From NCBI GenBank assembly GCA_049325335.1, contig JBMOMC010000002.1, forward strand, positions 46,612-110,611: 64,000 nucleotides of DNA, written 5' to 3'. The DNA is from Nitrospirota bacterium. Lineage in GTDB: Bacteria; Nitrospirota; Nitrospiria; 2-01-FULL-66-17. The position numbers were made by a program, and so were the translations under genes. This document shows positions 1 to 64,000 of the stretch, one piece after another (position 1 is the first letter of the stretch; each line of letters begins with the position of its first letter). The notes beneath the pieces were generated by a model that was not told where the DNA came from, ran no database searches, and saw only the letters and a program-made list of their open reading frames with translations.

Positions 1-63
1 CATCAACCGCGCGGCGTCGCGAACCGAGGCGTTACGGTCGATGGTTTTGAGTTCACGAGCCAT
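1..63 (-). CDS. CBS-domain protein, N-terminal fragment; gene runs off the window start
   Basis: Reverse-strand ATG at 63..61 then MARELKTIDRNASVRDAARLM, a typical CBS-domain opening; open to the window edge; too short for the ORF track. Confidence 0.3.
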   Translation of the reverse strand, partial: MARELKTIDRNASVRDAARLM

Positions 64-213
64 TAAGACGGCGAGTGGCAACATACGGGTCGGGTTCGGT
101 ATTCCGCGCCGAATAAAAGAGTGGGCGGATTATACCGGGGTCCGAAGAAGGGGGTCAAGCCGAGGAGTCGTTGACAGGCGAACGGCCGAGTCGCTATGCT
201 CGCGCAAGTTGAA

Positions 214-750
214 TCACTCGTCGTGATCCAACTCCACGTTCCAATACAGGTAGTCTTTCCATACTGATGGAGTATGAGACAGGCCGATGGTCATCGCCAG
301 GGCGGGGTTCCAGGAGGGTTTCACGGGCGCTTTGATCAGCTTCATGCGGGCTTCACCCGGCGTACGACCGCTCTTGTGGTTGTTGCACCGCCAGCACGCG
401 GTGACGATGTTCTCCCAGCTCTTCTTCCCCCCGCGGGCGATGGGCAAGACGTGATCGAACGTCAGGTCTTCGGTGCGAAACCGTTTCCCGCAGTACTGGC
501 ACGAGTAGTGGTCGCGGATAAAAATATTGGCGCGCGAGAATTTCACGCCCCGGCGCGCGGGCTCGATCCGAATCAGTTTCAGCAGGCGCAGGACCGCGGG
601 CAAGGGGACCGTGGTGCTGACCCCTCGAATGCGGCGGTCGTACACCTCCAACACTTCGACCTTTTCCTGCCACAACAAGGTCACGGCTTTTTGCCAGTGA
701 ATGATCCGGAGCGGTTCGTAGGACGCGTTCAGGAGAAGCGATTGTTCCAT
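214..750 (-). CDS. HNH endonuclease
   Basis: ORF 214..813; Cys pairs CQYCGK and CWRCNNHK around FDHVLPIARGG give the HNH zinc-finger nuclease signature; the 813 start is TTG, first ATG is at 750 (MEQSLL). Confidence 0.75.
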   Translation of the reverse strand: MEQSLLLNASYEPLRIIHWQKAVTLLWQEKVEVLEVYDRRIRGVSTTVPLPAVLRLLKLIRIEPARRGVKFSRANIFIRDHYSCQYCGKRFRTEDLTFDHVLPIARGGKKSWENIVTACWRCNNHKSGRTPGEARMKLIKAPVKPSWNPALAMTIGLSHTPSVWKDYLYWNVELDHDE

Positions 751-839
751 CGACGGAATACCCCAGCCGACTTGCCTCGCGGAAAGTGTATCAACTTTAA
801 CGACCCCGCGCAAACCATTGATCGGGGAGGATCGGGCCC

Positions 840-1367
840 ATGATCCGGTCTTATCAGGGGAAAACGCCGGTGATCGACCCGACCGTGTACCTCGCCGCCG
901 GGGCGCGGGTGATCGGCGACGTGGTGATCGGGCCCGAATCGAGTCTGTGGTTCAACGTGGTGGTCCGCGGTGACGTGAACTCGATCCGCATCGGCTCGCG
1001 CACCAACGTGCAAGACCTGTCCATGCTGCACGTCACGCGTCGGACCGCGCCGTTGCGCGTGGGGGATGAGGTGACGGTCGGTCACGCGGCGATCCTGCAC
1101 GGCTGTACGGTTGAGAACCGATGTCTGATCGGCATGGGGTCGGTGGTGATGGACGGCGCCGTGGTCGGCGAGGAATCCATCGTCGGGGCCGGCGCGGTGG
1201 TGCCGGAGCGCATGATCATCCCGCCGCGAAGCCTCGTGGTGGGCGTGCCCGCGACGGTCCGACGCGCGTTGCGGCCCGAGGAGATCGCGTTTCTGGCCCG
1301 GAGCGCGGCCAACTACGTCCAGGACGCGGCGAACTACCGCGCGGACGAGGCGCTGAACAGCCCCTGA
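840..1367 (+). CDS. gamma-class carbonic anhydrase family / hexapeptide-repeat protein
   Basis: Hexapeptide-repeat left-handed beta-helix pattern (IGDVVIGPESSLWFNVVVRGDVNSIRIGSRTNVQD...); GGGAGG 10 nt upstream of ATG 840. Confidence 0.8.
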   Translation: MIRSYQGKTPVIDPTVYLAAGARVIGDVVIGPESSLWFNVVVRGDVNSIRIGSRTNVQDLSMLHVTRRTAPLRVGDEVTVGHAAILHGCTVENRCLIGMGSVVMDGAVVGEESIVGAGAVVPERMIIPPRSLVVGVPATVRRALRPEEIAFLARSAANYVQDAANYRADEALNSP

Positions 1368-2452
1368 TAAATCGCGTCGTGGATCGCGGGACGGAAGGCC
1401 GCGATACCCTGATTCTCCCGCGTCGGGTGGACCCGATTGGTCAACAGGATCACGGTCAGTTCGCGGTCAGGATCCACCCAGATCGAGGTGCCGGTGAACC
1501 CGAGGTGTCCATACGAGCGAGGGGAGAAGAACCGCCCCGATGTTGACGGCGGCGTCGGGGTCGTCCACCCCAGGGTCCAACTTCCATTGCCCACGTCGTT
1601 TTGTCGGGTGAGAAATCGCATGGCCAAGTCCGCGGGCCAGCGGGGTGAGCGCCCGAGCGACGCCTCGCGCCAGCCCCGAACGAGTCGGAGCACGCTCATC
1701 GCATCGCCGAACAGCCCGGCGTGACCGGACACCCCGCCCATGGCGTAGGCGTTCTCGTCGTGCACCTCGCCGCGCAACACGCGGCCCCGCCACGGACACT
1801 GTTCTGTGGCCGCCACGGTTCGATGGTCCGCCCAAGACGGTGAGTCCGTCCGGCGCGCCGGGAGAAAGCCGATGGAGTGCAGTCCCAGCGGGGCAAAGAG
1901 CCGTTCACGCGCCGATTCGTCCAACGGTTGATCCGCGACGCGTTCCAGAATCGACCCGAGCAGGATGAACCCCAGATCGCTGTACCGGCTCTCGGCCCCT
2001 GGAGGGCTGATCAACGGTTCTCGTTCAGCCGCGTCGATGAGCCGGTGTTTGCCCGCCGGCGTCGCGATCAGCTCCGGGGGCACGTCTCGGTAGAACGGGC
2101 GCCAGTCGGGTAATCCCGAGGTGTGCGTCAATAGATGGCGGATCGTCGCCCGCGCGCCCGCCCCGTCCCGCCAGCTCGGCAGGTAGCGGCCGACGGGATC
2201 ATCGACCGCGAGGCGGCGTTCGGCGACCAACGACAGCGCCAGGGCGGCGGTCACAAGGGGTTTGGTCAACGAGGCCAGGTCGAATACGGTGTCGGTGGTC
2301 ATGTCCTCTGCAACGGGGATTTCCGCCGCGCGGCCGAACGCCTCGAAAAACACGACGCGGCCGCCGACATCCGCTACGAGGACCCCGCCGGGAAAGGCGC
2401 GGGCGGCGAGGGTATCCGCCATGAGCCGTCGGATTCGTCGGTCGTGCAGCAC
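1334..2452 (-). CDS. serine hydrolase, beta-lactamase/transpeptidase-like family
   Basis: SxxK motif (SLTKP) near N-terminus and overall class C beta-lactamase/esterase-like pattern; GTG at 2452, alternative ATG at 2422. Confidence 0.7.
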   Translation of the reverse strand: MLHDRRIRRLMADTLAARAFPGGVLVADVGGRVVFFEAFGRAAEIPVAEDMTTDTVFDLASLTKPLVTAALALSLVAERRLAVDDPVGRYLPSWRDGAGARATIRHLLTHTSGLPDWRPFYRDVPPELIATPAGKHRLIDAAEREPLISPPGAESRYSDLGFILLGSILERVADQPLDESARERLFAPLGLHSIGFLPARRTDSPSWADHRTVAATEQCPWRGRVLRGEVHDENAYAMGGVSGHAGLFGDAMSVLRLVRGWREASLGRSPRWPADLAMRFLTRQNDVGNGSWTLGWTTPTPPSTSGRFFSPRSYGHLGFTGTSIWVDPDRELTVILLTNRVHPTRENQGIAAFRPAIHDAIYQGLFSASSAR

Positions 2453-2555
2453 GCGCCATTATACCGTGATCGCCCCGCTGCGGAGGCCGAGGCTGGCGGC
2501 GCGTTCGTGGTTCTCAGTTAAGGCCTTATGTTATGATAGCGACGTGTCGGGCTTG

Positions 2556-3506
2556 ATGACATCACTGCGATCCGGCCACGCGGGCGCCGGTGACGGACGT
2601 GACCCAGCGTCGCTGACCGGCGCGGCCATCGCCGCGCTGGTCACATTGCTGGATCGCGAATCCAAGGCGGAAAATCTGGCGATGATCCGTGCGCGGCTCG
2701 ACGAGGTCGGCGAGGGCGCGCTCCCGTGGCTTGATGCGGCCGCGTCGATGGGCGGCCGATCCGAGCGTGCCGCGGAGATGGCGACTCGTATTCGCCGCCG
2801 GCGTCTCGATGCCGAATGGGAACCGTGGATTGCCGATCCGTGCGCTGATCTCGAGTGCGGGGTGCTGCTCATCGATCGATTCGGTGATCCGTGCCGGGAG
2901 GCCCAAGCGGTCCGGCGCGCGTTGGATGAACTGGCTGAGGCCTTGGGCCGTCGGTTACATGGGGTATCGGACACGACCGCTGTCATCGAGCGTCTGAATG
3001 GGTTGCTGTTTGCCGAACTCGGGTTCCGCGGGAACGTGGAGTCGTATGACGATCCGGAGAACAGTTACCTTTCCCGAGTGTTGGATCGACGGGTCGGGAT
3101 TCCGGTGTCGCTTTCGGTCGTGGTGCTGCTCTTGGCGGAGCGCCTCAAGTTGCCGTTCGTGGGGATCGGGATGCCGGGACATTTTCTGCTTCGGTACGGC
3201 GCCGACCCCTCCGGGCCGTATCTTGACCCGTTCGGGAACGGCCGCGTCCTGAGTCGAGAGGACTGTTTGGCTTGGTTACGGGCGTCGGGATTGCCGGTGA
3301 CGCCCGGGCTGTTCCACCCGGTGGGCCCTCGATACATCGTGGCTCGCATGTTGCGGAACCTGATCGGCGTCTTCACAAAAGCCGGTTTGTCCGGTGAATC
3401 GGTCATATTGACGCGGTATCTCAAACGCGTGACTGCCGCGCCGAAATCATCCACCGGAACCGACTCGGGGCGGCGGAATGTCTCGAGTAGGGGCACGCTG
3501 CCGTGA
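2556..3506 (+). CDS. SirB1-like transglutaminase-family protein
   Basis: ORF 2262..3506 but the first 98 codons overlap the divergent hydrolase; ATG at 2556 (MTSLRSG); motif RRVGIPVSLSVVVLLLAERLKLPFVGIGMPGHFLLRY. Confidence 0.65.
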   Translation: MTSLRSGHAGAGDGRDPASLTGAAIAALVTLLDRESKAENLAMIRARLDEVGEGALPWLDAAASMGGRSERAAEMATRIRRRRLDAEWEPWIADPCADLECGVLLIDRFGDPCREAQAVRRALDELAEALGRRLHGVSDTTAVIERLNGLLFAELGFRGNVESYDDPENSYLSRVLDRRVGIPVSLSVVVLLLAERLKLPFVGIGMPGHFLLRYGADPSGPYLDPFGNGRVLSREDCLAWLRASGLPVTPGLFHPVGPRYIVARMLRNLIGVFTKAGLSGESVILTRYLKRVTAAPKSSTGTDSGRRNVSSRGTLP

Positions 3507-3540
3507 GAGCCGATATGCGCCCCATCCGTCAATAACCGTC

Positions 3541-3843
3541 ATGAGCGCCCCCCTGATGAGCACGTCTCCGCCTCATCCGTTGGTTGAGATCACGATTCTG
3601 GGACGATGTTATCGAGTGCGTCCCGATGTGTCTCTGGTGTGGGCGCTGTACGATGAGGGATTCATCACCGCGGCCAACCGATTTTGTTGGAACGGAACGT
3701 GTTTGTACTGCATGGTGACGGTGGTCTGGCCGAATACTACGGTCGCGGTGCGGAAAAAAGCGTGTGAGATCTTCCCTACCGCCGGGTTGAACGTGATTCG
3801 GCTCGGCGGGGAGTTTTCCGTGCCGGTCCGTCTCGCGTCGTGA
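3541..3843 (+). CDS. small (2Fe-2S)-binding domain protein
   Basis: C-x4-C-x2-C (CWNGTCLYC) plus a later Cys; stop TGA 3841-3843 overlaps the GTG start of the next gene (GTGA). Confidence 0.45.
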   Translation: MSAPLMSTSPPHPLVEITILGRCYRVRPDVSLVWALYDEGFITAANRFCWNGTCLYCMVTVVWPNTTVAVRKKACEIFPTAGLNVIRLGGEFSVPVRLAS

Positions 3844-5573
3844 AGCTCGATCTCGGTCCGTTTGCCGCGTTGGTGCGTCCCCACCGCGGCGCCATGGCGC
3901 AAGCCTCGCTGCTGGTCATGGGCGTGGCCGCGCTCAACCTCGCGTTGCTATGGCTCTTTCGGTATTTCTTCGACCATGTGTTGGTCCGCCACGACACCGC
4001 CGCGCTCGGTCGGATCATCTGGGCCTCGCTCGGCCTGTTTGCACTGCACAGCGCCTTGTCCTTGCGCCAACACGTGGTGTTGGCGCGCGTGGGACAGCGG
4101 ATCGTCACCGCGCTGCGGTTGCGGTTGGTGGAGCACCTAACCACGTTGTCATTGGATTTTTTCGTCAAACGACGGACCGGCGAGCTGATGTCGCGGGTGA
4201 CCAGCGACGTGGGCACGGTGCAACAGGTCGCGACCAACGTGCCCGTGGACTTGGCGAAACAGTCCGTGACGTTCGTGGGCGCGTTGGGGCTGCTCTTGTA
4301 CATGAATTGGCGGCTGTGTCTGGCCGTTCTCGCGGTGATCCCGTTGGTGGTGGTGGTCGCCCGTCTGTTCGGACGGCGGCTCAAGGCGCTCTCGACCGAG
4401 AGCCAGGACCGAGCTGCGGAGTCCGCGACGATCCTGGAGGAAATGTTGTCCGGCATCACGCTGGTGAAGTCGTTCGTGATGGAGCGACACGAGGTGGATC
4501 GACTCGGCGCGCAACTTGAGCGCGCGGACGCGGTGGCCGCCCGCCGCGCCGCGTTGGTGGGGGTGTTCGTGCCCGTGGTCACGGTCCTGACGCTGCTCGG
4601 CGCACTCGGCGTGTTGTGGTACGGCGGGGTGCAGGTGATCGCCGGCGCGATGAGTCCCGGCGATCTGGTCGCGTTTTTGTTGTACGGCGGCATTCTGATG
4701 GGACCGTTTTCCGCGGCGGCTCGCGTGTTTTCGCAGATCAAAGAGGCGCAGGGCGCAATGCAGCGGGTGACGGAGATCCTCAACGAACAGCCGATGGTTC
4801 GCGACGCCCCGGGCGCCGCCCGTCTGGGCGCGGTGAACGGTCGCGTGGAGGTCTGCGACGTCTCGTTCGCCTACGAGCCGGGACGATCGGTGTTGCGCGG
4901 CGTCTCGCTCACCGCGGAACCCGGGCAGATCGTGGCATTGGTCGGACCCAGCGGCGGCGGCAAATCCACGCTCGTTCATTTGTTACATCGGTTCTACGAT
5001 CCCTTGGAGGGGGCCATCTTGCTCGATGGCCGCGACCTACGGGCGATCCGGATGGCGGACCTGTACGCGCGGATCGCCTTCGTGCCGCAAGAGACGATGT
5101 TGTTCGGGGGGACGGTTGAAGAGAACATCCGGTTCGGTCGTCCGTCCGCGCGTCAGGACGAGGTGGCGGCGGCTGCGGAGGCCGCGCACGCGCACGGATT
5201 CATTCAGGCGCTGCCGAACGGGTACGGGACCGTGGTGGGGGAGAAGGGCGTGCGACTGTCCGGCGGGCAGCGACAACGGATCGCGATCGCGCGGGCGGTG
5301 CTCAAGGACCCGAGAATTTTGCTGTTGGATGAAGCCACGTCGGCGTTGGATAATGAATCCGAAGTGTTGGTGCAAGACGCGTTGGACCGCCTGATGAAGG
5401 GCCGCACCACGATCGTGGTCGCCCATCGGTTGTCCACCATCCAGCGCGCGGATCATATCCTGGTGTTGGATCAGGGGCGGATCGTGGAACGCGGCACGCA
5501 CGGCGAATTGTTGGCGAGCCGCGGGGTGTACCATCGTTTGTCGGTCGCGGTGTCGACGAGCGCGGGCGCATGA
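3840..5573 (+). CDS. ABC transporter, fused permease/ATP-binding exporter (MsbA-like)
   Basis: N-terminal six-helix TMD then Walker A GPSGGGKST, signature LSGGQRQRIAIARAV, Walker B ILLLDEATSALD. Confidence 0.85.
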   Translation: MKLDLGPFAALVRPHRGAMAQASLLVMGVAALNLALLWLFRYFFDHVLVRHDTAALGRIIWASLGLFALHSALSLRQHVVLARVGQRIVTALRLRLVEHLTTLSLDFFVKRRTGELMSRVTSDVGTVQQVATNVPVDLAKQSVTFVGALGLLLYMNWRLCLAVLAVIPLVVVVARLFGRRLKALSTESQDRAAESATILEEMLSGITLVKSFVMERHEVDRLGAQLERADAVAARRAALVGVFVPVVTVLTLLGALGVLWYGGVQVIAGAMSPGDLVAFLLYGGILMGPFSAAARVFSQIKEAQGAMQRVTEILNEQPMVRDAPGAARLGAVNGRVEVCDVSFAYEPGRSVLRGVSLTAEPGQIVALVGPSGGGKSTLVHLLHRFYDPLEGAILLDGRDLRAIRMADLYARIAFVPQETMLFGGTVEENIRFGRPSARQDEVAAAAEAAHAHGFIQALPNGYGTVVGEKGVRLSGGQRQRIAIARAVLKDPRILLLDEATSALDNESEVLVQDALDRLMKGRTTIVVAHRLSTIQRADHILVLDQGRIVERGTHGELLASRGVYHRLSVAVSTSAGA

Positions 5574-5597
5574 TGCGACGTACGGCGGGAGGATGCG

Positions 5598-5996
5598 GTG
5601 CAAGAGAACTTTGAAGCAATCAAGCAGGCCATTGCCGAACAACGCGTGCGGTTGGCGATCGTCAAACCGAAAGCGCGTCAATTATTGATCTGGCCCACGG
5701 CGGACCAGAAACAGTGGGCCCCGTCGGGGCTGCAGTGGTTCTCGCGCGGGTTGGGCGCGCTGTTTATCGGGTCGTCGTTGACCGCCGCGTATGCGTGGGT
5801 GACCTGGGAGTTGATGCAGATGATTTTTTCCTGCACGATCAGCCTGGTGTCGTTGCGGTACCTGGATCGGATCGCGGCCCACCATACCCAGGACAAGGCC
5901 TTGTCGGACGAAGCGTTTTTTCACGCAGGTCGCGAATCGGGGTTGATCGAACTCGAACCCGTGACCGGCCGAGCGGAATCCCGCGGCTACTCCTGA
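5598..5996 (+). CDS. hypothetical membrane protein
   Basis: GTG start 6 nt after GGGAGG; one hydrophobic helix (GLGALFIGSSLTAAYAWV); no recognised domain. Confidence 0.45.
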   Translation: MQENFEAIKQAIAEQRVRLAIVKPKARQLLIWPTADQKQWAPSGLQWFSRGLGALFIGSSLTAAYAWVTWELMQMIFSCTISLVSLRYLDRIAAHHTQDKALSDEAFFHAGRESGLIELEPVTGRAESRGYS

Positions 5997-6668
5997 TCAC
6001 CCGCCGCAGAGGCGGTCGATCGGTTCCACGCGCGGGCCCTTGAGGTTGTCGCGCGCGGCGTCCGCGCAATCAAGACTCACCAAATACCGAACCAACTTGT
6101 CCAGCCCGGCGACGGTGAACGTCGCCTTGAAATGGGCGGGCATGGTGGATTCATCGGGCCGTTCGCGCTGCTCGAACCCCGGGACGATGAACGCGCTGGG
6201 GCGGAGGACGGACTCGCGGATGTATTCCTCGGGCGACCGAGCCGAAGCGCGGCCGGATCGGACCGCGGCTTGATACGCGGGGGAGGCCATCCGGCGCTCC
6301 GCGGTGACCTTGGGGAGTAAGAGAGGTCCTTCGACCCCGGATTGCGCGGTGAGGATTCCCGGGATCTGGTGGCACACGCCGCAACCCAGTTTGGTGATCA
6401 TTCGTTCTGGCGTGTCCTCGTCTTGCGCCACCACCGGTATCGATGCGGGCAACGTGTCAGAACCTGGAGTCGTCACGGGCCGCCCGGCTGGGATCGATAT
6501 CGGCGCGGGCGGGGCGAACCACGCATGCCATGCCGCATACCCTCCGACCACCAGCGCGGCGGACCCGACTCCGAGCGTGAGCCAACGGTACTCGGGGGTG
6601 CGAGCCGCGGTCGAGAGCAAGATGAGCGCCATCAGCAGAAACGGGACGGCGATCAGGACGGAGGTCAT
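5997..6668 (-). CDS. membrane-anchored mono-heme c-type cytochrome
   Basis: N-terminal TM helix and a single CxxCH motif (CGVCH); ATG at 6668, ORF-track start 6674 is GTG. Confidence 0.65.
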   Translation of the reverse strand: MTSVLIAVPFLLMALILLSTAARTPEYRWLTLGVGSAALVVGGYAAWHAWFAPPAPISIPAGRPVTTPGSDTLPASIPVVAQDEDTPERMITKLGCGVCHQIPGILTAQSGVEGPLLLPKVTAERRMASPAYQAAVRSGRASARSPEEYIRESVLRPSAFIVPGFEQRERPDESTMPAHFKATFTVAGLDKLVRYLVSLDCADAARDNLKGPRVEPIDRLCGG

Positions 6669-6735
6669 CAACACATCGCGTCGGTGGACATCGCGGGCGG
6701 GAACGATACCAGCGAGAGGGTGGTCGGGTCAATCG

Positions 6736-6773
6736 AGGCCGAACCGTCGCGTAAATGAGACGGTTCGGCCTCG
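6736..6773 (-). terminator. stem-loop downstream of sat (14-bp perfect stem)
   Basis: GAGGCCGAACCGTC / loop gcgtaaatga / GACGGTTCGGCCTC immediately after the sat stop on the minus strand. Confidence 0.5.
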
Positions 6774-6782
6774 GACCTAAGG

Positions 6783-7946
6783 TCAGGCCGGCGCGCGCAT
6801 CGCGTCGATGAGGATCTGCGCGACCTCGGCGCGGGAGAACTCCGGGGGCGGCATTTGGCCCGTACTCAACATTTCCCGGACTTTGGTCCCGGAGAGCGCG
6901 ACGTGGTTGGTCGGGTCGTGCGGGCAGGTCTTGGACGAGGCCATGCTCCCGCACGTTTTGCAGAAAAACGTGTTGTCGAAGAATAATGGCGTGATCCCCA
7001 GTTCGCCGTCCTTGAATTCCCCGAAAATGTGGTGAGCGTCGAACGACCCGTAGAAGTTGCCGACCCCCGCGTGATCGCGCCCTACGATAAAGTGGGTACA
7101 CCCGTAGTTCTTACGCACCAGGGCGTGAAAGATCGCCTCGCGCGGTCCGGCGTAGCGCATGGCCGCCGGCAGCACCCCGAGCAGGGTCCGGTTCTTGGGG
7201 TAGTAGTTCGCCAGCAATGCCTGATAACAGCGCATCCGCACGTTCGCCGGAATGTCGTCGGATTTGGTTTCGCCCACCAATGGGTGGATGAAGAGCCCGT
7301 CCACGATTTCGAGCGCGCATTTCTGGATGTACTCGTGCGCCCGATGAATGGGGTTTCGGGTCTGAAAACCCACCACGGTTTTCCAGCCCCGTTCCGCGAA
7401 CGCCTTGCGGGTGTCCGCGGGGTCCAGGCGGTTCTCGTGAAAATCCGCGTGGGTTTGCCGTCGCAACACGTCGACTTTGCCGCCCAACAAGACCTCACCG
7501 CGTTTGAACAAGTAGTCGACGCCGGGATGCTTGCGATCTTCGGTGCGGTAGATCGAGCGCGCGGCTTGGGCCTTGTCGCGTTGGTAACGCTCTTCCAAGT
7601 GCAGGATCGCCACGATCGTCCCGCTCTCGTCGGTCAGGGCCGCGTCACGGCCGTCCTTCAGGGCTGCGGCCTGGCCGTGATCCACCGCCAGGATGATCGG
7701 CAGGCTCCACGGCAAACCGTTGGCCAGATGCATGGCGTCGCGCACGCTCTCGTAGTCCTTGCGTCCCATGAACCCTTCGATGGGGCTGTAGGCGCCGGTG
7801 GCGATCAAGTCGAGATCGGACCGTTCCCGCGCGTTCAGCGCGATCTTCGGCATGTCGGCGGCTCGGCGTTCTAGGTCGGCTTGTTGTTCGGGCGGGACCA
7901 TTCGATTGATCAGGACGCCGCCGTGGGGGATGGATTGAATAGACAT
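6783..7946 (-). CDS. sat: sulfate adenylyltransferase (ATP sulfurylase)
   Basis: 387 aa; QTRNPIHRAHE and GRDHAGVG motifs characteristic of homo-oligomeric ATP sulfurylase. Confidence 0.9.
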   Translation of the reverse strand: MSIQSIPHGGVLINRMVPPEQQADLERRAADMPKIALNARERSDLDLIATGAYSPIEGFMGRKDYESVRDAMHLANGLPWSLPIILAVDHGQAAALKDGRDAALTDESGTIVAILHLEERYQRDKAQAARSIYRTEDRKHPGVDYLFKRGEVLLGGKVDVLRRQTHADFHENRLDPADTRKAFAERGWKTVVGFQTRNPIHRAHEYIQKCALEIVDGLFIHPLVGETKSDDIPANVRMRCYQALLANYYPKNRTLLGVLPAAMRYAGPREAIFHALVRKNYGCTHFIVGRDHAGVGNFYGSFDAHHIFGEFKDGELGITPLFFDNTFFCKTCGSMASSKTCPHDPTNHVALSGTKVREMLSTGQMPPPEFSRAEVAQILIDAMRAPA

Positions 7947-8063
7947 CTGGTTGTGCTCCTTTCCGCGAACGCTTCTAATAAGAAGCCGACACCCCGCGCG
8001 GGACGAGGTGTCGGTCAGTCGTCGGCTCTTGGATCGAGGCGCAGGGAGGTACGCCTCGACGAA

Positions 8064-10499
8064 TCAGGACGCCTTGTTCTCGATCACCAGCTTGTAGTGA
8101 TCCCCTTCCTGCTCCATGGACACGACGCGGTAGCCGTCGGCCTTCACGCTGCGCGGCACGTTCTCGGCGGGCTCGCCCGCGTCCAACAAGACTTCGAGGA
8201 TTTGCAGGGGATCCATTTCTTCCAATTGGAGCTTGGTTTTGACGTAGTTCATGGGACAGGCCACGCCCAACAGGTCCATTTTGATGGTCGGCGCGGTCGC
8301 GGGCTGAGCCGGAGTAGTCGAGGCGGATGGCGCCGGAGTCGTCTCCGCCTGCGAGCCCTGCGCGACCTTGAGCGAGGCGTCGATCTTGGCGAACGCGGTC
8401 CGGCACGCGTCCGCGAGCGCCTTGGCATCGGCCACGAACCGGCGGGCTTCGTCGAGGGTGATGTGCGATTTGACCGCCGCGCTCCGCTGGATCACGGCCT
8501 CGTACCGATCGCGCGGTACCACGCCCTTGTCCACCATGCGTTGCGAGAATTCCTTGAGCACCAATTCATGGCTGGTTGGCTCGATCGCTTGGGTCACCAA
8601 CAATCCCTTGGCCGCGGCCACGATGCCCAGTTCAGCCCGCATCACCGCGTCAACGGGCTTGTGTTTCTCGATGAGCACGCTGGCGTGCGCCAATTCGTAC
8701 TTGGAGTCTTCCAAGTGTTGTTCCACCATGTTAATGACGCCGCCTGCGCACTCGCCCGCGCCCGCATCCTCCAAGGAGAACGGGGTGTAGGCCCCGTAGT
8801 CCAGGTACTGCGACGGCGCGTCCGCGTGGGACGGCAAGGTGGTGTACGGTTCGAGCGCGGCCGTGATCGGGGCTTTGCCCACGCGGTCCACGAACGCGGT
8901 GAACGATTCGCCGGCTTGACGGTGATCGCGGTAGTACTCCAAGAGCGCGTCCACGACTTCCGGGAGTCGTTTGGCCGGGTACTTACCGCCCGGCAGACCG
9001 AACGCCACGCCGTGATCCGTGGATCGGCCGCCCAGGTGCAACTGGTACGCAGGGATCAACTGCCCGTCGATGCGGTGCCCGAGGCCGTGGAACCCGATTG
9101 ACGCGATGTGATGTTGGGCGCAGGAGTTGGGGCACCCGCTGACTTTGATGTCGATGCCCTTGAGGTCCTCGGCAAAAGCCTTGCCGTTGTGCGCCAATTG
9201 TTCACTGAGCGCGAGCCCGACCCCCTTGGACGAGGTGATGCCCAGACCGCAGGTGTCGGCGCCGGGGCACGTGACCACGTCGCCGACGCGGTCGGCGCCC
9301 GGCGTGCCCAACCCGATCGCGGTGAGCGCCTCGTGCAGCACGAGCAAATCCGCGTCCGCCACCCAGCGCAGGAGAAAGTTCTGAGTCACGGTGACCCGAA
9401 TGCTGCCGTGCGCGAACCGCTCCGTGATGTCGGCCAAACCGCGCAATTGCGCCGTGGTCAAGTCCCCGATCGGCAACGTGACCAATGCCGCGGAGTAGCC
9501 GGCCTGTTTTTGCGGTTTCACGTTGGTGGCCTGCCACGCCTCGAACGCGTGCGAGCGCGACCCGTTGGACGGCGGGCGCTTGGACCCGTTGGTGGGCACC
9601 GGCTCCGACATCGGTGCGAACGCGGCCAGCGTCGCGGCGTCGCGGCCTTCGCATACGAACGCGTACTCCTCAGCGTACATGGCGTAGAACTTCTCGAATC
9701 CGCCTTTTTCAATCAGGAACTTGAGTCGGGCCAGGCTGCGGTTCTTACGGTTGCCGTGGCGGTTGAACACCCGGAGCACGGCTTCACAACGCGGGCGCAA
9801 CTCCGACGCGGGCACCCACTCTTCCAGCAGATAGGGTCGTTTGGGGCTGGGCCCCAAGCCGCCGCCGACCGTGAGCCGGAATCCGATCTCTTCGCGGCCG
9901 TTCACCGTGCGTTTCACGGCCAACACGCCGAAGTCATGGATGCCGGTGAGCGCGCAATCGCTCGCGCAGCCCGAAAACGCGATCTTGAACTTGCGGGGCA
10001 GATTCTCGCACACGGGGTTGCGCAGAAAATGCATGGCCACGCCGTGGGCGTAGGGCGTCACGTCCACCACTTCGTCGCGGCAAATGCCCGCGTAGGGACA
10101 GGCGGTGACGTTGCGGACCGTGTTGCCGCACGCCTCGCGGGTGGTCAGGCCCACCTCCGCGAGTTGCCGCATGATCGCGGCGGTGTATTCGAGTTTGATG
10201 TAGTGGAGCTGAATGTCTTGGCGCGTAGTCAGGTGGGCCACGCCTCGTGAGTAGCGATCGCCGATGTCCGCGACGCGACGAAGTTGAGGCGCGGTCATCC
10301 CGCCGAACGGGATCTTGATGCGCACCATCTGCACGCCGTCTTGCCGTTGGCCGTAGATGCCGTGTTGCAACCGGAACCGTCGAAAGACCTCGGGATGGAT
10401 CTCGCCGCGCAGGAAACGCTGCGTTTCCTGTTCGTAGTTGGCGATCTCCTCCTCGATGTCAGGAGGAATGGTGTGCGTCGCGATTGTTGCCTGTGCCAT
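8064..10499 (-). CDS. sir: assimilatory sulfite reductase (sirohaem/4Fe-4S, ferredoxin-type) with C-terminal TusA-like domain
   Basis: Nitrite/sulfite reductase repeat pattern with cluster Cys (CPGADTCG, CPNSCAQHH); last ~75 aa IKMDLLGVACPMNYVKTK... resemble TusA with a Cys-Pro motif; ATG at 10499 preceded by GGAGG, ORF-track start 10565. Confidence 0.8.
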   Translation of the reverse strand: MAQATIATHTIPPDIEEEIANYEQETQRFLRGEIHPEVFRRFRLQHGIYGQRQDGVQMVRIKIPFGGMTAPQLRRVADIGDRYSRGVAHLTTRQDIQLHYIKLEYTAAIMRQLAEVGLTTREACGNTVRNVTACPYAGICRDEVVDVTPYAHGVAMHFLRNPVCENLPRKFKIAFSGCASDCALTGIHDFGVLAVKRTVNGREEIGFRLTVGGGLGPSPKRPYLLEEWVPASELRPRCEAVLRVFNRHGNRKNRSLARLKFLIEKGGFEKFYAMYAEEYAFVCEGRDAATLAAFAPMSEPVPTNGSKRPPSNGSRSHAFEAWQATNVKPQKQAGYSAALVTLPIGDLTTAQLRGLADITERFAHGSIRVTVTQNFLLRWVADADLLVLHEALTAIGLGTPGADRVGDVVTCPGADTCGLGITSSKGVGLALSEQLAHNGKAFAEDLKGIDIKVSGCPNSCAQHHIASIGFHGLGHRIDGQLIPAYQLHLGGRSTDHGVAFGLPGGKYPAKRLPEVVDALLEYYRDHRQAGESFTAFVDRVGKAPITAALEPYTTLPSHADAPSQYLDYGAYTPFSLEDAGAGECAGGVINMVEQHLEDSKYELAHASVLIEKHKPVDAVMRAELGIVAAAKGLLVTQAIEPTSHELVLKEFSQRMVDKGVVPRDRYEAVIQRSAAVKSHITLDEARRFVADAKALADACRTAFAKIDASLKVAQGSQAETTPAPSASTTPAQPATAPTIKMDLLGVACPMNYVKTKLQLEEMDPLQILEVLLDAGEPAENVPRSVKADGYRVVSMEQEGDHYKLVIENKAS

Positions 10500-10522
10500 G
10501 CGTGGTTCCTCCCGCGAACGGG

Positions 10523-11269
10523 TCAGCGGCTGGCCGTCGCCTTGGACCCGCTGTGCAACCCGCACTCTTTATGTTCCGGTGACTCCCACCACCACCGGCC
10601 CGCCCGGACATCCTCGCCGGGTTTGATCGCGCGCGTGCACGGCGCGCAGCCGATGCTGGGGAATCCCTGATCGTGCAGCTTATTATAGGGCACTTTATTG
10701 GTTTTGATGTACTCCCACACCTGGGACTCGGACCAGTGGATCAAGGGGTTGAGCTTGGCGATGCCGTTGTGCCCGGCGTCGTGCTCGATCATCGGCATGT
10801 CCGCGCGCGTGACGGCTTGGGCGCTTCGCAGTCCCGTGATCCACGCTCGCAACCCGGAGAGGGCCCGACCCAGGGGCTCGACCTTGCGCACACCGCAGCA
10901 CTCCTTGCGGTTCTCGATGCTTTGATAGAACAGGTTCACGCCCTTGGCTCGCACCATGGACTCGACCGCCGGGGCCTGCGGGAAGTAGGTCTCGATCGAC
11001 ACGCCGTAGCGATCCCGGACCGCGTCCATGACCTCGTAGGTCTCCGAGTGCAGGCGTCCGGTGTCCAAACAGAAGATCCTGGGCGTTCGGTGGAGTTTAC
11101 ACAACATGTCGACCAGCACCACGTCTTCCGCGCCGAAGCTGCACGCGAGCGAGACCTGCGAACCGAACTCGTTGAGCGCCCACTTGAGCACGACTTCGGC
11201 CGGTTGCACGGTGTATTGTTGGTTCAAGGTTTTGAGTTGTTCTTGCGTGTACAACGTAGCGGTGCTCAT
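10523..11269 (-). CDS. cysH: adenylylsulfate (APS) reductase, thioredoxin-dependent, Fe-S type
   Basis: PAPS/APS reductase fold; CC...CxxC pairs (ECCGVRK, CAPC) typical of the Fe-S-containing APS-reducing form. Confidence 0.85.
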   Translation of the reverse strand: MSTATLYTQEQLKTLNQQYTVQPAEVVLKWALNEFGSQVSLACSFGAEDVVLVDMLCKLHRTPRIFCLDTGRLHSETYEVMDAVRDRYGVSIETYFPQAPAVESMVRAKGVNLFYQSIENRKECCGVRKVEPLGRALSGLRAWITGLRSAQAVTRADMPMIEHDAGHNGIAKLNPLIHWSESQVWEYIKTNKVPYNKLHDQGFPSIGCAPCTRAIKPGEDVRAGRWWWESPEHKECGLHSGSKATASR

Positions 11270-11531
11270 CGGGACGTCAGCTCCTCAATCGTCATGGTTC
11301 TGGTGAGTAGAATATGACCGGGTCGGGGTCATCGCCTATCTTGCTTCAGTTGTGAGACTATTCCAACTAGTTTACTCAGAATCTGTTCACTATAAATGGC
11401 CCCTGAACGGCCTGTCAAGGCCACTTATAGCCCGCGGCGCGATCTGCATCGGAACGGTTCCTTGTCAACAAACCGACTCGTTTGTTATTGTTATTCTCCG
11501 TGCGGAACTTGTGAGGTAATCCGTCAACAAC

Positions 11532-12842
11532 ATGCCTTGGTATTCCATACTCGTCATTTTGGCGTTGGTTTTGGCGAACGGGTTTTTTGCGGCCGCTGAG
11601 ATTGCGATCCTGACGGTTCGCAAAAGCCGCATCCTGCACCTGGTCGAAGCCGGGAAGCATCGCGCCAAAGACGTACAACGGCTTCAGGCGGATCCGGAAC
11701 GGTTTCTGGCCACGATCCAGATCGGTATCACCGTGATCAGCGCATTGGCCGGCGCGGTGGGCGGCGTGACCGCGATTGAGAACATCAAACCCTACCTGGA
11801 ACAGATTTCGAACCCGTTGCTGCGGAGCGCAAGCGAAGGCATCGCGTTGACCATTGTGGTGGCGTCGATTTCGTATTTGTCGCTGGTCTTCGGGGAGTTG
11901 GTGCCCAAGTCCCTGGCCTTGCGGTATCCGGAGCAGATCGCGTTGTGGGTGGCGTGGCCGATCGACGCGCTGTCTCGATTCTCGTCGGTGGTGGTCAAGG
12001 TCCTGACGTGGTCCAGCCGGCTGATTCTGCGGCCGCTCGGCGCGCACTCAAAGCCCGCGTTCTTCCCCGAGGAAGAGATCAAAAGCCTCTTGATCGAAGG
12101 GCGAGAGACCGGGGCGATCGATCGGACCGAACAGGAGTTGATCCATTCGGTATTCGAGTTCGCCGACATCTCGGTCAAGGAAGTCATGGTCCCTCCGCCC
12201 AAGATCCACGCGATCAAACTCGATACCCCGCAGGAAGCGGTGCTGGCTGATATTACGGAGAACAAGTTTTCCCGGTATCCGGTGTACCGCGAAGAGCTCA
12301 ACGACATTTGCGGCGTGGTGTATACCAAGGACATTCTCGACGCCATGGTGCGGCGGCGACCGATCGACATCAAGACCCTGATGCACCCCGCGTATTTTGT
12401 CCCCGAGAGTATGAAGGTGAGCCACCTGTTGCAGGAGATGCAGCGCCGGCACACCCAGATGGCGATTGTGGTCAACGAGTATGGGACGGTCGAGGGCTTG
12501 GCGACCATGGAAGATCTGATTGAAGAGATCGTGGGCGAGATTCGGGACGAATACGACTTGGAAGAGCGTCCGGTGGAGCGGCTCAAAGACGGATCATTCG
12601 TGGTGGACGCATCCCTCTCGGTCCGGGATTTGAACGAAGAGTATGGCTTGCCGATTCCGGAGTCCCCGCTGTACGAGACGTTGGGAGGCTTTGTCATGGC
12701 GCAGTTGCAGAACATCCCCCGCAGCGGAGCCATCACCCACCACAATCAGCTCAAGTACACGATCGTGGATATGGAAGGCCGGCGGATCATGAAAGTGAAG
12801 ATCGAAAAGGTGCCGGGCTACGAGAAGACGGCGGTGTCGTAG
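11532..12842 (+). CDS. CNNM/CorC-family transporter (DUF21-CBS pair-CorC_HlyC), putative Mg/Co efflux
   Basis: N-terminal DUF21 membrane domain, tandem CBS region, C-terminal transporter-associated domain. Confidence 0.85.
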   Translation: MPWYSILVILALVLANGFFAAAEIAILTVRKSRILHLVEAGKHRAKDVQRLQADPERFLATIQIGITVISALAGAVGGVTAIENIKPYLEQISNPLLRSASEGIALTIVVASISYLSLVFGELVPKSLALRYPEQIALWVAWPIDALSRFSSVVVKVLTWSSRLILRPLGAHSKPAFFPEEEIKSLLIEGRETGAIDRTEQELIHSVFEFADISVKEVMVPPPKIHAIKLDTPQEAVLADITENKFSRYPVYREELNDICGVVYTKDILDAMVRRRPIDIKTLMHPAYFVPESMKVSHLLQEMQRRHTQMAIVVNEYGTVEGLATMEDLIEEIVGEIRDEYDLEERPVERLKDGSFVVDASLSVRDLNEEYGLPIPESPLYETLGGFVMAQLQNIPRSGAITHHNQLKYTIVDMEGRRIMKVKIEKVPGYEKTAVS

Positions 12843-12968
12843 CTATGAGCCTGTCCATGAGCGGCCATCTGCGGCGTTGCTGCTGCGCTTCCGGTCCTCA
12901 CGTACGACTCAGTACGCTCCGGTCCGGTTCTCGCAGCGCCTTGCATCTGGCGCGCTCCTGAACAGGCT

Positions 12969-12989
12969 CCGCCCTGCTTTGCAGGGCGG
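12969..12989. terminator. bidirectional hairpin between convergent CNNM and pabC genes
   Basis: CCGCCCTGC ttt GCAGGGCGG, perfect 9-bp stem with 3-nt loop. Confidence 0.5.
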
Positions 12990-13859
12990 TTAAGGCTTGA
13001 ACCCCTCCAACATTGCGCCGACGAACTCTTGGTATCGGCGTCGCAGGGCGAGTGTAGCCTGTCCCGGTTGTCCCGATCCGACGTGACGCCCGTCTACTCG
13101 GGTGACCGGTAGTACCTCCATCCCCGTGCTGGTCAGCAAAACCTCGTCGGCTTCCCGGAGCTGATCCGGAGTCAGCCGATCTTCGGCTGACTTGATCCCA
13201 TCGCGGCGCGCTAGATCCAACACCACCTCGCGGGTGATGCCTTGGAGGATGCCGTCGGAGAGCGGCGGGGTGTGAAGTGTGCCGTTCTTGACGCAGAAGA
13301 CATTGCTCACCGTGCCTTCCGCGACGTGCCCCGACTCGGTGCACAACACGGCTTCATCCGCGCCCTGTCCGGAGGCCTCGCGTTTGGCTTGGACGTGCGC
13401 CAGCAGGCTCAGTGATTTGACCGACGGGGTCAGCGCGGCGGGACGGAGGCGGGTGTTGGCGAGGATGACGATCGAGGCTCCGGATCGGTACAACTGATCC
13501 GGGTACCCCGCGAACGGCTGCTCCACGATGACCACCGTGGGAGTGCCGTCGTGCCGAACGTCCCAGCCCGTGGTGACGCCCCTGGTGACGGTGGTGCGAA
13601 CCAGAGCCTCCGGGAGCTCATTCCGCTCGATGAGATCGCGGATCGTCCCGGCGAGCGCCGAAGCCGTCGGCAATGGGGCGATCCCCAGCGCGGTTGCGCC
13701 CTCGATCAGGCGCGCAAGGTGCCGGTCGATCAGAAACGGTTGCCCCCGATACACGCGGAGCGTGTCGAAGACCCCGTCGCCGTATCGAAACCCGCGGTCG
13801 TGGACCGAGACCACCGCCTCGCGGTCAGGGACGAACGTTCCGTTGACCACGGCCCACAC
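12990..13859 (-). CDS. class IV aminotransferase (aminodeoxychorismate lyase or branched-chain aminotransferase)
   Basis: Fold-type IV PLP enzyme pattern; sits 4 nt downstream of pabB, which favours PabC. Confidence 0.7.
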   Translation of the reverse strand: MWAVVNGTFVPDREAVVSVHDRGFRYGDGVFDTLRVYRGQPFLIDRHLARLIEGATALGIAPLPTASALAGTIRDLIERNELPEALVRTTVTRGVTTGWDVRHDGTPTVVIVEQPFAGYPDQLYRSGASIVILANTRLRPAALTPSVKSLSLLAHVQAKREASGQGADEAVLCTESGHVAEGTVSNVFCVKNGTLHTPPLSDGILQGITREVVLDLARRDGIKSAEDRLTPDQLREADEVLLTSTGMEVLPVTRVDGRHVGSGQPGQATLALRRRYQEFVGAMLEGFKP

Positions 13860-13863
13860 CGGA

Positions 13864-15396
13864 TCAACCCACCGCGTCGATCAAGGCCTGGGCTTTATAC
13901 AAGGTCTCGCGGTACTCCTTCTCCGGGTCTGAGTCCGCCACGATCCCCGCGCCGGTGTAGAACGACAGCTCGCCGCGTGTTCGCGTCAACGTGCGGATCA
14001 CAATGTTCCAATCCATGTGGCCCGACCACGACACGTAGCCGATGGACCCGGTGTACAACCCGCGCGACACGGGCTCCAGTTCGTCGATGATTTCCATGCA
14101 GCGGATCTTGGGCACGCCGGTCACGGTCCCGCCGGGGAACACCGCATCCAACACGTCGAAGCCCGTCGCGCCCTCCCGGAGCAGGCCGCGGATATTGGAC
14201 ACGATGTGGATGACGTGCGAGTACCGCTCCGTGACCATCAGCTCATCCACCTTGACCGATCCGTACGCGCACACTCGGCCCAGATCGTTGCGCTCCAGAT
14301 CCACCAACATCAGGTGTTCGGCGCGTTCCTTGGGGTTGAGCAACAAATCGGCCGTGAGATCGTCGTCATCGGTCGGGGTCGCGCCGCGGGGCCTGGTGCC
14401 CGCGATGGGACGGGTTTCCACCTCGCGGCCGGACACCTTGACCAGGCGTTCGGGCGATGAGCAGATGATTTCGGTCTCGCCAAGGTCCACAAACGCCGCG
14501 AACGGGGCGGGGTTAATGGTACGCAGGCGCCGATACACGTCCAACCCGTCGCCGTGATGCGTGGCCGTGAATCGCTGCGCCAGATTCGCCTGGAAGATAT
14601 CGCCCGCCGCGATATAGTCCTTGGCGCGGTCCACCATTGCGCAATACGCCTCGCGCGACATGCCGGCAACGATCGAGGCTGCGGGCGCGGTCGGGCTCAC
14701 GTGTTCCGCGCTGAGGCCACGCGTCACCGCGCCGAGAAAGTCCCTCAGCCTGGTGCGGCCCTCTTCCAGCAGCCGCGCGCGCGGCTCAGCCGCAAATCGC
14801 TCGGGAGACGGACAAAACGACGCGGTAAACGTACGCTCAACGTGATCGAACGCGCCCACGAGATCGAACAACATCCAATGCAGGTCCGGAAAGAAGTCGG
14901 TCCGATCGTGTGGTGCGCCGCGTCGGTGCCGTTGCGAGAGCCTGTACCCCAAGCATCCGATCGCGCCCCCGATAAACGGCGGTGCCCCGGGCGGCGCGGC
15001 CACGGCGCCCGGCAGCATCTGGTCAAACACGGCGGCCAGGGGATCAACCGTCGGCGTGGTCGTGGTTTCGCCGGACGTTGACGTCCAGCGGGTCAACGCG
15101 CCGTGTTGGGCCGTGACAGTCTGATACGGCGCGCCGCCGATGAACGAGTACCGTCCCAGCGCTCCGCGACCGGCTCGGCTCCCACTCTCCAGGAGAAACG
15201 ACGGCGCTGCCGCGCGGATAGCGGAGTACGCATCCACCGGCGCGAGATCCCCAAGTGGAATCGTCGCCAACAGCGGAACCGGCACGCGCGCGTCCAGAAA
15301 CCGGGCTTCATTGGTCAACACGCGCCCATCTTCCCGCGCGACTCCGCGCGCTGTCAAGCAGTCGAGTCGTGGTGAGACGCTCCGTGGCGCGTCCAT
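13864..15396 (-). CDS. pabB: aminodeoxychorismate synthase component I / anthranilate synthase component I family
   Basis: Chorismate-binding enzyme C-terminal pattern (GGTVTGVPKIRCMEIIDELEPVSRGLYTGSIGY). Confidence 0.8.
   Translation of the reverse strand: MDAPRSVSPRLDCLTARGVAREDGRVLTNEARFLDARVPVPLLATIPLGDLAPVDAYSAIRAAAPSFLLESGSRAGRGALGRYSFIGGAPYQTVTAQHGALTRWTSTSGETTTTPTVDPLAAVFDQMLPGAVAAPPGAPPFIGGAIGCLGYRLSQRHRRGAPHDRTDFFPDLHWMLFDLVGAFDHVERTFTASFCPSPERFAAEPRARLLEEGRTRLRDFLGAVTRGLSAEHVSPTAPAASIVAGMSREAYCAMVDRAKDYIAAGDIFQANLAQRFTATHHGDGLDVYRRLRTINPAPFAAFVDLGETEIICSSPERLVKVSGREVETRPIAGTRPRGATPTDDDDLTADLLLNPKERAEHLMLVDLERNDLGRVCAYGSVKVDELMVTERYSHVIHIVSNIRGLLREGATGFDVLDAVFPGGTVTGVPKIRCMEIIDELEPVSRGLYTGSIGYVSWSGHMDWNIVIRTLTRTRGELSFYTGAGIVADSDPEKEYRETLYKAQALIDAVG
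15319..15359. repeat. direct repeat copy 1, inside the pabB 5' coding region
   Basis: 41 bp matching 15572..15612 at 38/41; weaker similarity extends to about 64 bp. Confidence 0.7.
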
Positions 15397-15468
15397 GAAC
15401 GTTCGGTTGATGCGCGGTTGACGGGCGTAATTGGCAGCTGCTATGGTACGCCTATGTTTTATGAGGAT

Positions 15469-15551
15469 GGGGATGTTGTTTAAAGATTAAAAGCTCACTG
15501 CAATACCTGCGGCGCAAACCTCCGATCATAAAATCTTTAAACAACGTCCCC
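15469..15551. repeat. inverted repeat / hairpin, 20-bp arms (19/20) with 43-nt loop
   Basis: GGGGATGTTGTTTAAAGATT ... AATCTTTAAACAACGTCCCC in the AT-rich segment between the two pabB-5' repeat copies. Confidence 0.6.
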
Positions 15552-15571
15552 AATCAGTCCCAATTGGCTAG

Positions 15572-15612
15572 CACGCGTCCATCTTCCCGCGCGGCTCTGC
15601 GCGCTGTCAAGC
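15572..15612. repeat. direct repeat copy 2, diverged duplicate of pabB 5' end
   Basis: Reverse translation gives LTARRAAREDGRVLA versus pabB LTARGVAREDGRVLT; no in-frame start. Confidence 0.7.
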
Positions 15613-15833
15613 GATCAAATGGTGGGGCATTGACGGCTGCGTGATGTCAGAGGCCCTTGACGAGCGCGCGCTGAAGCGTGTTAGGCTGGGTACGCCTTAT
15701 TGGGATTTGACAGTGGAAGTGAAGTGGCTTTGAGACCGTCGTGATAATAAATCTGTCCCGTTAGTTGTAGAGAGGGCCGAAGAAAATGGTTCCTGTCACC
15801 CTCCGGGTCCCTGGCCCCAATCGTGGGCCGCAA

Positions 15834-17009
15834 TCAGTTCAAGGGAACGAATGAATTCCGGAACGACATCCACGCCTCCGCAAACTGTTCAGTCCGACCC
15901 ACATTCGACACCTGGTATTCCTCGTGCAGGCCACTACTGCTCTTGAAGACCAGCGCGCCGTATACGGTGACGGGAATCTGATAGTTGTCCTTGAAACGGC
16001 GATCAGGGCTGCCATCTTTGTTTGTCTTCGCCCAAGTATGCTCGATCACCCGGCTATCAGATGGCACATGCTCGTGCTCAATGAACTGAACTGGTGTGTA
16101 AGTCAGAACGACGTCGCGCGTGTCGATAAGGGCAAAGGCCTCTTTGGACACGCGATAGAGAATAAACCCCGGATAGATCCATAGGTCACCACCATTCCTA
16201 TTCGCGAGGTGAGGCACCTGCTGATCCCAGCTAATTAATTCACTCCGTCCCAGTCTAAACGTGACAGGTTCTCTGGTGATGGCCTCTTTGGCGAGGGATC
16301 GTTCGACAATGGCATTTGTTGGCCGTTTGGTCAGCGTGTCCCAGATCTGTTGGGACTCCGCGAGTGTGGCAAATGTGTCGCGCATGCGGTAATAGGGCTC
16401 AGCTTGCTCGCTAGGAATATCGAACTCGGTTGCTAGTGTTGTGAGGCGGAGCTGCTCTTGCAGCTCCGCTTGCTTGGCGGTCGCAGTGTCAGCGTCATTT
16501 TTGAGTTGGGCAAACCGGGTCTTCCACAGATTTTTAAGTAGAAACCCTCGGTCCCATCGTTGATAGCGGTCCGCAGCGTGCTCTTGCTCGCGGTCTGCAA
16601 GCGCAAGTTCCCTCTCAATTTCGTCGTGCTCATCCCGTGTAGTCTTAAGCAATTTCCGAAACTCCTCGAGGCCCTCACTTGTGAGCATTTGAGTGCTCGC
16701 GCTGCGGACCTCCTGAGTCGGTGCCGCCGGTGGTGAGGTTGGTTTTGGGACGGAAACTGTGTCAGGGGGATCTAGAAACGGAGTGATGCTAGGGACATTC
16801 GCCGGATCAGTTGCGTGGAGCCCCCTCCCAGCGATCCGGGTACGAAAGGACACGCCGGTGCCAGGAGCTGAGACGTTTCCATAAACCCCACGTGGTCCGA
16901 TGTTGAGTGAAAACGGGGCGGTTCCAATGGTTGTACTAATACCACTACGCGAAAGATTGAGGCGGACGCCTGGCAGTAGTTTGAATGTCTTCCTGAACCG
17001 CCAACCCAT
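15834..17009 (-). CDS. DUF4236-family protein with coiled-coil middle and uncharacterised C-terminal domain
   Basis: N-terminus MGWRFRKTFKLLPGVRLNLSRSGISTTIG matches the DUF4236 opening; low-GC codon usage unlike neighbours. Confidence 0.65.
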   Translation of the reverse strand: MGWRFRKTFKLLPGVRLNLSRSGISTTIGTAPFSLNIGPRGVYGNVSAPGTGVSFRTRIAGRGLHATDPANVPSITPFLDPPDTVSVPKPTSPPAAPTQEVRSASTQMLTSEGLEEFRKLLKTTRDEHDEIERELALADREQEHAADRYQRWDRGFLLKNLWKTRFAQLKNDADTATAKQAELQEQLRLTTLATEFDIPSEQAEPYYRMRDTFATLAESQQIWDTLTKRPTNAIVERSLAKEAITREPVTFRLGRSELISWDQQVPHLANRNGGDLWIYPGFILYRVSKEAFALIDTRDVVLTYTPVQFIEHEHVPSDSRVIEHTWAKTNKDGSPDRRFKDNYQIPVTVYGALVFKSSSGLHEEYQVSNVGRTEQFAEAWMSFRNSFVPLN

Positions 17010-17220
17010 GTGTCACTCGCTACTATAACAAGGCAGGAGAACCTCAAATACCCCTCCTATTTACTCGGATTCCCTGTCGGAGTCAATCGACTAACAAGCA
17101 ATCCCTCAGGCTCGCTTCAAAATATCGCAGACAAAGGAACTTATCAGCGCAACGCCCACCGAGTGACGCAAAGTAAGGGCCTCTCTCCTAACCCGCGTTG
17201 GTTTTGACACGAGGTCGGCT

Positions 17221-19008
17221 GTGGCTATACTTGGCCGCGTCGCGAGGGGAGCCGTTTGGTCGGTCTTCCTCGCGCTCTTACTTATCGCAGACATGGTGCA
17301 CGAACCCCTCAAGCCGGCATCTGTTGGAGCCCAGCTGGCACCCGAAAATCCTTTGGTCGAGTCCGCCCGCGAGGTGATGCGCGGGTTGGTCAAGGCCGTC
17401 AAAGCGTCGAAGATGTATCTGCCGGAGCACGAGATTTGCCGGAAGTTCCGAGACGATTTTGCAGGGCGGCTGTTGCGGCATCTGGACGAACAGGGCGACC
17501 TGGCGCTGACGGTCAAGGGGTGCGAGTTCTATGTCGGAGACACGCCGGTGTATGAGGAGCCCAACCGGTTCGAGAATCTGGCGTTTCGGTGTTCGTCGGA
17601 CGGCCTTTGTGAATTGGTCCTCCACCAGGGGCTGACGCGCGCAGACCTCGACCGGTTGTTGGATGTGCTCACGTCCGACGCGCGGCCGCTGGACAACGAC
17701 ATTGTCACTAGGTTGTGGGAGCAGCCGATTCCGCACGTCACGTATGAAGTGGCCGAGGTCGATGAAGCCTCGGATCGCGAGGTGGCGCTGTCATCCCGAC
17801 CGCCGGGCGCGAGATCGTTGTCCGAAGCCGCTGATGACGCTCCAGGGGCCGGGGCGCCCGCTCCTGAGCCGGAGGTCATTCCCGACTCGCTGCGTCATGA
17901 CAGTCCGGTGTTCACGCTGACGGATCAGGACATCGAGTTGCTGCAACGGCAAGTGGTGGAAGACAGCACGCAGGATTACGTGGGGCAGTTGATCGATATT
18001 CTGACGTCGATTCTGATGTTGGACGACGATGAGCAGTCGTTTCTGGAAGTGTTGCAGGTGTTGGACGACATTGTGGCCGCCAGCGTCACGCAGGATCGGT
18101 TCGAGCGCGCCAACGATATCGTGAGCCGGTTGTCGGCGTTGCGGGACGACGAGGTCAAGGTCTCGGCGCGCAGTCGCGAGTTGATTCGCGTAGTCTGGAC
18201 CCAGATGGGGAGTTGGGAGCGCGTGGCGCCCTTGGGGAATTCCCTCAGTCGGCAAGGCGCGTGGGAGTCGGACGCCATTGCGCGCTATCTGATCCAACTG
18301 CCGTCTTCCGCCGTGGACTCGCTGATCACTCTGCTCGATCACGTGCAGACCGCCAAAGGGCGACGGATCATTTGCGACGCGTTGACCGCGTTTGCGGGCG
18401 AGGCGCTGGACGCCATGCTCTCGCGGCTTCCGGAGGCGCCTTGGTACGTGGCGCGCAATCTGATCTATGTTCTGGGGCGCGTGAAGGATCCTCGTGCTCA
18501 GCCGGCATTGGAAACGTTCATGGGGCATGCCGATGTGCGCCTTCGCCGCGAAACGCTCAAGGCGTTGGAAGCGCTCGGCGCCGAGCGGCTGGCCGAGGCG
18601 CTTCCCCAGTGGTTGGGTGATGATGACGACGGGGTGCGACTGCACGTGCTTCGTTTGGCGCGCCGTCATCCATCGCGGGATCTTCTGGCGGCCTTGATCG
18701 CGGCGATCAATGACCGCGGGTTTGCCCACCGCAAGGACGCGGAACAGCGCGAGTGGTTTGATACGCTCGCGGATGTTGGGGGCGACGCGGCGTTGTCGCT
18801 GATCCGGCCGTGGTTGGAGCTGGGACGCGGGTGGCGGCAACTCTGGTCGGCGCGGCACGATGCGCGGGCGCGGCATGCCGTGGCGCTGGTGCGGCGAGTC
18901 GGGTCCTCCGCCGCGGTGGCGCTCTTGCGGGAAACCGTCGCGTCCGCGCGAGGGGACATCCGCGAGGAAGCGCGCCGCGCCCTGCAGGACCTGGAGCGTG
19001 CGGCGTGA
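17221..19008 (+). CDS. HEAT-repeat protein
   Basis: Repeated HEAT/PBS-lyase-like units in the C-terminal half; GTG start; stop overlaps next gene start. Confidence 0.7.
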   Translation: MAILGRVARGAVWSVFLALLLIADMVHEPLKPASVGAQLAPENPLVESAREVMRGLVKAVKASKMYLPEHEICRKFRDDFAGRLLRHLDEQGDLALTVKGCEFYVGDTPVYEEPNRFENLAFRCSSDGLCELVLHQGLTRADLDRLLDVLTSDARPLDNDIVTRLWEQPIPHVTYEVAEVDEASDREVALSSRPPGARSLSEAADDAPGAGAPAPEPEVIPDSLRHDSPVFTLTDQDIELLQRQVVEDSTQDYVGQLIDILTSILMLDDDEQSFLEVLQVLDDIVAASVTQDRFERANDIVSRLSALRDDEVKVSARSRELIRVVWTQMGSWERVAPLGNSLSRQGAWESDAIARYLIQLPSSAVDSLITLLDHVQTAKGRRIICDALTAFAGEALDAMLSRLPEAPWYVARNLIYVLGRVKDPRAQPALETFMGHADVRLRRETLKALEALGAERLAEALPQWLGDDDDGVRLHVLRLARRHPSRDLLAALIAAINDRGFAHRKDAEQREWFDTLADVGGDAALSLIRPWLELGRGWRQLWSARHDARARHAVALVRRVGSSAAVALLRETVASARGDIREEARRALQDLERAA

Positions 19009-20474
19009 CGCGCGGCGGGACTCCTCATCACGCGGCGCCCAAACTGTTCGATGCGGTCAAGGGCAGTCACATCCGAGACGAGAACCTGCACCGGATCGGC
19101 AAACGCCTCGTGTATCAAGTTCACATTCTCCTCAAGACCGCGCACATCCATTTGGCGGGCAACGTGGCGCTGAGTCAATCCGCGGACCGGCTGGTCAAGA
19201 CCGTCGTGGAGGTGCACGACTGGCGGGCCGAGCCCGTGTTGCGCCAGGACGGCGATCATGTATACCTCGATGACATTCGGCTCAAGGTTGATCTGGAAGG
19301 GTACATCGGGTTCAGCGAAGTGATCGCCGCTATGCAGGCGCGCGGGGTGGGAAGCGTTCGGTTCGACGCGGGCCTGAGCCCTGGAGACGTCATCGCGTTC
19401 GCGCACGAGTGGGCGACCGCCGCGACCACGACCGCGGAGGAACTGGGCGCGGCCCTGACCCGCGTTGGGGTGTCGCACGTGGAGGTTGCCCCGCCGCTGT
19501 CGGCCCGCGCGAAGCCGTCCCGCGAACACGAGAGCCAGAAAGCGGTGGCCAAACGCACCTACTTCCGCACGATCTCCGCCGTCGCGGAGGTGATGGAGAG
19601 CGTCAAACTCAAACAGGCGGTGGGCGTACGAAAGTCCAAACGCGTGGTGCAGGGCCTCGTGGACAACCTGTTGCAGGATGAGAACACCTTGCTGGGTCTC
19701 ACCACGCTGCGAAGCCACGACGAATACACGTACAGCCATTGCGTGAACGTCTGTATCCTCGCGCTCTCGATCGGTCAGCGGCTGGGTTATGAACGGACGC
19801 ACCTGTCCGAACTCGGCGTAGCCGCCCTGTTCCACGACGTGGGGAAGACGGACATTCCACTGGAGATCCTGAACAAGGCGGGGGATTTCACGCCGGAGGA
19901 CTGGCGGGTCATTCGGCGGCATCCCGTGTATGGCGTGAAAAGCCTGTTGCGCCTCAAGGGGCTCGACGACGTGTCCACGAAGATCGTGATCGCGGGATTC
20001 GAGCATCACCTCAATTATGACTTGTCGGGGTATCCCAAGATCGCAGTGCCGCGCAAACTCACCTTGTTCGGGCGGATCATCTCGCTCGCGGATTGTTACG
20101 ACGCCATGACCGCCTCGCGCGTGTACAGCCGGGTGCCGCTGTCGCCCGACAAGGCGTTGAGCCTCATGGCGGCCAAGGCCGGGACGGTGTACGACCCGTT
20201 ATTGCTCAAGGTGTTCGCCAACACGATGGGCGTGTACCCGGTGGGGACGATTGTGCGGTTCGACACCGGGGAACTGGCGGTGGTCGTCGGTGGCCACCAG
20301 TCCGCGGATCGCCGCGCGCATCCATTGGTCAAACTTATTCGTGACGCCTCGGGCCGCGAGGTGGACGGGGACACGATCGACCTCGCGGCCGCGAACGCGC
20401 GTCCGACGCGTCGGATCGTGGACACCGCGGACGCCCAGTCGCTCGGCATCGACCTCGCCCGGTACTTTCTGTAG
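19005..20474 (+). CDS. HD-GYP domain phosphohydrolase (putative c-di-GMP phosphodiesterase) with N-terminal sensor region
   Basis: HD motif (ALFHDVGK), HHLNYDLSGYP (GYP motif); GTG 19005 overlaps the HEAT gene stop (GTGA). Confidence 0.8.
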   Translation: MTRGGTPHHAAPKLFDAVKGSHIRDENLHRIGKRLVYQVHILLKTAHIHLAGNVALSQSADRLVKTVVEVHDWRAEPVLRQDGDHVYLDDIRLKVDLEGYIGFSEVIAAMQARGVGSVRFDAGLSPGDVIAFAHEWATAATTTAEELGAALTRVGVSHVEVAPPLSARAKPSREHESQKAVAKRTYFRTISAVAEVMESVKLKQAVGVRKSKRVVQGLVDNLLQDENTLLGLTTLRSHDEYTYSHCVNVCILALSIGQRLGYERTHLSELGVAALFHDVGKTDIPLEILNKAGDFTPEDWRVIRRHPVYGVKSLLRLKGLDDVSTKIVIAGFEHHLNYDLSGYPKIAVPRKLTLFGRIISLADCYDAMTASRVYSRVPLSPDKALSLMAAKAGTVYDPLLLKVFANTMGVYPVGTIVRFDTGELAVVVGGHQSADRRAHPLVKLIRDASGREVDGDTIDLAAANARPTRRIVDTADAQSLGIDLARYFL

Positions 20475-20600
20475 CCGCAGCGCGGTCTCCCCTTGATTTT
20501 CCCTCAGGCTGTGGTGTATCTCTATCCCGGTTTTGGGGACGGGTGTCCCCCTCCGGAATATGCATCCAACTGACATGAGAGAGGGGAGGTGATCGTAGTG

Positions 20601-20897
20601 ATGAAGAAGCTCGTGGTGGTGCCCTTGATTGCCGCGCTGTTGATGCTGCCCTTGACCGGGTGTGAATCCAAAAAGCTCAAAGAGGAGAACGCGAGTCTGA
20701 AACAACAAGTGGACTCGTTGACCCAAGAGAAGAACGGGTTGGCGGCGAAGACCGACGAATTGAGCAAGTCCAACATGGACCTCCAGGCGAAGATCGGCGA
20801 CTTGGAAAAGAAGGTGGAAGAGTTGTCAAAGCCGAAACCGGCTCCGAAGCCCGCGGCGAAGGCGCCCGCCAAGAAAGCTCCGGCGAAGAAGAAGTAA
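20601..20897 (+). CDS. Lpp-like coiled-coil lipoprotein with Lys/Ala/Pro-rich tail
   Basis: Signal peptide + lipobox LTGC, heptad-like segment, tail KPKPAPKPAAKAPAKKAPAKKK; GGAGG 11 nt upstream of ATG 20601. Confidence 0.6.
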   Translation: MKKLVVVPLIAALLMLPLTGCESKKLKEENASLKQQVDSLTQEKNGLAAKTDELSKSNMDLQAKIGDLEKKVEELSKPKPAPKPAAKAPAKKAPAKKK

Positions 20898-20921
20898 GGC
20901 GGTTGTCGATGATGTGTCGCG

Positions 20922-20946
20922 AGGGCGGACCGATTCGGTCCGCCCT
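20922..20946 (+). terminator. hairpin terminator after lipoprotein gene
   Basis: AGGGCGGACCG att CGGTCCGCCCT, perfect 11-bp stem, followed by T-containing tract. Confidence 0.55.
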
Positions 20947-21043
20947 TCGTGTTGTGGCTCCGCGTCATTCGTGGGGTGGCGTAGGGCTGCTGGGTTCAGG
21001 GCTTTACACGGTTCTGCGGCCGGCAGTAGGATAGCGGGACCCG

Positions 21044-22540
21044 ATGGTTACGCCACGCCTCCGTTCCGCCGCCCCGCGCGGTCCGTTCCGCGCGTTCCAA
21101 CGTCTTCATCTCACCACCAAACTCCTCTTGATGATGGGAGTGCTGACCGTGCTATCGCTCGGTTCGGTCTTCCTGTTCTATGCGTATAATGAACGACTGC
21201 TCATTCGAGAGATTACCGAGAATGTGAACGATCTCTCATCCGCGATCCAGATCAGCGGCGAGGAATTGACCAGCCAGGCGTCCACCAACGAGGGCCGGCT
21301 TCAAGATTATGTGGGCCGGTTGACTAAAAAGGGCGTGCGGGAAATTTCCATCATCAGTAACTCCGAAAAGGTCATTGCCAGCTCAAACCCGACTCGCGTG
21401 GGCCAGAAAATCAACCCGCATCGCAAGGATTTGTTCATCACGGCGCGACTGGGCGAGGGCAACGCCGAAGGCGTTCAGACCCATAATCTCTTGGTGCCGA
21501 TTGTCGTGGACAAGCAACAGGTCGGCTACGCCCACATCATGTTGGTGATGGACGATTACGAGCGGCTGCTCCGGACGAATCTGATCAAACGGTTGATGGT
21601 GACGGGCGGGATCTTCGGGCTCGGAGCCGGACTGGTGCTGTTTTTGTCGTGGCGGTACACGCGTCCCATCTATCAGGTCGTTGCGGTCGCCAAGCAAGTG
21701 GCCGCGGGCAACCTGTCGGCCACGCTTCCTCAAGACCGCGGCGACGAAATCGGCGAGCTGATTGCCAGCGTGAACGAGATGGTCGATCGGCTCAGAGAGC
21801 AGCGCGCCTTGGAAGACCGGCTGCGCGAGGCCGAGCGGTTTTCGGCGTTGGGGCAGCTCGCGGCTGGGATTGCCCACGAGATCCGCAATCCACTGAATTT
21901 CATCAGCCTGTCCCTCGACCGCGTTCGAGATCTCGTCAAGCGGGAGGATGGCGGCCGATCCGATGAGATCCCGGCGCTCCTCGGGAGTATCAAGGGCGAG
22001 GTGTTCCGGCTCAATCGCCTGATCGATAGTTTTTTGAAGTACGGGCGTCCGGTGAAGCTGGCGCGGCAGTGGGTGTCGGTGCGCGCGCTGCTGGACGACG
22101 TGATCGCGCTGGTCCGCCCGAAAGCGGATGAAGCCCGCGTGGCGCTGTCGGTGGACGGGGAGTCCCTTCCGCCGTGTTTCGTGGATCCCGAGCAGATCAC
22201 CCGGTGCGTCATGAACGTGATGCTCAATGCCTTTCAGTCGATGCCGGACGGCGGGAGACTGCGCGTGGTCTTGGCCTTGGAGCCCGGGGGCGACGAGTCC
22301 GTCGGGCGGTTCGTGCGGCTGGCAATCGGGGACACCGGGGCCGGTATCGGAGAAGAGGACTTGTCCCGGGTGTTCGAACCGTATTTTACGACCAAGAAGC
22401 TGGGCATCGGTCTGGGACTAGCCCTGACCAAGCAGATTATCGAAGAACACGGCGGGACGATCGCGATTGCCAGCCGGATCGGCGAGGGAACCACGGTCTC
22501 GATGCGGGTGCCGGTCGGACGCGACGAGGCGCGCGGATGA
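21044..22540 (+). CDS. sensor histidine kinase (TM-HAMP-HisKA-HATPase)
   Basis: H-box HEIRNPLNFIS, N/G boxes (DTGAGIGEED, GIGLGL). Confidence 0.85.
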   Translation: MVTPRLRSAAPRGPFRAFQRLHLTTKLLLMMGVLTVLSLGSVFLFYAYNERLLIREITENVNDLSSAIQISGEELTSQASTNEGRLQDYVGRLTKKGVREISIISNSEKVIASSNPTRVGQKINPHRKDLFITARLGEGNAEGVQTHNLLVPIVVDKQQVGYAHIMLVMDDYERLLRTNLIKRLMVTGGIFGLGAGLVLFLSWRYTRPIYQVVAVAKQVAAGNLSATLPQDRGDEIGELIASVNEMVDRLREQRALEDRLREAERFSALGQLAAGIAHEIRNPLNFISLSLDRVRDLVKREDGGRSDEIPALLGSIKGEVFRLNRLIDSFLKYGRPVKLARQWVSVRALLDDVIALVRPKADEARVALSVDGESLPPCFVDPEQITRCVMNVMLNAFQSMPDGGRLRVVLALEPGGDESVGRFVRLAIGDTGAGIGEEDLSRVFEPYFTTKKLGIGLGLALTKQIIEEHGGTIAIASRIGEGTTVSMRVPVGRDEARG

Positions 22541-23901
22541 CGCGATCGCTGCTGGTGGTGGACGACGAGCGCTCGCAACGCGAGATTCTGGAGCGTATTC
22601 TTCGCGACGAGGGGTACGAGGTGCGCACCGCGGGGACGGCGCGGGAGGCGGCCTCGATTCAGCGCCGTGGTCCGTGTGACGTCGTCCTGAGCGACGTGAA
22701 GATGCCGGACACCGAGGGGGTGTCCGTGCTGAACGATCTGCTCGGCGCGGCGCCAAACTCGACCGTGATCCTGATGACCGCGCACGGAACGATCGACTCC
22801 GCGGTGGACGCGATGAAAAAGGGCGCGTTCGACTACCTGACGAAGCCGCTGGATAAGGATGAGTTGCTGATCACCATCGCGCGGGCGTTCGAGCGCGTGA
22901 GCCTCTTGCGGGAGAACCGGCGGCTGCGCCAAGAACTAGATGACCGCGTTCGGGTCGGAAGCCTCATCGGACACCACCCGTCGATGCAGGACATCATCAA
23001 GGTCATCAAGAAGGTGGCGCCCAGCGCGTCGACCGTCTTGATCGTGGGTGAGAGCGGCACCGGCAAAGAGCTCATTGCGCGCGCGATTCATGATGAGAGC
23101 CCCCGACGGGAGCTGCCGTTTCAGGCGATCAACTGCGCGGCCATTCCCGATCCGCTGATGGAAAGCGAACTGTTCGGCTATGAGAAGGGGGCGTTCTCCG
23201 GCGCGCAGACTCGCAGCATCGGCCTCTTCGAGGCGGCTCACCGCGGGACGATCTTCCTGGATGAGATCGGCGACCTCGGGCTCGGTCTGCAGGCGAAAAT
23301 CTTGCGCACGTTGCAGGAGCGGACGATTCGCCGGGTCGGGGGACAAGAAGAAGTCCCGATCGACGTTCGCGTGGTGGCGGCGACCAACAAAGACCTCGAA
23401 GCGGAGATCACCGCGGGTCGGTTCCGTCTGGATCTGTTCTATCGCCTCAACGTGGTGACGCTCCGGGTGCCGCCGCTTCGCGAGCGTACGGCGGACATCC
23501 CGTACCTGGTCGACGCGTTTCTTCACAAACACGAGGGTATGGACCGTGGCGCCAAGACCATCTCGAAAGACGCACTGCGCGTGCTGATGGACTATCCGTG
23601 GCCGGGCAACGTCCGTCAGTTGGCCGCGACCATCGAGCGCGCGGTACTGCTCTGCGAGAAAGATGAAATTCAGGTGGATGATCTCCCGCCGGAAATCCGT
23701 CGGCCGCCGTCTCCGCTTCCCACCCCGTTTCAACTCCCGGTCGGCGGCGTGTCGCTCGATCAGCTCGAACGATCCTTGATCGAACAGGCGATGGCTCAGA
23801 GTCATGGAGTGATCGCCAAGGCCGCCCGTCTCCTCGGGCTCTCATACAAGACGCTCCAATATCGGCTCGAGAAGTTGCGGGCCGCCGACCCGCCGACCTG
23901 A
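22537..23901 (+). CDS. sigma-54-dependent response regulator (NtrC family)
   Basis: Receiver domain, AAA+ domain with GESGTGKE and GAFSGA, C-terminal HTH; ATG overlaps kinase stop (ATGA). Confidence 0.9.
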   Translation: MTRSLLVVDDERSQREILERILRDEGYEVRTAGTAREAASIQRRGPCDVVLSDVKMPDTEGVSVLNDLLGAAPNSTVILMTAHGTIDSAVDAMKKGAFDYLTKPLDKDELLITIARAFERVSLLRENRRLRQELDDRVRVGSLIGHHPSMQDIIKVIKKVAPSASTVLIVGESGTGKELIARAIHDESPRRELPFQAINCAAIPDPLMESELFGYEKGAFSGAQTRSIGLFEAAHRGTIFLDEIGDLGLGLQAKILRTLQERTIRRVGGQEEVPIDVRVVAATNKDLEAEITAGRFRLDLFYRLNVVTLRVPPLRERTADIPYLVDAFLHKHEGMDRGAKTISKDALRVLMDYPWPGNVRQLAATIERAVLLCEKDEIQVDDLPPEIRRPPSPLPTPFQLPVGGVSLDQLERSLIEQAMAQSHGVIAKAARLLGLSYKTLQYRLEKLRAADPPT

Positions 23902-24014
23902 ACACCCCAAATGGGGTAGGCGGTCGCCGCATTTCGGGTATCGCGGCGGCCACGCGTTCGGGCCACGGTTTGCAACTCTCTCGATTGCCGAGTGTTTTAA
24001 CCCCGTCATGCTCC

Positions 24015-24030
24015 TGGCACGCCCTATGCT
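24015..24030 (+). promoter_or_regulatory. sigma-54 (-24/-12) promoter candidate
   Basis: TGGCACGcccTATGCT: GG and GC at correct 12-nt spacing, about 35 nt upstream of ATG 24066. Confidence 0.5.
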
Positions 24031-24065
24031 GTAGCGAGCTGTTTCAAGAAAGGAGGTGATGTCAG

Positions 24066-24329
24066 ATGAAGCAGTGGCTCAAGAGTGTGTGCGCGATGGC
24101 GGCGGTGTTGGTGTTCGCGGCGGCGGCGTATGCCGGGATGACCTCGGTCAGCGGCGAGGTCGCCAAGTACGAAGCCGGGAAGACCCTCTCGGTCAAAGAC
24201 GCCAAGGGCGCGGTGGCGATGTTCGAGATCTCCAAGGACACGAAGGTCGAAGGCGAGGTGAAAGTTGGCGCCAAGGTGTCCGTGGAGGCTGATGGAAACA
24301 AGGCCCATTCGGTCAAAGCGGCCAAATAA
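24066..24329 (+). CDS. small secreted protein of unknown function
   Basis: 87 aa, signal peptide (AAVLVFAAAAYA), strong AGGAGG RBS. Confidence 0.6.
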   Translation: MKQWLKSVCAMAAVLVFAAAAYAGMTSVSGEVAKYEAGKTLSVKDAKGAVAMFEISKDTKVEGEVKVGAKVSVEADGNKAHSVKAAK

Positions 24330-24364
24330 CGGTCGGGTCTGATTCCGGCACGGTACGGTAGGGG

Positions 24365-24393
24365 CGCCGATCCTCTCGGGAGGGGGATCGGCG
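24365..24393 (+). terminator. hairpin after small secreted protein gene
   Basis: CGCCGATCC / 11-nt loop / GGATCGGCG. Confidence 0.45.
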
Positions 24394-24470
24394 GCGCGCG
24401 CCGCACGGGCTTGCTTCCTTCTACCGTACCTGCCGGACGGCCTTGGCGTGAACACGACGGGAGACGCAAG

Positions 24471-24806
24471 ATGATGATGCGACGGGTGATGCCGTGGGTG
24501 GCGATCGGGCTGGTGGCCGTGTTGCCGATCCTCGGAGGTTGTGAAAGCAAACAACAACGGGAGGACAACGCAAAACTCAAGGCGCAGGTCCAAGCGTTGA
24601 CGCAGGAGAAGGGCGAGTTGCAACGCAAGGTGGACGGCGCGCAACAAGAGCAGGCTCAGCTCAAGACGAAAGTCGATGAGTTGACGAAAAAAATCAGCGA
24701 CGCGGAGGCCAAGCTGGCCGCGGCGGCCAAGCCCGCTCCCAAGGCGGCGAAAGTAACGGTCAAGCCGGCGGCCAAACCCGCCCCCAAACCGGCGGTCAAA
24801 AAGTAA
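24471..24806 (+). CDS. Lpp-like coiled-coil lipoprotein, paralog of 20601..20897
   Basis: Lipobox LGGC followed by ESK as in paralog; shared LTQEK motif; tail KPAPKAAKVTVKPAAKPAPKPAVKK. Confidence 0.6.
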   Translation: MMMRRVMPWVAIGLVAVLPILGGCESKQQREDNAKLKAQVQALTQEKGELQRKVDGAQQEQAQLKTKVDELTKKISDAEAKLAAAAKPAPKAAKVTVKPAAKPAPKPAVKK

Positions 24807-24873
24807 CCGTATCGAGCATCGGTTCTACCGAAGGGGCTTGCCTGGTCCGGCAGGCCCCTCGTGTATCAAGACC

Positions 24874-24901
24874 GAACAACGATTGACAGCAGCCGATTCG
24901 C
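24874..24901 (+). promoter_or_regulatory. sigma-70-type promoter candidate upstream of FHA gene
   Basis: TTGACA - 16 nt - TATATT, about 45 nt upstream of GTG 24946. Confidence 0.4.
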
Positions 24902-24945
24902 CTCTATATTTGTGATGGCTGGATCTGCCGCCCGAGGAAACGATC

Positions 24946-25323
24946 GTGTTAGACCCCGAACAAACCATTCGTCCGGACCTTTCCCACCCGTATTTGCCGG
25001 GGCGAGAACCCGCGTATCCGTTGTTGCGCGTGTTGAGCGGGCCGCTGGAGGGGCGCGAGTTTACCCTGACGGCCGATCGGTACGCGGTGGGCCGTGACGT
25101 GCAATCGGATATCGTCATCGCGCAGCCGGAGGTCTCTCGCCGGCACGCCGAGATCATTCGGATGGCCAGCGAATACGTGGTGATGGACCTCAAAAGCGCC
25201 AACGGGATTTACATCAATAATTTGAAACTCGATCGAGCCGTGTTGCACCACGGCGACGTGTTCCAGATCGGCTCCTGTGTGTTTCAGTTCATCTGGAGCC
25301 GACACCAGTCGTCACCGCCGTAA
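24946..25323 (+). CDS. FHA domain protein
   Basis: FHA signature GR...DIVI...VSRRHAEI...DLKSANGIYIN...L..GDVFQIG. Confidence 0.75.
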   Translation: MLDPEQTIRPDLSHPYLPGREPAYPLLRVLSGPLEGREFTLTADRYAVGRDVQSDIVIAQPEVSRRHAEIIRMASEYVVMDLKSANGIYINNLKLDRAVLHHGDVFQIGSCVFQFIWSRHQSSPP

Positions 25324-25326
25324 CGC

Positions 25327-26952
25327 ATGGGCCGGCGCACACCCGCCAAGGGACGGTCGCGACGCCCGAGGGCGTCTCCACGGACGGCCGCGACGCCGTC
25401 GAAGCTCTCCACGCTCCTGGAACACCTCCCCGGCATGATGTATCGGTCGCGGGCCGACGGGCGTCACACGATCGAGTTCGCGAGCGAGGGGTGTTTCGAC
25501 TTGACCGGGTATCGCCCCGAGGCGTTGACGGCCGGGATGACGAGGCCGGATCTGGTCCATCCCGACGACCAATGGTCCGTGGAGCGCGCCATTGGAGACG
25601 CGGTGGGCGCCAAACGCGCGTTTCGGGTGGAGTACCGATTGCGGACCGCGTCCGGGGAGACGCGGTGGGTCTCCGAGCAGGGGCGGGGAGTGTACACCCG
25701 TCGCGGCGCGCTCACCGCGGTGGAAGGCTACGTCAGCGACATCACGGAGCAGAAATCGGCCGAGCGGTTGCTGGCCGAGCAGGCGATCCGCGATGCGCTG
25801 ACCGGTTTGTACAACCGCCGATTTTTCGACGAACGCATCGACATTGAGTTGGCCCGCGCCAGACGCAACGGCCACGCCGTCGCGTTTTTGATGTGCGATC
25901 TTGATCATTTTAAATCCATCAACGACAGCCGGGGGCATCAGATCGGCGACGAGGTGCTCAAGGCCGTGGCCAACGTGATCATGGCGGCCACGCGCGGCAG
26001 CGACATGGTCGTGCGGTGGGGGGGCGATGAAGTCGTCATCGTATTGTCCGAAACGAACGAAGCCGGCGGCCGTATCGTGGCCGACCGCATTCGGCGGGCG
26101 GTGTGTCGGCTGAGCGAGGCCCGGGACATCCGGTTCGACATCAGCATCGGGATCGCGGTGTTCCCGAGCCACGGCGAATCCGTGAGCCAGATCATTCGGC
26201 TCGCCGACCGCGCGCTGTATATCGCCAAAAAAAGCGGGGAGCGCATCCATGTCGGGGACGAACACTACCGGTTGGACGAACAGGCCATCAAAGTGGTGTT
26301 TCAGCCGATTGTGGACGTCTGGTCCGACCAGGTGTTGGGATACGAAGCCCTGAGCCGAGACCCCGAGGGCCGGTTGAGCGTGGCCGAGTTGTTTCGCAAG
26401 TACCACGTGGTGGGTCAACTCGACGAACTCAAAACGATCTGTTTCAAGGAGCAGTTGCGGGTCGCGGAGGAACTCCGATTGAACCGGATTTTCCTGAACG
26501 TGGATTTCCACGTCTTGGAACATCTGGAACCGCCGCCCAAGCCGGACGGCACCGACGTCATCGTCGAAATCTCCGAGCGCGACGCGCTCCACGACGTGGA
26601 GCGGCATTTGGAGATCGCGGTGAAGTGGCGCGCGTGCGGCTACAAGTTCGCCATCGACGATTTCGGCGCGGGCTTCGTGTCGCTGCCGTTCGTGGCGCGG
26701 CTGATGCCCGAGTACATCAAGATCGACCGATCGCTGGTGCTCCAAGCCGTGGCGTCGGACACATTTAAGGGGTTTTCCAAACATCTCCTAATCGCCTTGA
26801 GGACCTATGCCACCGAGGGGATCATCGCCGAGGGGATCGAAACGGAACGAGAACTGGCGGCGATGAAGGGGATCGGGATTTTTATCATCCAAGGGTTTCT
26901 TTTGGGGCGTCCCCGGGCATTGGGGCCGGACCAGTCCGCCGACGCCGCGTAG
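25327..26952 (+). CDS. PAS-GGDEF-EAL protein (variant GGDEV motif; EAL residues intact)
   Basis: PAS region, GGDEF domain with RWGGDEV, EAL domain with YEALSR, DDFGAGF, EGIETE, QGF. Confidence 0.85.
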   Translation: MGRRTPAKGRSRRPRASPRTAATPSKLSTLLEHLPGMMYRSRADGRHTIEFASEGCFDLTGYRPEALTAGMTRPDLVHPDDQWSVERAIGDAVGAKRAFRVEYRLRTASGETRWVSEQGRGVYTRRGALTAVEGYVSDITEQKSAERLLAEQAIRDALTGLYNRRFFDERIDIELARARRNGHAVAFLMCDLDHFKSINDSRGHQIGDEVLKAVANVIMAATRGSDMVVRWGGDEVVIVLSETNEAGGRIVADRIRRAVCRLSEARDIRFDISIGIAVFPSHGESVSQIIRLADRALYIAKKSGERIHVGDEHYRLDEQAIKVVFQPIVDVWSDQVLGYEALSRDPEGRLSVAELFRKYHVVGQLDELKTICFKEQLRVAEELRLNRIFLNVDFHVLEHLEPPPKPDGTDVIVEISERDALHDVERHLEIAVKWRACGYKFAIDDFGAGFVSLPFVARLMPEYIKIDRSLVLQAVASDTFKGFSKHLLIALRTYATEGIIAEGIETERELAAMKGIGIFIIQGFLLGRPRALGPDQSADAA

Positions 26953-27056
26953 GCTCGGCCCCTCGTAGGATTCCTCCGTACGGCGCCGGCCGTCACGAGT
27001 CCGGCGTCAGCCGCCTCGGGGTGCGTGATCGTGCCGGAACCGTCCGGCGCACGCTG

Positions 27057-28145
27057 TTACGCGTCGTGGTGCGACGGGCTGTGTTTCGGCAGGACGGAGG
27101 GATCGAACAGCACGGTGTGTGTGGCGTTGATTTTGATGTCTACGCGGCTCCCGAGCTCGTAGACCACGTCCGAGGGTTGCGTGGAGTGGAGCGGGCGTCC
27201 GGACGCCAGGTGCACGGTGTAGAGGTTCTCCGAGCCGCGGAATTGGCGGTTGACCACGACCGCGGGCGCGTGGTCCGACGGCACGAGCAGCACGTCGTCG
27301 GGTCGGATCATCACGGACACGGCCATGCCGGTCGGGAATCCCGAGGTGTTGGGGAACGGGCCGAGTTCGGTGCGGACCTGCAGGCCGTCCACCGCGCCCG
27401 GTACGAAGTCGGCTTGGCCCACGAACTCGGCCACGAACGGCGTGGTCGGGAGGTGGTAGACGATTTCGGGGGTGCCGAGTTGTTCGAGACGGCCGCGGTT
27501 CAAGACCGCGACGCGGTCGGCCATGGCAAAGGCTTCTTCGTGATCGTGCGTGACCAACACCGTGGTGGCGCCCGATTGCCGCAAGATCGCGTCGACTTCC
27601 TGCCGCATCCGCGAGCGCATATCCGGGTCGAGGTTGGAGAAGGGCTCATCGAGCAGGACCACGATCGGCTTGGGGGCCAAGGCCCGGGCCAGGGCCACGC
27701 GTTGCTGTTGGCCGCCGGAGAGTTGGTGCGGGTGCCGCGCTTGCAGCCCCGCGAGCCCCACGAGTTCCAAGACCTCCGACACGCGGCGTGTGCGCTCGGC
27801 CCGTCCCAACTGATGGAGACCGAACGAGACGTTGCGCGACACGGTTAAGTGGGGAAACAGGGCGTAGTCCTGGAACACCATGCCCACGCCGCGGCGTTCC
27901 GGCGGAACCCAGGCGCCGTTGCCCGCCACGCAATGGCCTCCGACATGGACCGTGCCGGTCGTGGGGTCCTCGAATCCGGCGATGAGACGCAGCAGCGTGG
28001 TTTTTCCGCACCCGCTGGGCCCTAGGACGGCGAGGGTGTGGCCGCGCGCCACGGTGAGCGAGAGCGCGTCGATCGCGGGCGCGTGGTCGGGTTGATACCG
28101 CTTGGTCACGCCCGCCAGTTCAATGACGGGGCCGGGCGCGTTCAT
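27057..28145 (-). CDS. ABC transporter ATP-binding protein with C-terminal TOBE-like domain (FbpC/ModC-like)
   Basis: Walker A GPSGCGKTT, signature LSGGQQQRVALARAL, Walker B VVLLDEPFSNLD; ATG 28145 preferred over 28208. Confidence 0.8.
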   Translation of the reverse strand: MNAPGPVIELAGVTKRYQPDHAPAIDALSLTVARGHTLAVLGPSGCGKTTLLRLIAGFEDPTTGTVHVGGHCVAGNGAWVPPERRGVGMVFQDYALFPHLTVSRNVSFGLHQLGRAERTRRVSEVLELVGLAGLQARHPHQLSGGQQQRVALARALAPKPIVVLLDEPFSNLDPDMRSRMRQEVDAILRQSGATTVLVTHDHEEAFAMADRVAVLNRGRLEQLGTPEIVYHLPTTPFVAEFVGQADFVPGAVDGLQVRTELGPFPNTSGFPTGMAVSVMIRPDDVLLVPSDHAPAVVVNRQFRGSENLYTVHLASGRPLHSTQPSDVVYELGSRVDIKINATHTVLFDPSVLPKHSPSHHDA

Positions 28146-28293
28146 CGCGGTCCCGTCCGGCGCTGCTCCGCGAGCGGGATGCGGCGGATTATGAGGCAGG
28201 CTCGGCATCGGCTTTGATTATACGTCGGAAACCGCATGAAACGAAGGGTATCCACGCGTCCTGTCCAGACCGGCTCACGTCGGGCGCGGTCGA

Positions 28294-29340
28294 TCAGCGG
28301 TTGGCGAGCAGATACACGTCCATGAAGAGATACACGAACCACCCCGCCAGCAGCAAAAACCAGCCCGCAATCAAAATAAAATCCAGTGTAGTGTGGAACG
28401 ACACCGAGAAATTTTCCGCGACCATGGTGGAGACGTCTTCGATCGTGTCCAGTTTATGTTGGACGGACGTTTGCCACGCCTCGATGTGGAATTTTTTGGC
28501 CAGGAGCGCGTACACGCGGGCCGCGTACCAGTCGCCGATGAGTTTGATGCGGTGCTCCGTGGCCTGCGACTCCAGGAGGGTCTCCGCACGGATTCGCATG
28601 ATCTCTCGGAGCAAGGCGCGGACTTCGCGACGGCGAAACATCGATTGTTTGGGCGTGGTGCGGAGCATCCGCGCGATATGGGCAATCCGCGCGTCGAGCG
28701 CCTGATCGGACATCCGCATGCGCAGCAGTTGGAAATTGGCGATTTCGATCAACTCGATGTTGGCGTCGAAATCCGCGTGCGGGTCAAAGAGCACCGCGCC
28801 GTCCCAGTCCACGATCGTCAGATCGTCCTTGCCGTATTTGATGTTGGCTCGGAGGGTGGCGTGAACCTCTTCTTCGTCGAGCGGGAGGCGCTCGTCCTTG
28901 ATCAGTCCCACCAGCCGTTCTCCGTGCAGGGTCAGGAACACCTCGGGGTCGCCCTGATAATCGGCGATGCAATACACCCGGTACTCTTCCTGAAATTGCG
29001 GATCGCCGTCCAGACGACGAAGGATCGCGCGGCACGCCTCAATGAGCTCGGTGTGGATGTCGAACAACGGGGCGGTGAGCAGGTCGTCGACCTCGACCGT
29101 GATCTCCGCGATCGCGAATCCGGGATCATAGGTCTTGACGATTTCCACTGCCGGGCGGCCGCTCAGCGTGACGGCGGTGCGTTCGATGATTTGCTGGCGC
29201 GGCGTCAGATCCGGGTAATAGTTGGGCGCGGCTTTGGAGGACTTAGAGGCGACCGTCCCGGTCGGCGCCACCCGCGCGGCAACCGGGCTGATCACGAAAC
29301 CGATCAGTCGGGCGGGGATCGCCAAGCGTTCCCGTTCCAT
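28294..29340 (-). CDS. membrane-anchored protein, possibly DUF155/RMD1-like
   Basis: Soluble domain plus C-terminal TM helix; family assignment from overall pattern only; start set at first ATG not overlapping the divergent ispB gene. Confidence 0.35.
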   Translation of the reverse strand: MERERLAIPARLIGFVISPVAARVAPTGTVASKSSKAAPNYYPDLTPRQQIIERTAVTLSGRPAVEIVKTYDPGFAIAEITVEVDDLLTAPLFDIHTELIEACRAILRRLDGDPQFQEEYRVYCIADYQGDPEVFLTLHGERLVGLIKDERLPLDEEEVHATLRANIKYGKDDLTIVDWDGAVLFDPHADFDANIELIEIANFQLLRMRMSDQALDARIAHIARMLRTTPKQSMFRRREVRALLREIMRIRAETLLESQATEHRIKLIGDWYAARVYALLAKKFHIEAWQTSVQHKLDTIEDVSTMVAENFSVSFHTTLDFILIAGWFLLLAGWFVYLFMDVYLLANR

Positions 29341-29512
29341 TCCGAGATCATACGGACGGCTCGGGGGGAGAGTCAATTTGCGCCGCGCCGCGCATGCGCG
29401 GGGGTGGTATCCGGAAGGTTGACACGCCGGATTCTCTTCTTGACTTCGGTCGTGAGCCTCCCCTACACTGGCGCCCATGCAAACCGGAAGGCCGGGAGTC
29501 GAGTTATCGACC

Positions 29513-30487
29513 ATGCAGGACGTCTGGGACTTCTATCGGACCGACCTGCGGGAGGTGGATCTCTCGATCGAAAAATACGTGGACTCCGGCGTTCCGCTCA
29601 TCAACCAAGTCGCACTCTATATCTTGACCAGCGGAGGCAAACGCATTCGCCCGCTGTTGCTGATGATTTCCGCCCGGGTCTCCGGGTTCGAGGGACCCTC
29701 GGACCAAACGGTCACACTGGCCAGCGCGGTCGAATACATCCACGCGGCCACCCTGTTGCACGACGACGTGTTGGACGACGCGACCCTGCGCCGCGGTAAA
29801 GACCCCGCGCACGCGGTGTGGGGGAATCGCGCGACGATTCTGGTCGGCGATTATCTCTATACCAAGGCCGTATGCCTGGCCGTGCAGATCGGCCTGTTGG
29901 AGGTGGATTCGATCCTGGCCAACGCGTGCCGGGTCATGGCCGAGGGCGAGGCGTTGCAATTACTGCACTGCGGGGACCTGTCGTTGACCGATGCGGCCTA
30001 TCTAAAGATCGTCGAGTGTAAAACCGCGGCGTTGCTGTCGGCCGCGTGCCGATTGGGCGGGGTCATCAGCGGCGCGCCGTGGCGGACCAAAGACGCGCTC
30101 GGCCAGTTCGGCATGCACCTGGGTATCGCGTATCAAGTGGCCGACGATACGCTCGATTACGTGGCGGATCAGGGGCGCTTGGGCAAGGCGCTCGGCAAGG
30201 ATCTCTCCGAAGGCAAAATCACCCTTCCGTTGCTGCACCTGTTGCGGTCGGTCAACGGCACCGAGCGCCGCCTGGTTGAAACCGTGGTGCGCGACGGGCA
30301 AGCCTCGGCCGAGCAGCTTCGGGACATCCTCGATCTGATGCAGACCTACGGTTCCACCACGTACGCCATGGACGTGGCGCGCCGGCACATCACCCTCGCC
30401 CAGCAACAGTTGGAAGCCTTCGACAATGGTCCGCATCGACAAGCCTTGATGGCGGTCGCGGATTACGTGGTCGCGCGGGATCACTGA
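29513..30487 (+). CDS. ispB: polyprenyl diphosphate synthase (octa/hepta/solanesyl type)
   Basis: Two Asp-rich motifs (LLHDDVLDD, VADDTLDY). Confidence 0.85.
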   Translation: MQDVWDFYRTDLREVDLSIEKYVDSGVPLINQVALYILTSGGKRIRPLLLMISARVSGFEGPSDQTVTLASAVEYIHAATLLHDDVLDDATLRRGKDPAHAVWGNRATILVGDYLYTKAVCLAVQIGLLEVDSILANACRVMAEGEALQLLHCGDLSLTDAAYLKIVECKTAALLSAACRLGGVISGAPWRTKDALGQFGMHLGIAYQVADDTLDYVADQGRLGKALGKDLSEGKITLPLLHLLRSVNGTERRLVETVVRDGQASAEQLRDILDLMQTYGSTTYAMDVARRHITLAQQQLEAFDNGPHRQALMAVADYVVARDH

Positions 30488-30569
30488 TCGGTTGCCCGTT
30501 GTTGTCGGTGGTCCCTTCCTACCAGCCCTCCTATCTGAACGCGAACCAGTGCCTCGACGAGGCCTGCTC

Positions 30570-30800
30570 ATGATCGGTCCAATCGTGCTGGGCCTCGTGC
30601 TGGCGCTTTCGCCAGCCGCATGTACGTCTTCCGAACGCGCCGCGCAAGAAGCTTACGAGCTCGCGCAGTTCGAAGAGAAACAGGGAAACGCGGCCCACGC
30701 CCGGCAACTCTATCAACAGATCGTCACGAAGCACCCCGACACGCCCTGGGCCGAAAAAGCCCAAGCGCGGCTAGGCGAGCTTCCTCCGGCCCAGCCCTAG
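30570..30800 (+). CDS. small lipoprotein with TPR-like helical hairpin
   Basis: Signal peptide MIGPIVLGLVLALSPAAC; ORF-track N-terminus lacks signal features. Confidence 0.4.
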   Translation: MIGPIVLGLVLALSPAACTSSERAAQEAYELAQFEEKQGNAAHARQLYQQIVTKHPDTPWAEKAQARLGELPPAQP

Positions 30801-30846
30801 TTCCTGCTAGAAACACGCTCCTGCGGCGAGTAGGGTGACTGGGAAT

Positions 30847-31416
30847 CTAATACGCGTCCGCGTCACATCGCACTAATCTCACGTCGACTTCCCGCTCCAC
30901 ATATGTCCATTCCACCGTGCTACGGAGCGCTGCGACCAGCTTGTCGAACGCCGCACCGTCCTCGGCCGCATACTCGAACCAGGTCAGAAAATCGAACGGC
31001 TCGTTGTCGCCCAGATCCCGGCAATGGTGCAGCTTGCGCGCAATCGCGGGCAGGAAACCCATGCCGATCCGGATGTGCTGGGACTGCGCTTCAAAGATCG
31101 CTCGTCGTTCGTCCTGCGGTAGGTTCCACCACGCGGCGGATTTTTTGATCGGGATCAGCGCGGCGTGCGTGGCCTCGAATCGGCCCAGCGGAGGCTGATT
31201 CGAGGCCAAGAGGCGTTTCTCCACCCGCTCCACGTAACGCTCGTTGCTGGTGATCCCGCGAAGCGCCCACGAACCGCTCCGCAACGGTTGCTGCGACAGG
31301 CTGTCGACCACGGTGACGTACCCCACCGGGTCCAAGCCATGCCCCTTCACCGCGTCCATTGTAAGGACGCGCCATTGACCCGTCGTACCTCCGATAAATG
31401 TTGACCGTCGAGACAT
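30847..31416 (-). CDS. chlorite dismutase family protein, short form
   Basis: 190 aa from ATG 31416; AAWWNLPQDERRAIFE and KLHHCRDLGDNEPFDFLTWFEY pattern typical of short-clade Cld-like haem proteins. Confidence 0.55.
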   Translation of the reverse strand: MSRRSTFIGGTTGQWRVLTMDAVKGHGLDPVGYVTVVDSLSQQPLRSGSWALRGITSNERYVERVEKRLLASNQPPLGRFEATHAALIPIKKSAAWWNLPQDERRAIFEAQSQHIRIGMGFLPAIARKLHHCRDLGDNEPFDFLTWFEYAAEDGAAFDKLVAALRSTVEWTYVEREVDVRLVRCDADAY

Positions 31417-31589
31417 CGCCACTCCGTCGAAATGTTCGATCGAAATACCCAATTTGCAACTTCCGGACCGAGTCGGGATGACTCGGGATTGGCCGAGCGG
31501 TGAAATGTTACCGAGGGAATGACGCGTTGAAGCTTGAACCAACCATCAAGGGTAGACAACTTTGTCGCCCGTCCGTCATTTCTGTCGGT

Positions 31590-31609
31590 CTCACGGCGAT
31601 CGCCGTGAG
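31590..31609. terminator. perfect 20-bp palindrome downstream of tonB
   Basis: CTCACGGCGATCGCCGTGAG; could be terminator hairpin or operator. Confidence 0.45.
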
Positions 31610-31623
31610 AAGGGTGAGGCCGT

Positions 31624-32586
31624 TTACACCGGGAAGAACACGAACGGGTAGGTGACGATGATGACGCCGTCATACAGGTGGGGGAACTTCCACATCTTGA
31701 TCCGGCTGGCGAGGGCTTGTTCCAGCGGGGCGTGATCCATGGTGGTGGAAATGATGCGCGTTTCAATGACCTTGCCGGTGGCGTCGATGGAAAACTCCAC
31801 GGAAATGGTGCCCTTGAGCGTGGGGTTGGCACGGAGTTCTTTGTTGTAGAGGTAGATCAGGCCGTTCTTGTACTGCTCCACCACGCGCGCGATGGCGTCG
31901 TAATCAATCGACGCGCCTGTCCCCGACCCACCGCCTCTCAGCCGGACGCCCACGCCGTCGCCGAGACGGTGCCCGCCGCTGCCCGCTCCGCCGGCGCCGG
32001 TCTCGGTTGGAATCCGGGCCAAGGCGACTTGTTCGCCGTGGGCGAGTCTGGTGCGGTCGCCGCTGCCCAGGGATTTGGATTTGGCCACGGTCTTGTCCAC
32101 CAATGCGGTATCGTGCGACAGGGGTTTAGTAGCAATGGCGCGGGTGCTCTTGGCGGTCGGGGCCGTGATCAGATCCGACGATGACAAGGCCTGGGTCAGG
32201 CGATCGCTCTCGATGATGTCGCTGAGTCCGCCTTTTTCTTCTTCTTCGATCAACGAGGCGAGCAGGCCGCTCTGCCGCACGATCTCCCGTGTTTGCTGGG
32301 CCGAGGGTTTTGGCGGGGCCGCCGGCTTCTTGTCGGCTTTGGGTTTGTCGGCGTCCTTCTTTTCCGGGGCGACGTCCGCCACGTTAGGTTTCTCCGGTGT
32401 GGCTACGATGGGCGGAGGTTCCAAGATCAGCTTCGCCACACGTTCGGGCAGATCCTGAATGTCGGGGTGCTCGGGAACAGGCATGCGGATGATGGTCACG
32501 AGCGCCGCGGCCAACAAATAGAAGCCCAGCGAGACACGCAGGGTCTTCTTAAACAGCTCATCGTCTGAATGCGGTACGATGATCAT
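31624..32586 (-). CDS. TonB-family energy transducer
   Basis: N-terminal TM anchor, Pro/Lys/Ala-rich linker, TonB-type C-terminal domain. Confidence 0.75.
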   Translation of the reverse strand: MIIVPHSDDELFKKTLRVSLGFYLLAAALVTIIRMPVPEHPDIQDLPERVAKLILEPPPIVATPEKPNVADVAPEKKDADKPKADKKPAAPPKPSAQQTREIVRQSGLLASLIEEEEKGGLSDIIESDRLTQALSSSDLITAPTAKSTRAIATKPLSHDTALVDKTVAKSKSLGSGDRTRLAHGEQVALARIPTETGAGGAGSGGHRLGDGVGVRLRGGGSGTGASIDYDAIARVVEQYKNGLIYLYNKELRANPTLKGTISVEFSIDATGKVIETRIISTTMDHAPLEQALASRIKMWKFPHLYDGVIIVTYPFVFFPV

Positions 32587-32598
32587 CTACGGTCTCCG

Positions 32599-33096
32599 TT
32601 AACCGATCTGCTCTTTTTGCACCACCGCGAGCGCGATGTGCGGAAACTCCGCCTGCGCGCAGGTGGCCATGAGTTTTTTGAGCAACTGAAACGGAATCTT
32701 GCGATCCCCCATAATCGTGATGTTCCCGGTGAACGTGACCGACGCGGTCTTTTGCGCCATGGCGCGGGTGCGGTCTCCCAACCGAGTCAGCTCCTGCGTG
32801 AGCGGTCCCAGGATAGTGTCCGGTTGCGCGATGGCTTCCGCCACGCCCATGACGCGTTTCCCGTCCACGAAGATCTCCCTGTCCGTCACCAACAAGGTGA
32901 CGGTCGGACGCGGGGCCTTTTCCGCGGTGGAGGCTGGCAGCTTGAGGCCTTCGGAGTCTGGTAACGCTTCTTCACCCGCAAGATGAACCAGGAGAAACAA
33001 TAGCAGGATGGTGAAAATGTCCATCAAGCTGATGAGGCTCAACGACACGACGGCGTCGCGGCCTCGTCGATTATGGAGCCGGTCGCGAAACTTCAT
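32599..33096 (-). CDS. ExbD/TolR-family protein
   Basis: Single TM helix and ExbD-like periplasmic domain. Confidence 0.8.
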   Translation of the reverse strand: MKFRDRLHNRRGRDAVVSLSLISLMDIFTILLLFLLVHLAGEEALPDSEGLKLPASTAEKAPRPTVTLLVTDREIFVDGKRVMGVAEAIAQPDTILGPLTQELTRLGDRTRAMAQKTASVTFTGNITIMGDRKIPFQLLKKLMATCAQAEFPHIALAVVQKEQIG

Positions 33097-33581
33097 ACGC
33101 GTTTAACCTCGCCGATTGAAATGTCCGGAAACAACTCCTGGGACGGGCCGGCCTTCCGGCACACGTCCATGACTTCGACCAAGGACTCGTACGCCACGTC
33201 GGGCTCGCTCAATAGGATGACCGACTTTTCCTGCGGGTAGGAGGTTTTTACCCGTTGCAACAGCGCAGTCAGCCCAGCGAGGTCGTACGCGCCGTTTTGC
33301 AGCGCGAGCCGATTCGGAGCCAACCCGCTGCCTTGTACGCTGATTCCGTCCCGGTGCAAGGCCACGATCAAGCTGAACGGTTCTTGCGCGGGCGGCGCGG
33401 CGGCGTGCGCGCTCGATGCCGTGGGCAGGTTGAGCTCCAACACCGCGAGCCGGGAAAACACCACGCCCGTCAGCAAGAACGGGATCAACACCACCATGAG
33501 ATTCATGAATGGCGTGATGTTCAGCGAGTTGTCGCCTTGCCCGAACCGGCGAGCCCGACGTAGCCGCACGCTATTTCGCAT
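33093..33581 (-). CDS. ExbD/TolR-family protein, second copy
   Basis: NITPFMNLMVVLIPFLL TM helix; 4-nt overlap with downstream exbD. Confidence 0.8.
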   Translation of the reverse strand: MRNSVRLRRARRFGQGDNSLNITPFMNLMVVLIPFLLTGVVFSRLAVLELNLPTASSAHAAAPPAQEPFSLIVALHRDGISVQGSGLAPNRLALQNGAYDLAGLTALLQRVKTSYPQEKSVILLSEPDVAYESLVEVMDVCRKAGPSQELFPDISIGEVKRV

Positions 33582-34293
33582 GCACGGTCCCTTTCATCCC
33601 CACCGCTCGGCGCGGCTGGAGCATTTCCGAGCCGTTGGAGTACGCGTCCGCCGCGTCACTCTTCGCCATCTGGCCGGCCAGATTCACCAGCCTCAGCGCG
33701 TACCCTTCCACGGTGTCGATAACCCGGTTGGTGCGGCTCTGGAGAAATCCGTGCACCAACATGAGCGGCACCGCCACGATCAATCCGAACGCGGTGGTGT
33801 TCATGGCTACTGAAATCCCCTTAGCCAACAACGTGGCCTTCTGGGCGGGGTCGGCCATCGACACCGCGGTAAAGGCCTGGATCAACCCTACGATGGTGCC
33901 GAGGAGTCCGAGCAGGGTGGCGACGTTGGCCAGATTCGGCAGGTAGTTGAGCCGTGCCTCCAGCCGCGGAATGACCTGCATCATGGCCTCGTCCACGCCG
34001 CCTTGGGCGTCTTCCCGGGTGAACGAGCCTTTCATGCCGCGAATTCCCCCCGCGAGGACCTGGTGGAGCGGGCGGTTGGACTGCGTGCAGTGACGCGCTG
34101 CTTCGTCCATGCGCCGGCCGTGGATGCTCGGCGCAATTTGCCCCCACAGCCGTTCGCCGTTGGTCCCGGCCCGCGCGATCACCACGATGCGTTCCACCAC
34201 GATCGCGGTTGACACAGCCAGCACCAGGAGGATCGGATACATGAAGAATCCTCCGGCCTGGAAAAAGTTGATATATGTTGCCACGCTGGTCAT
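33571..34293 (-). CDS. MotA/TolQ/ExbB proton-channel protein
   Basis: Three TM helices and the conserved C-terminal channel pattern. Confidence 0.85.
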   Translation of the reverse strand: MTSVATYINFFQAGGFFMYPILLVLAVSTAIVVERIVVIARAGTNGERLWGQIAPSIHGRRMDEAARHCTQSNRPLHQVLAGGIRGMKGSFTREDAQGGVDEAMMQVIPRLEARLNYLPNLANVATLLGLLGTIVGLIQAFTAVSMADPAQKATLLAKGISVAMNTTAFGLIVAVPLMLVHGFLQSRTNRVIDTVEGYALRLVNLAGQMAKSDAADAYSNGSEMLQPRRAVGMKGTVHAK

Positions 34294-34625
34294 TGGTTCC
34301 CTCCTCCTGTTCCGGATATCGGTGTGCGCAAAAGCTGGCGTTGAAAACGCGCTCGATCTACGGGTTCGAGTAGTTCTTGTTCAAAACTCCGGCGAAGCGG
34401 CATGTCGTTGTCCACCGCCGACAGCGTATTCTTCCACGGGACCACGTACACCACGTGCGGTTGCTCCAAGGTGCCCTGGATCTCGGTGCCTTCCATCAGA
34501 AAGCGTTCGACGTTCGCGTCCGTCCCGACGGACTCGGCTCCGGCGGGCGCGGTGTCCGCCGCTGAGGCCAGTCCGACAGCGAGCAGCACGGTTGCGGGTA
34601 TGAGCGACCCGATCAACCGCCTCAT
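34290..34625 (-). CDS. hypothetical periplasmic protein
   Basis: Signal peptide; 4-nt overlaps with both neighbours. Confidence 0.4.
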   Translation of the reverse strand: MRRLIGSLIPATVLLAVGLASAADTAPAGAESVGTDANVERFLMEGTEIQGTLEQPHVVYVVPWKNTLSAVDNDMPLRRSFEQELLEPVDRARFQRQLLRTPISGTGGGNQ

Positions 34626-35263
34626 GGCGTCTCCTTGACGCGGTCCACCCGCTTCTGGAGCGCGGCGATCCAGATCGCCACCTCCTCTTGCCCCTCTCCG
34701 CCCGCAGCCAGATAGGTCTGATAGTGCTCGATCGCCTTGTCGGGTTCATTGAGATACAGATCGTAGAGCACTGCCAGGTTGTAGTCGGCGTCTCGGAAAT
34801 CCGGCGCGGCATTGAGCGCGCGGCGGTATGCGTCTTCGGCCTGGCGAAACTTGCCTTGCTCGCGCAATGCGAGCCCCATGTTGTAGTAGGCTTCGGGGTA
34901 TTGGGGTTGGATCTTGATCGCCTGTTGGTACGCGGCTACGGCTTCCGGCAGCAGTCCCATGCGCTTGTAGACCACGCCGAGATTGTTGTGGAACACGCTC
35001 ACGTGCGGGTAGCTGGTCCGCAAGTTTTCGAACGCGGCCCTGGCTTCCTTGAGCTTTCCGTTCTCAATCAGGCTCGTACCTTTTTGGAAGCGTAGGAGAA
35101 CCTGGTCAAGTTTTTGTGCCTCAGCGGCACGCGATTCGTCGCTTCGCGCGGTGGTCTGAGTCGGGATCGGCGCGGGCGGCGGCAACATCGCGCGGGTGCA
35201 AGCCGTCAGCGCCGCGACAAGGACGAGCAACAGACGCATGAATTTCTGGGGACGGGTACTCAT
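34622..35263 (-). CDS. TPR-repeat lipoprotein
   Basis: Signal peptide with LTAC lipobox; at least three TPR units. Confidence 0.75.
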   Translation of the reverse strand: MSTRPQKFMRLLLVLVAALTACTRAMLPPPAPIPTQTTARSDESRAAEAQKLDQVLLRFQKGTSLIENGKLKEARAAFENLRTSYPHVSVFHNNLGVVYKRMGLLPEAVAAYQQAIKIQPQYPEAYYNMGLALREQGKFRQAEDAYRRALNAAPDFRDADYNLAVLYDLYLNEPDKAIEHYQTYLAAGGEGQEEVAIWIAALQKRVDRVKETP

Positions 35264-38103
35264 CGTTCAGCCGCCAAGAGCCTGTCAATGATTGACGAGA
35301 GCGGTTTAGCCGTCAACGTCTCGACATCGATATTCGAAGTGAGTCGCTCGGTTCGCTCTGGACGTTTGTAGAGCGCGGGCCGCAATTCCGCCAGCCGGTC
35401 GTAACTCTTCTTGACCCACTCGTTGTAGGCTCCCGGTTGGCTCGACGCCCGCTGCACGTTGCTGGCATACGCCTGAATCGCCTTTTCTTCAAACGGGAAC
35501 GCTTTCTCTTCCAGTTGGAACTTGTACTCGTCCACCTGTTCCGGGGTGAGTTTCTTCGGGAGTTCGGCTTCGAGCAGCGCGGTCTTGAAGTGTTCGAACA
35601 CCTCGCCCAGGCGGTACGCGGACGTGGCAACCACCTCCTGGTATCGCGTCTCCGCGGCCCGTGTGTAGAGCGTGATCGTCTTGTCCAACGCCTGAGTCTT
35701 ATTTTTGAGGTTCTTTTTGAACGGCTCCCTCAGGGCGATTTTTTTAAGCGACCGGAACGACTCCTCGGCCTGGTGGAACACGGCTTGCGCCGCGAACTGG
35801 GTGCCGGGTGCCTGTTGTTCCACCTCCGTGAACAGCTTGAGGGCCTCCATGGTCTTCCCCTGGCGCTGCCGGATCATGGCCATCTTCCACCAACCTTCAG
35901 GCGCATCCGGGTGTTTGGGGAACCGCTCGGTGAATTGCGCGAAGACCGCGTAGCTCTTGTCCCATTGGGAGGCCTTTTCGTAATCGACACCGGCGGTCCA
36001 GAGAATCTGTGGCGCCTGCGCGTGGTGTTGGGGTAACGTGGCCGCGGCTTCGAAAGCCTCGGCGGCTTCGCCCCACTGTTCACCTTGTTCGTAAATCAAG
36101 GCGGTTTGGAGCGCGGCTTTTGCGCCGAGGTCGGACGTGGGGTCGCGCTGGACCAGTTGCTGGTAGGCGGCGATCGCCTCGCGCGGCTGCTTGAGCGTTT
36201 CGTACAGACTCGCCGCCTCGAACAACGCGTCGGCCGCCAAGGGGCTCTCCGGGGCTTCGCGCGAGATGGCGGCAAACGTCTTGGCCGCGTCGCTGAGCCG
36301 ATTGGCCTTCTTGTGCTGCTCTCCCTGCTTGTACATGGCCGCGGCCAACAGATCGTTCATCTCGCGCTGCTGGGCCTTGTCCGCTGTCGGGAGGAGCGAC
36401 AGGGTCAGCGCGTACGCCGCGCGAGCCTCGTCGAAACGGCCTTGCCGCATATAGGAGTGGGCGATCAACTTCTGCGCGGTGGCGGTGCCCGTGAAATTGG
36501 GATACCGGGACAAGACCTGCCCCAACATCTCGCGCGCCTCGGCATCGCGTTGCTGGTCGAACAGGATCTCGCCGGACTTGAGCAAGACCGTGGGCGTCCG
36601 GGCATCCTTCGGGAACTGATCCGCGAACCGTTTCGTCAACGCGACGAATCGCTCGTGGCCCTTCTTGTCCTGAAGTTTTTCCGCGGCCACGATGGCGGAG
36701 TACGCGGGTTCTTTGTCCGCCGCGACTCCGGGATAGCTGTAGGCCACGGCTTCGTACGCCGCGGCCGCCTGCGCATACTCCTGCAACGCCATCAGGGATT
36801 CGGCGTACAGCAGATGGACTTCCCGCGTGTCCTTTTCCTCAGGGAACTCCGCGAGGAACTGGCGATACCATCCGACTGCTTCCCGATACTGCTCGGCCTG
36901 TTTGCTCTCCCGCGCAGCGGCATGCGCGGACACCCCGAGCCGGTACAGACTGTCTTTGACCAAGGGGCGCGAGCGGGCTCGACCGGCCTCGTCGGTGGCC
37001 TTGTACCAGACGCTGGTGCTCAGGTACCCGTTCACGAGTGCGATTCTGGCGTCACGCGCGGCTTCGGGATCCCTCTCCTTCTCGTACGCCTCGATGACAT
37101 ACGACGCGAAGATGGGCGCCATGTCGTGCATGGGATGCTGTTGTACGAACGTCCGGTAGGTCGCAATCGCCTGCTGCCGGTTCCCCTCACCCAGATATTG
37201 GTTCCCCATCATGAGGTAGAGATCTTTCTCGTAGAGCGCGATCCCGTGTTGTTTGAAATAGTCGGCCATGGGTTGCGGCCCGCCCAACCCCCGGAATGAA
37301 ATAGCCACGTACGTCAGCGCTTCCCACACGAGGGACCCGGAGTCGGCGGCCGTGGCCGGTTGTCCGGCGGTCTTCTTGTCCACGAGGTACAAGAACTGAT
37401 CGACCGCGTGCGGGTATGCGCGGAGATTGAAGTAGGTCCACCCGAGTTTGTACCGGGCCCGGTCTTGAAGGACCGGATCGTCGAGCCCAATCGTCTGCTC
37501 ATAGGCGTCAGCCGCCTGCTCGAATCGACGGCCGTCAAAGTCGGATTCGCCGATACGGAAATATGCTTCCTGGAGGTGGGGACTGGTCGGGTATTCCGCG
37601 ACCAACTTACTGAGCAACGGCTGGGCCAGGTCCCGACGCCCGGTCTCCGAGTAGGCACGGGCCAGACCGTACAGCACGTCGTCCTGCGCATGAAATGTCG
37701 GATCGGTTTCGAGCAACGTCCGGTAGGTCGTGATCGCGTCGTCGTAATTGACCAGCGGCGGGGGGCCTTGTGGGTCCTTCTCATACGCCTCCATCGCCGA
37801 GAGAAATTGCTGGTGCGCGCGTTCAAGATACAGATCCCCGAGCCGTTTGAGTGCCTCGGATCGCAGGACGGGGTCCACGGTTCCGTAATCCTTGAGAAAG
37901 CCTTCATACCCTGTGATCACGTCGGCTTTGCGAACCACGGGCAACGGCGCGCTCGAAGCCGCGTTTACGGCCTCCGAGTCCACGCGCAACACGCCGTGAT
38001 CCTTCGCGCTTGCGCAGGCCGTCAGCAGGCATGTGAGGCCGGCGAGAGACCACGTGGTCGCGGTGTGAAAAACACGGTGTTTCATTGGCTCGCCATATCC
38101 CAC
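35260..38103 (-). CDS. large TPR-repeat protein (947 aa), secreted
   Basis: Signal peptide then TPR-like helical repeats throughout. Confidence 0.8.
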   Translation of the reverse strand: MGYGEPMKHRVFHTATTWSLAGLTCLLTACASAKDHGVLRVDSEAVNAASSAPLPVVRKADVITGYEGFLKDYGTVDPVLRSEALKRLGDLYLERAHQQFLSAMEAYEKDPQGPPPLVNYDDAITTYRTLLETDPTFHAQDDVLYGLARAYSETGRRDLAQPLLSKLVAEYPTSPHLQEAYFRIGESDFDGRRFEQAADAYEQTIGLDDPVLQDRARYKLGWTYFNLRAYPHAVDQFLYLVDKKTAGQPATAADSGSLVWEALTYVAISFRGLGGPQPMADYFKQHGIALYEKDLYLMMGNQYLGEGNRQQAIATYRTFVQQHPMHDMAPIFASYVIEAYEKERDPEAARDARIALVNGYLSTSVWYKATDEAGRARSRPLVKDSLYRLGVSAHAAARESKQAEQYREAVGWYRQFLAEFPEEKDTREVHLLYAESLMALQEYAQAAAAYEAVAYSYPGVAADKEPAYSAIVAAEKLQDKKGHERFVALTKRFADQFPKDARTPTVLLKSGEILFDQQRDAEAREMLGQVLSRYPNFTGTATAQKLIAHSYMRQGRFDEARAAYALTLSLLPTADKAQQREMNDLLAAAMYKQGEQHKKANRLSDAAKTFAAISREAPESPLAADALFEAASLYETLKQPREAIAAYQQLVQRDPTSDLGAKAALQTALIYEQGEQWGEAAEAFEAAATLPQHHAQAPQILWTAGVDYEKASQWDKSYAVFAQFTERFPKHPDAPEGWWKMAMIRQRQGKTMEALKLFTEVEQQAPGTQFAAQAVFHQAEESFRSLKKIALREPFKKNLKNKTQALDKTITLYTRAAETRYQEVVATSAYRLGEVFEHFKTALLEAELPKKLTPEQVDEYKFQLEEKAFPFEEKAIQAYASNVQRASSQPGAYNEWVKKSYDRLAELRPALYKRPERTERLTSNIDVETLTAKPLSSIIDRLLAAER

Positions 38104-40010
38104 AGACGAATTTGGTTGAGCCGCGCCGCGGCGGCCATGGTTTCGATCCGCCCGTGGCGTTGGTCCACGGCTTTGACCAACAGGGCTTGCAGCGGCGGGA
38201 GGAGTTCGGCCCGCGCCGCGGTTAATCGGCGTTGGTGCGCAACCAAATCGCGTCTGATGTCACGGATGTCGCTGCGGAACGTGCCGAGTCGGTTTTCAAT
38301 GCCCGCAATGGATTCCACCAACTTCCGTTGATCGCGATCCGCCTGCTCAAGGTCCTCGTGCAATCGGTTTAACGCACGTTGAAGGTCGTCGCGTCGTCCC
38401 GGGACGTCGGTGGCAATGGTCCATACACGCTCGCCATAGAGCACATCGAGCCAGCGATCGGTCGTTTGCCACTGCGCCCGAAGGTCGTGGAGCCGGTCAC
38501 GCACGGCAGGTGTTCCGTCGTCCATCCGTCGGATGGATTCTCCGACCGCACGGCTCTTCCGCCGAGCGTCTTCCAGCTCGTCGAGCGCGGGGCGCTCAGC
38601 GCCCGATGCCCAGTTCCGCGCGGTCTCGTGCCGGACAGCCTGCTCGATCGCGGTTTGCAACACAGCCTCTCGCTGCGTGAGCGGGGCCACGGGGCTTTCA
38701 TCGAGAAAGCCTTGCACAATGGGCACGCGCTCGCGAAAAATCGCTTGTCGATGCTCGAGCATCACGTCGAAGACGGCCGTGTCCTCGAGTTTTCGGGCCA
38801 GGTAGTGCTCAAGGGCCGCGAGTTCGCCGTATTGTTTGACCCAGTATCGGAGTCCGTCGTCTTCCAGGATCGGAGCGAGGGGACTCCGCATCACTGCGTG
38901 GAAGTCCGTAAACAGCGCGTCCAATTGATCGCGATCTCGGATCAGGGATTTGATCGCAAGAAGGTTCTGCTGTGTCCGCTGGTAGGTGTCCAGGGCCGTG
39001 ACATACGATTCGAGCGCCTTGGCGTGTTGTCCCAGGCGGTCGTAGCAATGGCCGATCGTGGTGAGGGCTTCCAGCGCATAAGGATGGTCGGGGGCCGCGC
39101 GTACGAGCGCTAAAAACGCGGCAAGCGACTCGTTGTACCGCTTGCGATACAAATGAGCCCAACCTAAGCCGAACGTCGCGTCGGGGTAGAACCGGCTGCT
39201 CGAAGGCACGGAGGCCAAGGTCGGGACCGCGTTGTCGTACCACCCGGTCTCGGTGAACAACAATCCCAATGTCACTCGGCTCTTCTCGGCAAGGGCTTGG
39301 CGTTCCGCGTCGTCCTCGGGGGTGAACGCGCCCGCGCCTTCGAGCAGGCGGATCGCGGCCGACACGTCGGCCAGTTGCATCCGGGATTTGGCCGACGCCA
39401 GCGCGGCGAACGGGCGGTACGCGCTGGAAGTCGGAACCGTCGCGAACGCGCGCAGCGATTCGTCGAATTGCCCCAGCGCGTAATGGCTCATTCCGGCGAA
39501 GTAGGCGGCTTGGTCAAGCGATGCGAATGTCGGATCGCGATCAAGTCGCTTGTACGTGGACACCGCAGCCTCGTACAAGGATCGCGAGTATTGGAGCCGT
39601 TCGATCAGCAGCAACACCTGGTTACGGTCGTTTCCCGGTGGGAATGTGGCAACGAGCTGATCAAAGATGGTTCTGGCGGACCGGTGAAGGCCCCATGCCA
39701 GATAGAGGCTGCCCCGAAGCAGGCGGGTCTCGTTGAGCAGGCTGGGCTCGTTCTGAACCCCCTTTTCCATCAGCTTCAGTCGAGTCGCGGACGTCAGGTA
39801 GTCCTCCAGAAAGAAGTGGTAGTAGGCTTCTTTCTTAAGCGAGGCCACGGTGGCGGGGGATACGGGGGAGACCGGCCATGCCTCGGCCGTGGTCGCTCCG
39901 ACCTGGAGGGTGTCGGAAGCCGCAGCAAGGGGCGTGGTGCCATCCCCGGCAAAGGCCGGGAACGCCCACGCGCCGAGACTCAGGACAAGGATGTTAATGC
40001 CACGCTTCAT
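38082..40010 (-). CDS. TPR-repeat protein (642 aa), secreted
   Basis: Signal peptide; TPR-like repeats and coiled-coil C-terminal region. Confidence 0.7.
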   Translation of the reverse strand: MKRGINILVLSLGAWAFPAFAGDGTTPLAAASDTLQVGATTAEAWPVSPVSPATVASLKKEAYYHFFLEDYLTSATRLKLMEKGVQNEPSLLNETRLLRGSLYLAWGLHRSARTIFDQLVATFPPGNDRNQVLLLIERLQYSRSLYEAAVSTYKRLDRDPTFASLDQAAYFAGMSHYALGQFDESLRAFATVPTSSAYRPFAALASAKSRMQLADVSAAIRLLEGAGAFTPEDDAERQALAEKSRVTLGLLFTETGWYDNAVPTLASVPSSSRFYPDATFGLGWAHLYRKRYNESLAAFLALVRAAPDHPYALEALTTIGHCYDRLGQHAKALESYVTALDTYQRTQQNLLAIKSLIRDRDQLDALFTDFHAVMRSPLAPILEDDGLRYWVKQYGELAALEHYLARKLEDTAVFDVMLEHRQAIFRERVPIVQGFLDESPVAPLTQREAVLQTAIEQAVRHETARNWASGAERPALDELEDARRKSRAVGESIRRMDDGTPAVRDRLHDLRAQWQTTDRWLDVLYGERVWTIATDVPGRRDDLQRALNRLHEDLEQADRDQRKLVESIAGIENRLGTFRSDIRDIRRDLVAHQRRLTAARAELLPPLQALLVKAVDQRHGRIETMAAAARLNQIRLWDMASQ

Positions 40011-40542
40011 ACCCGAACTCGGGTTGTTTCTTGGCGTCGTCGTCGCGAATGACCAACTTTAAGAAAGCCGCGCCTTTCTCCTTGGCGAGGGGGATGTTCT
40101 CCGCTCGTTTGTAGTCCTGTCCTTGCGGACCTTTGCCCGTAAACACCGCGGCGATTTGATGGTCGCCTGACTTCACGTTACCCATATACAGCCGCTGAAT
40201 CCCGCCCTTTTTGAGCGCGGTGACTTCGCGCTCGGTATACAGGTGCGTGGTCACCATGGTGTCGTCGAGCACCAATTTCACGGAGTCTAAGACGAAGTAA
40301 TTCCCGCCCTCGACGCTCAGGAAAATCACCAACGAGGAGTCCTCCGGATACAACAGATCTTCCTGGAGTCGAAAGAGCCGCGTGTTGAGATCGAGCACGT
40401 CGTCTTTTAATCGCTGGATCTTCACGTCCAATGCCTCGATGTCGCGTTCAGGATTGGGAGGTTCCTCCGCCCGCGTGGGGAACCCCGTCGTGAAGACGAA
40501 CGAAAGACACCAGAATCCGACGAGTGCGTGAAATGGTTTCAT
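39994..40542 (-). CDS. hypothetical secreted protein
   Basis: ATG 40542 overlaps apbE stop (ATGA); signal peptide MKPFHALVGFWCLSFVFT; ORF-track N-terminal extension lies inside apbE. Confidence 0.5.
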   Translation of the reverse strand: MKPFHALVGFWCLSFVFTTGFPTRAEEPPNPERDIEALDVKIQRLKDDVLDLNTRLFRLQEDLLYPEDSSLVIFLSVEGGNYFVLDSVKLVLDDTMVTTHLYTEREVTALKKGGIQRLYMGNVKSGDHQIAAVFTGKGPQGQDYKRAENIPLAKEKGAAFLKLVIRDDDAKKQPEFGYEAWH

Positions 40543-41585
40543 CAGGGTTCCTTCCCGTGTTCCATAAGTTTTGCCCCGAGGCCGAGTCCCGCCAGCCCCG
40601 AGGACAGGTGCATGTCGCCGTTTCGGTCGATGATGATCGCCTCCACGTCGTCCAGTTGTTCGACCAGCGCCAGGCCTTGTTCCGGGCCCAGCACGAATAC
40701 GGTTGTCGACAACGCGTCGCTGGTCATCGCGTCCGTCGCCAAAATGGTGGCGCTGCGAGATTTCTTCGCGGGATATCCGGTGGTCGTGTCGAGAATATGG
40801 TGGTAACGCACGCCGTCTTTGACGAAGAATCGTTCGTAGTCTCCGGACGTGGAAACAGCCTGGTCTTCGAGCGGCAACACCGCGAGAATGCCGTCGGCCT
40901 TGTCCGGATCCCGAAGCCCGATTCGCCACAAATCGTCGCCGTTTGTGCCCCGGATCAGCGTGTCACCGCCCGCCATGACCATGGCGTTGTGGACTCCGTG
41001 TGCGTTGAGCACGGCCATGGCCCGGTCCATGGCGTACCCTTTGCCGATCCCGCCGAGGCCGATCTCCATCTCACGCGCAGGGAGAAACACCGTGGAGTGG
41101 TCGTCGTCGACGCGGACCTTCCGATAATCCACAAAGGGGAGCTGGGCCTTCACGGCGGCGGGGTCGGGGATCACGCCCGCGCGAAAGTTCCAAAGTTTTC
41201 CGACCGACGCGAAGGAAATGTCGAACGCGCCGTCGGAGAGTCGGGAGAAAAACAGCGAGCGTTGAATCACCTGCAACAATTCGCGACTCACCGCAACCGG
41301 CGCCACCCCGGCCTGTTGATTGATCCGGGACAGTTCGGTCTCCGGCAGAAAATTGCTCATGAGCCGTTCCAGACGGGAAACCTCGTCGAACGCGGCGTTG
41401 ACCGCGCGCCGCAGTTGTTCGCGATCGTTACCCACGGCTTTCACGATCACCTGGGTTCCCATCAACGCGCGCTCTTCGGACACGAGTACGGGTCGGGAAG
41501 GCGGCGTGACGGCCTGAACCGGCGCCACCGCTGCGCCGGCCAGCAGTACGTTAGTAAGTAAAGCCAACGCTCGTGTGTAGGACAT
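40542..41585 (-). CDS. apbE: FAD:protein FMN transferase (ApbE family)
   Basis: Signal peptide; ApbE-family pattern (GGIGKGYAMD, SGDYERFF...RYHHILD). Confidence 0.8.
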   Translation of the reverse strand: MSYTRALALLTNVLLAGAAVAPVQAVTPPSRPVLVSEERALMGTQVIVKAVGNDREQLRRAVNAAFDEVSRLERLMSNFLPETELSRINQQAGVAPVAVSRELLQVIQRSLFFSRLSDGAFDISFASVGKLWNFRAGVIPDPAAVKAQLPFVDYRKVRVDDDHSTVFLPAREMEIGLGGIGKGYAMDRAMAVLNAHGVHNAMVMAGGDTLIRGTNGDDLWRIGLRDPDKADGILAVLPLEDQAVSTSGDYERFFVKDGVRYHHILDTTTGYPAKKSRSATILATDAMTSDALSTTVFVLGPEQGLALVEQLDDVEAIIIDRNGDMHLSSGLAGLGLGAKLMEHGKEP

Positions 41586-42687
41586 GGGCTCTCTGCGAGT
41601 ACAGTGCGCCGGTGCGCGGGTCCGTAAAGTTGTCGTAGTCGTACATCAACAATGCGTAGCTGAACAGGACCGACATGTTTTCCAGCCCGTGCCACTTGAA
41701 CCCTTGGGGTTTGTATTGAAGCGATCCGCCGATCCAGTGGTCGGAGAAGCGTGATAACTCCTTGTCCCGGGCCTTGTAGATCTGGGTGGCCGGGACCCGG
41801 TCCCCGTAAAAACTGGCCTCGCCCTGACGGTAATATCGATAAAACACGCCGCCGAGCCAATCGGCGCGTATGTACCGCTGATATTCCACCTTGCCGGTAT
41901 GGGACCTGACCTCAAAGGTGTCCTGGTAGTACCGATAATCGATCTGGATGGCGCTGCGCCGCCCGATCGACACGTTGTCCGCTGATCCGGGATCAAACCC
42001 ATAACTGGTTCGCAGCGCCCACGCGTGCCCGGTCCGTGATTCAGGATACCGTTCAGGAGCAAACGCCTCGCTGTCGAGGATCGCGCTGCGGTACGGATTG
42101 TTGAGAAAACCGGAGTCAGCCGTGTTTTCATAGTTGATCTGCCCCAACCAACGAGGGGTCAATGACTGACTCAGCCCGACCGCATAAATCGTTCGGTTGG
42201 CGTGTTCCTGCCCGAACGCGGGATCGCCGTTTTTGCCGATCTCATCCCAGGAGCGAGCAAGCCGGAAAGTGAGCGTGGCGTTCTTCTCGAAGAGGTCGTG
42301 CGCCATGGCCACGGCGAACGTGTTTGAGGTGTAGTCGGACTCGTGGCTCCGCGTGTAGTTGATTCCGGTGAGGATGTCCTCGTGCAGGACGTCGGCGCCC
42401 AATGAATATTCGGTCCGCTGTTCGCGGTACGGGCTGGCCTGGGTCACCACGTCGATCGATGCCGAGCTGACCAGATCCACCCTGGCGCCGGCCTTGACCG
42501 ACAGGCGGTTGAGCAATTCCTTCTTGACGATCATGGCCGGTCCTTGAACCGTAATACCGCCGCCGCTGTAGAGGTTGTAGCCGATCGCCATATCGTCTTG
42601 GGGAGGCTCCACGGCCTCCGCGGTACCGAGCAGCCCGGCCAGCAGCGCCGCACAACCGCCGGCTTGCATGCACGCGCGCGCGTTCAC
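41551..42687 (-). CDS. DUF3570-like outer-membrane beta-barrel protein
   Basis: Signal peptide; alternating beta-strand pattern ending in aromatic residue. Confidence 0.6.
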   Translation of the reverse strand: MNARACMQAGGCAALLAGLLGTAEAVEPPQDDMAIGYNLYSGGGITVQGPAMIVKKELLNRLSVKAGARVDLVSSASIDVVTQASPYREQRTEYSLGADVLHEDILTGINYTRSHESDYTSNTFAVAMAHDLFEKNATLTFRLARSWDEIGKNGDPAFGQEHANRTIYAVGLSQSLTPRWLGQINYENTADSGFLNNPYRSAILDSEAFAPERYPESRTGHAWALRTSYGFDPGSADNVSIGRRSAIQIDYRYYQDTFEVRSHTGKVEYQRYIRADWLGGVFYRYYRQGEASFYGDRVPATQIYKARDKELSRFSDHWIGGSLQYKPQGFKWHGLENMSVLFSYALLMYDYDNFTDPRTGALYSQRAHVLHTSVGFTY

Positions 42688-42911
42688 CGGCAGCCGCAGC
42701 CCCCGCCGCTTCCGCTAAACCCGCCGCGCGATCCCTCCAACACTTCTTCGATGTGCACGTGCCATTCCGCCTGGAGGACGTTGGCGTCGAACTGCATGAT
42801 TTCGTCCGCGAGGTACTCTCGCTGCCACGGCTTCACCGCGGAGCAACCCGCGAGCAGGGCGCTGATCATCACGGTCGCAAGCACGAGGGCCTTCGCGGTC
42901 ACCGGCGTCAC
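42684..42911 (-). CDS. DUF4266-like small lipoprotein
   Basis: 75 aa, lipobox LAGC, C-terminal GGGCGC signature. Confidence 0.6.
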   Translation of the reverse strand: MTPVTAKALVLATVMISALLAGCSAVKPWQREYLADEIMQFDANVLQAEWHVHIEEVLEGSRGGFSGSGGGCGCR

Positions 42912-43432
42912 TCCTTGAGCAATGCGCGGATTTCGGATTCGTACCGATCCGGGTCGGCGGGCCCAAACCCCCAGTGCACGTGACGAAGGGTCCCGTCCTT
43001 GGCCACGACGAACGTGGTCGGCATGGAGCGAATCTGGTACAGGTCCGATGTGCTCCCGGCCGGATCGAGCAACACGGGGAACGACAGGCCGAGCGCGGCG
43101 CTCAGGTGCGAGGCCTGGGAGGACACCTTGTCGATATTGACGCCGAGGACTTCCAACCCGAGGTTCTGATACCGACGATACAGGACGTTGAAATACGGGA
43201 GTTCCTCTTTACACGGCGTGCACCACGTGGCCCAAAAATTCACGAGCACCACCCGTCCGCGCAGTTCGCTCAACTTCACGTTGCCGCCGGTCGAGCGCTT
43301 CAGCGTGAAGTCGGGCGCCTTCTTTCCCGCGCGGGGGATCTCGCTTGAAACGGGTGGCGCCAACAGCAGCACACTCAACAACGAGGCGGCCAACAACGAG
43401 ACAATGCGAATCGTACGCATCGGGTTCCTCAA
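42908..43432 (-). CDS. TlpA-family thiol:disulfide oxidoreductase
   Basis: Signal peptide; thioredoxin fold with WATWCTPCKEE active site. Confidence 0.85.
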   Translation of the reverse strand: MRNPMRTIRIVSLLAASLLSVLLLAPPVSSEIPRAGKKAPDFTLKRSTGGNVKLSELRGRVVLVNFWATWCTPCKEELPYFNVLYRRYQNLGLEVLGVNIDKVSSQASHLSAALGLSFPVLLDPAGSTSDLYQIRSMPTTFVVAKDGTLRHVHWGFGPADPDRYESEIRALLKE

Positions 43433-44079
43433 AAGAATAGGACGAGGGCGAGGGTGCCCTCGATGTTGTACGTGAGTTTGTTCACGCCCGTGACATCGGT
43501 TTCGAACATATGAAACCGCAGGTCGGGCCTCACGTTGAACCAGTCCGTGACAAAGATTTTGAACCCGGTCCCCGCATTGGCGCTGAAGTGGCTGCGGTCA
43601 TCCATGGTGACCTGGCCTAAGCCGCCCGCCAGATAGATGGCGGAGTTGATGGTGCGTTTGCGCGTGAGAAAGAGTTGGCCCGGGAAGAGATCGTAAGAGA
43701 CGCCGACGTTCCAGTATGAGAGATCGTCATTGACCAATAACGAGCGGCCCGTCAGCCGGCGAAACGCGGATTGATCGACTTGCGAGATCGCGTAACTCGC
43801 CTCGAACGCGACATCTTCGTTGACGTGATAGGTGAGTCGCAGTCCGAACACGGAGGATGCGCCGAAGCCGTCGGGCGCGTAGATGCCGGCGTACGGACCC
43901 AACTCAAACCGTTCGGTGTCCAGGCGCGCTTCTTTGAGCCGCCGATCGTCGCTCGGCGGCTTGATGACGGGTTCCTCCTCGATCGGCAGGCCCTGACCGA
44001 ATGCCGATGATCCGAGATCCACGCCCGCGCCGATTACCAGACCCATCCCCACCGCCATCCATGTCCGCCACGTCATCAT
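43429..44079 (-). CDS. outer-membrane beta-barrel protein
   Basis: ATG 44079 gives signal peptide MMTWRTWMAVGMGLVIGAG; amphipathic strands, C-terminal Phe. Confidence 0.5.
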   Translation of the reverse strand: MMTWRTWMAVGMGLVIGAGVDLGSSAFGQGLPIEEEPVIKPPSDDRRLKEARLDTERFELGPYAGIYAPDGFGASSVFGLRLTYHVNEDVAFEASYAISQVDQSAFRRLTGRSLLVNDDLSYWNVGVSYDLFPGQLFLTRKRTINSAIYLAGGLGQVTMDDRSHFSANAGTGFKIFVTDWFNVRPDLRFHMFETDVTGVNKLTYNIEGTLALVLFF

Positions 44080-44084
44080 GGTCG

Positions 44085-44807
44085 CTAGAAGTGGAACACC
44101 AATCCCGCGCTGTACTCTTGGAACTCCCTGGTGCGTTCGGTGGTCATGAACAGGGTGAAATGTCGGACGTCCACGCGCCCCTCCAGGTTCCGGAACAGCG
44201 GAACGATGACTCCGACGCCGGCATGCATGGTGGGAAACGTGCCGGAGTCGGCGTTGACCAACAGGGTGGTGGGCGTGACGTGCGCGACGCCCCCGCCCAT
44301 GGCGGCGTTGACCGCCAGCCACGACGCGCGCCACGGGGTTACCACGATCCCTCCGTGGTAGAGTTGCGTGCTGCCCAAGTCCCCGGCCCCAAAGCCTCCG
44401 GTCGCTTCGAACGCGAGATGGTCGGTGAGCGTGTGCGTGAACCGCACGCAGAGGACCGGATCACCCGCGAACGTGCCGGCGCTCCACCCCAATGCGGTAC
44501 GGCCCGCGATGAAGTCGTCATAGATTCGCTCGGTCCAACGCTTGCGGTATCCGGATGCCATCAAGGTTTTTTCGATCTCGCGTCGATGGGCCCATCCCAC
44601 GGTTCCGTTGCGGAGACGGATTTCGTACCAGTCCACGCGTTGTTTGAGCAGCCGGATGGTTTCGCCTTTCTCCGCGATATAAAAGACCGGGTAGCTGCTT
44701 CCCGGTCCGGTATGGATTTCCAGAAACGGTTCGACCACCGCGGCTTCCCGGAAGACGGGCTCCTTTCCGAACGCGACGGCGGGGCCGACCATCAGCCCCA
44801 CCGCCAT
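44085..44807 (-). CDS. SH3-like domain + outer-membrane beta-barrel protein
   Basis: ATG 44807 (MAVGLMVG); bacterial SH3-like segment then barrel strands ending in Phe. Confidence 0.45.
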   Translation of the reverse strand: MAVGLMVGPAVAFGKEPVFREAAVVEPFLEIHTGPGSSYPVFYIAEKGETIRLLKQRVDWYEIRLRNGTVGWAHRREIEKTLMASGYRKRWTERIYDDFIAGRTALGWSAGTFAGDPVLCVRFTHTLTDHLAFEATGGFGAGDLGSTQLYHGGIVVTPWRASWLAVNAAMGGGVAHVTPTTLLVNADSGTFPTMHAGVGVIVPLFRNLEGRVDVRHFTLFMTTERTREFQEYSAGLVFHF

Positions 44808-44848
44808 GATGCAGATCCCGAGTCCCCATCCCGCAATCACCCGCGCCC

Positions 44849-45310
44849 TCAAAGCGGGTTCTGGATCCAGCCCAAGATCGCGACATAATCCGCGTCCGTC
44901 GCGCTCATGAAGATGTCTCCCCCCAGGTGCTGAATCCCGCCCGCCGCGAGCGCCAATGGTTTGGTGAGCAGTTTGCTGGTCGTCGGGTTGGCGAGGTTGG
45001 CCATGCCCGCGGCCGAGTCGCTGTTGGCGAGCAACTGATCCGCGGTGCAGGAGTTTCCCGAACAGTCGAACACCCGAAAACTCCCGCCGGGTCCTCCCGA
45101 ATTCGGGTTGTCCTTGTCCCGGTAGTGGCACCCGCCCTGCGAGCAACTGCGCGCGTCGAGGATCGATTGAATCGCCGTGGCAAATACCGACTGATCCAAT
45201 TGACCGAGCGCCTCCTGCTCGCCGGGTTCCACGTGCCCGCAACCCGTTCCGAACCACGCCGTCATCATCGCGCACGCAAGTATACCCCTCGTGTGTGATC
45301 GGCCCGCCAT
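44849..45310 (-). CDS. small secreted cytochrome-c-like protein, paralog of the C-terminal module of 45313..47745
   Basis: Cys-rich; CSQGGCH (Cx4CH) at the position of CASCH in the paralog; shared C-terminal TDADY(V/A)(A/T)IL(G/N)WI. Confidence 0.5.
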   Translation of the reverse strand: MAGRSHTRGILACAMMTAWFGTGCGHVEPGEQEALGQLDQSVFATAIQSILDARSCSQGGCHYRDKDNPNSGGPGGSFRVFDCSGNSCTADQLLANSDSAAGMANLANPTTSKLLTKPLALAAGGIQHLGGDIFMSATDADYVAILGWIQNPL

Positions 45311-45312
45311 CC

Positions 45313-47745
45313 TCACTGCGCCGCGATGATCCAGTTGAGGATGGTGGCGTAATCCGCGTCCGTGGCGGCCAACGGCGCGGGATTCACCGGCTGGCCGTTG
45401 CGGACCATCGGCACCACGCCGGTGCCTTTGACGAACAGCAGGCTATTGGCCGGGTTGGTCACGTTCACGCGGGCCGCGGTCGCCCCAAAGTCGCCTTCGG
45501 GGTCTCCGGTCAGCACGAAATTGCTGTCGCCGCCCGCCACGTGACAACTCGCGCACCGTCGTTGCAAGATGGGCTGAATCGTGGTTTCGAACACGGTCTC
45601 GTCCAGATTCGCCCGGCCCGGATTGGTGATGACGTCGTAGTTGCTGAACTGCGCGCCCAGATCGATCCACTCCACGATGGTGCGTTTATCTTGGGCCGAC
45701 AACATCCCGGCGTGGTTATTGGCGTCGGTGGCCGGCAAGGCCACGGACGAACGGAGTTCCTCGCCGAAGATGCGCTCGACCAGATGGCTTTGGCGTGATT
45801 CCCCGGGCTGCACGAGGTCGGATCCGTCCGACTCCATTTCGCCGCCGAGCAGGGTGGTGTACGAGATCGGGAACCCGAGGCCCGACACATCGCCGCTCAA
45901 ATCAAGATTCCCGCTCGGGGTGGTTGACGAGTGGCACGACACGCATTCCGCGTCGAAGATCGTCTGCACGTGGTCCGTATAGTCAATGACCGCGATGGTG
46001 GGCGGCGTGTACACGGACGGCGCGCGGTTGAGCGCGATCGAATCCGCGGCTGCGCGTTGCGGCTGACCGCGACGCGGCGAATGGCAGCCGTTGCAGGTCC
46101 GGCTTTCGCCGGGCCGCACCTGCAGCCAGTTTTCCTTCACCTTAAACGACCGTCCCTCATTATCGACCACGTGCAAGGTCAGGGACGTGTCGGCCGGGAC
46201 CGTGACCCGGAACGAGCCGTCCGCTTCGACCGGGGCATATCCCAGGATTTTTTGGCGCTCGAAGTCGGTGAGCCCCATGTCTTCGACCCCCACCCCGGGC
46301 TGGCTCGGCACCGCCTGGACCACTCGAACCTGTCTGACCACTTGCAGCGACGCGTCGCCGACCAGCGCCGCGAAGTCGATGTTGCCGCTGCCGTCGCGCG
46401 GAATGGTCACCCCCAAGACGCTGTTCGACAACGCGCGGTTGGCTTCGGAGTCGTACACGCTTGTTGCCGCGAGCACGCCGGTTGTCCCGGTCCGGTTCGC
46501 AGGTGTACTGGGCTTGGTCGAGGGGATATCGCTGGCGGCCACGGCCATCAACGGCACCGGCTCCACGTAGACCTGCTGGGTTCCGGCGTTCGGCACTTTG
46601 ATGGGTTTGAGCGTTCCGTCCGCGTTGTTGAGCATCCAGATGCCATACCGAGCCTCTTCCCCCTCGGTCACCACCCCGGTATCCTCGTCTTCCATATCTT
46701 CGACCACCTCACCGGTCGAGTAGGAGACCAGGTAGCGGTTGGTCCCGTCCGGCACCGGGTACACGTTGTGATACCGGCCGACCTCGGAGGCTTCCCGGCC
46801 GGTGGGAATCACTTGGCTTCCGGTCAACTGGAGCGACGAGGTGTTGGGGTTGTCGGCTTCCGCCGCCACGTCGACCACGCCGATGGCGCCGCCTTCAAAC
46901 GTGCCGGTCAATGGCATCATGGTGCCGACCATTTGCCCATCCGGGAGCTCCCGGATGTCCAAGAACGAGTTCACCCCGGAATGGGATCCGTATTTGACGA
47001 ACATGTCGGTTCCGTCCGGTCCCATCACGAACATGGGGAACTTGTTTTCTCTGCCCAAGTGTTCCCAACGACTGAACGCAATGTTCCCGTCGCGCAGGAC
47101 AATCGGGTTGCGGTCGTGGCTTTGATTAAACGAAATCTGGACCACCTCGCCGCCGTCGCACGACGGTTGGGACGACGACACCGGTTGCGTGCGATCCAGC
47201 ATGTGCAGCACGGTGGATCGCCGGCGTTCGTATTCGTCGAGGTGCCCGGGTCGATCCGAGGAGAACACGATTCGGCCGTCGGGCAGGTACTGCGGATCCA
47301 CTTCGTTTGACGAACCGCACGTGAGCTGGACCGGATCGCTCACCCGCGTCCCGTCCGCGTTCACGTCCACTTCGTACAGATGCCACCGGTCCGCGCTGCT
47401 GGTGCGCATCGCGAACACCACCCGAAACTGCTCGTCGGTGGTCTGGGCGAACACCTCCGGATCGCTCACATCGCCGACCCCGTTCGTGACATCACCCGTG
47501 AGGTTTCGTAGGGTGCCGGATGGGGTGGCGGGCACCAGAGTCATCAGATCGCCGCCTGGTTCGAAGCGAATGGGATCCAATGGGTCACCAATCGCGTCGA
47601 GGCTCCGCGCCGCAAAGACGATCCCAGGGATGTCTTCCTGCGCGACCGGGCTCTCTCCGGTTCCGCAGGACCACGCGGCAACCCCGCCGACCAGGGACAA
47701 CGCGCCCCAACGGATCCACTTCATCGTTTGTGCGTGCAGTCGCAT
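45313..47745 (-). CDS. secreted beta-propeller (TolB/PD40-like) protein with three CxxCH haem-binding motifs
   Basis: Signal peptide; PD40-like repeats (LPDGRIVFSSDR); CNGCH, CVSCH, CASCH; ATG 47745 with GAGGA upstream. Confidence 0.65.
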   Translation of the reverse strand: MRLHAQTMKWIRWGALSLVGGVAAWSCGTGESPVAQEDIPGIVFAARSLDAIGDPLDPIRFEPGGDLMTLVPATPSGTLRNLTGDVTNGVGDVSDPEVFAQTTDEQFRVVFAMRTSSADRWHLYEVDVNADGTRVSDPVQLTCGSSNEVDPQYLPDGRIVFSSDRPGHLDEYERRRSTVLHMLDRTQPVSSSQPSCDGGEVVQISFNQSHDRNPIVLRDGNIAFSRWEHLGRENKFPMFVMGPDGTDMFVKYGSHSGVNSFLDIRELPDGQMVGTMMPLTGTFEGGAIGVVDVAAEADNPNTSSLQLTGSQVIPTGREASEVGRYHNVYPVPDGTNRYLVSYSTGEVVEDMEDEDTGVVTEGEEARYGIWMLNNADGTLKPIKVPNAGTQQVYVEPVPLMAVAASDIPSTKPSTPANRTGTTGVLAATSVYDSEANRALSNSVLGVTIPRDGSGNIDFAALVGDASLQVVRQVRVVQAVPSQPGVGVEDMGLTDFERQKILGYAPVEADGSFRVTVPADTSLTLHVVDNEGRSFKVKENWLQVRPGESRTCNGCHSPRRGQPQRAAADSIALNRAPSVYTPPTIAVIDYTDHVQTIFDAECVSCHSSTTPSGNLDLSGDVSGLGFPISYTTLLGGEMESDGSDLVQPGESRQSHLVERIFGEELRSSVALPATDANNHAGMLSAQDKRTIVEWIDLGAQFSNYDVITNPGRANLDETVFETTIQPILQRRCASCHVAGGDSNFVLTGDPEGDFGATAARVNVTNPANSLLFVKGTGVVPMVRNGQPVNPAPLAATDADYATILNWIIAAQ

Positions 47746-47942
47746 AGCGTCCTCGTTTCTCGGGGTGAAGAGTGGGTACATGGCTCGTCGCATAGGTGCA
47801 AATCGCATGCGAGGCTCGGTGTGGAGCTCGATCGCGGCCGCGGGGGCGAAACGCTCGATTGCCGGCTTGTCGTTGTTCGAACATGGACATCGGATTCAAA
47901 AATGGTGATGACCCTTCCATGGGTAATTACCATCCGGTGATG

Positions 47943-49310
47943 TCAGGCGATACGCGCCGGGGCGAGCGAGCCGTCGGCGGGGGGCGTATGCTCCTGGAGC
48001 AACACGCGGCGGTGCCAGTGTCCGGCGCGGACGCGGTGCAGCAGCAGCGCCATGCGCACGAGCCAATCCGCGGCCATCAAGCTCCACACGGTCGTCACGT
48101 CCGCGTGCCAGACCGCCGCGCACAACCACGCCGCCGGAACCCGCACGCCCCAACTCCCGATGACCGTGCTCAGGAAGAGAAACCCCGTGTCGCCGGCTCC
48201 GCGCAGCGAACCCGACAGCGTCAACGCGAGGGCCATAGGGATCTGGAGGATCGCGGCGATCAGGAGAAACGACGCGCCGAGCGCGATGACTTCCGGATCG
48301 TGGGTGAACAGTCGGAGCAAGGGCCCCGGCGCGAGCACGAACAGCAACGCACATCCGGCCATCATCATGACGGCCAGGCGTGCGGCTTCACGAGTGGCGA
48401 TGACCGCCTGCGTGATCTGCCGAGCGCCCAACCGTTGCCCCACCACGGTGGTCGCGGCGATGCCGATTCCCAGACCGGGGAGAAAGGAGATCGCTTCGAT
48501 CGCCATGCCGATTTGGTGCGCCGCGTACGCCACGGTGCCGTACACGATCACGGCTTTGACGAAGAGCAGTTGCGCGAGTTGTTGCAGGATTCGATCTGCG
48601 AAGACCGGCAGTCCGACCCGCAGCACGGGCGCCATGACGGTTTGCGGGGCGCGCCCCGCGAGGAGGTACCGTTTCTTGAGGCCGACGTAGAGGAGGTACG
48701 CGGCGCCCGAGGACTCCGAGACCGCGCCGGCGACCGCCGCGCCGGTGACCCCGAGCGCGGGGAGCCCCCAGAGGCCGTGGATCAAGGGATAGGCCGCGGC
48801 CACGTGGATGACGTTCATGCCGATCGCGGCGCACAGGGGCGAACGCGTGTTGCCCGCGCCGTGCATCACGGCGGAGATCAGGTTCACGAGCAGGGAGCAG
48901 GTAAAGAACAAAAACACGATGCGAAGATAGGGCGCGACCACGTCCACCACGTCATCGGGCGCGCCCAGAAAGATCGCGCCGTAGCGGCTGCACAATATGC
49001 CGGCCGCGCTGATGCCGATTCCCATGACCGCGCCGACCATGACGGACCGCATTCCCACGCGGCCGGCGTCGTCGCGTCGCTGCGCGCCCCAGAGTTGAGC
49101 GACCAAGACGCTGGCGCCGGCCGCCAGCCCCCACGCCGCGGTCATCCCCGTCAGCATGAGGAGTTGTCCGATGCCGACCGTGGCGATGGCGACTGTTCCC
49201 AGGCCGCCGACCAACGCCAGATCAACGATCATGGTGGCGCGTTGGAGCAGGCTGCTGAGCACCACCGGCCCCGCCAAGGAGCAGATTTCTCGGCGAATCG
49301 CGTCCATCAT
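47943..49310 (-). CDS. MATE-family efflux transporter
   Basis: 12-TM MATE pattern; ATG 49310 (MMDAIRR) preferred over ORF-track start 49436. Confidence 0.85.
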   Translation of the reverse strand: MMDAIRREICSLAGPVVLSSLLQRATMIVDLALVGGLGTVAIATVGIGQLLMLTGMTAAWGLAAGASVLVAQLWGAQRRDDAGRVGMRSVMVGAVMGIGISAAGILCSRYGAIFLGAPDDVVDVVAPYLRIVFLFFTCSLLVNLISAVMHGAGNTRSPLCAAIGMNVIHVAAAYPLIHGLWGLPALGVTGAAVAGAVSESSGAAYLLYVGLKKRYLLAGRAPQTVMAPVLRVGLPVFADRILQQLAQLLFVKAVIVYGTVAYAAHQIGMAIEAISFLPGLGIGIAATTVVGQRLGARQITQAVIATREAARLAVMMMAGCALLFVLAPGPLLRLFTHDPEVIALGASFLLIAAILQIPMALALTLSGSLRGAGDTGFLFLSTVIGSWGVRVPAAWLCAAVWHADVTTVWSLMAADWLVRMALLLHRVRAGHWHRRVLLQEHTPPADGSLAPARIA

Positions 49311-49654
49311 GAATGTGTGAGAGGCGGTAGCAAGATAACACAGCCCTGTGGCGTGTCTATCCAATGACGGGGTGAGCGGCGGACGTGCGCCTGAAGCGTG
49401 GCGGTGTCGAATGTGCCGCGGTGTCGCGATCAACACCCGTCGCGGCTTAATGCCAGAACAATGCCACCGTGTGTCGTTGATCTCGGCGTGGAAAACGCGG
49501 TGGGTTCATCAGAATATGCCGAAAATCCGTCGCGAGTGCCGGGTTTTGGCGTCACTGTTTCGCCGGGCGCTCTCCCCGTGAAATGGGAGGGGATCTGTTC
49601 GCGTCGGGTGATTCAAGAAGGAGGCGGTGAGTCGTCGCGACGTGTCATGATAAG

Positions 49655-49684
49655 GGCCCGTCGGTGGAGTGTCCGACGGGCCCT
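49655..49684 (-). terminator. hairpin downstream of yceI-like gene
   Basis: GGGCCCGTCGG / 8-nt loop / CCGACGGGCCC. Confidence 0.45.
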
Positions 49685-49717
49685 TGGGCCACGGGTTGGA
49701 ACCGAGAGGGGAGTGGA

Positions 49718-50335
49718 TTACTTCGACGGTTTTTCCTGAATAGCCTCGATCTCCAATTTGATCTTCACCGTATCACCCACCACGAGGCCGCCCTTATCCA
49801 AGGTCTTGGTCCACTGCATGCCGAAATCTTTGCGGTTGATGACGCCTTCGCCGCTAAATCCCACACGGGTATTCCCGTACGGGTCGGCCACCGCCCCGTT
49901 GAACGTCCCGGTGAGCGTCATCTCTTTTGTGACGCCGAGCAGGGTGAGGTCACCGATCGCGGTGTACTGATCGCCCGCCTTGGTGTACCTCTTCATTTTG
50001 TACGTCATGGTCGGGTGTTTGGCGACGTGAAAGAAGTCGGGACTCTTCAAATGGTCGTCTCGTTTTTTGTGGTTGGTGGTCACGGAAGCGGTCTGGATCA
50101 CCGCGTCGATGGATTTAACCTCTTTCGTGTCGGGGTCCATGACCACCGATCCCGACAACTCCGTAAATCGCCCGGTGGTCCGGGAGACCACCATATGGGC
50201 CACGTCGAACCCGACGATCGAGTGGTCGAGGTCCACGTTGAACCGCGCAACCTCGGCATACACGGCGTTCGGAAGCCACGCAACGGCCGCCGCGACCGCA
50301 AACAGACGCGCCCATCCTGGGAAAACGTGACTCAT
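49718..50335 (-). CDS. YceI-family periplasmic protein
   Basis: Signal peptide; YceI-like pattern; AGGAGGA RBS before ATG 50335. Confidence 0.75.
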   Translation of the reverse strand: MSHVFPGWARLFAVAAAVAWLPNAVYAEVARFNVDLDHSIVGFDVAHMVVSRTTGRFTELSGSVVMDPDTKEVKSIDAVIQTASVTTNHKKRDDHLKSPDFFHVAKHPTMTYKMKRYTKAGDQYTAIGDLTLLGVTKEMTLTGTFNGAVADPYGNTRVGFSGEGVINRKDFGMQWTKTLDKGGLVVGDTVKIKLEIEAIQEKPSK

Positions 50336-50478
50336 CGTGTCCTCCTGTGCCTGTTGTCCTTGGTGTGTGGCGTCGAAGCCGAGGGATGCTAGCCATGAGG
50401 ACATGAGCTTGTCAAGCGGGCCCGCGCGACGCGTCGGGGAGTTGACAGGCGAGCGGAAGCTGGTATGTCCATACCATC

Positions 50479-51321
50479 ATGACGATGATTCACGGCGCGG
50501 ATGGAGCCGCTAGGCGGCGCCCCAACAAATGGTTCGTGGCCGTGTGGCGCGCGATCTGCAAGTGGAGCGTGCGTCCCGTTGCGGACCGAGGCGATGTGCG
50601 TGAGACGCGGGCCCCCCGCGCCGCGGCCGGTTATACCGTGGATCTCGCCGAAGCGTTGCAGGTTCTTCGGCACGCCGGGTATCCGGAACCGCCCAACCAC
50701 GTCCGATCCGAGAATGCCCGAATCGAATACGTGTTGCACGCCTTGTGCGAATTGACGATCCATGACGGCTTGACCGGTCTGGTCAACGCCCGGCAGTTCA
50801 TGACCGTGTTGGAACAGGAGGTGGAACGATCGTTCCGGACCGGACAGCCGTGTTCATTGCTGCTGATCGACTTGGATCATTTTAAGGCGATCAACGATCA
50901 CCGCGGGCACGTGGCCGGCGATCAAGCGCTTCGGATGGTGGGGCGTGTGATGAAGTCCGGAACACGCACCATGGACACTGCGGCACGCTACGGCGGCGAG
51001 GAGTTCGCGGTGCTGCTCCCGAACACGTCGCGGGACAGCGCCGCGAAAATCGCCGAGCGACTCAGATGTCACATCGCGCAGGAGGCGGTGCCGGTCGAGG
51101 GCGGCGCGTTCCACGTGACGTGCAGCATCGGCATGGCCTGTCTGAGTGGTCAAGCCCGTCGCACCGGAACGGAATTCATCGCGATGGCCGACGAACAGCT
51201 CTACCGCGCGAAACACCAGGGCCGGAACCAAGTGTGCTGCGACGAGGAACCCGCGCTCGCGCTGACTCCGAACGAGCGGCTGGCCTTGTCGAATCGAACC
51301 CGCGGCACGGAGGGGATGTGA
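50479..51321 (+). CDS. GGDEF-domain diguanylate cyclase
   Basis: Canonical RYGGEEF active site. Confidence 0.85.
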   Translation: MTMIHGADGAARRRPNKWFVAVWRAICKWSVRPVADRGDVRETRAPRAAAGYTVDLAEALQVLRHAGYPEPPNHVRSENARIEYVLHALCELTIHDGLTGLVNARQFMTVLEQEVERSFRTGQPCSLLLIDLDHFKAINDHRGHVAGDQALRMVGRVMKSGTRTMDTAARYGGEEFAVLLPNTSRDSAAKIAERLRCHIAQEAVPVEGGAFHVTCSIGMACLSGQARRTGTEFIAMADEQLYRAKHQGRNQVCCDEEPALALTPNERLALSNRTRGTEGM

Positions 51322-52133
51322 TGAGCACAACCATGCAACGGGCCCGCGTCATCGCGGTGACCAGTGGGAAAGGCGGCGTCGGCAAAACGCTCCTCACCGC
51401 CAACCTGAGTTATTGTCTGGCGCAGGCCGGTCACGCGGTGTTGGTGGTGGACGCGGATTTTGGTCTGGCCAATCTGGACATCATGCTTAATCTCAGTCCG
51501 TCGGCCACGCTCCATGACGTCATCGTCGGCGCCAAATCGCTCGACGAGGTGATCATCGACGGACCCGGCGGCATCCGGATCGTGCCGGCCGCGTCCGGGA
51601 TGGCCGAGTACACTCGGATGTCCGCGGACTTTCGGGACGCGTTGGTGGAGACGCTCGCCGCGCTCGCCGCGCGGTACGACTACGTGTTGCTCGATACCGG
51701 CGCCGGGATTTCCGACGCGGTGTTGTACACCACGTCGTTGGCGGATGAGGTGATCATTGTGGCGACGCCGGACCCGACCGCCATGACCGACGCGTATGCC
51801 GCGGTGAAACTCATTGCGGGGCAACAGCGGCGGTCATGGCTGTGGTTGTTGGTCAATCAGGCGTCCGACGCCGCGACCGGTACGCGCATCGCACAGCAAC
51901 TTCAGCGCGTAGTCGATCAGTTTCTGCAACCGCAACTGGGGCGTCCGGTCCGGTTGTCCCCTCTGGCCGTGATTCCCGCGGACCCCCGAGCCGGGCAGTC
52001 CGTCTGCGCGCAGCAACTCTTGACGGCCGTGGCCCGGGACTCGAAGGCCGCGCTCGCCATCGCGGACGCGGCCCAACGCCTTCAGGTTCCTCCGGGGGAA
52101 TCCGCCGTACCGCGTGTCGCCAACCAACGGTGA
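51321..52133 (+). CDS. MinD/ParA/FlhG-family P-loop ATPase
   Basis: Deviant Walker A SGKGGVGKT; ATG overlaps the GGDEF gene stop by one base (TGATG). Confidence 0.75.
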   Translation: MSTTMQRARVIAVTSGKGGVGKTLLTANLSYCLAQAGHAVLVVDADFGLANLDIMLNLSPSATLHDVIVGAKSLDEVIIDGPGGIRIVPAASGMAEYTRMSADFRDALVETLAALAARYDYVLLDTGAGISDAVLYTTSLADEVIIVATPDPTAMTDAYAAVKLIAGQQRRSWLWLLVNQASDAATGTRIAQQLQRVVDQFLQPQLGRPVRLSPLAVIPADPRAGQSVCAQQLLTAVARDSKAALAIADAAQRLQVPPGESAVPRVANQR

Positions 52134-52251
52134 CGGGGTCCGCCGGCGCGCGATTTGACGGCCTGACGGGCGGGCGGTACCTTTCCGGTACGCGGGTATC
52201 CGAGATGGGGATGTGTCGCGCGGAGAACGGCTCCGCGCAGGGAGGAACCAC

Positions 52252-53526
52252 ATGACGGTACGTCACGTCGTCGCCGTTGTTTCGGCCGCCTGGGGCGTGG
52301 TTGCCTTGGGCGCGTTAGCGGGCCTTGCCGCGCTGTTCGTTCGATCGGGATCGGTCAGCGCTCCGGCATCGGTCGCCAGTCTTGCCGCGGTGGCCGGCGC
52401 GCTCGCCGCGTTGACCGTGATCGCCATTGGTCTGGCGGCCAGACGCCTGTTCGATCCGATGGCGCGGGCGCTCGCGGATCGGTGGTTGGACGCGCAACGC
52501 TCCGCGCGCGAATTGGAGCGTTCCCACAAAGAATTCGCGATCGTGGCCCGTTACGCGGATTCCTGTACGAAGTTCCAAGACTCCGCGGAACTTTACCGGA
52601 ATCTGACCCATCACATGGCGCAAACGGTCGGCGCCGGCGTGTGTTTCATCATGCGATATGAAAAGGCGTCCAACCGCATGGTGGGTCAAGCCCCGGGATA
52701 CGGGATCGCGGAGGAGGCCATCAAGTCGATCCAGTATGCGGTGACCCCTGCAGTCAAGGCCGTCTGGAACTTCTCGACCCAGGGGAGCCTGCTCAGTAAC
52801 GATCCGCAAGGAGACCGGCGTATCTTGCCCGAGATCACCACCGCATTGGGGCTCTACAACTGCCTGGTGGTCCCGTTCTTTTTCCAGGGGCGCGTGGCCG
52901 GCCTTGTGGTGGCTGCGAATAAACCGCGCTGGTTTACCTACGATGAGGTGCGGATGCTGAGCGCGTTTTCGAGCTACACGTCGCTGGCAGTGGCCAACCA
53001 ACAACTGCAGCAGGAAATGCGGCGGACCATTCGTGACGGCCTCACCGGGTTGTATGCCGCGCATTACTTCCGCGGGTTGTTGGATCAGGCCATCGCGGCC
53101 CAGGAGGCCGGGGGCCGCCACGTCTCGGTGTTGGCGGTGGCCATCGATAATTTTCAGGCGTGCCTGGAGTTGTACGGTCGCTCCGGCGCGGATCGGATCG
53201 TCAAGGAAGTGGCGTCGCGCCTGCTCGGTTACGTGGGCGCCGACGGGTACGTGGCGCGGTACGGAGCCCAGGAGTTCGTGATGGCGTGGCTGGGCCGAGA
53301 CGGGAACGACCCGACGACCGCGGCGGAACGGATCCGCGGGCTGGTTGAGGAACACCCGGTTGCCGTCGACACCGGGATTCCGTTTGCCGTCACCGTGAGC
53401 ATCGGGGTGGCGTCCGCCACCGTTCCGGTCGCTTCCGAACGACTGCTCCACGCGGCCCAGAGCGCGTTGCGTCGAGCCAACCAGAGCGGGAAGAACCACA
53501 TCGTGACGGCCGGCGTCGACGCATAA
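52252..53526 (+). CDS. membrane-anchored GAF + degenerate GGDEF domain protein
   Basis: Two N-terminal TM helices, GAF-like region, GGDEF fold with YGAQEF in place of GG(D/E)EF; GGAGG RBS before ATG 52252. Confidence 0.7.
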   Translation: MTVRHVVAVVSAAWGVVALGALAGLAALFVRSGSVSAPASVASLAAVAGALAALTVIAIGLAARRLFDPMARALADRWLDAQRSARELERSHKEFAIVARYADSCTKFQDSAELYRNLTHHMAQTVGAGVCFIMRYEKASNRMVGQAPGYGIAEEAIKSIQYAVTPAVKAVWNFSTQGSLLSNDPQGDRRILPEITTALGLYNCLVVPFFFQGRVAGLVVAANKPRWFTYDEVRMLSAFSSYTSLAVANQQLQQEMRRTIRDGLTGLYAAHYFRGLLDQAIAAQEAGGRHVSVLAVAIDNFQACLELYGRSGADRIVKEVASRLLGYVGADGYVARYGAQEFVMAWLGRDGNDPTTAAERIRGLVEEHPVAVDTGIPFAVTVSIGVASATVPVASERLLHAAQSALRRANQSGKNHIVTAGVDA

Positions 53527-53623
53527 GCGTTCCCTTTTCCAGCTTCACGAGCCAGCCCACGAACGTCTCGCCGGATACACCCGCCGTCTCCGTAGTACAA
53601 TAGGCCGCACAGGAGGGCGGGTG

Positions 53624-54010
53624 ATGAACGGATCGATGTGGATCGGCCTGTTGGCCGCGGCGATGATTGTGGTGGGTGGTGCGCCTGAGGTGGGCGCGGC
53701 GGATCTGACGACCATTCACGGTCCGCAACTTGAGGCATTGATGGCCGACGGCCGGCCGCTAACGGTCGTGGACGTTCGGGAGCCCGAGTTGTTCGCCGCC
53801 GGGCACATTCCGGGCGCCGTGAATATCCCGTACGACGACGCCAGGCCGCGCATCGTTCGGGACCTGTCGCCAGACGAACGGATCGTGTTCGTCTGCCACG
53901 GCGGCCCAATGGGTGATGAACTGGGTGCCCTGCTTGCGGCTCGCGGGTATGGCTCCGTCTACAACCTCGCGGGCGGCATGAAAAAGTGGCGAGGCGCCGT
54001 GGTGAAGTAG
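53624..54010 (+). CDS. rhodanese-domain sulfurtransferase, secreted
   Basis: Signal peptide; rhodanese fold with active-site Cys in FVCHGG. Confidence 0.8.
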   Translation: MNGSMWIGLLAAAMIVVGGAPEVGAADLTTIHGPQLEALMADGRPLTVVDVREPELFAAGHIPGAVNIPYDDARPRIVRDLSPDERIVFVCHGGPMGDELGALLAARGYGSVYNLAGGMKKWRGAVVK

Positions 54011-54043
54011 CGGAGCCCCGTTCGAGGCGGGCCGCGTCGGGTG

Positions 54044-54961
54044 TTAGAACGTGACGTAGACGTCCACGAGGCCTCCGGCGCCGCTCTCCTTGCCGGTTCG
54101 TTCAAAGTTCGTGACCACCACCCCCGCGGTCACGCCCCACGAATCAGCCAGGAAGCGGATGCCGGGCACGAACGACAGCGCGTCATCCGGCTCGTGCGCC
54201 GCGCTCCGGCGGGCGGATGTACCGCTTGCCTCCGCGATGAGTTGCAGTTCTCCGGCATCTTCCAACAATCCGGCCCGACCCAGGGGAACCACGACCGCCA
54301 CCCCATACACCAGGGCGGAGTCGGATTCCGGACGGCCGGGGTCGCGCCAGAATCCTCCCAACTCGGTTACCACCGACCACCGGTGTTCGCCGGAGGCCAG
54401 GTCGAGTTCTCCCGACAGCGTGGCCAGATACCCGTTGGTGCTGACGCTGCCGATCTCCAGTTTGTCCGCGGTTTCGCCCACCCAGGTGGCGGAGGCGGCG
54501 AGCGCGGGACGCCAACCGCGTTGATTCCACACCCGATGTTTCACCGAGAGGGTGGTGTCCCCGACGCCGTCGGTCGACACGTCGTTCGCCTGAACATTGA
54601 CGTACGGGGCGGTGACGGCCGCCTCGATGCGCGCCGGGAGCCCCACTGCCACGGCCCATCGGATCTGGGTAAGGGCATCGGCCGCCGGGTCCTCTCCCAA
54701 AAGGATGTCCACGCGGTTGCCGACGCTTCCGGAGGCGCCGTAGGCCATGAGCCCGACACGGCCCTGCCCCGGGGCCAACACCTCGGGCGAGTTGACGGTG
54801 ATCGCGCCGGTGTATCCCAACACCGTGGGCGCCGGGGCAAACGGCCCGGCCGTGCCGGGCCGCGGCGTTGCTGCGATCGCCAACAACAGGAGGAGCAGAG
54901 TGAATCGGCGCCGACGTATCAACCGTGTGGTCATTAGGGGTCCCGGGTATCCCGTCAACAT
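54044..54961 (-). CDS. outer-membrane beta-barrel protein
   Basis: Signal peptide (RRRRFTLLLLLLAIAA); alternating strands, C-terminal YVTF. Confidence 0.45.
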   Translation of the reverse strand: MLTGYPGPLMTTRLIRRRRFTLLLLLLAIAATPRPGTAGPFAPAPTVLGYTGAITVNSPEVLAPGQGRVGLMAYGASGSVGNRVDILLGEDPAADALTQIRWAVAVGLPARIEAAVTAPYVNVQANDVSTDGVGDTTLSVKHRVWNQRGWRPALAASATWVGETADKLEIGSVSTNGYLATLSGELDLASGEHRWSVVTELGGFWRDPGRPESDSALVYGVAVVVPLGRAGLLEDAGELQLIAEASGTSARRSAAHEPDDALSFVPGIRFLADSWGVTAGVVVTNFERTGKESGAGGLVDVYVTF

Positions 54962-55078
54962 GGCGTGTAACCGCCGGGCGATCGTAGCCAGGGGGCCATC
55001 GACGTGTCAAGGGGTTCGCCGTCGATCGCGGGGCGGCGCCCGTGTATGGACGATGCGGCACGCTGGTCCGCGGTCGAG

Positions 55079-55107
55079 TTGACGGATCGCCACGCTGTGC
55101 GTACTCT
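55079..55107 (+). promoter_or_regulatory. sigma-70-type promoter candidate
   Basis: TTGACG - 17 nt - TACTCT, about 35 nt upstream of ATG 55141. Confidence 0.35.
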
Positions 55108-55140
55108 CTTCTCCCGTCACCTCATGGGAGGAGTGGCGGC

Positions 55141-55527
55141 ATGCAAAACCGCATCGTGATCCATTTCGGCGACGGCCGCATCGTCAAAGGCAGCACCGGG
55201 GACTTTTTCCCGAACAAACAGTGGTTTCACTTGGTGGAGAAGGACAGCGGCAAGTCCAATCGCATCGACGTCGCCAAGCTCAAGGGGATTTTTTTCGTCA
55301 AAGACTACGACGGCCAACCGGAATACCGGCATTGCAACGACGTGGAGCGATCCGGGCTTGGGAAACGGGTGAAAGTCAGTTTTAAAGACGGGGAATCGAT
55401 CGTAGGGTATACCTCGGGGTTTTCTCCGACCAAACCGGGTTTTTTCCTCTTTCCCGCGGATGGGAACGGGAACACGGAAAAAATCTTTGTGGTCAGCGTG
55501 GCCACCGAGGAAATCAGTTTTTTGTGA
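55141..55527 (+). CDS. hypothetical protein
   Basis: ATG 55141 with GGGAGGAG RBS; beta-rich, no recognised domain. Confidence 0.45.
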   Translation: MQNRIVIHFGDGRIVKGSTGDFFPNKQWFHLVEKDSGKSNRIDVAKLKGIFFVKDYDGQPEYRHCNDVERSGLGKRVKVSFKDGESIVGYTSGFSPTKPGFFLFPADGNGNTEKIFVVSVATEEISFL

Positions 55528-55582
55528 GAGACCTCGCGGCCGGACGCCCTGCACCCCGCGCTCGAATGCACCATCGGGCGTC

Positions 55583-56566
55583 ATGTCCGGTGCCAACATG
55601 ACACGAAGCGTCGTCCAGCCCCAACTGATGTCCGCGTTGAACGCGGCGAACAACGACGAGTTCCGCTTCGCCCTGATCTGCGGCATCTTGGAGGCGTCGC
55701 CCGACGGCATTCTCGTCGTGGATGATCAGGACCGGATTGTCACGCACAACCGGCGCATGCTGCACGTCTGGGACATCCCGGAGACCGACTTGCCGGGAGC
55801 TCGCGACGGCGTGGCGGAAGGGATCGACGATCACCACCTGTTATCGCGCGTGCTTTCTCGGGTGGCGAATCCGGACGCGTTCCTGGCTCGGGTGAAGGAA
55901 CTGTACGCCGATCCCAAGGCGGACGATCATTGCGAAATCGAGCTCAAGGACGGTCGGACGCTCGATCGGCATTCCACCGGGTTGTGGAACCAAGCTGGGA
56001 AATACCTGGGGCGGGTATGGTTTTTCCGCGACATTACGCAGCGCAAGGCGACCGAAGCCGCGCTGAAAGACCTTGCGCAGACCGATTCGCTCACTGGGGT
56101 GGCGAACCGGCGGCACTTCTTGCTGCGCGCGAACGAGGAGTTCAGCCGCGCGAAACGGTTCGGTCGGCACCTCTCGGTGATCATGATCGACCTCGATCAC
56201 TTCAAGGCCGTCAACGACCGATGGGGCCACGCCGGGGGCGACGAGGTCCTCAAGGCGTTTTGCGCCGCGTGGAGTGCGATCGTGCGACGCGGCGATGTGC
56301 TGGCGCGGATGGGCGGAGAGGAATTTGCGTGGCTGTTGTCAGAAACCGGACGGGAGAAAGCGTGTCTGGCGGCCGAGAAGCTCCGTCGCGTGGCGGCCAC
56401 GATCGCCGTCCCCCGCGACGGCGACGTGATCACGTTTACGATCAGCGCGGGGGTTGCGACCATGGCGCCGACCGATCGAACGGTCGAAGACGCCGTGGCG
56501 CGGGCCGACGCGGCGTTGTATCACGCCAAAGCCAACGGCCGTAACCGCACCGAGTCCGACGCCTAA
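55583..56566 (+). CDS. PAS-GGDEF diguanylate cyclase
   Basis: PAS-like N-terminal region; GGDEF domain with RMGGEEF. Confidence 0.8.
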   Translation: MSGANMTRSVVQPQLMSALNAANNDEFRFALICGILEASPDGILVVDDQDRIVTHNRRMLHVWDIPETDLPGARDGVAEGIDDHHLLSRVLSRVANPDAFLARVKELYADPKADDHCEIELKDGRTLDRHSTGLWNQAGKYLGRVWFFRDITQRKATEAALKDLAQTDSLTGVANRRHFLLRANEEFSRAKRFGRHLSVIMIDLDHFKAVNDRWGHAGGDEVLKAFCAAWSAIVRRGDVLARMGGEEFAWLLSETGREKACLAAEKLRRVAATIAVPRDGDVITFTISAGVATMAPTDRTVEDAVARADAALYHAKANGRNRTESDA

Positions 56567-56586
56567 GCCGCGCGGTCCATCACGGA

Positions 56587-58242
56587 TCAGCGGGCCGGAT
56601 ACGGAGGCAAACTCCGCAGCCGCGGGTCATCAACCGGTCCACCCAGCGTGAAGTGATACAGACTCTGGTACTGGAGTGTCGTCAGTCCCAACACCCGGTG
56701 CATGGGGTCGTCGAAGAAACAGCCGATGCCTGTGCCGCGGATGCCCGTGGCCTCGGCCTCCAAGTATAGGACCTGGCCGACGATGCCGGTTTCCCAAAAC
56801 AGCCTGGGATACGCCCATGCGCCGTCGCGCTGCAAGGGCCGCTCGAACTCCGCGATCATGCCGAGCGCAAAACAGCCGTCGGCCGCAATCGCTTGATGGC
56901 AGGAGACTTGCTCGGCGACTTGCCGGGCATCCCCGGTGAGTAACCGATATAGCGGCAGGCCGTCAGGGCACGCCGCGGGTCGCTCCCAGGCGAACTCCGG
57001 CTTCATGGCCGCGCGGAGGGCCTCCGCCTGCCCGGGCTCTCGTACCAGCAGATAGAGTCCGGGGTCCAGGTCCTGGACGCGATGGACAAAGAGCGCTAAG
57101 TGAACGCGCGGTGTCCAGGGGAGCATGGTGAAGGGGAATTGACCGGGACCGGCCAAGGTCTTGCCCAGAATCTGGTAGAACGCCTCGCGTGTAATGCCGG
57201 TCCGGCCGTCGAACGCCACCGCGCTGCGACGTTGAAAAATCATGTGGCGGAACGGAATCGGCACGGTTCCGATCGCGCGCGGCGGGCCGGCAGGATGAGC
57301 GCTCTCAGCCCCATGAGCGGTTGGCGGCTTGCGGGCCGCGGCGCTCACGCGGTCGATGATGGGCCAGTCCACGTGATCGGGACTCAACGGATTGGGGCGA
57401 CCGTGCCACGACACACTCGCGAACGCGGCGATCGCATCGCTCGGCACCGTCACCGCTCCGCGGGATTCGCCTTGTGGGTAGACCGCGAGCACGCAGTCGG
57501 GGTCCTCGGCTTCGGCGCCGTGAGGATCCCCGACGCCGAGCAACGCCGCCACCTCGTCGCTGCTCAAATCATCCAGGAGGGTTGCCTGCCAGCCCAAACC
57601 CGCGGCCGCCAGGCTCACGGCGGCCATGGCGTGTCCCACGTCGTGCTGGCAATAGCGGTACGCCCGCTCGCCGTACTTCCACGCTTCCCGCCAATGGACC
57701 GACGTCAACCCAATCAACAACACCGCGCTCGGCAACTCCGCGGTCAAGGCTTGCCAGGTCTCCAACGGGACCTCGGCACGGCGTTCCAACGCGTGTTCGG
57801 CGGGCGCGTAGTGGCACACCATCGGCGCAATGCACAATCCCTCGATCGGGCCGCAGATCAGGTACCCTTCAGTGGGATGGAGGTTGCCGCTGGACGGGTT
57901 GATCCGCAACGCCCATGACGAGTCCCCGGCCTGTTTCCAGGCGGAGAGCGCCAGGCTGTCCGAGAAGAGTTGCGACACGGTGCGATGCGTGAAGGGCTGC
58001 GGTACCACGTGGCCTGCGACAAACGCCGGCTCGTAGCGGGGGTCCGGAGTGGGCGCGACGTGCTCCAGCGTGATCAGCGTGGCGCCCGCGTACCGCCGAA
58101 ACGGATCGGGCTGCGTGGCCCAGTCCAAGTGGCCGGGCCCGCGGGCATACGCGTGCAAGTGGTGCTTGGTTGCCTGGTGGTAGGCGATGACTTCCGTGAG
58201 CGTATCAGACGTCACGCTGCCCTGGTCATCGCCGGTCGTCAT
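56587..58242 (-). CDS. SagB-type dehydrogenase / two-domain nitroreductase-family protein
   Basis: N-terminal AYHQATKHH motif typical of SagB/ThcOx-type dehydrogenases; two nitroreductase-like halves. Confidence 0.65.
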   Translation of the reverse strand: MTTGDDQGSVTSDTLTEVIAYHQATKHHLHAYARGPGHLDWATQPDPFRRYAGATLITLEHVAPTPDPRYEPAFVAGHVVPQPFTHRTVSQLFSDSLALSAWKQAGDSSWALRINPSSGNLHPTEGYLICGPIEGLCIAPMVCHYAPAEHALERRAEVPLETWQALTAELPSAVLLIGLTSVHWREAWKYGERAYRYCQHDVGHAMAAVSLAAAGLGWQATLLDDLSSDEVAALLGVGDPHGAEAEDPDCVLAVYPQGESRGAVTVPSDAIAAFASVSWHGRPNPLSPDHVDWPIIDRVSAAARKPPTAHGAESAHPAGPPRAIGTVPIPFRHMIFQRRSAVAFDGRTGITREAFYQILGKTLAGPGQFPFTMLPWTPRVHLALFVHRVQDLDPGLYLLVREPGQAEALRAAMKPEFAWERPAACPDGLPLYRLLTGDARQVAEQVSCHQAIAADGCFALGMIAEFERPLQRDGAWAYPRLFWETGIVGQVLYLEAEATGIRGTGIGCFFDDPMHRVLGLTTLQYQSLYHFTLGGPVDDPRLRSLPPYPAR

Positions 58243-58246
58243 GCCG

Positions 58247-59056
58247 TTATCCCGCGGTGATCACGTCATTGAGCAGCCGACACCCGGCAAAGAGTGTGGC
58301 CTCTTCGTCACGCATCCACCGGCTGATGGCGCCCAGGTAGACGAGTGTGTCCGCGACGGCTTTGATGTCGTGGATCCCGGTGTCCGATTGGGCAACCGTG
58401 GGATTCACCGGTTTGCTGCGATCAATCAGATACCGCAAGAGTTGTCGTTCCGGGCCATGACCAATCTCGGCCGCGAGGCGCTGTACAAAGGGTTCCCACT
58501 GAGGCCGGCCCGTTGCGATCGGATTGTCCCCGTAGTGAAGCAACAACTTGGTCAGATACGGATGGTTCCCGGTCCACGCAGCCAACGGGGGGGCAGTGTC
58601 TTTCCCGATCAGCCGTCGCGTTTCCCCATCAAGGAGGACCGAGAGGGGGAACAGGCGGAACGACACATCAGCCAACATCTGGGTGTCGCCCAAGAGCGTT
58701 CTCAGTCGGCGCCCACCGGTCACCACCAGGCTGGTTGGTTTCGCCGCGCACACTCGCGCGAGCAAGGGGGTGATCACCGAGTCAGTCAGCGCGTCGAGAT
58801 TGTCCAGAACGATGATCGAACCAGGAGACCACTCAGTGTGTGGAGAAGGGATTTCAGCGAGGTCGACCTCGACGGTTGGGCGTGACAGTCCCTGCAGGGC
58901 GGTTCGGACCAGGGAGGTCTTACCCAGCTTCGGCCCGCCGATCACCGCCAGTGACTCGCCCTGCGCGATGCGCCAACGCAGGTTCCGCACGAGGCCCTGC
59001 CGACCGATGAATGTGTCTCCGGTCGTGGGAACGGACGTGAAGGGTGTGATGAACAT
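58247..59056 (-). CDS. P-loop NTPase-like protein of unknown function
   Basis: Walker A-like GGPKLGKTS; 4 nt upstream of SagB-type gene on same strand. Confidence 0.5.
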   Translation of the reverse strand: MFITPFTSVPTTGDTFIGRQGLVRNLRWRIAQGESLAVIGGPKLGKTSLVRTALQGLSRPTVEVDLAEIPSPHTEWSPGSIIVLDNLDALTDSVITPLLARVCAAKPTSLVVTGGRRLRTLLGDTQMLADVSFRLFPLSVLLDGETRRLIGKDTAPPLAAWTGNHPYLTKLLLHYGDNPIATGRPQWEPFVQRLAAEIGHGPERQLLRYLIDRSKPVNPTVAQSDTGIHDIKAVADTLVYLGAISRWMRDEEATLFAGCRLLNDVITAG

Positions 59057-59232
59057 GGCTCACTGTAGCACAGGTCACGCCGCGCTCGATGTGCTCCGCC
59101 TCGCAGCTCCTCCACTGAATCCCTCGGATCGAAGGATTCGGTTTGCCGGCCGCCTCCGTCGTTGATTTGAGAACCGCATAAACCTCACGGCGACTTCCCG
59201 GCATAGAGACCCGGGTTGGCGTCGAACTGCCG

Positions 59233-59403
59233 CTAACGGCCGACCGAACAGCAGGAGTATGTTTGGTCCCGATGCTCGCTCTGATCTGCCGTGTTCTTCG
59301 GGTTTGCCGACATGCAGCAGTCCGGATCCTTCTGGGGCATGCCGTGATGAACCGAAGTGGTATGTCCACACCCGCACCCCCCGGTTACTGTCTGTTTGTT
59401 CAT
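59233..59403 (-). CDS. small Cys/His-rich peptide (56 aa), not in ORF track
   Basis: AGGAGG 6 nt upstream of ATG 59403; MNKQTVTGGCGCGHTTSVHHGMPQKDPDCCMSANPKNTADQSEHRDQTYSCCSVGR; 6 Cys in CxC/CC/CC pairs plus 4 His. Confidence 0.5.
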   Translation of the reverse strand: MNKQTVTGGCGCGHTTSVHHGMPQKDPDCCMSANPKNTADQSEHRDQTYSCCSVGR

Positions 59404-59585
59404 GTCCGTCCTCCTGTTTGGGGGTTCGCCAAAGGCTCAAGTGCCCTGGTCACCTCGGAGACGGACGACCGAGCCGGATATTACACCGGGCCAAACAATG
59501 CCCCGCCTTCCCTCCAAACACGTGGTCCGCACCGCTTGTCGGGTGAACGCGGAATACGATAGACTCCGGCCTCTGAGAGCTACCG

Positions 59586-60191
59586 ATGTCCGACCATCTG
59601 TCTCATCAGCCGCATGAGTCCGAGGCTCCCGAGTCGGCAGTCGTCCGGCTTGACGACCTGGTGGCGGCGCTCAACCAACACCAGGACGCGTTTCGCGGGT
59701 TTCTGCGCCGTCGGGTGGAGGACTCGGCGTTGGCGGAGGACTTGCTTCAGCAGAGTCTGGTGCGGGCGGTGGAGCGCCACCGCTCGGTCCGAGACGAGAC
59801 CAGCGCGGTGGCGTGGTTCTACCAGATTTTGCGCAACACCGTCATCGACTATTACCGCTCGCGCGGGGCGGAAGCGCGGCGCGATGACGCGTACCTTCAA
59901 GAGCTGGTGGCGACCGGACAGGACAAGGAGCCGCCGCCGGGTGAGATCACCGCCACGATCTGCGCGTGCCTTAATCGATTGCTGCCGGCTTTGCGGCCGA
60001 ACTACGCCGAACTGATCCGGCGTATCGATCTGGAAGGTGAATCGCCCCAACAGGTCGCGGCGGCACTGAACATCTCGGTGAATAACCTGACGGTTCGACT
60101 CCACCGTGCCCGCCAAGCCCTCCGCGCCAGCCTGGAAGAGACCTGCGGCATCTGTACCACCCACGGGTGCTTAAACTGTACCTGCGAATAG
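59586..60191 (+). CDS. ECF sigma factor with C-terminal Cys-rich extension (CorE-like)
   Basis: Sigma-70 region 2 and region 4 patterns; tail CGICTTHGCLNCTCE. Confidence 0.8.
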   Translation: MSDHLSHQPHESEAPESAVVRLDDLVAALNQHQDAFRGFLRRRVEDSALAEDLLQQSLVRAVERHRSVRDETSAVAWFYQILRNTVIDYYRSRGAEARRDDAYLQELVATGQDKEPPPGEITATICACLNRLLPALRPNYAELIRRIDLEGESPQQVAAALNISVNNLTVRLHRARQALRASLEETCGICTTHGCLNCTCE

Positions 60192-60315
60192 GCCGGGAGG
60201 ATCGGCGCGCCGTTTCCGGCGAGGCCCTGTTCCGGCACTGTAATATCCGCGACGGTCGTCCGTCTCCAGGGTGAGCACGGGCAATGGGCCTGGGGCACCA
60301 CGAGGAGGGCGACCC

Positions 60316-61080
60316 ATGAACAGCGCGACGATGACAACTCGGGACCACGCAACAGCGCACCACCACGGCACGGTCACGGACCCGATCTGCGGGATGTCGG
60401 TTGACCCGGCGGAGGCGGCTGGCACGAGCGAGTACCGGGGCAACACGTATTATTTCTGCTCGATTCGATGCAAACAAACGTTCGATCGCGATCCGCCCGC
60501 GCACGTTCGTTCCGAGGCTCACGCAGGGCGCGGACCGGCGTCGAAGCCGCCTACGGTTTCCGATCAACCTGGCGGGTTGGGCTCGCTCAATCGTCTGGCC
60601 TTGAGCGCGACCGTGCACTGCTTGACCGGTTGCGCGACCGGTGAAGTGCTGGGTCTGGTGATCGGCACGGCGTTGGGGTGGGGTACATGGCCCACCATCG
60701 CGTTGGCGGTGGGCTTGGCCTTCGTGTTCGGTTATCTCTTTACTCTGGTCCCGCTCGTGCGGGGAGGGCTGGGATTCCGCGCCGCGTTCGGTCTGGCTTT
60801 GGCCTCGGACACGGCGTCGATCGCGATCATGGAAGTGGTCGACAACGGCGTGATGCTCGTGATTCCCGGCGCAATGGACGCGGGGCTGGCCGATCCGCTT
60901 TTCTGGGGAAGCCTTTCCATCGCACTGACGATCGCGGGCGTCGCCGCGTTTCCGGTGAATCGGTGGCTGATCGCCCGCGGGCGAGGGCATGCCTTGGTCC
61001 ATCAGTACCACGGCCACACCCCGTCGGAGGGTGGGCCTGCCGGCGGGCAGCATGCCGGGACATACGGAGCGCACCATTAA
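60316..61080 (+). CDS. YHS-domain + DUF4396-like membrane protein
   Basis: YHS/TRASH-like DPICGMSV...YYFCSIRCKQTF then 4-TM domain with HCLTGCATGE; GAGGAGGG RBS before ATG 60316. Confidence 0.7.
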   Translation: MNSATMTTRDHATAHHHGTVTDPICGMSVDPAEAAGTSEYRGNTYYFCSIRCKQTFDRDPPAHVRSEAHAGRGPASKPPTVSDQPGGLGSLNRLALSATVHCLTGCATGEVLGLVIGTALGWGTWPTIALAVGLAFVFGYLFTLVPLVRGGLGFRAAFGLALASDTASIAIMEVVDNGVMLVIPGAMDAGLADPLFWGSLSIALTIAGVAAFPVNRWLIARGRGHALVHQYHGHTPSEGGPAGGQHAGTYGAHH

Positions 61081-61194
61081 TGGATTGGGACGCGTGAACG
61101 GCATCGTTATCACCGTGCACCACCGTCGGAGGCCTGTCATTCCGCGTGGTGATATGGTCTGCGGGTTTGCCAATTCCGCGAGGGGACTTCCGGC

Positions 61195-62019
61195 ATGACC
61201 GACCGCGCAGGTGGCGCGTCCGTGCGGTGGCCGCTCCCCAAACACGACTACTGGTCCACGCCGTTCGCCGAGGCGTTGTTACACCATTTGGTGCTCGTTC
61301 CGGGATTGACCATCCTGGATGTTGCCTGCGGCCACGGTATTCCCGCGTTCTATGTGGCCGAACAGATCGGCCCGACCGGGCAGGTCTTGGGCCTCGACAT
61401 CAGCGAGCACCAGATCGCGCGCGCTCGGGCGATTCAGGGATCGCAGCTCCCGTGGTTGAAGTTTGAGTGTGTGGACGTGCGCGTATTGCCGTCATCGGTT
61501 CCGACGTTCGATCGCATTATCGGCAACTTGTCGGTCATGTTCTTTCGCCCGAACCGGTTCGACTCGGTCCGCGGGTTGGTTGAGCATCTCAAGCCCGGCG
61601 GCCAACTGGTCCTGACCTTCCCGTCCCTCGGCACGTTCGATGCGCTGTGGCGGAGAATCGATCGCGAAATGGTCGCGCGCGGGCTGAGGGTGGAAGCATC
61701 GCGCCTTGCGGCGTATGTGGCGGAGCGGCCGTCCGCCAAAGACGGTCGGGGATGGCTCGAAGCATTGGGTCTCGATCGGATCGAGGTTGCCGAGTGGCCC
61801 CTGGAAATCGCCACCGGTCCCGGCCCGGCGTTTCTTTTCCATCCGTTGCTGCGAGGAGGATTTCTTGACGATGCGTATGAGTGTTTCGATGATCAGCGGC
61901 TTGCGGACGAGGTCATGAAGGCGGTATCCGAGGACTTGCCGAGTTTCACGCCGTTGATCGCCCAACGGTGCGTCTTGTCGGGGTGGAAGCGCGGCCTGAA
62001 CGACGCCGCGGTCAAGTGA
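61195..62019 (+). CDS. class I SAM-dependent methyltransferase
   Basis: Motif I LDVACGHG and motif post-I LGLDIS. Confidence 0.8.
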   Translation: MTDRAGGASVRWPLPKHDYWSTPFAEALLHHLVLVPGLTILDVACGHGIPAFYVAEQIGPTGQVLGLDISEHQIARARAIQGSQLPWLKFECVDVRVLPSSVPTFDRIIGNLSVMFFRPNRFDSVRGLVEHLKPGGQLVLTFPSLGTFDALWRRIDREMVARGLRVEASRLAAYVAERPSAKDGRGWLEALGLDRIEVAEWPLEIATGPGPAFLFHPLLRGGFLDDAYECFDDQRLADEVMKAVSEDLPSFTPLIAQRCVLSGWKRGLNDAAVK

Positions 62020-62563
62020 TGTGTGTGAGCCGTAGCCGGGGCGTGTCCGATCCAGACGCCGGTCTGACCCCGGTGTCCACCAGCCCGAGATAGCGATCGA
62101 CATCGGTCCGGAATGTTTCGACTGCGAGTCCCATCCAGATTCCGTGGAATGCACCGAGTCGCTCGCCCGCTGCTTTGGCGAGCGTGCGCGCCGCCCGCGT
62201 GTGGCCCATGCGGAGTTTAAGCAACGCAGCGGCCGAGCCGATCAGTCCCTGGACGAACCGCGCGTGGTCTGACTGCGGGGGGTGCGCGCGCCACAACGGT
62301 TCCCACGCTTCATGCGCCTCCCAGAAATACCAACGGTTGAACAGGTCGACCCCGCGAAGATAGGCCTGCAGCGTCGGCCACTGCTCGGGCGTCCATGGTG
62401 CGTGCACGGCGGGTACACTGCGCGCGATGCGACCGGTTTCCGGGTTTCGGTCAGGGTGCGGCGAGAGGCCGGGGATGAATCGCGACGCGGGGAGCGTCCG
62501 GTCGGATCCGTACCAGGGAATCGTGGCGACGTCAGATGGATCAAGGGGCGGGGTGACGGGCAT
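62012..62563 (-). CDS. DUF309-domain protein
   Basis: DLFNRWYFWEAHEAWEPLW matches the DUF309 signature. Confidence 0.6.
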   Translation of the reverse strand: MPVTPPLDPSDVATIPWYGSDRTLPASRFIPGLSPHPDRNPETGRIARSVPAVHAPWTPEQWPTLQAYLRGVDLFNRWYFWEAHEAWEPLWRAHPPQSDHARFVQGLIGSAAALLKLRMGHTRAARTLAKAAGERLGAFHGIWMGLAVETFRTDVDRYLGLVDTGVRPASGSDTPRLRLTHIT

Positions 62564-62595
62564 CAGGTGGTGGATAGAAGATGACGGGTGGGTCG

Positions 62596-64000
62596 CTACT
62601 TCGCGGAGAATGAAAAGTTAGCGTTGGTCTGTCGGTTTGGACGGATCGTGACGTGGGCGTCCTGTTTTCCCAACGTGGGGTGCCACGCGTAGACGTCGTA
62701 CGTCCCCGGCGGGATGTCGTGAATCCGGAATGAGCCGTCGTCCCGTACGATGGCGTAGTAGGGATTCTCCACCGGGAGGAAGAATGCCTGCATGAAGTTA
62801 TGCTGATCGCACTCCAGTTTGAAGATACGGTCTTTCTTCCGGAGGATTACCGGCTTCTTGATGATCTGGCCTTTTTCAGGGAGGGGAAGATTGAAGATCG
62901 ATATGTTGCTCGAGCCCACGACTTCATAACTATGCAGATTGTGCAGGACGCCAGTGGCGGCTTTGGGATCGGTTGGGTCCGCGTCCAGATTTTCGATCAC
63001 GATTTCCTTTTTCTTGACCACCACGCCCGCAAACGTCGATGCGCCGCCCTGCACGAGAAAGCGACACCCCTCCGCCGTCACCTTGGTCCCCGTGAACTCA
63101 AAGGGCTCCCCGCTCTGGACATCCTTCATGTAGACCACGACGTCCTTGAGCGCGTTGTCCTTGCCGATTCGGACCTCCTGGACAATACGATTGCCGTGAC
63201 CGTCGGAGTCGGCTCGGGCGCAGAATCCCATGTTGGGGAACTTGTCGAGGGCAACCACCTTGGGCGCGGGCGGAACGCCTTTGAACGTCACCATGCCCGT
63301 CAGCGTTCCACCCGTCCTGGCCGGGATTTCGACGGAGTCCTCGTCGTCTTCGATCTCGTCTGACTCAGCCGGCACAACGACGAGGTGGATTGGATCCGGC
63401 GTATCGAATGTCAGGGTGACGCGCTGCGTTCGTTCATTACCGGCGGCGTCGCGCGCTGAGACGGTGATGGTGTTGGTCCCCTCGAGCAACGGCACGCTGT
63501 GTGAGAATTCGCCGCGATCCAAGGCAAGGGGAACGTCGTTAAGTCGCGCCTCCACCACGTCGTCGGTATCGGAAATTCGACCCTCCACCGTGATCACTCC
63601 GACATTCGTCACCATGCCATCAGCCGGCCTCGAGATCGAGATATCTGGAGAGATGGTATCAAGCGCGACCATGATCGAGTCCCGGCTCTGATTGCCGGCG
63701 CGGTCCACAGCGGTGGCCACCAGCGGATTCGATCCCTGATCGGTCAGCAGAACGTGAGCGGTAAAAGTCCTGCCCGTCGTCGTCGCCCGTACGTCATTGA
63801 CCGTTACGACCGCAGTCGCGTCATCAACCGTGCCAGTGACGATCACGAGGTTACGATTCAGGAGTGCCCCATACGCCGGGGACGTGATGGTCACCGCGGG
63901 GCGGGTAGTATCTGGACGTGTGGAGACGGTTCCTTTCGGCGTGGCTTCGACCGTGTCCGTCGTCGGAGCTTCGTTGGCGAGCACCAGGGGTTCACGGGCC
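62596..64000 (-). CDS. Ig-like / carboxypeptidase-regulatory-like domain protein, probably N-terminally truncated by window end
   Basis: Beta-rich repeats; frame stays open upstream of 63984 to the window edge; no signal peptide at ORF-track start. Confidence 0.5.
   Translation of the reverse strand, partial: AREPLVLANEAPTTDTVEATPKGTVSTRPDTTRPAVTITSPAYGALLNRNLVIVTGTVDDATAVVTVNDVRATTTGRTFTAHVLLTDQGSNPLVATAVDRAGNQSRDSIMVALDTISPDISISRPADGMVTNVGVITVEGRISDTDDVVEARLNDVPLALDRGEFSHSVPLLEGTNTITVSARDAAGNERTQRVTLTFDTPDPIHLVVVPAESDEIEDDEDSVEIPARTGGTLTGMVTFKGVPPAPKVVALDKFPNMGFCARADSDGHGNRIVQEVRIGKDNALKDVVVYMKDVQSGEPFEFTGTKVTAEGCRFLVQGGASTFAGVVVKKKEIVIENLDADPTDPKAATGVLHNLHSYEVVGSSNISIFNLPLPEKGQIIKKPVILRKKDRIFKLECDQHNFMQAFFLPVENPYYAIVRDDGSFRIHDIPPGTYDVYAWHPTLGKQDAHVTIRPNRQTNANFSFSAK

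Follow-up and report, generated by a model that had tools for sequence, protein, structure and literature searches.

Seventeen genes on the minus strand, running from 47745 down to 31624, place homologues of a proton-driven motor next to a set of predicted outer-membrane redox proteins in an uncultured Nitrospirota metagenome-assembled genome (MAG). They lie within a window of 64,000 nucleotides, the whole stretch of DNA that was analysed. The best reading is that a Tol/Exb-like motor is coupled to a module for electron transfer in the outer membrane. The operon may encode a single machine that spans the envelope and combines two older modules, a proposal that beyond homology draws on gene neighbourhood and is offered tentatively, at somewhat less than an even chance. 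As judged by homology, module M (31624-40542) is the Agl-Glt core; module R (40542-47745) is shown by homology and prediction to be an outer-membrane redox set.

Organization of the operon

All seventeen genes are present in the ORF list of the window. With plausible start codons chosen, each of the 16 junctions is either an overlap of 1, 4, 11, 17 or 35 nt or a gap of at most 41 nt. The gene for the SH3 barrel is not the longest ORF at its place but the 3' part of ORF 44085..45275. Consensus terminator-like sites number 23, a marginal excess over the 15.5 ± 4.5 found in shuffles, and none is a strong candidate for an internal terminator. Because of these tight junctions and the near-background number of terminator-like sites, the genes are treated as a single unit, and the overlapping minus-strand run proposed in an earlier, sequence-only reading is borne out. 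The arrangement is more than chance, since several phyla share it, in 26 species-representative genomes.

The palindrome which that reading had noticed at the end of the operon is also real. The sequence TCTCACGGCGATCGCCGTGAGA (31589-31610, assigned to neither strand) is perfect, 22 nt long and begins 13 nt past the last stop codon. The window contains it once, where chance would give 0 matches, and it folds into a 9-bp hairpin (z = -3.3). As it has no U tract, it is a possible terminator hairpin of the kind that lacks one.

At the other end, the promoter is presumed to lie in the intergenic region of about 200 nt that is 5' of the first gene (47746..47942, minus strand), where no sigma-70 consensus is found. 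This region is bounded by the upstream MatE gene, whose end is at 47943. Neither this gene nor the chlorite-dismutase-like gene downstream is conserved in relatives.

Pfam and NCBIfam profile matches agree with the domains recognized earlier, namely a protein with three CxxCH motifs, an SH3 domain, an outer-membrane barrel, TlpA, DUF4266, DUF3570, ApbE, three TPR proteins, ExbB, two ExbD proteins and a TonB-like protein. All features described below are on the minus strand.

The motor-side genes

By homology, the genes at 31624-40010 are the Agl-Glt "core complex", which consists of GltC/D/E, a small extra gene, AglR/Q/S and GltG. They correspond gene for gene to Tgr7_0536-0543 of Thioalkalivibrio (locus L003), whose products match the window proteins; Table S3 of PMC3169522 lists the Tgr7 genes as homologues of GltG, AglS, AglQ, AglR, GltE, GltD and GltC. 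The identity of the motor side follows from these assignments, from a GltG C-terminal domain that scores above its cut-off and from a conserved Asp/Asn pair in the stator.

The GltC homologue (38082..40010) is a TPR protein of 642 aa by Pfam. It has no match to the NCBIfam GltC model NF033756 at E<=1e-3, and its assignment is based on orthology to Tgr7_0543 (5e-19), which Luciano et al. 2011 assigned to MXAN_2541 (GltC) (PMC3169522). The GltD homologue (35260..38085; 941 aa with the ATG at 38085 as start) is a TPR lipoprotein (TPR_6 6.8e-42) that matches Tgr7_0542 at 1e-84, a protein assigned to MXAN_4870 (PMC3169522). A 100% identical protein, P0121, is encoded by a Nitrospirota MAG on a contig of 453,804 bp, and a remote match (1.7e-13) is the D-like protein of a Stigmatella Glt-like cluster. 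The GltE homologue (34622..35263; 213 aa), likewise a TPR lipoprotein (TPR_1 2.1e-23), matches Tgr7_0541 (2e-26), assigned to MXAN_4869 (PMC3169522), and weakly the gliding_GltE model NF033758 (7.4e-12).

Next comes a small secreted protein of 111 aa (34290..34625) with no family match in Pfam or NCBIfam. It occupies the position of the 91-aa Tgr7_0540 (8e-06), the "additional gene" of the core complex, which is without myxobacterial homologues (Luciano et al. 2011, PMC3169522).

The AglR-type proton channel of the MotA/TolQ/ExbB kind (33571..34293; PF01618 1.8e-26) stands in the position of Tgr7_0539, assigned to MXAN_6862 (PMC3169522); its top NCBIfam match is TolQ, under the cut-off of that model. 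Two ExbD/TolR-like stator subunits accompany it. The first (33093..33581; PF02472 7.7e-17) has Asn in place of the transmembrane Asp, in a motif F-M-N-L-M whose Asn is kept in 19 of 20 related loci. The second (32599..33096; PF02472 1.3e-12) retains the Asp, and its motif L-M-D-I-F is kept in all 20.

The last gene (31624..32586) codes for a GltG-type, TonB-like transducer with an N-terminal transmembrane helix, a Pro/Lys-rich linker and an AgmX/PglI C-terminal domain (NF033768 5.3e-24, 84 bits against a cut-off of 40; NF033760 gliding_GltG 1.1e-26). An assignment as TonB itself was rejected, the TonB_C and TIGR01352 scores being under their cut-offs while the AgmX/PglI model is passed. The label "TonB-ExbB-ExbD2" first given to these genes is therefore replaced: the proteins are of the AglRQS/GltG lineage, and there is no TonB-dependent receptor.

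Upstream of GltC lies a secreted protein that combines a coiled coil with a beta-rich domain (39994..40542). It has 182 aa from the ATG at 40542 and was analysed as a 183-aa translation, hence "183-aa protein". It belongs to no described family and has no Pfam, NCBIfam or PDB match; its own family has 967 representatives at E<=1e-3. It is the most conserved protein of the motor side, with 61-64% identity where GltD-like proteins have about 40%.

The flavin and thiol genes

The genes at 40542-43432 make up a flavinylation cluster of ApbE, DUF3570, a thioredoxin-like protein and DUF4266 that was described by Méheust et al. 2021 (PMC8238504). ApbE (40542..41585) is a secreted FAD:protein FMN transferase (PF02424 7e-86; NF007774 8.7e-40), whose gene in proteobacterial clusters lies instead upstream of the HzsA-like gene.

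The ApbE target motif is carried by DUF3570 (41551..42687; PF12094 8e-29), where D71-L-V-S-S-A-S77 and T-Q-A-S85 lie in the loop between strands 3 and 4. Across 85 sequences, residues D71, S74, A76, S77, D79, V80 and S85 do not vary, and the motif residues are retained in the full and short cluster types described below alike. The first motif here is S-S-A-S, in contrast to the published [S/T]GA[S/T]. The DUF3570 protein of Chlorobium is flavinylated by its cognate ApbE, as shown experimentally (PMC8238504). The AF2 model is all-beta (pLDDT 85.9, with the flavin loop itself at low confidence), and its fold matches are outer-membrane barrels only. DUF3570 is thus predicted to be a 16-strand outer-membrane barrel bearing the flavinylation motif on a loop. 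This loop is predicted to be extracellular solely from standard barrel topology.

DUF4266 (42684..42911; PF14086 1.2e-16) is a small lipoprotein with a C-terminal CxC motif (GGGCGCR) of the type described in PMC8238504. The TlpA/ResA-like protein (42908..43432) is a secreted thiol-disulfide oxidoreductase with the motif WCTPC (AhpC-TSA 1.2e-32, Redoxin 3.4e-27) that also matches the NCBIfam ResA and TlpA models. No DsbD/CcdA electron donor is encoded in the cluster.

The putative haem proteins and paired barrels

The remaining genes (43429-47745), coding for an HzsA-like lipoprotein, a CX4CH lipoprotein and two GltA/B-family barrels, appear to be an undescribed set. The HzsA-related lipoprotein (45313..47745) consists of an N-terminal beta-propeller, an HZS-alpha middle domain with CNGCH (Pfam HZS_alpha 7.7e-20) and two C-terminal cytochrome c domains with CVSCH and CASCH. 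The CxxCH motifs are at positions 551, 601 and 731, and all three are present in 111 of 120 homologues. A nearly invariant Cys27 fits a lipobox. The sole PDB sequence match is hydrazine synthase alpha (5c2v_A, 4.4e-19), with CNGCH aligned on CSGCH and CVSCH on CAMCH. Structure prediction bears out the propeller: in the AF2 model (pLDDT 84), the top fold match is again 5c2v_A (E 1.5e-32, TM 0.60), followed by TolB (4r40_A, 1.3e-10). Of the 58 loci with enough sequence, 57 have a homologue upstream of DUF3570.

The small lipoprotein next to it (44849..45316) has conserved C-x4-CH and H-GG-x-IF motifs and no Pfam, NCBIfam or PDB match. It aligns with the C-terminus of the HzsA-like protein (BLASTP 2e-08) and is paralogous to the third cytochrome domain there. 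The earlier reading called it cytochrome-like, but the motif is CX4CH and not CxxCH. Both CX4CH and the lipobox Cys are retained in homologues from different phyla.

One of the barrels carries an N-terminal SH3b domain (44085..44852; SH3_3 7.4e-10; start codon between 44807 and 44852) and matches TIGR04565 weakly in its C-terminal half; it occurs in both cluster types. The other (43429..44079) belongs to the OMP_myx_plus family (TIGR04565 7.7e-39, 133 bits against a cut-off of 60) and is the barrel type of myxobacterial Glt-like clusters. In Stigmatella erecta, this family adjoins GltG- and GltC-like genes.

Distribution

The 26 species representatives with the full 17-gene order include Nitrospirota, Ca. 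Manganitrophaceae, a "Deltaproteobacteria" MAG, Burkholderiales (such as Ideonella, Rivibacter and Scleromatobacter) and Ectothiorhodospiraceae. It is also found in Thioalkalivibrio and in metagenome contigs with GltD only 29-30% identical, and is kept across Nitrospirota, Beta- and Gammaproteobacteria at 24-48% protein identity. A short form, with the HzsA-like protein, two barrels, DUF4266 and DUF3570, is found in 41 others, all lacking a motor inside 10 kb.

Four proteins track the motor genes: the CX4CH protein (24/26 full clusters against 0/41 short), TlpA (26/26 against 6/41), ApbE (21/26 against 0/41) and the 183-aa protein (26/26 against 0/41). Their co-occurrence with the motor, and not with the short form, supports a coupling of the modules. 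The conserved order and this co-variation are strong evidence for the earlier suggestion that a proton-motive-force transducer is coupled to redox and flavinylation components, barrels and a haem protein. In one variant (L091), the DUF3570 set is replaced, yet TlpA, the 183-aa protein and the core are still together. Core-only and gliding-type clusters without redox genes also exist.

In another locus (L090), a different GltC/D/E set directly follows a PepSY_TM protein and an FMN_bind protein with the flavinylation motif DNISGAT. This flavin module gives an independent hint of motor-flavin coupling.

A proposed model of the machine

In module M, an AglR inner-membrane proton channel would work with a mixed stator of two differing TolR/ExbD subunits, one with a protonatable Asp and the other with a conserved Asn. 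A GltG-type transducer, a periplasmic TPR scaffold of GltC, GltD and GltE and two small secreted proteins would complete it. In module R, ApbE would load covalent FMN onto the loop of the 16-strand DUF3570 barrel, accompanied by the DUF4266 CxC lipoprotein and a TlpA-type thiol reductase. To these would be added the HzsA-related propeller lipoprotein with its three c-type haem motifs, the CX4CH lipoprotein and the GltA/B-family barrel pair, one member of which has a putative peptidoglycan-binding SH3 domain.

The redox centres suggest a relay from thiol (TlpA, DUF4266) to flavin (DUF3570) to haem (the HzsA-like protein and, putatively, the CX4CH protein), which may carry electrons across the outer membrane, in either direction, between its outer face and the periplasm; the substrate may be a metal, sulfur or oxygen species. 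Support for the redox side comes from known DUF3570 flavinylation (PMC8238504), the invariant motif, the barrel prediction and the HzsA-like fold with its haem motifs.

As in Myxococcus, GltG and the GltD/GltC scaffold would link the motor to the paired barrels, and the mechanical work of the motor may assemble, expose, gate or move the redox module. The handling of the CglB adhesin by Agl-Glt offers a likeness. In a structural model of Agl-Glt, GltC is bound by the GltA/B barrels and binds GltD and the C-terminal domain of GltG (PMC11761067). The window barrel shares the TIGR04565 family with the barrel of the myxobacterial Glt-like cluster. The first description of the operon as an "energised envelope redox or substrate-acquisition machine" is reasonable but unproven.

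Alternative explanations

Both the 41 motor-less short clusters and the redox-less core-only and gliding-type clusters argue against a single machine, as each module can stand alone. Short clusters also retain the paired barrels, which may therefore belong to the redox module and not be the output of the motor. Two independent systems might then share an operon for convenience, the core serving Tol-Pal-like envelope maintenance or transport and the redox module being self-contained. The TPR proteins do match YbgF/CpoB and BamD models, ExbB matches TolQ best, and the propeller of the HzsA-like protein resembles TolB. Such a sharing is nevertheless unlikely given the identical order with overlapping codons in several phyla at such low protein identity, the four redox-side or uncharacterised genes that occur only alongside the motor (apart from TlpA in six short clusters), the persistence of TlpA, the 183-aa protein and the core in L091, and the different flavin module in L090.

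Another possibility, also improbable, is TonB-type energised uptake. The flavin and haem centres would reduce or oxidise an extracellular substrate such as Fe(III) or Mn, the motor would open DUF3570 or the paired barrels, and the product would be imported. GltG has a weakly TonB-like C-terminus, a Pro-rich linker and ExbB/ExbD partners, and the DUF3570 model superposes on TonB-dependent receptor barrels. Carriers include Ca. Manganitrophaceae and relatives of the Leptothrix group, both metal-oxidising lineages. Flavinylation clusters, including 25 DUF3570 clusters with VIT1, have been tied to iron assimilation by Méheust et al. (PMC8238504). However, the cluster has no plug domain, TonB-dependent receptor or inner-membrane importer, GltG falls short of the TonB models, a 16-strand barrel is smaller than the 22 strands of the receptors, and TonB uptake systems have nothing that corresponds to the large GltC/D/E scaffold.

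The HzsA-like protein could in principle be an enzyme acting on small nitrogen compounds, like hydrazine synthase alpha, with the rest of the cluster providing maturation and electrons. Its full-length fold match and the alignment of its middle-domain haem motif with the catalytic haem site of 5c2v_A would fit. Yet its score is 104.7 bits against an equivalog cut-off of 800, the partners HzsB and HzsC are absent, and the protein is lipid-anchored and carries an additional, third cytochrome domain. The carriers are sulfur oxidisers, heterotrophs and Nitrospirota and not anammox bacteria. The CNGCH motif is followed by S-P-R-R with no apparent Tyr ligand, whereas in the Kuenenia protein a Tyr haem ligand lies four residues past the motif His. 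Such a role is very unlikely.

A gliding-motility or spore-coat machine like the Myxococcus Agl-Glt or Nfs systems is scarcely credible despite eight genes homologous to Agl-Glt components and the GltA/B-family barrels, since the cluster has no GltH, GltI, GltJ, GltK, CglB, MglA/MglB or AglZ homologue, genuine gliding-type clusters have MglA/MglB beside GltD, the window GltG is without the cytoplasmic FHA domain of its Stigmatella homologue, and the core alone, as Luciano et al. argue, cannot drive motility (PMC3169522).

Significance

Two of the three parts of the operon are already described, the Agl-Glt core (PMC3169522) and the flavinylation cluster (PMC8238504), though neither paper assigns its unit a function, so the initial view that it maps to no characterised system is only partly right. 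No published report of their linkage in this 17-gene order was found, and neither paper mentions the link or the HzsA-like protein. The core motor is the proton-driven ancestor from which the myxobacterial gliding machines evolved. Its linkage to a redox module is the first concrete clue to what this widespread motor works on.

Operon layout

Seventeen minus-strand genes form an unbroken chain between 47745 and 31624, beginning with an HzsA-like lipoprotein gene and ending with a GltG-type gene. Their 16 junctions are overlaps of 1, 4, 11, 17 or 35 nt, or gaps of at most 41 nt, if plausible start codons are assumed. ORF calls and junction spacing thus bear out the chain described in the sequence-only reading, and the domains named there are all supported by Pfam and NCBIfam. 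The SH3-barrel gene, which is the 3' part of ORF 44085..45275, is the sole gene that is not the longest ORF in its own frame. The G+C content of the window is about 62%.

Upstream, a MatE transporter gene ends at 47943, leaving about 200 nt of intergenic DNA before the operon. Further out, the minus strand carries a YceI-like gene (49718-50404), and the plus strand encodes two diguanylate cyclases, one with GGDEF (50479-51321) and one with GAF-GGDEF (52213-53526).

A palindrome had been reported after the last gene. It is indeed perfect and present as a single copy in the window, where none is expected by chance, but it measures 22 nt (31589-31610) rather than 20 bp. It lies 13 nt past the last stop codon, and its RNA folds into a 9-bp hairpin without a U tract. 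Directly beyond it is a chlorite-dismutase-like gene on the minus strand (30847-31542; Pfam 4.6e-10), which is not kept beside the cluster in relatives. A consensus scan found 23 terminator-like sites against a shuffle expectation of 15.5 ± 4.5, a marginal excess. Promoter-like (sigma-70) sites occur at the shuffle expectation, with a consensus of doubtful use for Nitrospirota. The scan is weak evidence, neutral on internal signals. Across the whole window (1-64000), no Rfam model attains its gathering threshold.

The motor genes

The Agl-Glt core complex was defined by Luciano et al. (2011, PLoS Genet, PMC3169522). It consists of gltC, gltD, gltE, gltG, aglR, aglQ and aglS, plus one extra small gene without myxobacterial homologues, and its genes lie together in certain Gamma- and Betaproteobacteria as well as in Geobacter and Fibrobacter. 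One member is that of Thioalkalivibrio sp. HL-EbGR7 (Tgr7_0536-0543), for which Table S3 of the paper gives AglR, GltE, GltD and GltC homologues of 222, 190, 922 and 620 aa. The table ends at Tgr7_0543 and leaves out the redox genes upstream.

In CP001339.1, Tgr7_0536-0543 are located downstream of the Thioalkalivibrio HzsA-like homologue. Read as GltC-GltD-GltE-small-ExbB-ExbD-ExbD-GltG, the window genes follow exactly the order of Tgr7_0543..0536. BLASTP of the window proteins against Tgr7 gives 5e-19 for GltC, 1e-84 for GltD and 2e-26 for GltE, and the 111-aa protein encoded between GltE and AglR matches a 91-aa protein at the position of Tgr7_0540 (8e-06). Homologues of gltC, gltD, gltE, gltG, aglR, aglQ and aglS are all found in this one locus. 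Judged by sequence and gene order, 31624-40010 is a member of the Agl-Glt core complex, because its genes match Tgr7_0536-0543, which PMC3169522 lists as core.

The 642-aa TPR protein has no match to NCBIfam NF033756 at E<=1e-3; it is assigned as the GltC homologue because it is orthologous to Tgr7_0543. The GltD homologue has a remote match (1.7e-13) to the D-like protein of a Glt-like cluster in Stigmatella. The 941-aa GltD homologue has a 100% identical counterpart on a 453,804-bp contig of a Nitrospirota MAG, and the other proteins have their closest homologues in Nitrospiria MAGs.

The last gene had been labelled TonB. It is of the GltG type instead, since it passes the cut-off for the AgmX/PglI C-terminal domain (NF033768, 84.2 bits against 40) and misses both TonB C-terminal cut-offs. 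The gliding_GltG model NF033760 matches it at 1.1e-26 over model positions 375-645 of 650, and a transmembrane helix and a Pro/Lys-rich stretch are visible in the sequence.

The two ExbD paralogues (window 32599-33581, and related loci) differ at the usual proton-binding Asp. The upstream one has Asn there in 19 of 20 loci; the downstream one has Asp in all 20. This pair points to a putative mixed stator, like AglQ/AglS in the AglR5QS model (PMC11761067).

The motor of the window and the published core complex thus share the same eight genes and order, the GltG C-terminal domain, and one ExbB-like with two ExbD-like proteins. Unlike the published complex, the window core is joined to nine upstream genes that the paper omits, encoding the 183-aa secreted protein, ApbE, DUF3570, DUF4266, TlpA, two barrels, the CX4CH lipoprotein and the HzsA-like protein. 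Nor is Nitrospirota, the host phylum, among the taxa listed there. Furthermore, the window has GltA/B-family barrels, whereas PMC3169522 puts the origin of these barrels in Myxococcales and Bdellovibrionales. The 183-aa protein (39994-40542), which stands next to the motor genes, belongs to an undescribed family of 967 representative clusters and is more strongly conserved than the TPR proteins. A PDB sequence search gave nothing usable for it.

The flavinylation module

Méheust et al. (2021, eLife, PMC8238504) defined a type of gene cluster in which ApbE and DUF3570 occur with a thioredoxin-like protein and DUF4266, and left its function open. The 'DsbD systems' section of that paper counts 543 such clusters, 227 with DsbD and 316 without. 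In Chlorobium, DUF3570 was shown by experiment to be flavinylated by its own ApbE at two [S/T]GA[S/T] motifs.

Four consecutive genes of the window encode ApbE (PF02424, 7e-86), DUF3570 (PF12094, 8e-29), an AhpC-TSA/Redoxin protein and DUF4266 (PF14086, 1.2e-16). The DUF4266 protein ends in ...GGGCGCR and so carries the C-terminal CxC. By domain content, genes 40542-43432 are such a cluster. The four families are adjacent, ApbE is secreted, and DUF3570 has two Ser/Thr-x-Ala-Ser/Thr motifs, as in the published clusters. There are also differences. The window cluster has no DsbD, and neither DsbD nor CcdA was found in any of the 17 genes or in those directly flanking them. The thioredoxin-like member of the cluster is a TlpA/AhpC-TSA-type protein, compared with PF13899 in PMC8238504.

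The two motifs of the window protein are D-L-V-S-S-A-S and T-Q-A-S. Across 85 sequences, D71, S74, A76, S77, D79, V80 and S85 never vary, which takes in the Ala-Ser pair of the first motif and the Ser of the second; Ala84 is almost as constant. The sequence-only reading had suggested a search for an ApbE target among the neighbours, and DUF3570 is the candidate; its first motif is SSAS and not [S/T]GA[S/T]. The position of Gly in the published motif is held by Ser, Asn or Gly (Ser in the window, Gly in Thioalkalivibrio). The motif is common to full clusters, which hold the redox genes and the motor in one locus, and to short clusters without the motor. In one Ca. Manganitrophaceae locus (L011:3321-4430), the first motif (S-S-A-S) is preserved, but the second has lost its Ala and reads T-Q-G-S; this second flavinylation site is perhaps not universal.

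The AF2 model of DUF3570 (pLDDT 85.9) is a 16-strand all-beta structure. Its fold relatives are outer-membrane barrels only: receptor barrels, PelB, PgaA, TamA and MtrB. Strands 3 and 4 are linked by the stretch that carries the motif, and model confidence is low there. Because this is an odd-numbered loop, standard barrel topology would place it on the outer side of the outer membrane.

The main text of PMC8238504 does not mention HzsA-like, barrel or motor partners of DUF3570. In the searched supplementary text, MotA_ExbB, ExbD, HZS_alpha, PF18582, PF01618 and Thioalkalivibrio were not found, nor was PF12094 itself.

The HzsA-like protein and its neighbours

The first gene of the operon encodes a lipoprotein whose sole PDB sequence match is 5c2v chain A, hydrazine synthase alpha of Kuenenia stuttgartiensis. 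In the alignment, CNGCH falls on the haem motif of the middle domain and CVSCH on the C-terminal cytochrome motif. Structure prediction of this tri-haem protein, which had been proposed as a check, supports the propeller fold. The AF2 model (pLDDT 84) matches 5c2v_A over its whole length, with E 1.5e-32 and TM 0.60; the next-best fold match of the propeller is TolB. Both proteins have the propeller, the haem c middle domain and the C-terminal cytochrome c domain. They are only about 20% identical, however, and the window protein is set apart by an additional, third cytochrome domain and by its lipoprotein anchor, the lipobox cysteine being nearly invariant. The literature searched holds no relevant report on HzsA-like proteins outside anammox.

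The 155-aa lipoprotein is a paralogue of this third cytochrome domain (2e-08, BLASTP). Its CX4CH motif is conserved across phyla, and a PDB sequence search gave nothing usable. The 215-aa barrel reaches 133 bits (cut-off 60) with the model for TIGR04565 (OMP_myx_plus), a barrel family that adjoins GltG- and GltC-like genes in the Glt-like cluster of Stigmatella erecta. All these genes lie on the redox side of the operon (40542-47745).

Conservation of the linkage

Related loci were collected by a DUF3570 alignment scan with one genome per species, and the 17 window proteins were mapped onto them by tblastn, covering 10 kb on each side. This gave 80 loci, comprising 26 full clusters, 41 short clusters and 13 cut by contig ends, so that 67 are classifiable.

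A search for conserved gene neighbourhoods had been recommended from the sequence, and it recovers the full order in 26 species-representative loci. These belong to Nitrospirota, Ca. Manganitrophaceae, a 'Deltaproteobacteria' MAG, Burkholderiales (Ideonella, Scleromatobacter, Rivibacter and Vitreoscilla) and Ectothiorhodospiraceae. In the proteobacterial full clusters, ApbE is relocated upstream of the HzsA-like gene. Four Burkholderiales full clusters (L012, L017, L023, L040) have a second TlpA-like gene, placed before the relocated ApbE.

The 41 short clusters consist of HzsA-like, SH3-barrel, barrel, DUF4266 and DUF3570 genes, sometimes with TlpA. Their hosts are Woeseiaceae, tubeworm endosymbionts and other Gammaproteobacteria. 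The genes that follow them are unrelated, according to a Pfam check in one Woeseiaceae locus (L065).

An HzsA-like gene, together with two barrel genes, lies upstream of DUF3570 in 57 of the 58 loci with enough sequence, and the DUF3570 set is followed by the Agl-Glt core in 26 of the 67 classifiable loci. Other genes co-vary with the motor. The 183-aa secreted protein is present in all 26 full clusters and in no short one (0/41), and TlpA in 26/26 and 6/41, respectively. ApbE is found in 21 of 26 full and 0 of 41 short clusters, and the CX4CH protein in 24 of 26 and 0 of 41; gene spacing also shows that the CX4CH gene is missing from the short clusters.

Searching with the GltD homologue gives a view from the motor side. 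Contigs on which GltD is only 29-30% identical still carry the whole cluster. One cluster is core-only, and several are of the gliding type, with MglA/MglB or an FHA-containing GltG. A variant (L091) keeps TlpA, the 183-aa protein and the core, with a Laminin_G_3 cytochrome set at the place of DUF3570. On another contig (L090:3326-13759, GCA_041619315.1), PepSY_TM and FMN_bind with a canonical DNISGAT flavinylation motif lie directly upstream of GltC/D/E-like genes, and no ExbB/ExbD genes follow GltC/D/E there. These varied neighbours indicate that the core motor is not tied to a single partner; among its partners, the flavin-haem module recurs and is widely spread.

Some further arrangements were seen in these loci. 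L090 holds a second, different flavin module beside Glt scaffold genes, and a globin-like protein, DUF3034 and an OmpA-cupredoxin fusion are encoded further upstream. In the Woeseiaceae short cluster (L065:970-4902) and the core-linked variant (L091:1613-5231), a gene pair adjoins the HzsA-like genes. The pair, which may be another partner set, encodes a 386-439-aa PSD2/DUF1585 protein and a Laminin_G_3 protein of 815-868 aa that bears a cytochrome c-like motif. Finally, a GltE-like TPR region is apparently fused to the GltD-like C-terminus in L087:10001-13174 and L091:10001-13423, where a distinct GltE gene is not called and the match to the 213-aa window protein falls in the last part of the large ORF.

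Possible mechanism and alternatives

In Myxococcus, GltC is bound by the GltA/B barrels and itself binds GltD and the C-terminal domain of GltG, with AglRQS as the driver; the outer-membrane Agl-Glt complex handles lipoproteins (PMC11761067). The window operon may work in a similar way. Electrons would pass from thiol to flavin to haem at the outer membrane, and a proton-driven motor would assemble, expose, gate or move this relay. A motor-coupled thiol-flavin-haem relay of the outer membrane is the reading favoured here, tentatively, at somewhat less than an even chance. Operon composition, homology, synteny and co-variation make up the observed part of the case.

The Myxococcus xanthus Agl-Glt and Nfs machines (PMC11761067) resemble this arrangement in their inner-membrane TolQR-like motor, TonB-like GltG, GltD/E/C TPR scaffold, paired outer-membrane barrels and the handling of lipoproteins at the outer membrane. 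The lipoproteins themselves differ, being redox proteins in the operon and an adhesin in Agl-Glt. MtrCAB of Shewanella (6r2q) also combines an outer-membrane barrel with lipoprotein multihaem cytochromes, and its MtrB is among the fold matches of DUF3570. This is a possible likeness in working, not membership, and no sequence homology is shown. Unlike MtrCAB, the operon has a barrel of 16 strands that is itself a predicted carrier of covalent flavin, only 3+1 haem motifs, and in addition a thiol relay and a proton-driven motor.

The same genes could instead be independent modules that share one operon. The motor does occur with other partners, and the short clusters do without it. Chance adjacency of separate operons is unlikely because of the cross-phylum synteny and the gene co-variation, and functional independence within a common operon is itself a rather improbable reading. 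A reductive TonB-like uptake system has a similarly small probability. Receptor barrels are among the fold relatives of DUF3570, and the transducer is TonB-like. The TonB models, however, score below their cut-offs (PF03544, 19.0 against 24.6; TIGR01352, 22.3 against 27.1), and none of the 17 proteins has a TonB_dep_Rec or Plug domain. As a family assignment, a classical TonB uptake system is rejected.

Tol-Pal has a TolQ/TolR-like stator, a TolA/TonB-like transducer, a propeller resembling TolB by fold, and YbgF/CpoB-like TPR repeats (TIGR02795, 156 bits on the GltD homologue) in common with the operon. It is rejected as an identity for the operon: the scores are 66 bits for TolQ (cut-off 221) and 29.6 for TolR (cut-off 127), and there is no Pal or OmpA_C domain. 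Only the YbgF TPR passes its cut-off among the Tol-Pal models, as repeats within GltD, and the likeness to TolB is at fold level only. The operon lacks a Pal or TolB orthologue, and redox cofactors are predicted for it.

That the HzsA-like protein is a catalytic enzyme, as its match to 5c2v might suggest, is very improbable. A true hydrazine synthase is ruled out, the protein scoring 104.7 bits against the 800 cut-off of NF052339. The HzsB/HzsC partners (the beta and gamma subunits) are absent, the cluster has no second propeller or dihaem peroxidase-like gene, and its carriers are non-anammox. Least probable is gliding, and a gliding machine is likewise rejected as a family assignment: the gliding-type clusters to which GltD homologues led have genes like MglB/MglA (Robl_LC7, Arf), whereas none of the 17 genes matches GltH, GltI, GltJ, GltK, CglB or MglA/MglB/AglZ, and the window GltG lacks the FHA domain.

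Implications

The operon had been described as one that could not be mapped to a characterised system. This no longer holds for the core complex (PMC3169522) or the flavinylation cluster (PMC8238504), each already published as a unit without an assigned function. It does hold for their linkage and for the HzsA-like part. The HzsA-like, CX4CH and barrel genes and the three-part fusion were not found in the searchable literature, which likewise gave nothing relevant on Agl-Glt with flavin or cytochrome, or on locus tags Tgr7_0542-0551.

The operon joins two questions, namely the role of the core complex in bacteria that do not glide and the purpose of DUF3570 flavinylation. Two systems become one testable hypothesis, in which a proton-driven motor acts on an outer-membrane redox module. 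The linkage occurs in at least 26 species of at least two phyla (Nitrospirota and Pseudomonadota), including several proteobacterial orders. Culturable carriers include Thioalkalivibrio sulfidiphilus, Ideonella, Scleromatobacter and probably Methylibium. The motor-coupled relay also predicts an undescribed kind of cofactor-bearing outer-membrane barrel.

GltA/B-type barrels occur here beside core complexes outside Myxococcales and Bdellovibrionales, which suggests an earlier origin than supposed for the outer-membrane barrels of the gliding machine. A bolder and rather unlikely extension concerns the origin of the Agl-Glt core, the ancestor of the myxobacterial gliding and spore-coat machines. 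Its original job may have been to power or organise an outer-membrane flavin-haem conduit, in which the DUF3570 'porin-flavoprotein' shows covalent FMN at the surface and GltA/B-type barrels expose or move lipoprotein cytochromes under proton-motive force. If this is true, extracellular electron transfer would exist in a mechanically energised form, and this redox module would be the source of the GltA/B barrels found in gliding bacteria.

Follow-up and report, generated by a model that had tools for sequence, protein, structure and literature searches.

Haem c is attached through a Cys-x(n)-Cys-His motif, for which n = 2 is canonical and values of 3, 4, 11, 15 or 17 are documented. The haem lyases act in the periplasm, and the haems of cytochrome c3 are bis-His ligated. 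A review list contains CX4CH, CX3CH and longer spacings as documented haem sites (PMC11492766), and the CX4CH haem c motif is known from cytochrome c3 (PMC10454114) and from haem 3 of hydrazine dehydrogenase (HDH) (PMC6469936). CX4CH is likewise used by one curated family, the Geobacter CxxxxCH/CxxCH domain cytochromes (TIGR01904 / PF09698). For the alpha-II haem of HzsA, bis-His ligation has been documented, with alphaHis772 as the distal ligand; no function is known for HzsA-like proteins outside anammox (PMC12758564). [quoted passage not shown] (2021, PMC8238504), in which the DUF3570 family was shown to be flavinylated by ApbE and DUF4266 was reported to have a C-terminal CXC feature. The cluster components listed in that paper include no cytochrome, and HzsA, HZS_alpha and hydrazine do not occur in its main text. 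PF18582, HZS_alpha and PF12094 were not found in those supplements of the eLife flavinylation paper that were searched.

The locus considered here lies on the minus strand of a 64-kb window (the whole stretch of DNA that was analysed). It pairs a big HzsA-like gene with a small lipoprotein gene, and all four components of the DUF3570/ApbE cluster are found directly downstream:

45313..47808, minus strand: HzsA-like lipoprotein with a PD40 beta-propeller, an HZS_alpha middle domain and three CxxCH haem modules
44849..45316, minus strand: small lipoprotein ORF, the focus of this work, 155 aa from GTG; predicted monohaem Cx4CH c-type cytochrome
44085..44807, minus strand: SH3_3 domain protein, the C-terminal half of which resembles an outer-membrane barrel (Pfam SH3_3, E 9e-10)
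43429..44079, minus strand: outer-membrane beta-barrel protein (Pfam OMP_b-brl, E 4e-5, below the curated cutoff)
42908..43432, minus strand: TlpA/ResA-like periplasmic thioredoxin with WCTPC (Pfam AhpC-TSA, E 1e-32; Redoxin, E 3e-27)
42684..42911, minus strand: DUF4266 lipoprotein ending in GCGCR (CXC motif), assigned by synteny, its counterparts carrying a precomputed DUF4266
41551..42687, minus strand: DUF3570 protein with DLVSSAS and DVVTQAS motifs, ending in GFTY like an outer-membrane barrel (Pfam, E 8e-29)
40542..41585, minus strand: ApbE FAD:protein FMN transferase (Pfam ApbE, E 7e-86)
35260..40542, minus strand: conserved operon tail, consisting of a secreted protein and two large TPR proteins
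39994..40542, minus strand: secreted 182-aa protein of the tail, with no Pfam match
38082..40010 and 35260..38103, minus strand: the two large TPR proteins of the tail

The flavinylation-type motifs of DUF3570 are conserved in 12 loci; in the window their central residue is S or Q instead of the G of the [S/T]GA[S/T] type. Within the window, no gene for cytochrome c maturation was detected.

The big protein matches Pfam HZS_alpha (E 8e-20) and HzsA in the PDB (5c2v_A, E 5e-19), and 1435 homologues were found at E ≤ 1e-10. Its ORF has 831 aa from the first ATG, though Met22, at 47745, is probably the true start, since it fits the length of the homologues (806-815 aa). The possibility that the protein is a hydrazine synthase was considered and rejected, because it scored 104.5 bits with NCBIfam hydrazine_alpha against a cutoff of 800. 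In general Pfam scans the ORFs flanking the gene yielded only SH3_3, OMP_b-brl, redoxin/thioredoxin, DUF3570, ApbE, TPR, MatE and YceI, with no HzsB/HzsC partner family among them. The protein has the following features:

47665..47667, minus strand: lipobox Cys48
46081..46095, minus strand: haem site 1, CNGCH (aa 572-576), where the HZS_alpha domain ends; its counterpart in the alignment with HzsA is CSGCH, and the site is equivalent to haem alpha-I
45622..46017, minus strand: haem module 2 (aa 598-729), equivalent to the haem alpha-II domain of HzsA
45931..45945, minus strand: CVSCH of module 2
45712..45714, minus strand: distal His699 of module 2
45316..45621, minus strand: haem module 3 (aa 730-831), extra beyond the end of HzsA, with CASCH at 45541..45555
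45406..45408, minus strand: Met801 of module 3, a candidate distal ligand in the Nitrospirota subgroup, present in only 45 of 116 homologues

Among the same 116 homologues, site 1 is CxxCH throughout. Module 2 has CxxCH in 108 and Cx3CH in 8, with H699 present in all, and module 3 has CxxCH in 114 and Cx3CH in 2. Module 2 was aligned by phmmer to residues 643-770 of 5c2v_A, and Pfam Cytochrome_CBB3 was matched at aa 745-827.

The GTG start of the small ORF overlaps the TGA of the big gene as GTGA; from the next ATG the product would be 153 aa long, and it is 138 aa long in the NCBI call. Four features of the small protein matter for what follows:

45239..45241, minus strand: Cys26, the lipobox or signal-peptide cleavage-site Cys (FGTG-C)
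45125..45145, minus strand: CSQGGCH (C58 to H64), predicted haem c attachment site with two thioether Cys and the proximal His
45047..45064, minus strand: C85 to C90 (Cx4C), another pair of Cys, restricted to the Nitrospirota subfamily
44927..44929, minus strand: His130 in GGIQHLGG, predicted distal axial haem ligand (bis-His)

A basic and hydrophobic N-terminal segment followed by the conserved Cys26 predicts that the protein is exported. This Cys is invariant in 28 Nitrospirota homologues and is found in at least 90% of 68 diverse stand-alone members, and in distant members of the family the lipobox is canonical (LLAGC or ISAGC, for example).

Residues 58-64, CSQGGCH, read as a c-type attachment motif with n = 4. 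In the AF2 model (pLDDT 90.3) the motif directly follows a helix at residues 42-55, and it is invariant in the 28 close Nitrospirota homologues. The wider family was examined through 150 full-length modules, taken from the 150 best of 827 cluster representatives, and conservation was found to be highest at C63 and W150 (148 each), followed by His130 (147), H64 (139), G132 (138), L121 (135) and C58 in register (131). His130, the predicted distal ligand, is also invariant in the 68 diverse stand-alone members. Met105 was considered for this role and rejected, because family members have F, L or M at that position. The C85/C90 pair is invariant in the 28 Nitrospirota homologues and not conserved in the 150 modules; it is probably a structural disulfide, and a place in the active site was rejected on account of its restriction to the subfamily.

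Profile comparison indicates that the small protein is homologous to the alpha-II domain of HzsA (5c2v chain A) and to the modules of HzsA-like proteins, with the CH pair and the distal His in register. The shared elements are a helix, the Cys-x-n-Cys-His motif and a distal His, followed after 15-20 residues by a C-terminal helix that bears a conserved Trp. Against module 2 of the big protein, the small-protein family gave an hhalign probability of 87.6% (E 3.5e-6), and H130 was aligned with H699, which in turn was aligned by phmmer with the His in LLHNKFL of 5c2v_A. If this His is taken to be alphaHis772, under an assumed numbering offset, H699 and H130 appear from these alignments to be the counterparts of the alpha-II haem's distal ligand. 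Two differences were noted: alpha-II has the canonical CxxCH, whereas the small protein has two extra residues (Cx4CH); and alpha-II is a domain, whereas the small protein is a stand-alone lipoprotein that also occurs where there is no HzsA-like gene. The rare CX4CH spacing itself is the same as in cytochrome c3 and haem 3 of HDH (PMC10454114, PMC6469936, PMC11492766). However, those are multihaem proteins of unrelated folds with no detectable sequence similarity, whereas for the small protein one haem is predicted, in a helical domain that is class-I-like.

It had been proposed in an earlier note on this DNA that the last ~100 aa of the big protein and the small protein are homologous, and this was borne out by BLASTP (big 735-827 against small 40-151, E 2e-8, 30% identity) and by hhalign of the small family against the module-3 family (99.2%, E 2.3e-19, 105 columns). 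The common ending that it pointed to is present, as ATDADYATILNWI in the big protein and ATDADYVAILGWI in the small one, and so are the two motifs, C752-A-S-C-H756 (45541..45555) and C58-S-Q-G-G-C-H64 (45125..45145). The Cys residues were found to be in register, C58 lying on C752 and C63-H64 on C755-H756, with a two-residue insertion in the small protein. The earlier note had described a duplicated module with a variant motif in the stand-alone copy; the homology and the Cx4CH in place of CxxCH hold, and a recent or local duplication does not. Such an event, in which the C-terminal module of the big gene was copied in tandem and then drifted into a decaying or neutral copy with an accidental Cx4CH, would agree with the adjacency of the genes and the shared TDADY..IL.WI ending. 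It is effectively refuted by the HMM of the small protein, which gives 35-40 bits to each of the Cx4CH modules of distant lineages but only 14 bits to module 3 of its own neighbour, by the size of the family (827 clusters), and by the conservation of a separate Cx4CH gene from Nitrospirota to Gammaproteobacteria and Myxococcota. The pairing of a three-motif big protein (CxxCH, with Cx3CH at site 2 in some cases) and a small Cx4CH protein likewise recurs in Nitrospirota, marine metagenomes and Thioalkalivibrio. Hence, on these comparisons, the small protein and the big protein's third haem module are old paralogues, and Cx4CH is the normal state of a large family.

This family has so far escaped annotation. 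The small protein gave no family at E ≤ 1 in Pfam or NCBIfam and no match to TIGR01904 or PF09698; the planctomycete-type (PSCyt1) domain that had been suggested for it was not found, nor was any other Pfam or NCBIfam cytochrome model. Eight other stand-alone members had no NCBIfam cytochrome match. With TIGR01904 the big protein scored 14.1 bits and P0079 17.8 bits (cutoff 27), and with PF09698 the big protein scored 11.2 bits (cutoff 21.7), all below threshold. The 59 homologue clusters of the small protein are all without a Pfam domain, and their names, where given, are 'hypothetical protein' and their taxon Nitrospirota/Nitrospiria. A profile of the small protein retrieved 827 clusters at 50% identity from Nitrospirota, Gammaproteobacteria, Myxococcota and marine metagenomes, with names that were all 'hypothetical' or absent. 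A search with the 68-member diverse alignment added little beyond one Kofleriaceae member, and both in this search and in the one that gave the 59 clusters the precomputed Pfam assignment was empty for every match. Locus searching with the 28-homologue alignment yielded 12 species, all Nitrospirota. In the best 150 of the 827 clusters, the spacing at the aligned site was Cx4CH in 165 modules, CxxCH in 11, Cx5CH in 9, Cx6CH in 3 and Cx3CH in 1. Judged by its sequence, the small protein is thus typical of its domain family, which is large, lacks annotation and has Cx4CH as a rule.

Whether the motif is an unusual haem site or the mark of a haem-free derivative had been left undecided in the earlier note. 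In a haem-free protein the cytochrome-like fold would be retained, and either the Cx4C would form a redox or structural disulfide or C58, C63, H64 and H130 would bind a metal (Zn, Cu or Fe); the protein might then work together with the operon's thioredoxin and the CXC protein DUF4266 in thiol redox reactions or metal handling. The lack of recognition by any cytochrome HMM speaks for this, as do the presence of a TlpA-like thioredoxin and a CXC lipoprotein in the operon (PMC8238504), the invariant C, C, H and H, which could in principle form a metal site, and a spacing that varies from Cx2 to Cx6 and might suit a disulfide loop better than the haem lyases. It is nevertheless unlikely, because the two Cys, the His and the distal His are conserved down to 26% identity. 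Moreover, the helix, the C-x-n-C-H and a distal His aligned to the invariant H699 together form a haem c signature; the canonical CxxCH occurs in homologous modules of the same proteins; spacings of CX4CH, CX3CH and longer are documented haem sites (PMC11492766); and the adjacent Cys and His of CH would be poorly placed to chelate a single metal. The top structural neighbours appear to be c-type cytochromes, and the monohaem and dihaem cytochromes PccH (4rlr) and FoxE (5mab) are among the closest systems. A Foldseek search of the good model against the PDB gave no match, and the 28-homologue profile gave only a chance globin match (E 1.1) against PDB sequences.

An unusual haem site is therefore the better option, and the small protein is best explained, with a probability of about 0.72, as a bis-His monohaem lipoprotein cytochrome that serves as an electron relay, its haem binding, ligation and partners being predicted. 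The protein would be exported and lipid-anchored, with haem covalently bound to C58 and C63 and with H64 as the proximal and H130 as the distal iron ligand, giving a bis-His low-spin electron-transfer haem. As a fixed component of the extracytoplasmic DUF4266/DUF3570 cluster, it would carry electrons one at a time between DUF3570, the flavinylated protein of the outer membrane, and the haems of the HzsA-like protein in those clusters that have one.

The genomic contexts bear on the partners. DUF4266 and DUF3570 adjoin the small gene in all 12 contexts examined (those named being Nitrospirota, Thioalkalivibrio and Kofleriaceae); an HzsA-like protein is also encoded in nine of them, and three have no HzsA-like gene. 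The small-protein family is physically associated with HzsA-like proteins through adjacency and also through fusion, as some HzsA-like proteins in the same cluster carry two Cx4CH modules as an N-terminal fusion. A Cx4CH haem cytochrome need not be a relay: it could be a permanent fourth-haem subunit of the HzsA-like enzyme, in keeping with its translational coupling to the big gene and with the fusions, or a haem sensor or chaperone for the DUF3570 system. This is improbable, in view of the contexts in which the small protein accompanies DUF3570 and DUF4266 with no HzsA-like gene nearby and of the separate stand-alone Cx4CH copy that is retained in systems with fused modules; these two observations speak for an independent role that is tied to DUF3570. 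Carrying the relay reading further, one may tentatively suggest, as a possibility we hold to be rather less than even, that a flavinylated and probably outer-membrane DUF3570 barrel has its missing haem partner in the Cx4CH lipoprotein. The two would then form a hybrid flavin-haem conduit, in many lineages feeding or draining an HzsA-like enzyme with non-hydrazine chemistry. If so, this would be a new, widespread extracytoplasmic redox system with a signature cytochrome that is invisible to Pfam-based surveys.

None of this overturns established chemistry, as haem attachment through CX4CH and monohaem relays with bis-His ligation are both known already. What is gained is the definition of a sizeable protein family (827 clusters at 50% identity) that has no Pfam or NCBIfam model and will be overlooked when cytochromes are counted by the CxxCH motif alone. 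The DUF3570/ApbE flavinylation system also acquires a previously unrecognised component, constant in the 12 contexts, that physically links it to HzsA-like proteins. A literature search on Thioalkalivibrio returned nothing on this locus. The same operon is found in Nitrospirota, in marine metagenomes and in the cultured Thioalkalivibrio sulfidiphilus HL-EbGr7, for which a complete genome is available, so that haem binding and ligation, the redox potential and the partners are open to direct experiment. In that strain the orthologue is a 168-aa gene lying directly downstream of a 944-aa HZS_alpha gene (L009 11846-12352, approximately CP001339.1 579860-580366, complement).

The DUF4266/DUF3570 cluster often also encodes ApbE and thioredoxin. 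The position of the SH3_3 gene is conserved in related loci L001, L004, L005, L007 and L009 and that of the OMP_b-brl gene in related loci, and the gene order of the operon tail is the same in L001, L004, L007 and L009.

The two genes concerned are co-directional on the minus strand, and the GTG start of the smaller one overlaps the TGA stop of the larger one as GTGA:

45313..47808, minus strand: gene of the HzsA-like propeller cytochrome (big protein), 831 aa counted from the first ATG
CxxCH motifs of the big protein: CNGCH at residues 572-576, CVSCH at 622-626 and CASCH at 752-756
44849..45316, minus strand: gene of the Cx4CH protein (small protein), GTG start, 155 aa

A start of the big gene at Met22 (47745, the coordinate used in the earlier note) gives 806-815 aa, matching homologue lengths. 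The big protein has a lipobox (AAWSC48), signals of a PD40 and TolB-like propeller and, as its middle domain, HZS_alpha (Pfam E 8e-20). Hydrazine synthase alpha, in the sequence of its crystal structure 5c2v_A, matches it across the middle and haem alpha-II domains (E 5e-19), and in this alignment the big protein extends about 100 aa past the HzsA end. Its assignment as a hydrazine synthase was rejected, its score with the NCBIfam equivalog model being 104 bits where the cutoff is 800. The N-terminus of the small protein is basic and hydrophobic, Cys26 is conserved, and CSQGGCH occupies 58-64. NCBI annotates the identical MAG protein (ACOYXR_03850) with 138 aa from Met18, a start that cuts off the signal peptide's basic n-region; the homologues favour an upstream GTG or ATG.

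The earlier note had proposed that the small protein and the C-terminus of the big one are homologous cytochrome c modules, with CSQGGCH in the former where the latter has CASCH, and both points were borne out. BLASTP aligned residues 735-827 of the big protein with 40-151 of the small one (E 2e-8, 30% identity), including the common ending TDADY..IL.WI. When family alignments built for both sides were compared, hhalign matched the small family to module 3, the C-terminal haem module, with 99.2% probability (E 2.3e-19, 105 columns), placing C58 on C752 and C63-H64 on C755-H756. The cysteines are thus in register, not aligned elsewhere as a contrary outcome had been framed, and the two proteins differ by a two-residue insertion between them. 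The small-family profile also matched module 2, of the HzsA alpha-II type (87.6%, E 3.5e-6).

The small protein belongs to a large family. Its close homologues form 59 clusters (54-100% identity); wherever a taxon is given it is a MAG of Nitrospirota or Nitrospiria, Pfam domains are absent throughout, and names, where given, are 'hypothetical protein'. In 28 of these homologues C26, C58, C63, H64 and H130 are invariant, as are an RDK/GGPGG loop and a second Cys pair, C85/C90. Among 1.84 billion representatives, a profile search gave 827 proteins at E<=1e-3 (136 at E<=1e-10), the best 150 comprising 72 stand-alone proteins (<=210 aa), 22 of 211-399 aa and 56 larger ones. The spacing at the aligned site in modules of these 150 was Cx4CH in 165, CxxCH in 11, Cx5CH in nine, Cx6CH in three and Cx3CH in one, in a ranking biased toward Cx4CH by the query profile, itself Cx4CH-bearing. 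Among 150 full-length modules, C63 and W150 were each conserved in 148, H130 in 147, H64 in 139, G132 in 138 and L121 in 135; C58 was in register in 131 and displaced by other spacings in the remainder, while M105 and the C85/C90 pair were not conserved. Only C58, C63, H64 and H130 were invariant in 68 hand-picked stand-alone members (down to 26% identity), a set drawn largely from Cx4CH-bearing matches, so that within it the result for H130 alone is unbiased. Neither Pfam nor NCBIfam has a model that detects these modules, and the family, its size, its missing annotation and its constant association with the DUF3570 flavinylation system and with HzsA-like proteins are absent from Pfam, NCBIfam and the literature searched; the chemistry, a CX4CH haem c and a bis-His monohaem carrier, is already known. 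Three matched proteins lacking a Pfam domain, P0062 (850 aa), P0063 (879 aa) and P0197 (598 aa), have three to four tandem Cx4CH/Cx5CH modules and could be multihaem 'wires' assembled from this type of module.

The small protein is an exported lipoprotein whose module, a homologue of true haem c modules, has a conserved Cx4CH motif and a distal His. Judged from its sequence, it probably binds haem (probability about 0.8), C58, C63, H64 and H130 being the exact set required for a bis-His c-type haem. H130 lies within GG-x-x-H-x-GG, 20 residues ahead of the Trp conserved in the C-terminal helix, and was placed by hhalign on H699 of module 2. The latter is invariant in 116 big-protein homologues and aligns to the His in LLHNKFL of 5c2v_A, which is taken to be alphaHis772, on the assumption that PDB chain and precursor numbering differ by about 27 residues; alphaHis772 serves bis-His haem alpha-II of HzsA as distal ligand (PMC12758564). 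Attachment of haem c through CX4CH is rare but established: cytochrome c3 has two such sites (PMC10454114), haem 3 of hydrazine dehydrogenase (HDH) is bound in this way too (PMC6469936), and the motif figures in a list of known variants (PMC11492766). With a deeper alignment, AlphaFold2 gave a confident model (pLDDT 90.3, pTM 0.76) with a helix at 42-55 leading into the motif plus central and C-terminal helices, a predicted fold that appears cytochrome-like; Foldseek of the model against the PDB gave no match. The window contains no cytochrome maturation genes; the three canonical CxxCH sites of the big gene suggest that the organism matures c-type cytochromes. A haem-free fold, in which the Cys pair forms a disulfide or part of a C/C/H/H metal site, perhaps with the operon's thioredoxin acting on it, appears unlikely.

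The reading as a recent duplicate whose motif has degenerated was rejected, and decay can be regarded as effectively refuted. The Nitrospirota small-protein HMM gives 35-40 bits per Cx4CH module of unrelated lineages versus 14 for the adjacent module 3. In every pair examined (two Nitrospirota lineages, two marine/sediment metagenome lineages and Thioalkalivibrio sulfidiphilus), the big protein has three motifs, CxxCH with site 2 sometimes Cx3CH, and the small one has Cx4CH. The scores and constant spacings indicate that the small protein and module 3 split long ago, each retaining its own spacing. Of the 116 homologues, 114 have CxxCH at site 3 and two have Cx3CH there, and site 2 (alpha-II-type, equivalent to window 45931-45945) is Cx3CH in eight, for example CTTACH and CAQACH, so Cys-Cys spacing is generally plastic in the module superfamily.

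The operon on the minus strand runs from the HzsA-like gene through the genes for the Cx4CH protein, an SH3_3/barrel protein, an OMP beta-barrel, a TlpA-like thioredoxin (WCTPC), a lipoprotein assigned by synteny to DUF4266 (ending GCGCR), DUF3570, ApbE and a secreted 182-aa protein to two large TPR proteins. The upstream neighbour differs among genomes (MATE, rhodanese, enolase), which puts the operon's beginning at the HzsA-like gene. The order is conserved in other Nitrospirota (loci L001-L004), Tara/JGI marine contigs (L005-L008) and, except for an upstream shift of ApbE, T. sulfidiphilus HL-EbGr7 (L009), which offers clear experimental access to the system. The HzsA-like protein of another lineage has two Cx4CH modules fused N-terminally, and a stand-alone Cx4CH gene still lies downstream, with thioredoxin, DUF4266 and DUF3570 adjacent (also ApbE in L023). 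A Kofleriaceae MAG and two metagenomic contigs have the Cx4CH gene immediately after DUF3570; DUF4266 is alongside, and HzsA-like genes are lacking within 8 kb. DUF3570 and DUF4266 were adjacent in all 12 distinct contexts and HZS_alpha in nine; the neighbourhood with the former two is obligatory, and that with HzsA-like proteins, or fusion to them, frequent.

All 12 DUF3570 proteins compared (window 41551-42687, minus strand; L001, L004, L005, L007, L009 and L022-L027) have a D-x-x-[ST]-[SGA]-A-[ST] motif and a second similar one, in the window DLVSSAS followed by DVVTQAS; where the published [S/T]GA[S/T] has its central Gly, S, A or Q often stands instead. The tandem motifs agree with the two flavinylation sites demonstrated in the family (PMC8238504). 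Most have an aromatic C-terminal residue, as outer-membrane barrels do, which together with insolubility in PMC8238504 makes such a barrel probable. [quoted passage not shown] Annotation in that study relied on Pfam and KEGG, which would leave a protein lacking a Pfam match unannotated. In 2025 HzsA was reported to have more than 600 structural homologues, of which not one has a known function (PMC12758564).

In the favoured reading, the host maturation system would attach haem at C58 and C63, H64 and H130 would form a low-spin bis-His centre, and the small protein would shuttle single electrons between DUF3570 flavins and the chain of haems in the HzsA-like enzyme. Loop positions 59-62 between the cysteines hold small residues (A/S/G/N); speculatively, this longer loop may leave the haem edge accessible for docking, on the model of the solvent-exposed CX4CH haem 3 of HDH (PMC6469936). 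That a haem-bearing small protein is instead a sensor or a stable subunit contributing a fourth haem, not a relay, seems improbable.

A minimal cluster of DUF4266, DUF3570 and Cx4CH lipoprotein was seen at L024 6767-8480, L026 6550-8495 and L027 6544-8459, where the flanking DNA retrieved has no gene called as HzsA-like, thioredoxin or ApbE; L026 and L027 both carry, about 1 kb downstream, a gene of the sulfite-oxidase type (Oxidored_molyb). In L023 (7473-9920) and L025 (10364-12829), whose HzsA-like protein is fused or of about 960 aa, a second large beta-propeller protein (815-821 aa) follows the operon, with Lactonase/YNCE-type matches and, in L025, a faint Cytochrom_C match. The conserved secreted protein of about 180 aa (window 39994-40542, minus strand; L001 12801-13349; L009 15698-16225) has no Pfam match, carries the motif LFRLQEDLL.P... 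and always stands after DUF3570/ApbE and before the two large TPR proteins. Elsewhere in the window, at 8064-10565 and 6783-7946 (both minus strand), a NIR_SIR sulfite/nitrite reductase with a fused C-terminal TusA sulfurtransferase domain was found beside ATP sulfurylase.

Follow-up and report, generated by a model that had tools for sequence, protein, structure and literature searches.

A small cyclase, a P-loop ATPase, and a membrane-anchored GGDEF protein

The locus considered here lies in a 64,000-nucleotide stretch of Nitrospirota DNA (the window) and comprises three consecutive genes, all of which, like every feature described below, are on the forward (+) strand. Gene 1 (positions 50479..51321; 280 aa) codes for a small soluble diguanylate cyclase without a sensor domain, gene 2 (51321..52133; 270 aa) for a FlhG/FleN-like ATPase of the MinD/ParA family, and gene 3 (52252..53526) for a lineage-specific protein in which transmembrane (TM) segments are combined with GAF and degenerate GGDEF domains. 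The neighbors of the first two in the window include YceI, MatE, rhodanese, and GGDEF genes. None of the three proteins reached the cutoff of an equivalog model in NCBIfam, and PADLOC returned only weak, P-loop-local matches, so we see no link to a defense system.

The assignment of gene 1 draws on the Pfam GGDEF profile (E = 6.7e-46; 156.4 bits against a cutoff of 23.8), TIGR00254 (176.6 bits against a cutoff of 37.4), an AF2 model (mean pLDDT of 89.7), and a family alignment. Its GGDEF domain (nt 50758-51231) follows two short N-terminal helices and precedes a C-terminal tail; a domain search detected no domain other than GGDEF, and the cyclase is without a sensory or dimerization domain. 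Read directly from the sequence, the I-site (RTMD, residues 163-166) sits five residues 5' of the active site (GGEEF, residues 172-176), the two together covering positions 50965..51006, and the positions that contact substrate and metal are intact (DLDHFKAIND, GHVAGD, and GGEEF). As judged from these motifs, gene 1 thus encodes a catalytically competent diguanylate cyclase with a GGEEF active site and an RxxD feedback site. Across the family, GGEEF is found in 75 of 79 cyclases and RxxD in all 79 (76 by pattern and 3 read from the sequences). Residues 1 to ~45 vary among the homologs, and the true start of the cyclase may therefore be further 3'.

After the generic domain model, the best named NCBIfam match of gene 1 is SiaD, although the score of 159 bits is below the cutoff of 290 and the match covers the GGDEF domain only. 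In Pseudomonas aeruginosa, SiaD is reported to be a short cyclase that has no ligand-binding sensor domain and depends for its activity on the separately encoded SiaC (PMC8457831). Gene 1 is like it in being short and lacking a sensor domain, but its partner is a P-loop ATPase rather than a switch protein of the SiaC type.

Gene 2 was classified on the basis of phmmer and Foldseek searches, motifs, a phylogenetic tree, and an AF2 model. The protein, in which only 8 residues precede strand 1, displays a deviant Walker A motif (SGKGGVGKT, 51363-51389), a DAD motif (51450-51458), a Walker B motif (LLDTGAG, 51687-51707), and a six-residue insertion (QPQLGRP, 51927-51947). The signature lysine (K17), D44/D46, D125, and the equivalents of the FleN dimer-contact residues (D/E151 and T153) are all kept, and by sequence comparison the ATPase retains every residue for ATP binding and ATP-sandwich dimerization. 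In the AF2 model, the core ends at a helix formed by residues 242 to 254; residues 255 to 270 are Pro rich, with pLDDT values of <50 at residues 260 to 270, and this C terminus (52083-52130) is predicted to be disordered and has no amphipathic helix.

The two genes overlap by one base in a TGATG stop/start junction (51319..51323; TGA at 51319-51321, ATG at 51321-51323), which bears out the preliminary description of an intact GGDEF enzyme overlapping a MinD/ParA-type ATPase. A Shine-Dalgarno sequence (GGAGGGG, 51309-51315) is located 6 to 12 nt 5' of the ATG of gene 2. Stop/start overlaps are found at 57 of the 79 junctions in the family (ATGA in 43, TGATG in 11, and longer overlaps of 8 to 17 nt in 3), and the nonoverlapping junctions have a gap of 0 to 29 nt in all but one case. 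The two genes are thus translationally coupled, and the cyclase and the ATPase are produced in fixed proportion.

Conservation of the cyclase-ATPase pair

The preliminary description had regarded the cyclase and the ATPase as coupled, and this coupling proved to be real and evolutionarily conserved. A homologous small cyclase gene lies directly 5' of the ATPase homolog on the same strand in all 74 assessable genome loci, and the same order recurs on 5 additional independent contigs (79/79 in total). The pair is also kept in metagenomic relatives with 54 to 57% identity, and look-ups begun from the cyclase recovered the ATPase partner in 3/3 cases, one of them a metagenome-assembled genome (MAG) of Acidobacteria. 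As controls, we used loci around ordinary GGDEF genes obtained from a metagenome scan with generic GGDEF motifs; an ATPase homolog was found in 0 of 80 such loci. Hence, the pairing is more than chance, and the association with the ATPase is specific to this cyclase subfamily.

The pair spans Burkholderiales (including Variovorax, Comamonas, Rubrivivax, and Piscinibacter/Ideonella), a gammaproteobacterial MAG, the acidobacterial MAG, and Nitrospirota. Apart from the pair itself, nothing is conserved in the flanks of the family loci, and elsewhere the pair is followed by genes for truncated globin, hemerythrin, or hybrid histidine kinase proteins. That genes 1 and 2 are merely cotranscribed neighbors with no functional link would be in keeping with the lack of natural cyclase-ATPase fusions among the best 150 representatives from a profile search of 1.84 billion proteins, in which long matches with a second domain were FlhF-FlhG fusions and the remaining long matches had the ATPase domain only. 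Nevertheless, the persistence of the pair across these lineages amid changing surroundings, the predominance of stop/start overlaps, and the specificity for one cyclase subfamily all speak against such mere adjacency, which we consider highly improbable. A literature search, with most subscription journals outside its reach, yielded no description of a module consisting of a cyclase and an ATPase of the MinD/ParA/FlhG/FleN type. Its recurrence in about 80 genomes suggests that the pair is a conserved and so far undescribed means of controlling a second-messenger enzyme.

Affinities of the ATPase

Searches of the PDB with gene 2 using phmmer recovered FleN (1.3e-47), FlhG (1.6e-39), and MinD (1.6e-27), in that order. 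FleN of P. aeruginosa (PDB codes 5j1j, 7ejw, 8p53, and 8pb9) is closest in both sequence (39% identity) and fold (TM score of 0.87/0.94 and rmsd of 1.6 Å for the gene 2 model against FleN-AMPPNP in Foldseek). The two have in common a deviant Walker A MinD/ParA fold, the ATP-dimer residues, and membership in a regulatory circuit linked to c-di-GMP. They differ in that gene 2 is without the FleQ-binding C-terminal segment (FleN residues 254 to 280, including RGHLE), has a cyclase rather than an enhancer-binding protein as its conserved partner, and is not located beside flhF or fliA. FlhG (Geobacillus thermodenitrificans, PDB codes 4rz2 and 4rz3; also Shewanella and Vibrio) belongs to the same branch of the family (TM score of 0.82), but gene 2 has neither its DQAxxLR enhancer helix nor its membrane-targeting helix nor its flagellar synteny. 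The N-terminal enhancer helix with the DQAxxLR motif is the element by which FlhG stimulates FlhF (PMC12826062).

These differences hold for the coupled ATPases as a group. None of the 82 has the DQAxxLR motif, as opposed to three of four FlhG-type control loci, among which the flagellar context was checked for L086 alone (gene order flhA-flhF-flhG-fliA, which is not seen at the window pair). Likewise, the C-terminal amphipathic helix is absent from 82/82, with a median of 8 residues following the core, whereas the FlhG-type controls carry a C-terminal GFASFWRQL. In the phylogenetic tree, the coupled ATPases form a clade separate from the flagellar FlhG/FleN proteins in 200/200 bootstraps. Because gene 2 has no DQAxxLR helix, carries no amphipathic helix at its C terminus, and shows no synteny with flhF or fliA, we rule out that it is a housekeeping FlhG. 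The preliminary description had named a grouping with a housekeeping clade of unrelated synteny as the outcome that would speak against its reading; the ATPase falls outside any such clade, and the defining synteny of its own clade is the cyclase gene.

Other members of the superfamily were rejected as identities of gene 2. MinD shares the fold and the deviant Walker A motif, and ATP-dependent dimerization can be presumed from the same residues, but its similarity to gene 2 is much weaker (1.6e-27; 24 to 28% identity), and the scores of the relevant models are below their cutoffs (TIGR01968, 106 against 212.9; TIGR01969, 134 against 201.75; PRK10818, 70.9 against 508). Moreover, gene 2 has no membrane-targeting helix, and there is no minC or minE among the neighbors examined. 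BcsQ (TIGR03371, 64.3 against 157.85) was dismissed as well, since the flanks that were examined contain no bcs genes either, and plasmid ParA and tyrosine kinase identities were rejected on scores and context.

The closeness to FleN raises the possibility that the ATPase anti-activates or coregulates a FleQ-like c-di-GMP-binding factor or acts on the flagellar C-ring, with the cyclase supplying the c-di-GMP. This would accord with the best sequence and structure matches, which are to FleN and include its complexes with FleQ with and without c-di-GMP, and with the name FlhG given to some coupled ATPases in their source annotations. However, the segment comprising residues 254 to 280, which FleN requires for the binding and inhibition of FleQ, is absent here, the DQAxxLR helix is missing throughout the coupled group, and no gene for an enhancer-binding protein or flagellar component is conserved beside the pair or present in the region of the window examined. 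We therefore regard a FleN-type role as improbable.

A further possibility, in line with the localized signaling suggested in the preliminary description, is that the ATPase positions the cyclase at the pole, the membrane, or the nucleoid, giving rise to local c-di-GMP. Positioning is the best-known role of the MinD/ParA family, both FlhG and MinD alternately attach to the membrane and leave it, and a relation of cargo and adaptor would fit the conserved pairing and coupling just as well. In addition, the partner peptide (see below) has a conserved basic residue, as is typical of the activator peptides of ParA/MinD proteins, such as those of MinE and ParB. Against this, the amphipathic C-terminal helix that is the basis of the membrane behavior of MinD and FlhG is missing in all of the coupled ATPases, with a Pro-rich, disordered C terminus in the window protein, and we identified neither a landmark nor an element that would bind membrane or DNA. 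Furthermore, FleN, the nearest solved relative, is a nucleotide-dependent regulatory switch acting on FleQ and not a positioning machine. Taken together, these points make spatial positioning unlikely.

The C-terminal tail of the cyclase and a proposed mechanism

The tail of the cyclase contains a motif, LTPNERLALS (51262..51291), which conforms to the family pattern [VL][ST]xxE[KR]xxL[FL] and is a candidate for a peptide that docks on the ATPase. Three of its positions, E266, K/R267, and L270, are invariant in 79/79 cyclases, and a helix is predicted at residues 264 to 276 in the AF2 model (mean pLDDT of 61 to 79 in 10-residue blocks). In its sequence, the tail resembles the N-terminal EIDAL motif of FliM that binds FlhG. 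A position-specific scoring matrix (PSSM) of the tail scores the FliM N terminus LSQEEVDALL (from L085/L086) at 8.2 bits and in register, a score equaled by 1 of 61,387 background 10-mers (top 0.002%). This likeness was noticed post hoc; the motif is 10 residues long, and the FliM sequences compared are tool derived and come from two loci that are close relatives. The EIDAL motif of FliM is reported to be both necessary and sufficient for the binding of FlhG, and FliM raises the ATPase activity of FlhG (bioRxiv 10.1101/2022.04.21.489128). FlhG binds a short partner peptide (EIDAL of FliM/FliY) that the cyclase tail resembles.

We propose that genes 1 and 2 constitute a conserved two-protein signaling module in which the tail docks the cyclase and ATP-driven dimerization of the ATPase gates its activity, a tentative reading to which we give a little less than an even chance. 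The synthesis of c-di-GMP by GGDEF enzymes requires that two GGDEF domains be brought together. Under the proposed gating mechanism, the cyclase and the ATPase would form a complex through the docking of the conserved C-terminal helix, and ATP-dependent dimerization of the ATPase would bring the two GGDEF domains together; they would part again upon hydrolysis of ATP, for which the invariant Lys/Arg in the tail is a possible stimulus. The ATPase would in this way serve as the on/off switch, and perhaps the point of input, of a sensorless cyclase that would additionally be subject to product feedback via its I-site. In the most speculative step, signals may reach the ATPase switch through the product of the variable gene that follows the pair. 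A more elaborate version, which we find rather doubtful, is that a FlhG/FleN-like branch was repurposed as an ATP-driven dimerization switch that captures the cyclase by the EIDAL-like C-terminal helix of the latter; the cyclase would be on only in the ATP dimer, and the switch would be set by stand-alone sensors encoded in the neighborhood (globin, hemerythrin, GAF protein, or histidine kinase). The N-terminal helices in the AF2 model might already dimerize the cyclase; the ATPase could then act downstream, as a target of c-di-GMP, instead of being an upstream switch.

Most diguanylate cyclases possess a sensor or dimerization domain of their own, and to our knowledge, the control of many "naked" GGDEF proteins is largely obscure. 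If the gating model is true, a P-loop dimerization switch would represent a new control principle for c-di-GMP signaling, with cyclases activated in a novel manner, and, conversely, a new output, or a new kind of "cargo," for the MinD/ParA/FlhG ATPases. As the module occurs in cultivable and genetically tractable Burkholderiales, the model is directly testable. Independently of the mechanism, some sources name the coupled ATPases "flagellar biosynthesis protein FlhG," yet these proteins fail three defining features of FlhG; therefore, flagellation inferred from such annotations can be wrong.

The degenerate GGDEF protein downstream

Gene 3 matches the Pfam profiles GAF_2 (8.4e-12) and GGDEF (3.9e-24). 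It starts with two hydrophobic TM segments (residues 6 to 30 and 41 to 63; 52267-52341 and 52372-52440), followed by the GAF domain (about 52579-52992) and the GGDEF domain (about 53029-53499), which was aligned to PDB code 4zmm. In the latter domain, GAQEF (53263-53277; preceded by Y in YGAQEF) replaces the active site, IDNFQACLE (53140-53169) replaces DxDxFKxxND, and GADG (53236-53247) replaces RxxD, aligning with RPED of 4zmm. The ortholog at locus L002 (82% identity) shows the same degenerate positions, including GADG. We thus corroborate the earlier characterization of gene 3 as a catalytically degenerate, membrane-anchored GAF and GGDEF protein with YGAQEF. Gene 3 lies outside the conserved module: it accompanies the pair in no more than the two closest relatives and is absent from the other lineages with the pair. 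A promoter and terminator scan and RNA folding of the 119-nt gap before it revealed no excess over shuffled controls (fold z of -0.22).

Degenerate GGDEF domains can act as receptors, with PopA and PelD as known examples. Gene 3 is like such PopA/PelD-type receptors or scaffolds in keeping the GGDEF fold with the active site lost and in being membrane anchored and equipped with a GAF domain, but it lacks RxxD, the I-site by which those receptors are defined. The preliminary description had favored a receptor over a cyclase for gene 3; the I-site check went against it, and because RxxD is missing, a receptor role via the I-site is unsupported. That gene 3 is a c-di-GMP receptor reading the output of the cyclase is suggested by its location on the same strand 119 nt 3' of the pair and by strong purifying selection (82% identity between the two relatives versus 75% for the ATPase). 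We nonetheless judge it very improbable in view of GADG at the I-site position in both orthologs, the replacement of GTP-binding and catalytic positions (FK by FQ, ND by LE, and GGEEF by GAQEF/GAHEF), and the absence of gene 3 from all other lineages carrying the pair. The open reading frame of gene 3 opens at a GTG (52213), and the start chosen by the gene caller is the ATG at 52252, which is preceded by GGGAGG.

Gene order and conservation of the cyclase-ATPase pair

The preliminary description had placed three genes in the interval from 50479 to 53526 and had coupled an active-site-intact cyclase to a MinD/ParA-type ATPase by a one-base overlap; we confirmed both readings. On the forward strand of the window, which stems from a Nitrospirota metagenome-assembled genome, a 280-aa GGDEF protein with an intact GGEEF motif (gene 1, positions 50479 to 51321; Pfam GGDEF, E = 6.7 × 10−46) is followed by a MinD/ParA-type ATPase of 270 aa (gene 2, 51321 to 52133). 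The ATPase bears the deviant Walker A motif SGKGGVGKT and is 100% identical to the NCBI entry "MAG: MinD/ParA family protein [Nitrospirota bacterium]." At their border (TGATG), the TGA stop and the ATG start have one base in common, and a GGAGGGG ribosome-binding site lies shortly 5′ of the gene 2 ATG. A sigma-70-like promoter scan of the region recovered a single match, on the reverse strand (50386 to 50415; TTGACA, 18 nt, TAGCAT), which overlaps the annotated first codons of a divergent yceI-like ORF (49718 to 50404); no comparable site was recovered for the cyclase operon.

A scan for relatives of gene 2, with each species represented by a single genome, yielded 80 loci, 74 of which have a same-strand homolog of gene 1 (31 to 47% identity) immediately upstream; two of the others are cut at the contig end, and four lack such a homolog. 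The same pair occurs in metagenomic relatives (57% and 54% identity) whose neighborhoods are otherwise unrelated, and all three look-ups that started with the cyclase, including one in an Acidobacteria MAG, found the ATPase directly downstream with overlaps of 8 to 11 nt. Over 79 loci, 43 stop/start junctions are ATGA and 11 are TGATG, 3 have longer overlaps, and all but one of the remainder are gaps of 0 to 29 nt; translational coupling of the two genes is conserved. Mere cotranscription of the two genes is a weakened explanation, given the conservation of the pair across phyla. No other flanking gene is conserved across the locus set (in Piscinibacter, the flanks are ordinary housekeeping genes), and the ATPase homolog was found in 0 of 80 control loci built around generic GGDEF genes from metagenomes. 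Hence, the conserved unit is the cyclase-ATPase pair itself, and the association is specific to the gene 1 cyclase subfamily.

A profile search recovered no natural cyclase-ATPase fusion among the best 150 of 1.84 billion representatives. Two of the representatives, P0189 (1,084 aa) and P0200 (1,163 aa), are natural single-chain fusions of an FlhF-like SRP54-type GTPase to an FlhG-like ATPase. A literature search whose coverage left out most subscription journals turned up no published account of a MinD/ParA/FlhG-type ATPase partnered with a cyclase, and this silence is absence of evidence only. The module is conserved, testable, and apparently unstudied.

The ATPase is a divergent relative of FlhG and FleN

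The closest solved relatives of the gene 2 product are Pseudomonas aeruginosa FleN (E = 1.3 × 10−47) and Geobacillus FlhG (E = 1.6 × 10−39), the match to MinD being much weaker (E = 1.6 × 10−27). Its AlphaFold model (mean pLDDT, 87) superposes on AMPPNP-bound FleN with TM scores of 0.87/0.94 and an rmsd of 1.6 Å. These matches and this superposition place it, as judged from sequence and model, in the FlhG/FleN branch.

Measured against the FlhG-defining features listed in a recent review (PMC12826062), it falls short. The DQAxxLR enhancer helix is present in none of 82 ATPases encoded beside a gene 1-type cyclase (coupled ATPases) versus three of four FlhG-type control loci. Nor did we find in the coupled ATPases (median tail, 8 residues) the C-terminal amphipathic membrane-targeting helix, the absence of which weakens a positioning role for the ATPase. 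In the window protein, the last residues are Pro-rich and disordered, where the FlhG-type controls instead have GFASFWRQL, and the flhA-flhF-flhG-fliA-fliM order seen in one control (L086) was not found at the window locus. A FleN-like or FlhG-like action on FleQ or the C-ring is likewise weakened, as both that C terminus and the flagellar synteny are missing; since the C-terminal segment of FleN is required for FleQ binding and inhibition (PMC8528422), a FleN-type mechanism is unsupported. All ATP-binding and sandwich-dimer residues are kept, pointing to an FlhG/FleN-like ATPase that is predicted to be dimerization competent and has shed the usual N- and C-terminal effector helices.

In an unrooted neighbor-joining tree, with the flagellar side thinly sampled, the coupled ATPases split from FleN and four control FlhG-type proteins in 200/200 bootstraps; the window ATPase clusters with the metagenomic relatives (188/200), sister to a Burkholderiales set. 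Grouping with a housekeeping clade of unrelated synteny would have spoken against the proposed coupling, and the opposite holds, because the clade is separate, the FlhG features are missing, and the cyclase synteny is conserved. The ATPase is related to FleN and FlhG and probably works alike, yet stands outside both functional families. Several close relatives (P0004, P0012, P0086, P0121, and P0122, among others) carry the JGI name "flagellar biosynthesis protein FlhG," as does at least one NCBI record. The coupled clade has neither the DQAxxLR helix nor the membrane-targeting helix nor flagellar synteny, and for P0004 the cyclase context was seen directly at its locus; the clade features correct this recurrent misannotation.

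The cyclase tail and a possible mode of action

GGDEF is the sole detectable domain of the gene 1 product, in which GGEEF is preceded at canonical spacing by an RxxD feedback site (RTMD). The same holds across its family of small proteins (mostly about 240 to 290 residues; the longest gene call is 416 aa), in which GGEEF is found in 75 and RxxD in all 79 of 79 members. By motif, it is an ordinary GGDEF enzyme with an unusual partner. In the AlphaFold model (mean pLDDT, 89.7), the GGDEF fold follows two short helices at the N terminus and is joined by a linker of ~10 residues to a C-terminal helix. Outside the catalytic domain, strong sequence conservation is confined to this C-terminal helix and its motif, [VL][ST]xxE[KR]xxL[FL] (VSAEEKxLLF in Burkholderiales members; LTPNERLALS in the window cyclase), with the E, K/R, and L invariant in 79/79. 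The cyclase is motif competent and sensorless, with a conserved, predicted helical tail.

The tail resembles a known FlhG ligand, the N-terminal LSxxEIDALL ("EIDAL") peptide of FliM/FliY, which is reported to be necessary and sufficient for FlhG binding; FliM also raises FlhG ATPase activity (bioRxiv 10.1101/2022.04.21.489128). When scored with a position-specific matrix derived from the cyclase tails, the FliM N terminus of the FlhG-type controls L085 and L086 (LSQEEVDALL) obtains 8.2 bits, in register, a score reached by only 1 of 61,387 background 10-mers. This likeness is quantified but was found post hoc and is not proof of binding. We infer that the cyclase tail may dock onto the ATPase, whose ATP-driven dimerization would pair two GGDEF domains for c-di-GMP synthesis; ATP hydrolysis would reset the system, and the I-site would cap output. 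We advance this model as a whole tentatively, with slightly more doubt than confidence, its weakest point being the direction of control.

Gene 3 and variable downstream genes

The gene 3 ORF opens at GTG 52213, and its start is most likely ATG 52252. Its product has a pair of hydrophobic segments and a GAF domain, plus a GGDEF domain in which YGAQEF replaces the active site. It is 82% identical between two Nitrospirota-type contigs, versus 75% for the ATPase, and is absent from all other pair-carrying lineages looked at. The active site is lost (GAQEF or GAHEF), and the substrate positions are replaced (FK to FQ and ND to LE), so that by its sequence the protein is certainly not a cyclase. 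Its proposed receptor role fared less well: the I-site position reads GADG where 4zmm has RPED and lends no support. A putative sensor or scaffold role via the GAF domain is more plausible.

Elsewhere, a truncated globin gene lies downstream of the pair in 29 of 82 loci. This bacterial-like globin (PF01152; e.g., L070, 6765 to 7172, and 28 others within L031 to L082) directly follows the ATPase, in the same orientation, in the Rubrivivax, Aquabacterium, Roseateles, and Piscinibacter lineage, mostly at −13 to +100 nt from the ATPase stop, with a 4-nt overlap in some. The next gene is a hemerythrin (PF01814) in L089 (6667 to 7089) and L090 (2617 to 3039), and in L003 (8824 to 11166) it is a hybrid histidine kinase that combines PAS with several receiver domains and overlaps the ATPase stop by 8 nt. 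Because the downstream gene is of a sensor type across lineages (globin, hemerythrin, histidine kinase, or GAF protein), these contexts hint at a constant two-gene core with a variable input protein.

Farther along the window, a DUF6982 protein (55141 to 55527, forward; PF22478, E = 2 × 10−26) is also kept in the related contig L002. The PAS-GGDEF cyclase that follows it (55460/55583 to 56566, forward), with motifs intact, is missing there in L002; with it, the window has three GGDEF genes inside 6 kb. L002 also conserves a reverse-strand pair: two nitroreductase-type stretches mark a 551-aa protein (56587 to 58242), and the adjoining 269-aa ORF (58247 to 59056) has an L002 counterpart with a weak nSTAND1 match. 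The hydrazine synthase alpha-subunit middle domain (PF18582, E = 8 × 10−20) is matched by an 831-aa protein (45313 to 47808, reverse) that also resembles c-type cytochrome families weakly and below threshold, which is unusual for a Nitrospirota genome.
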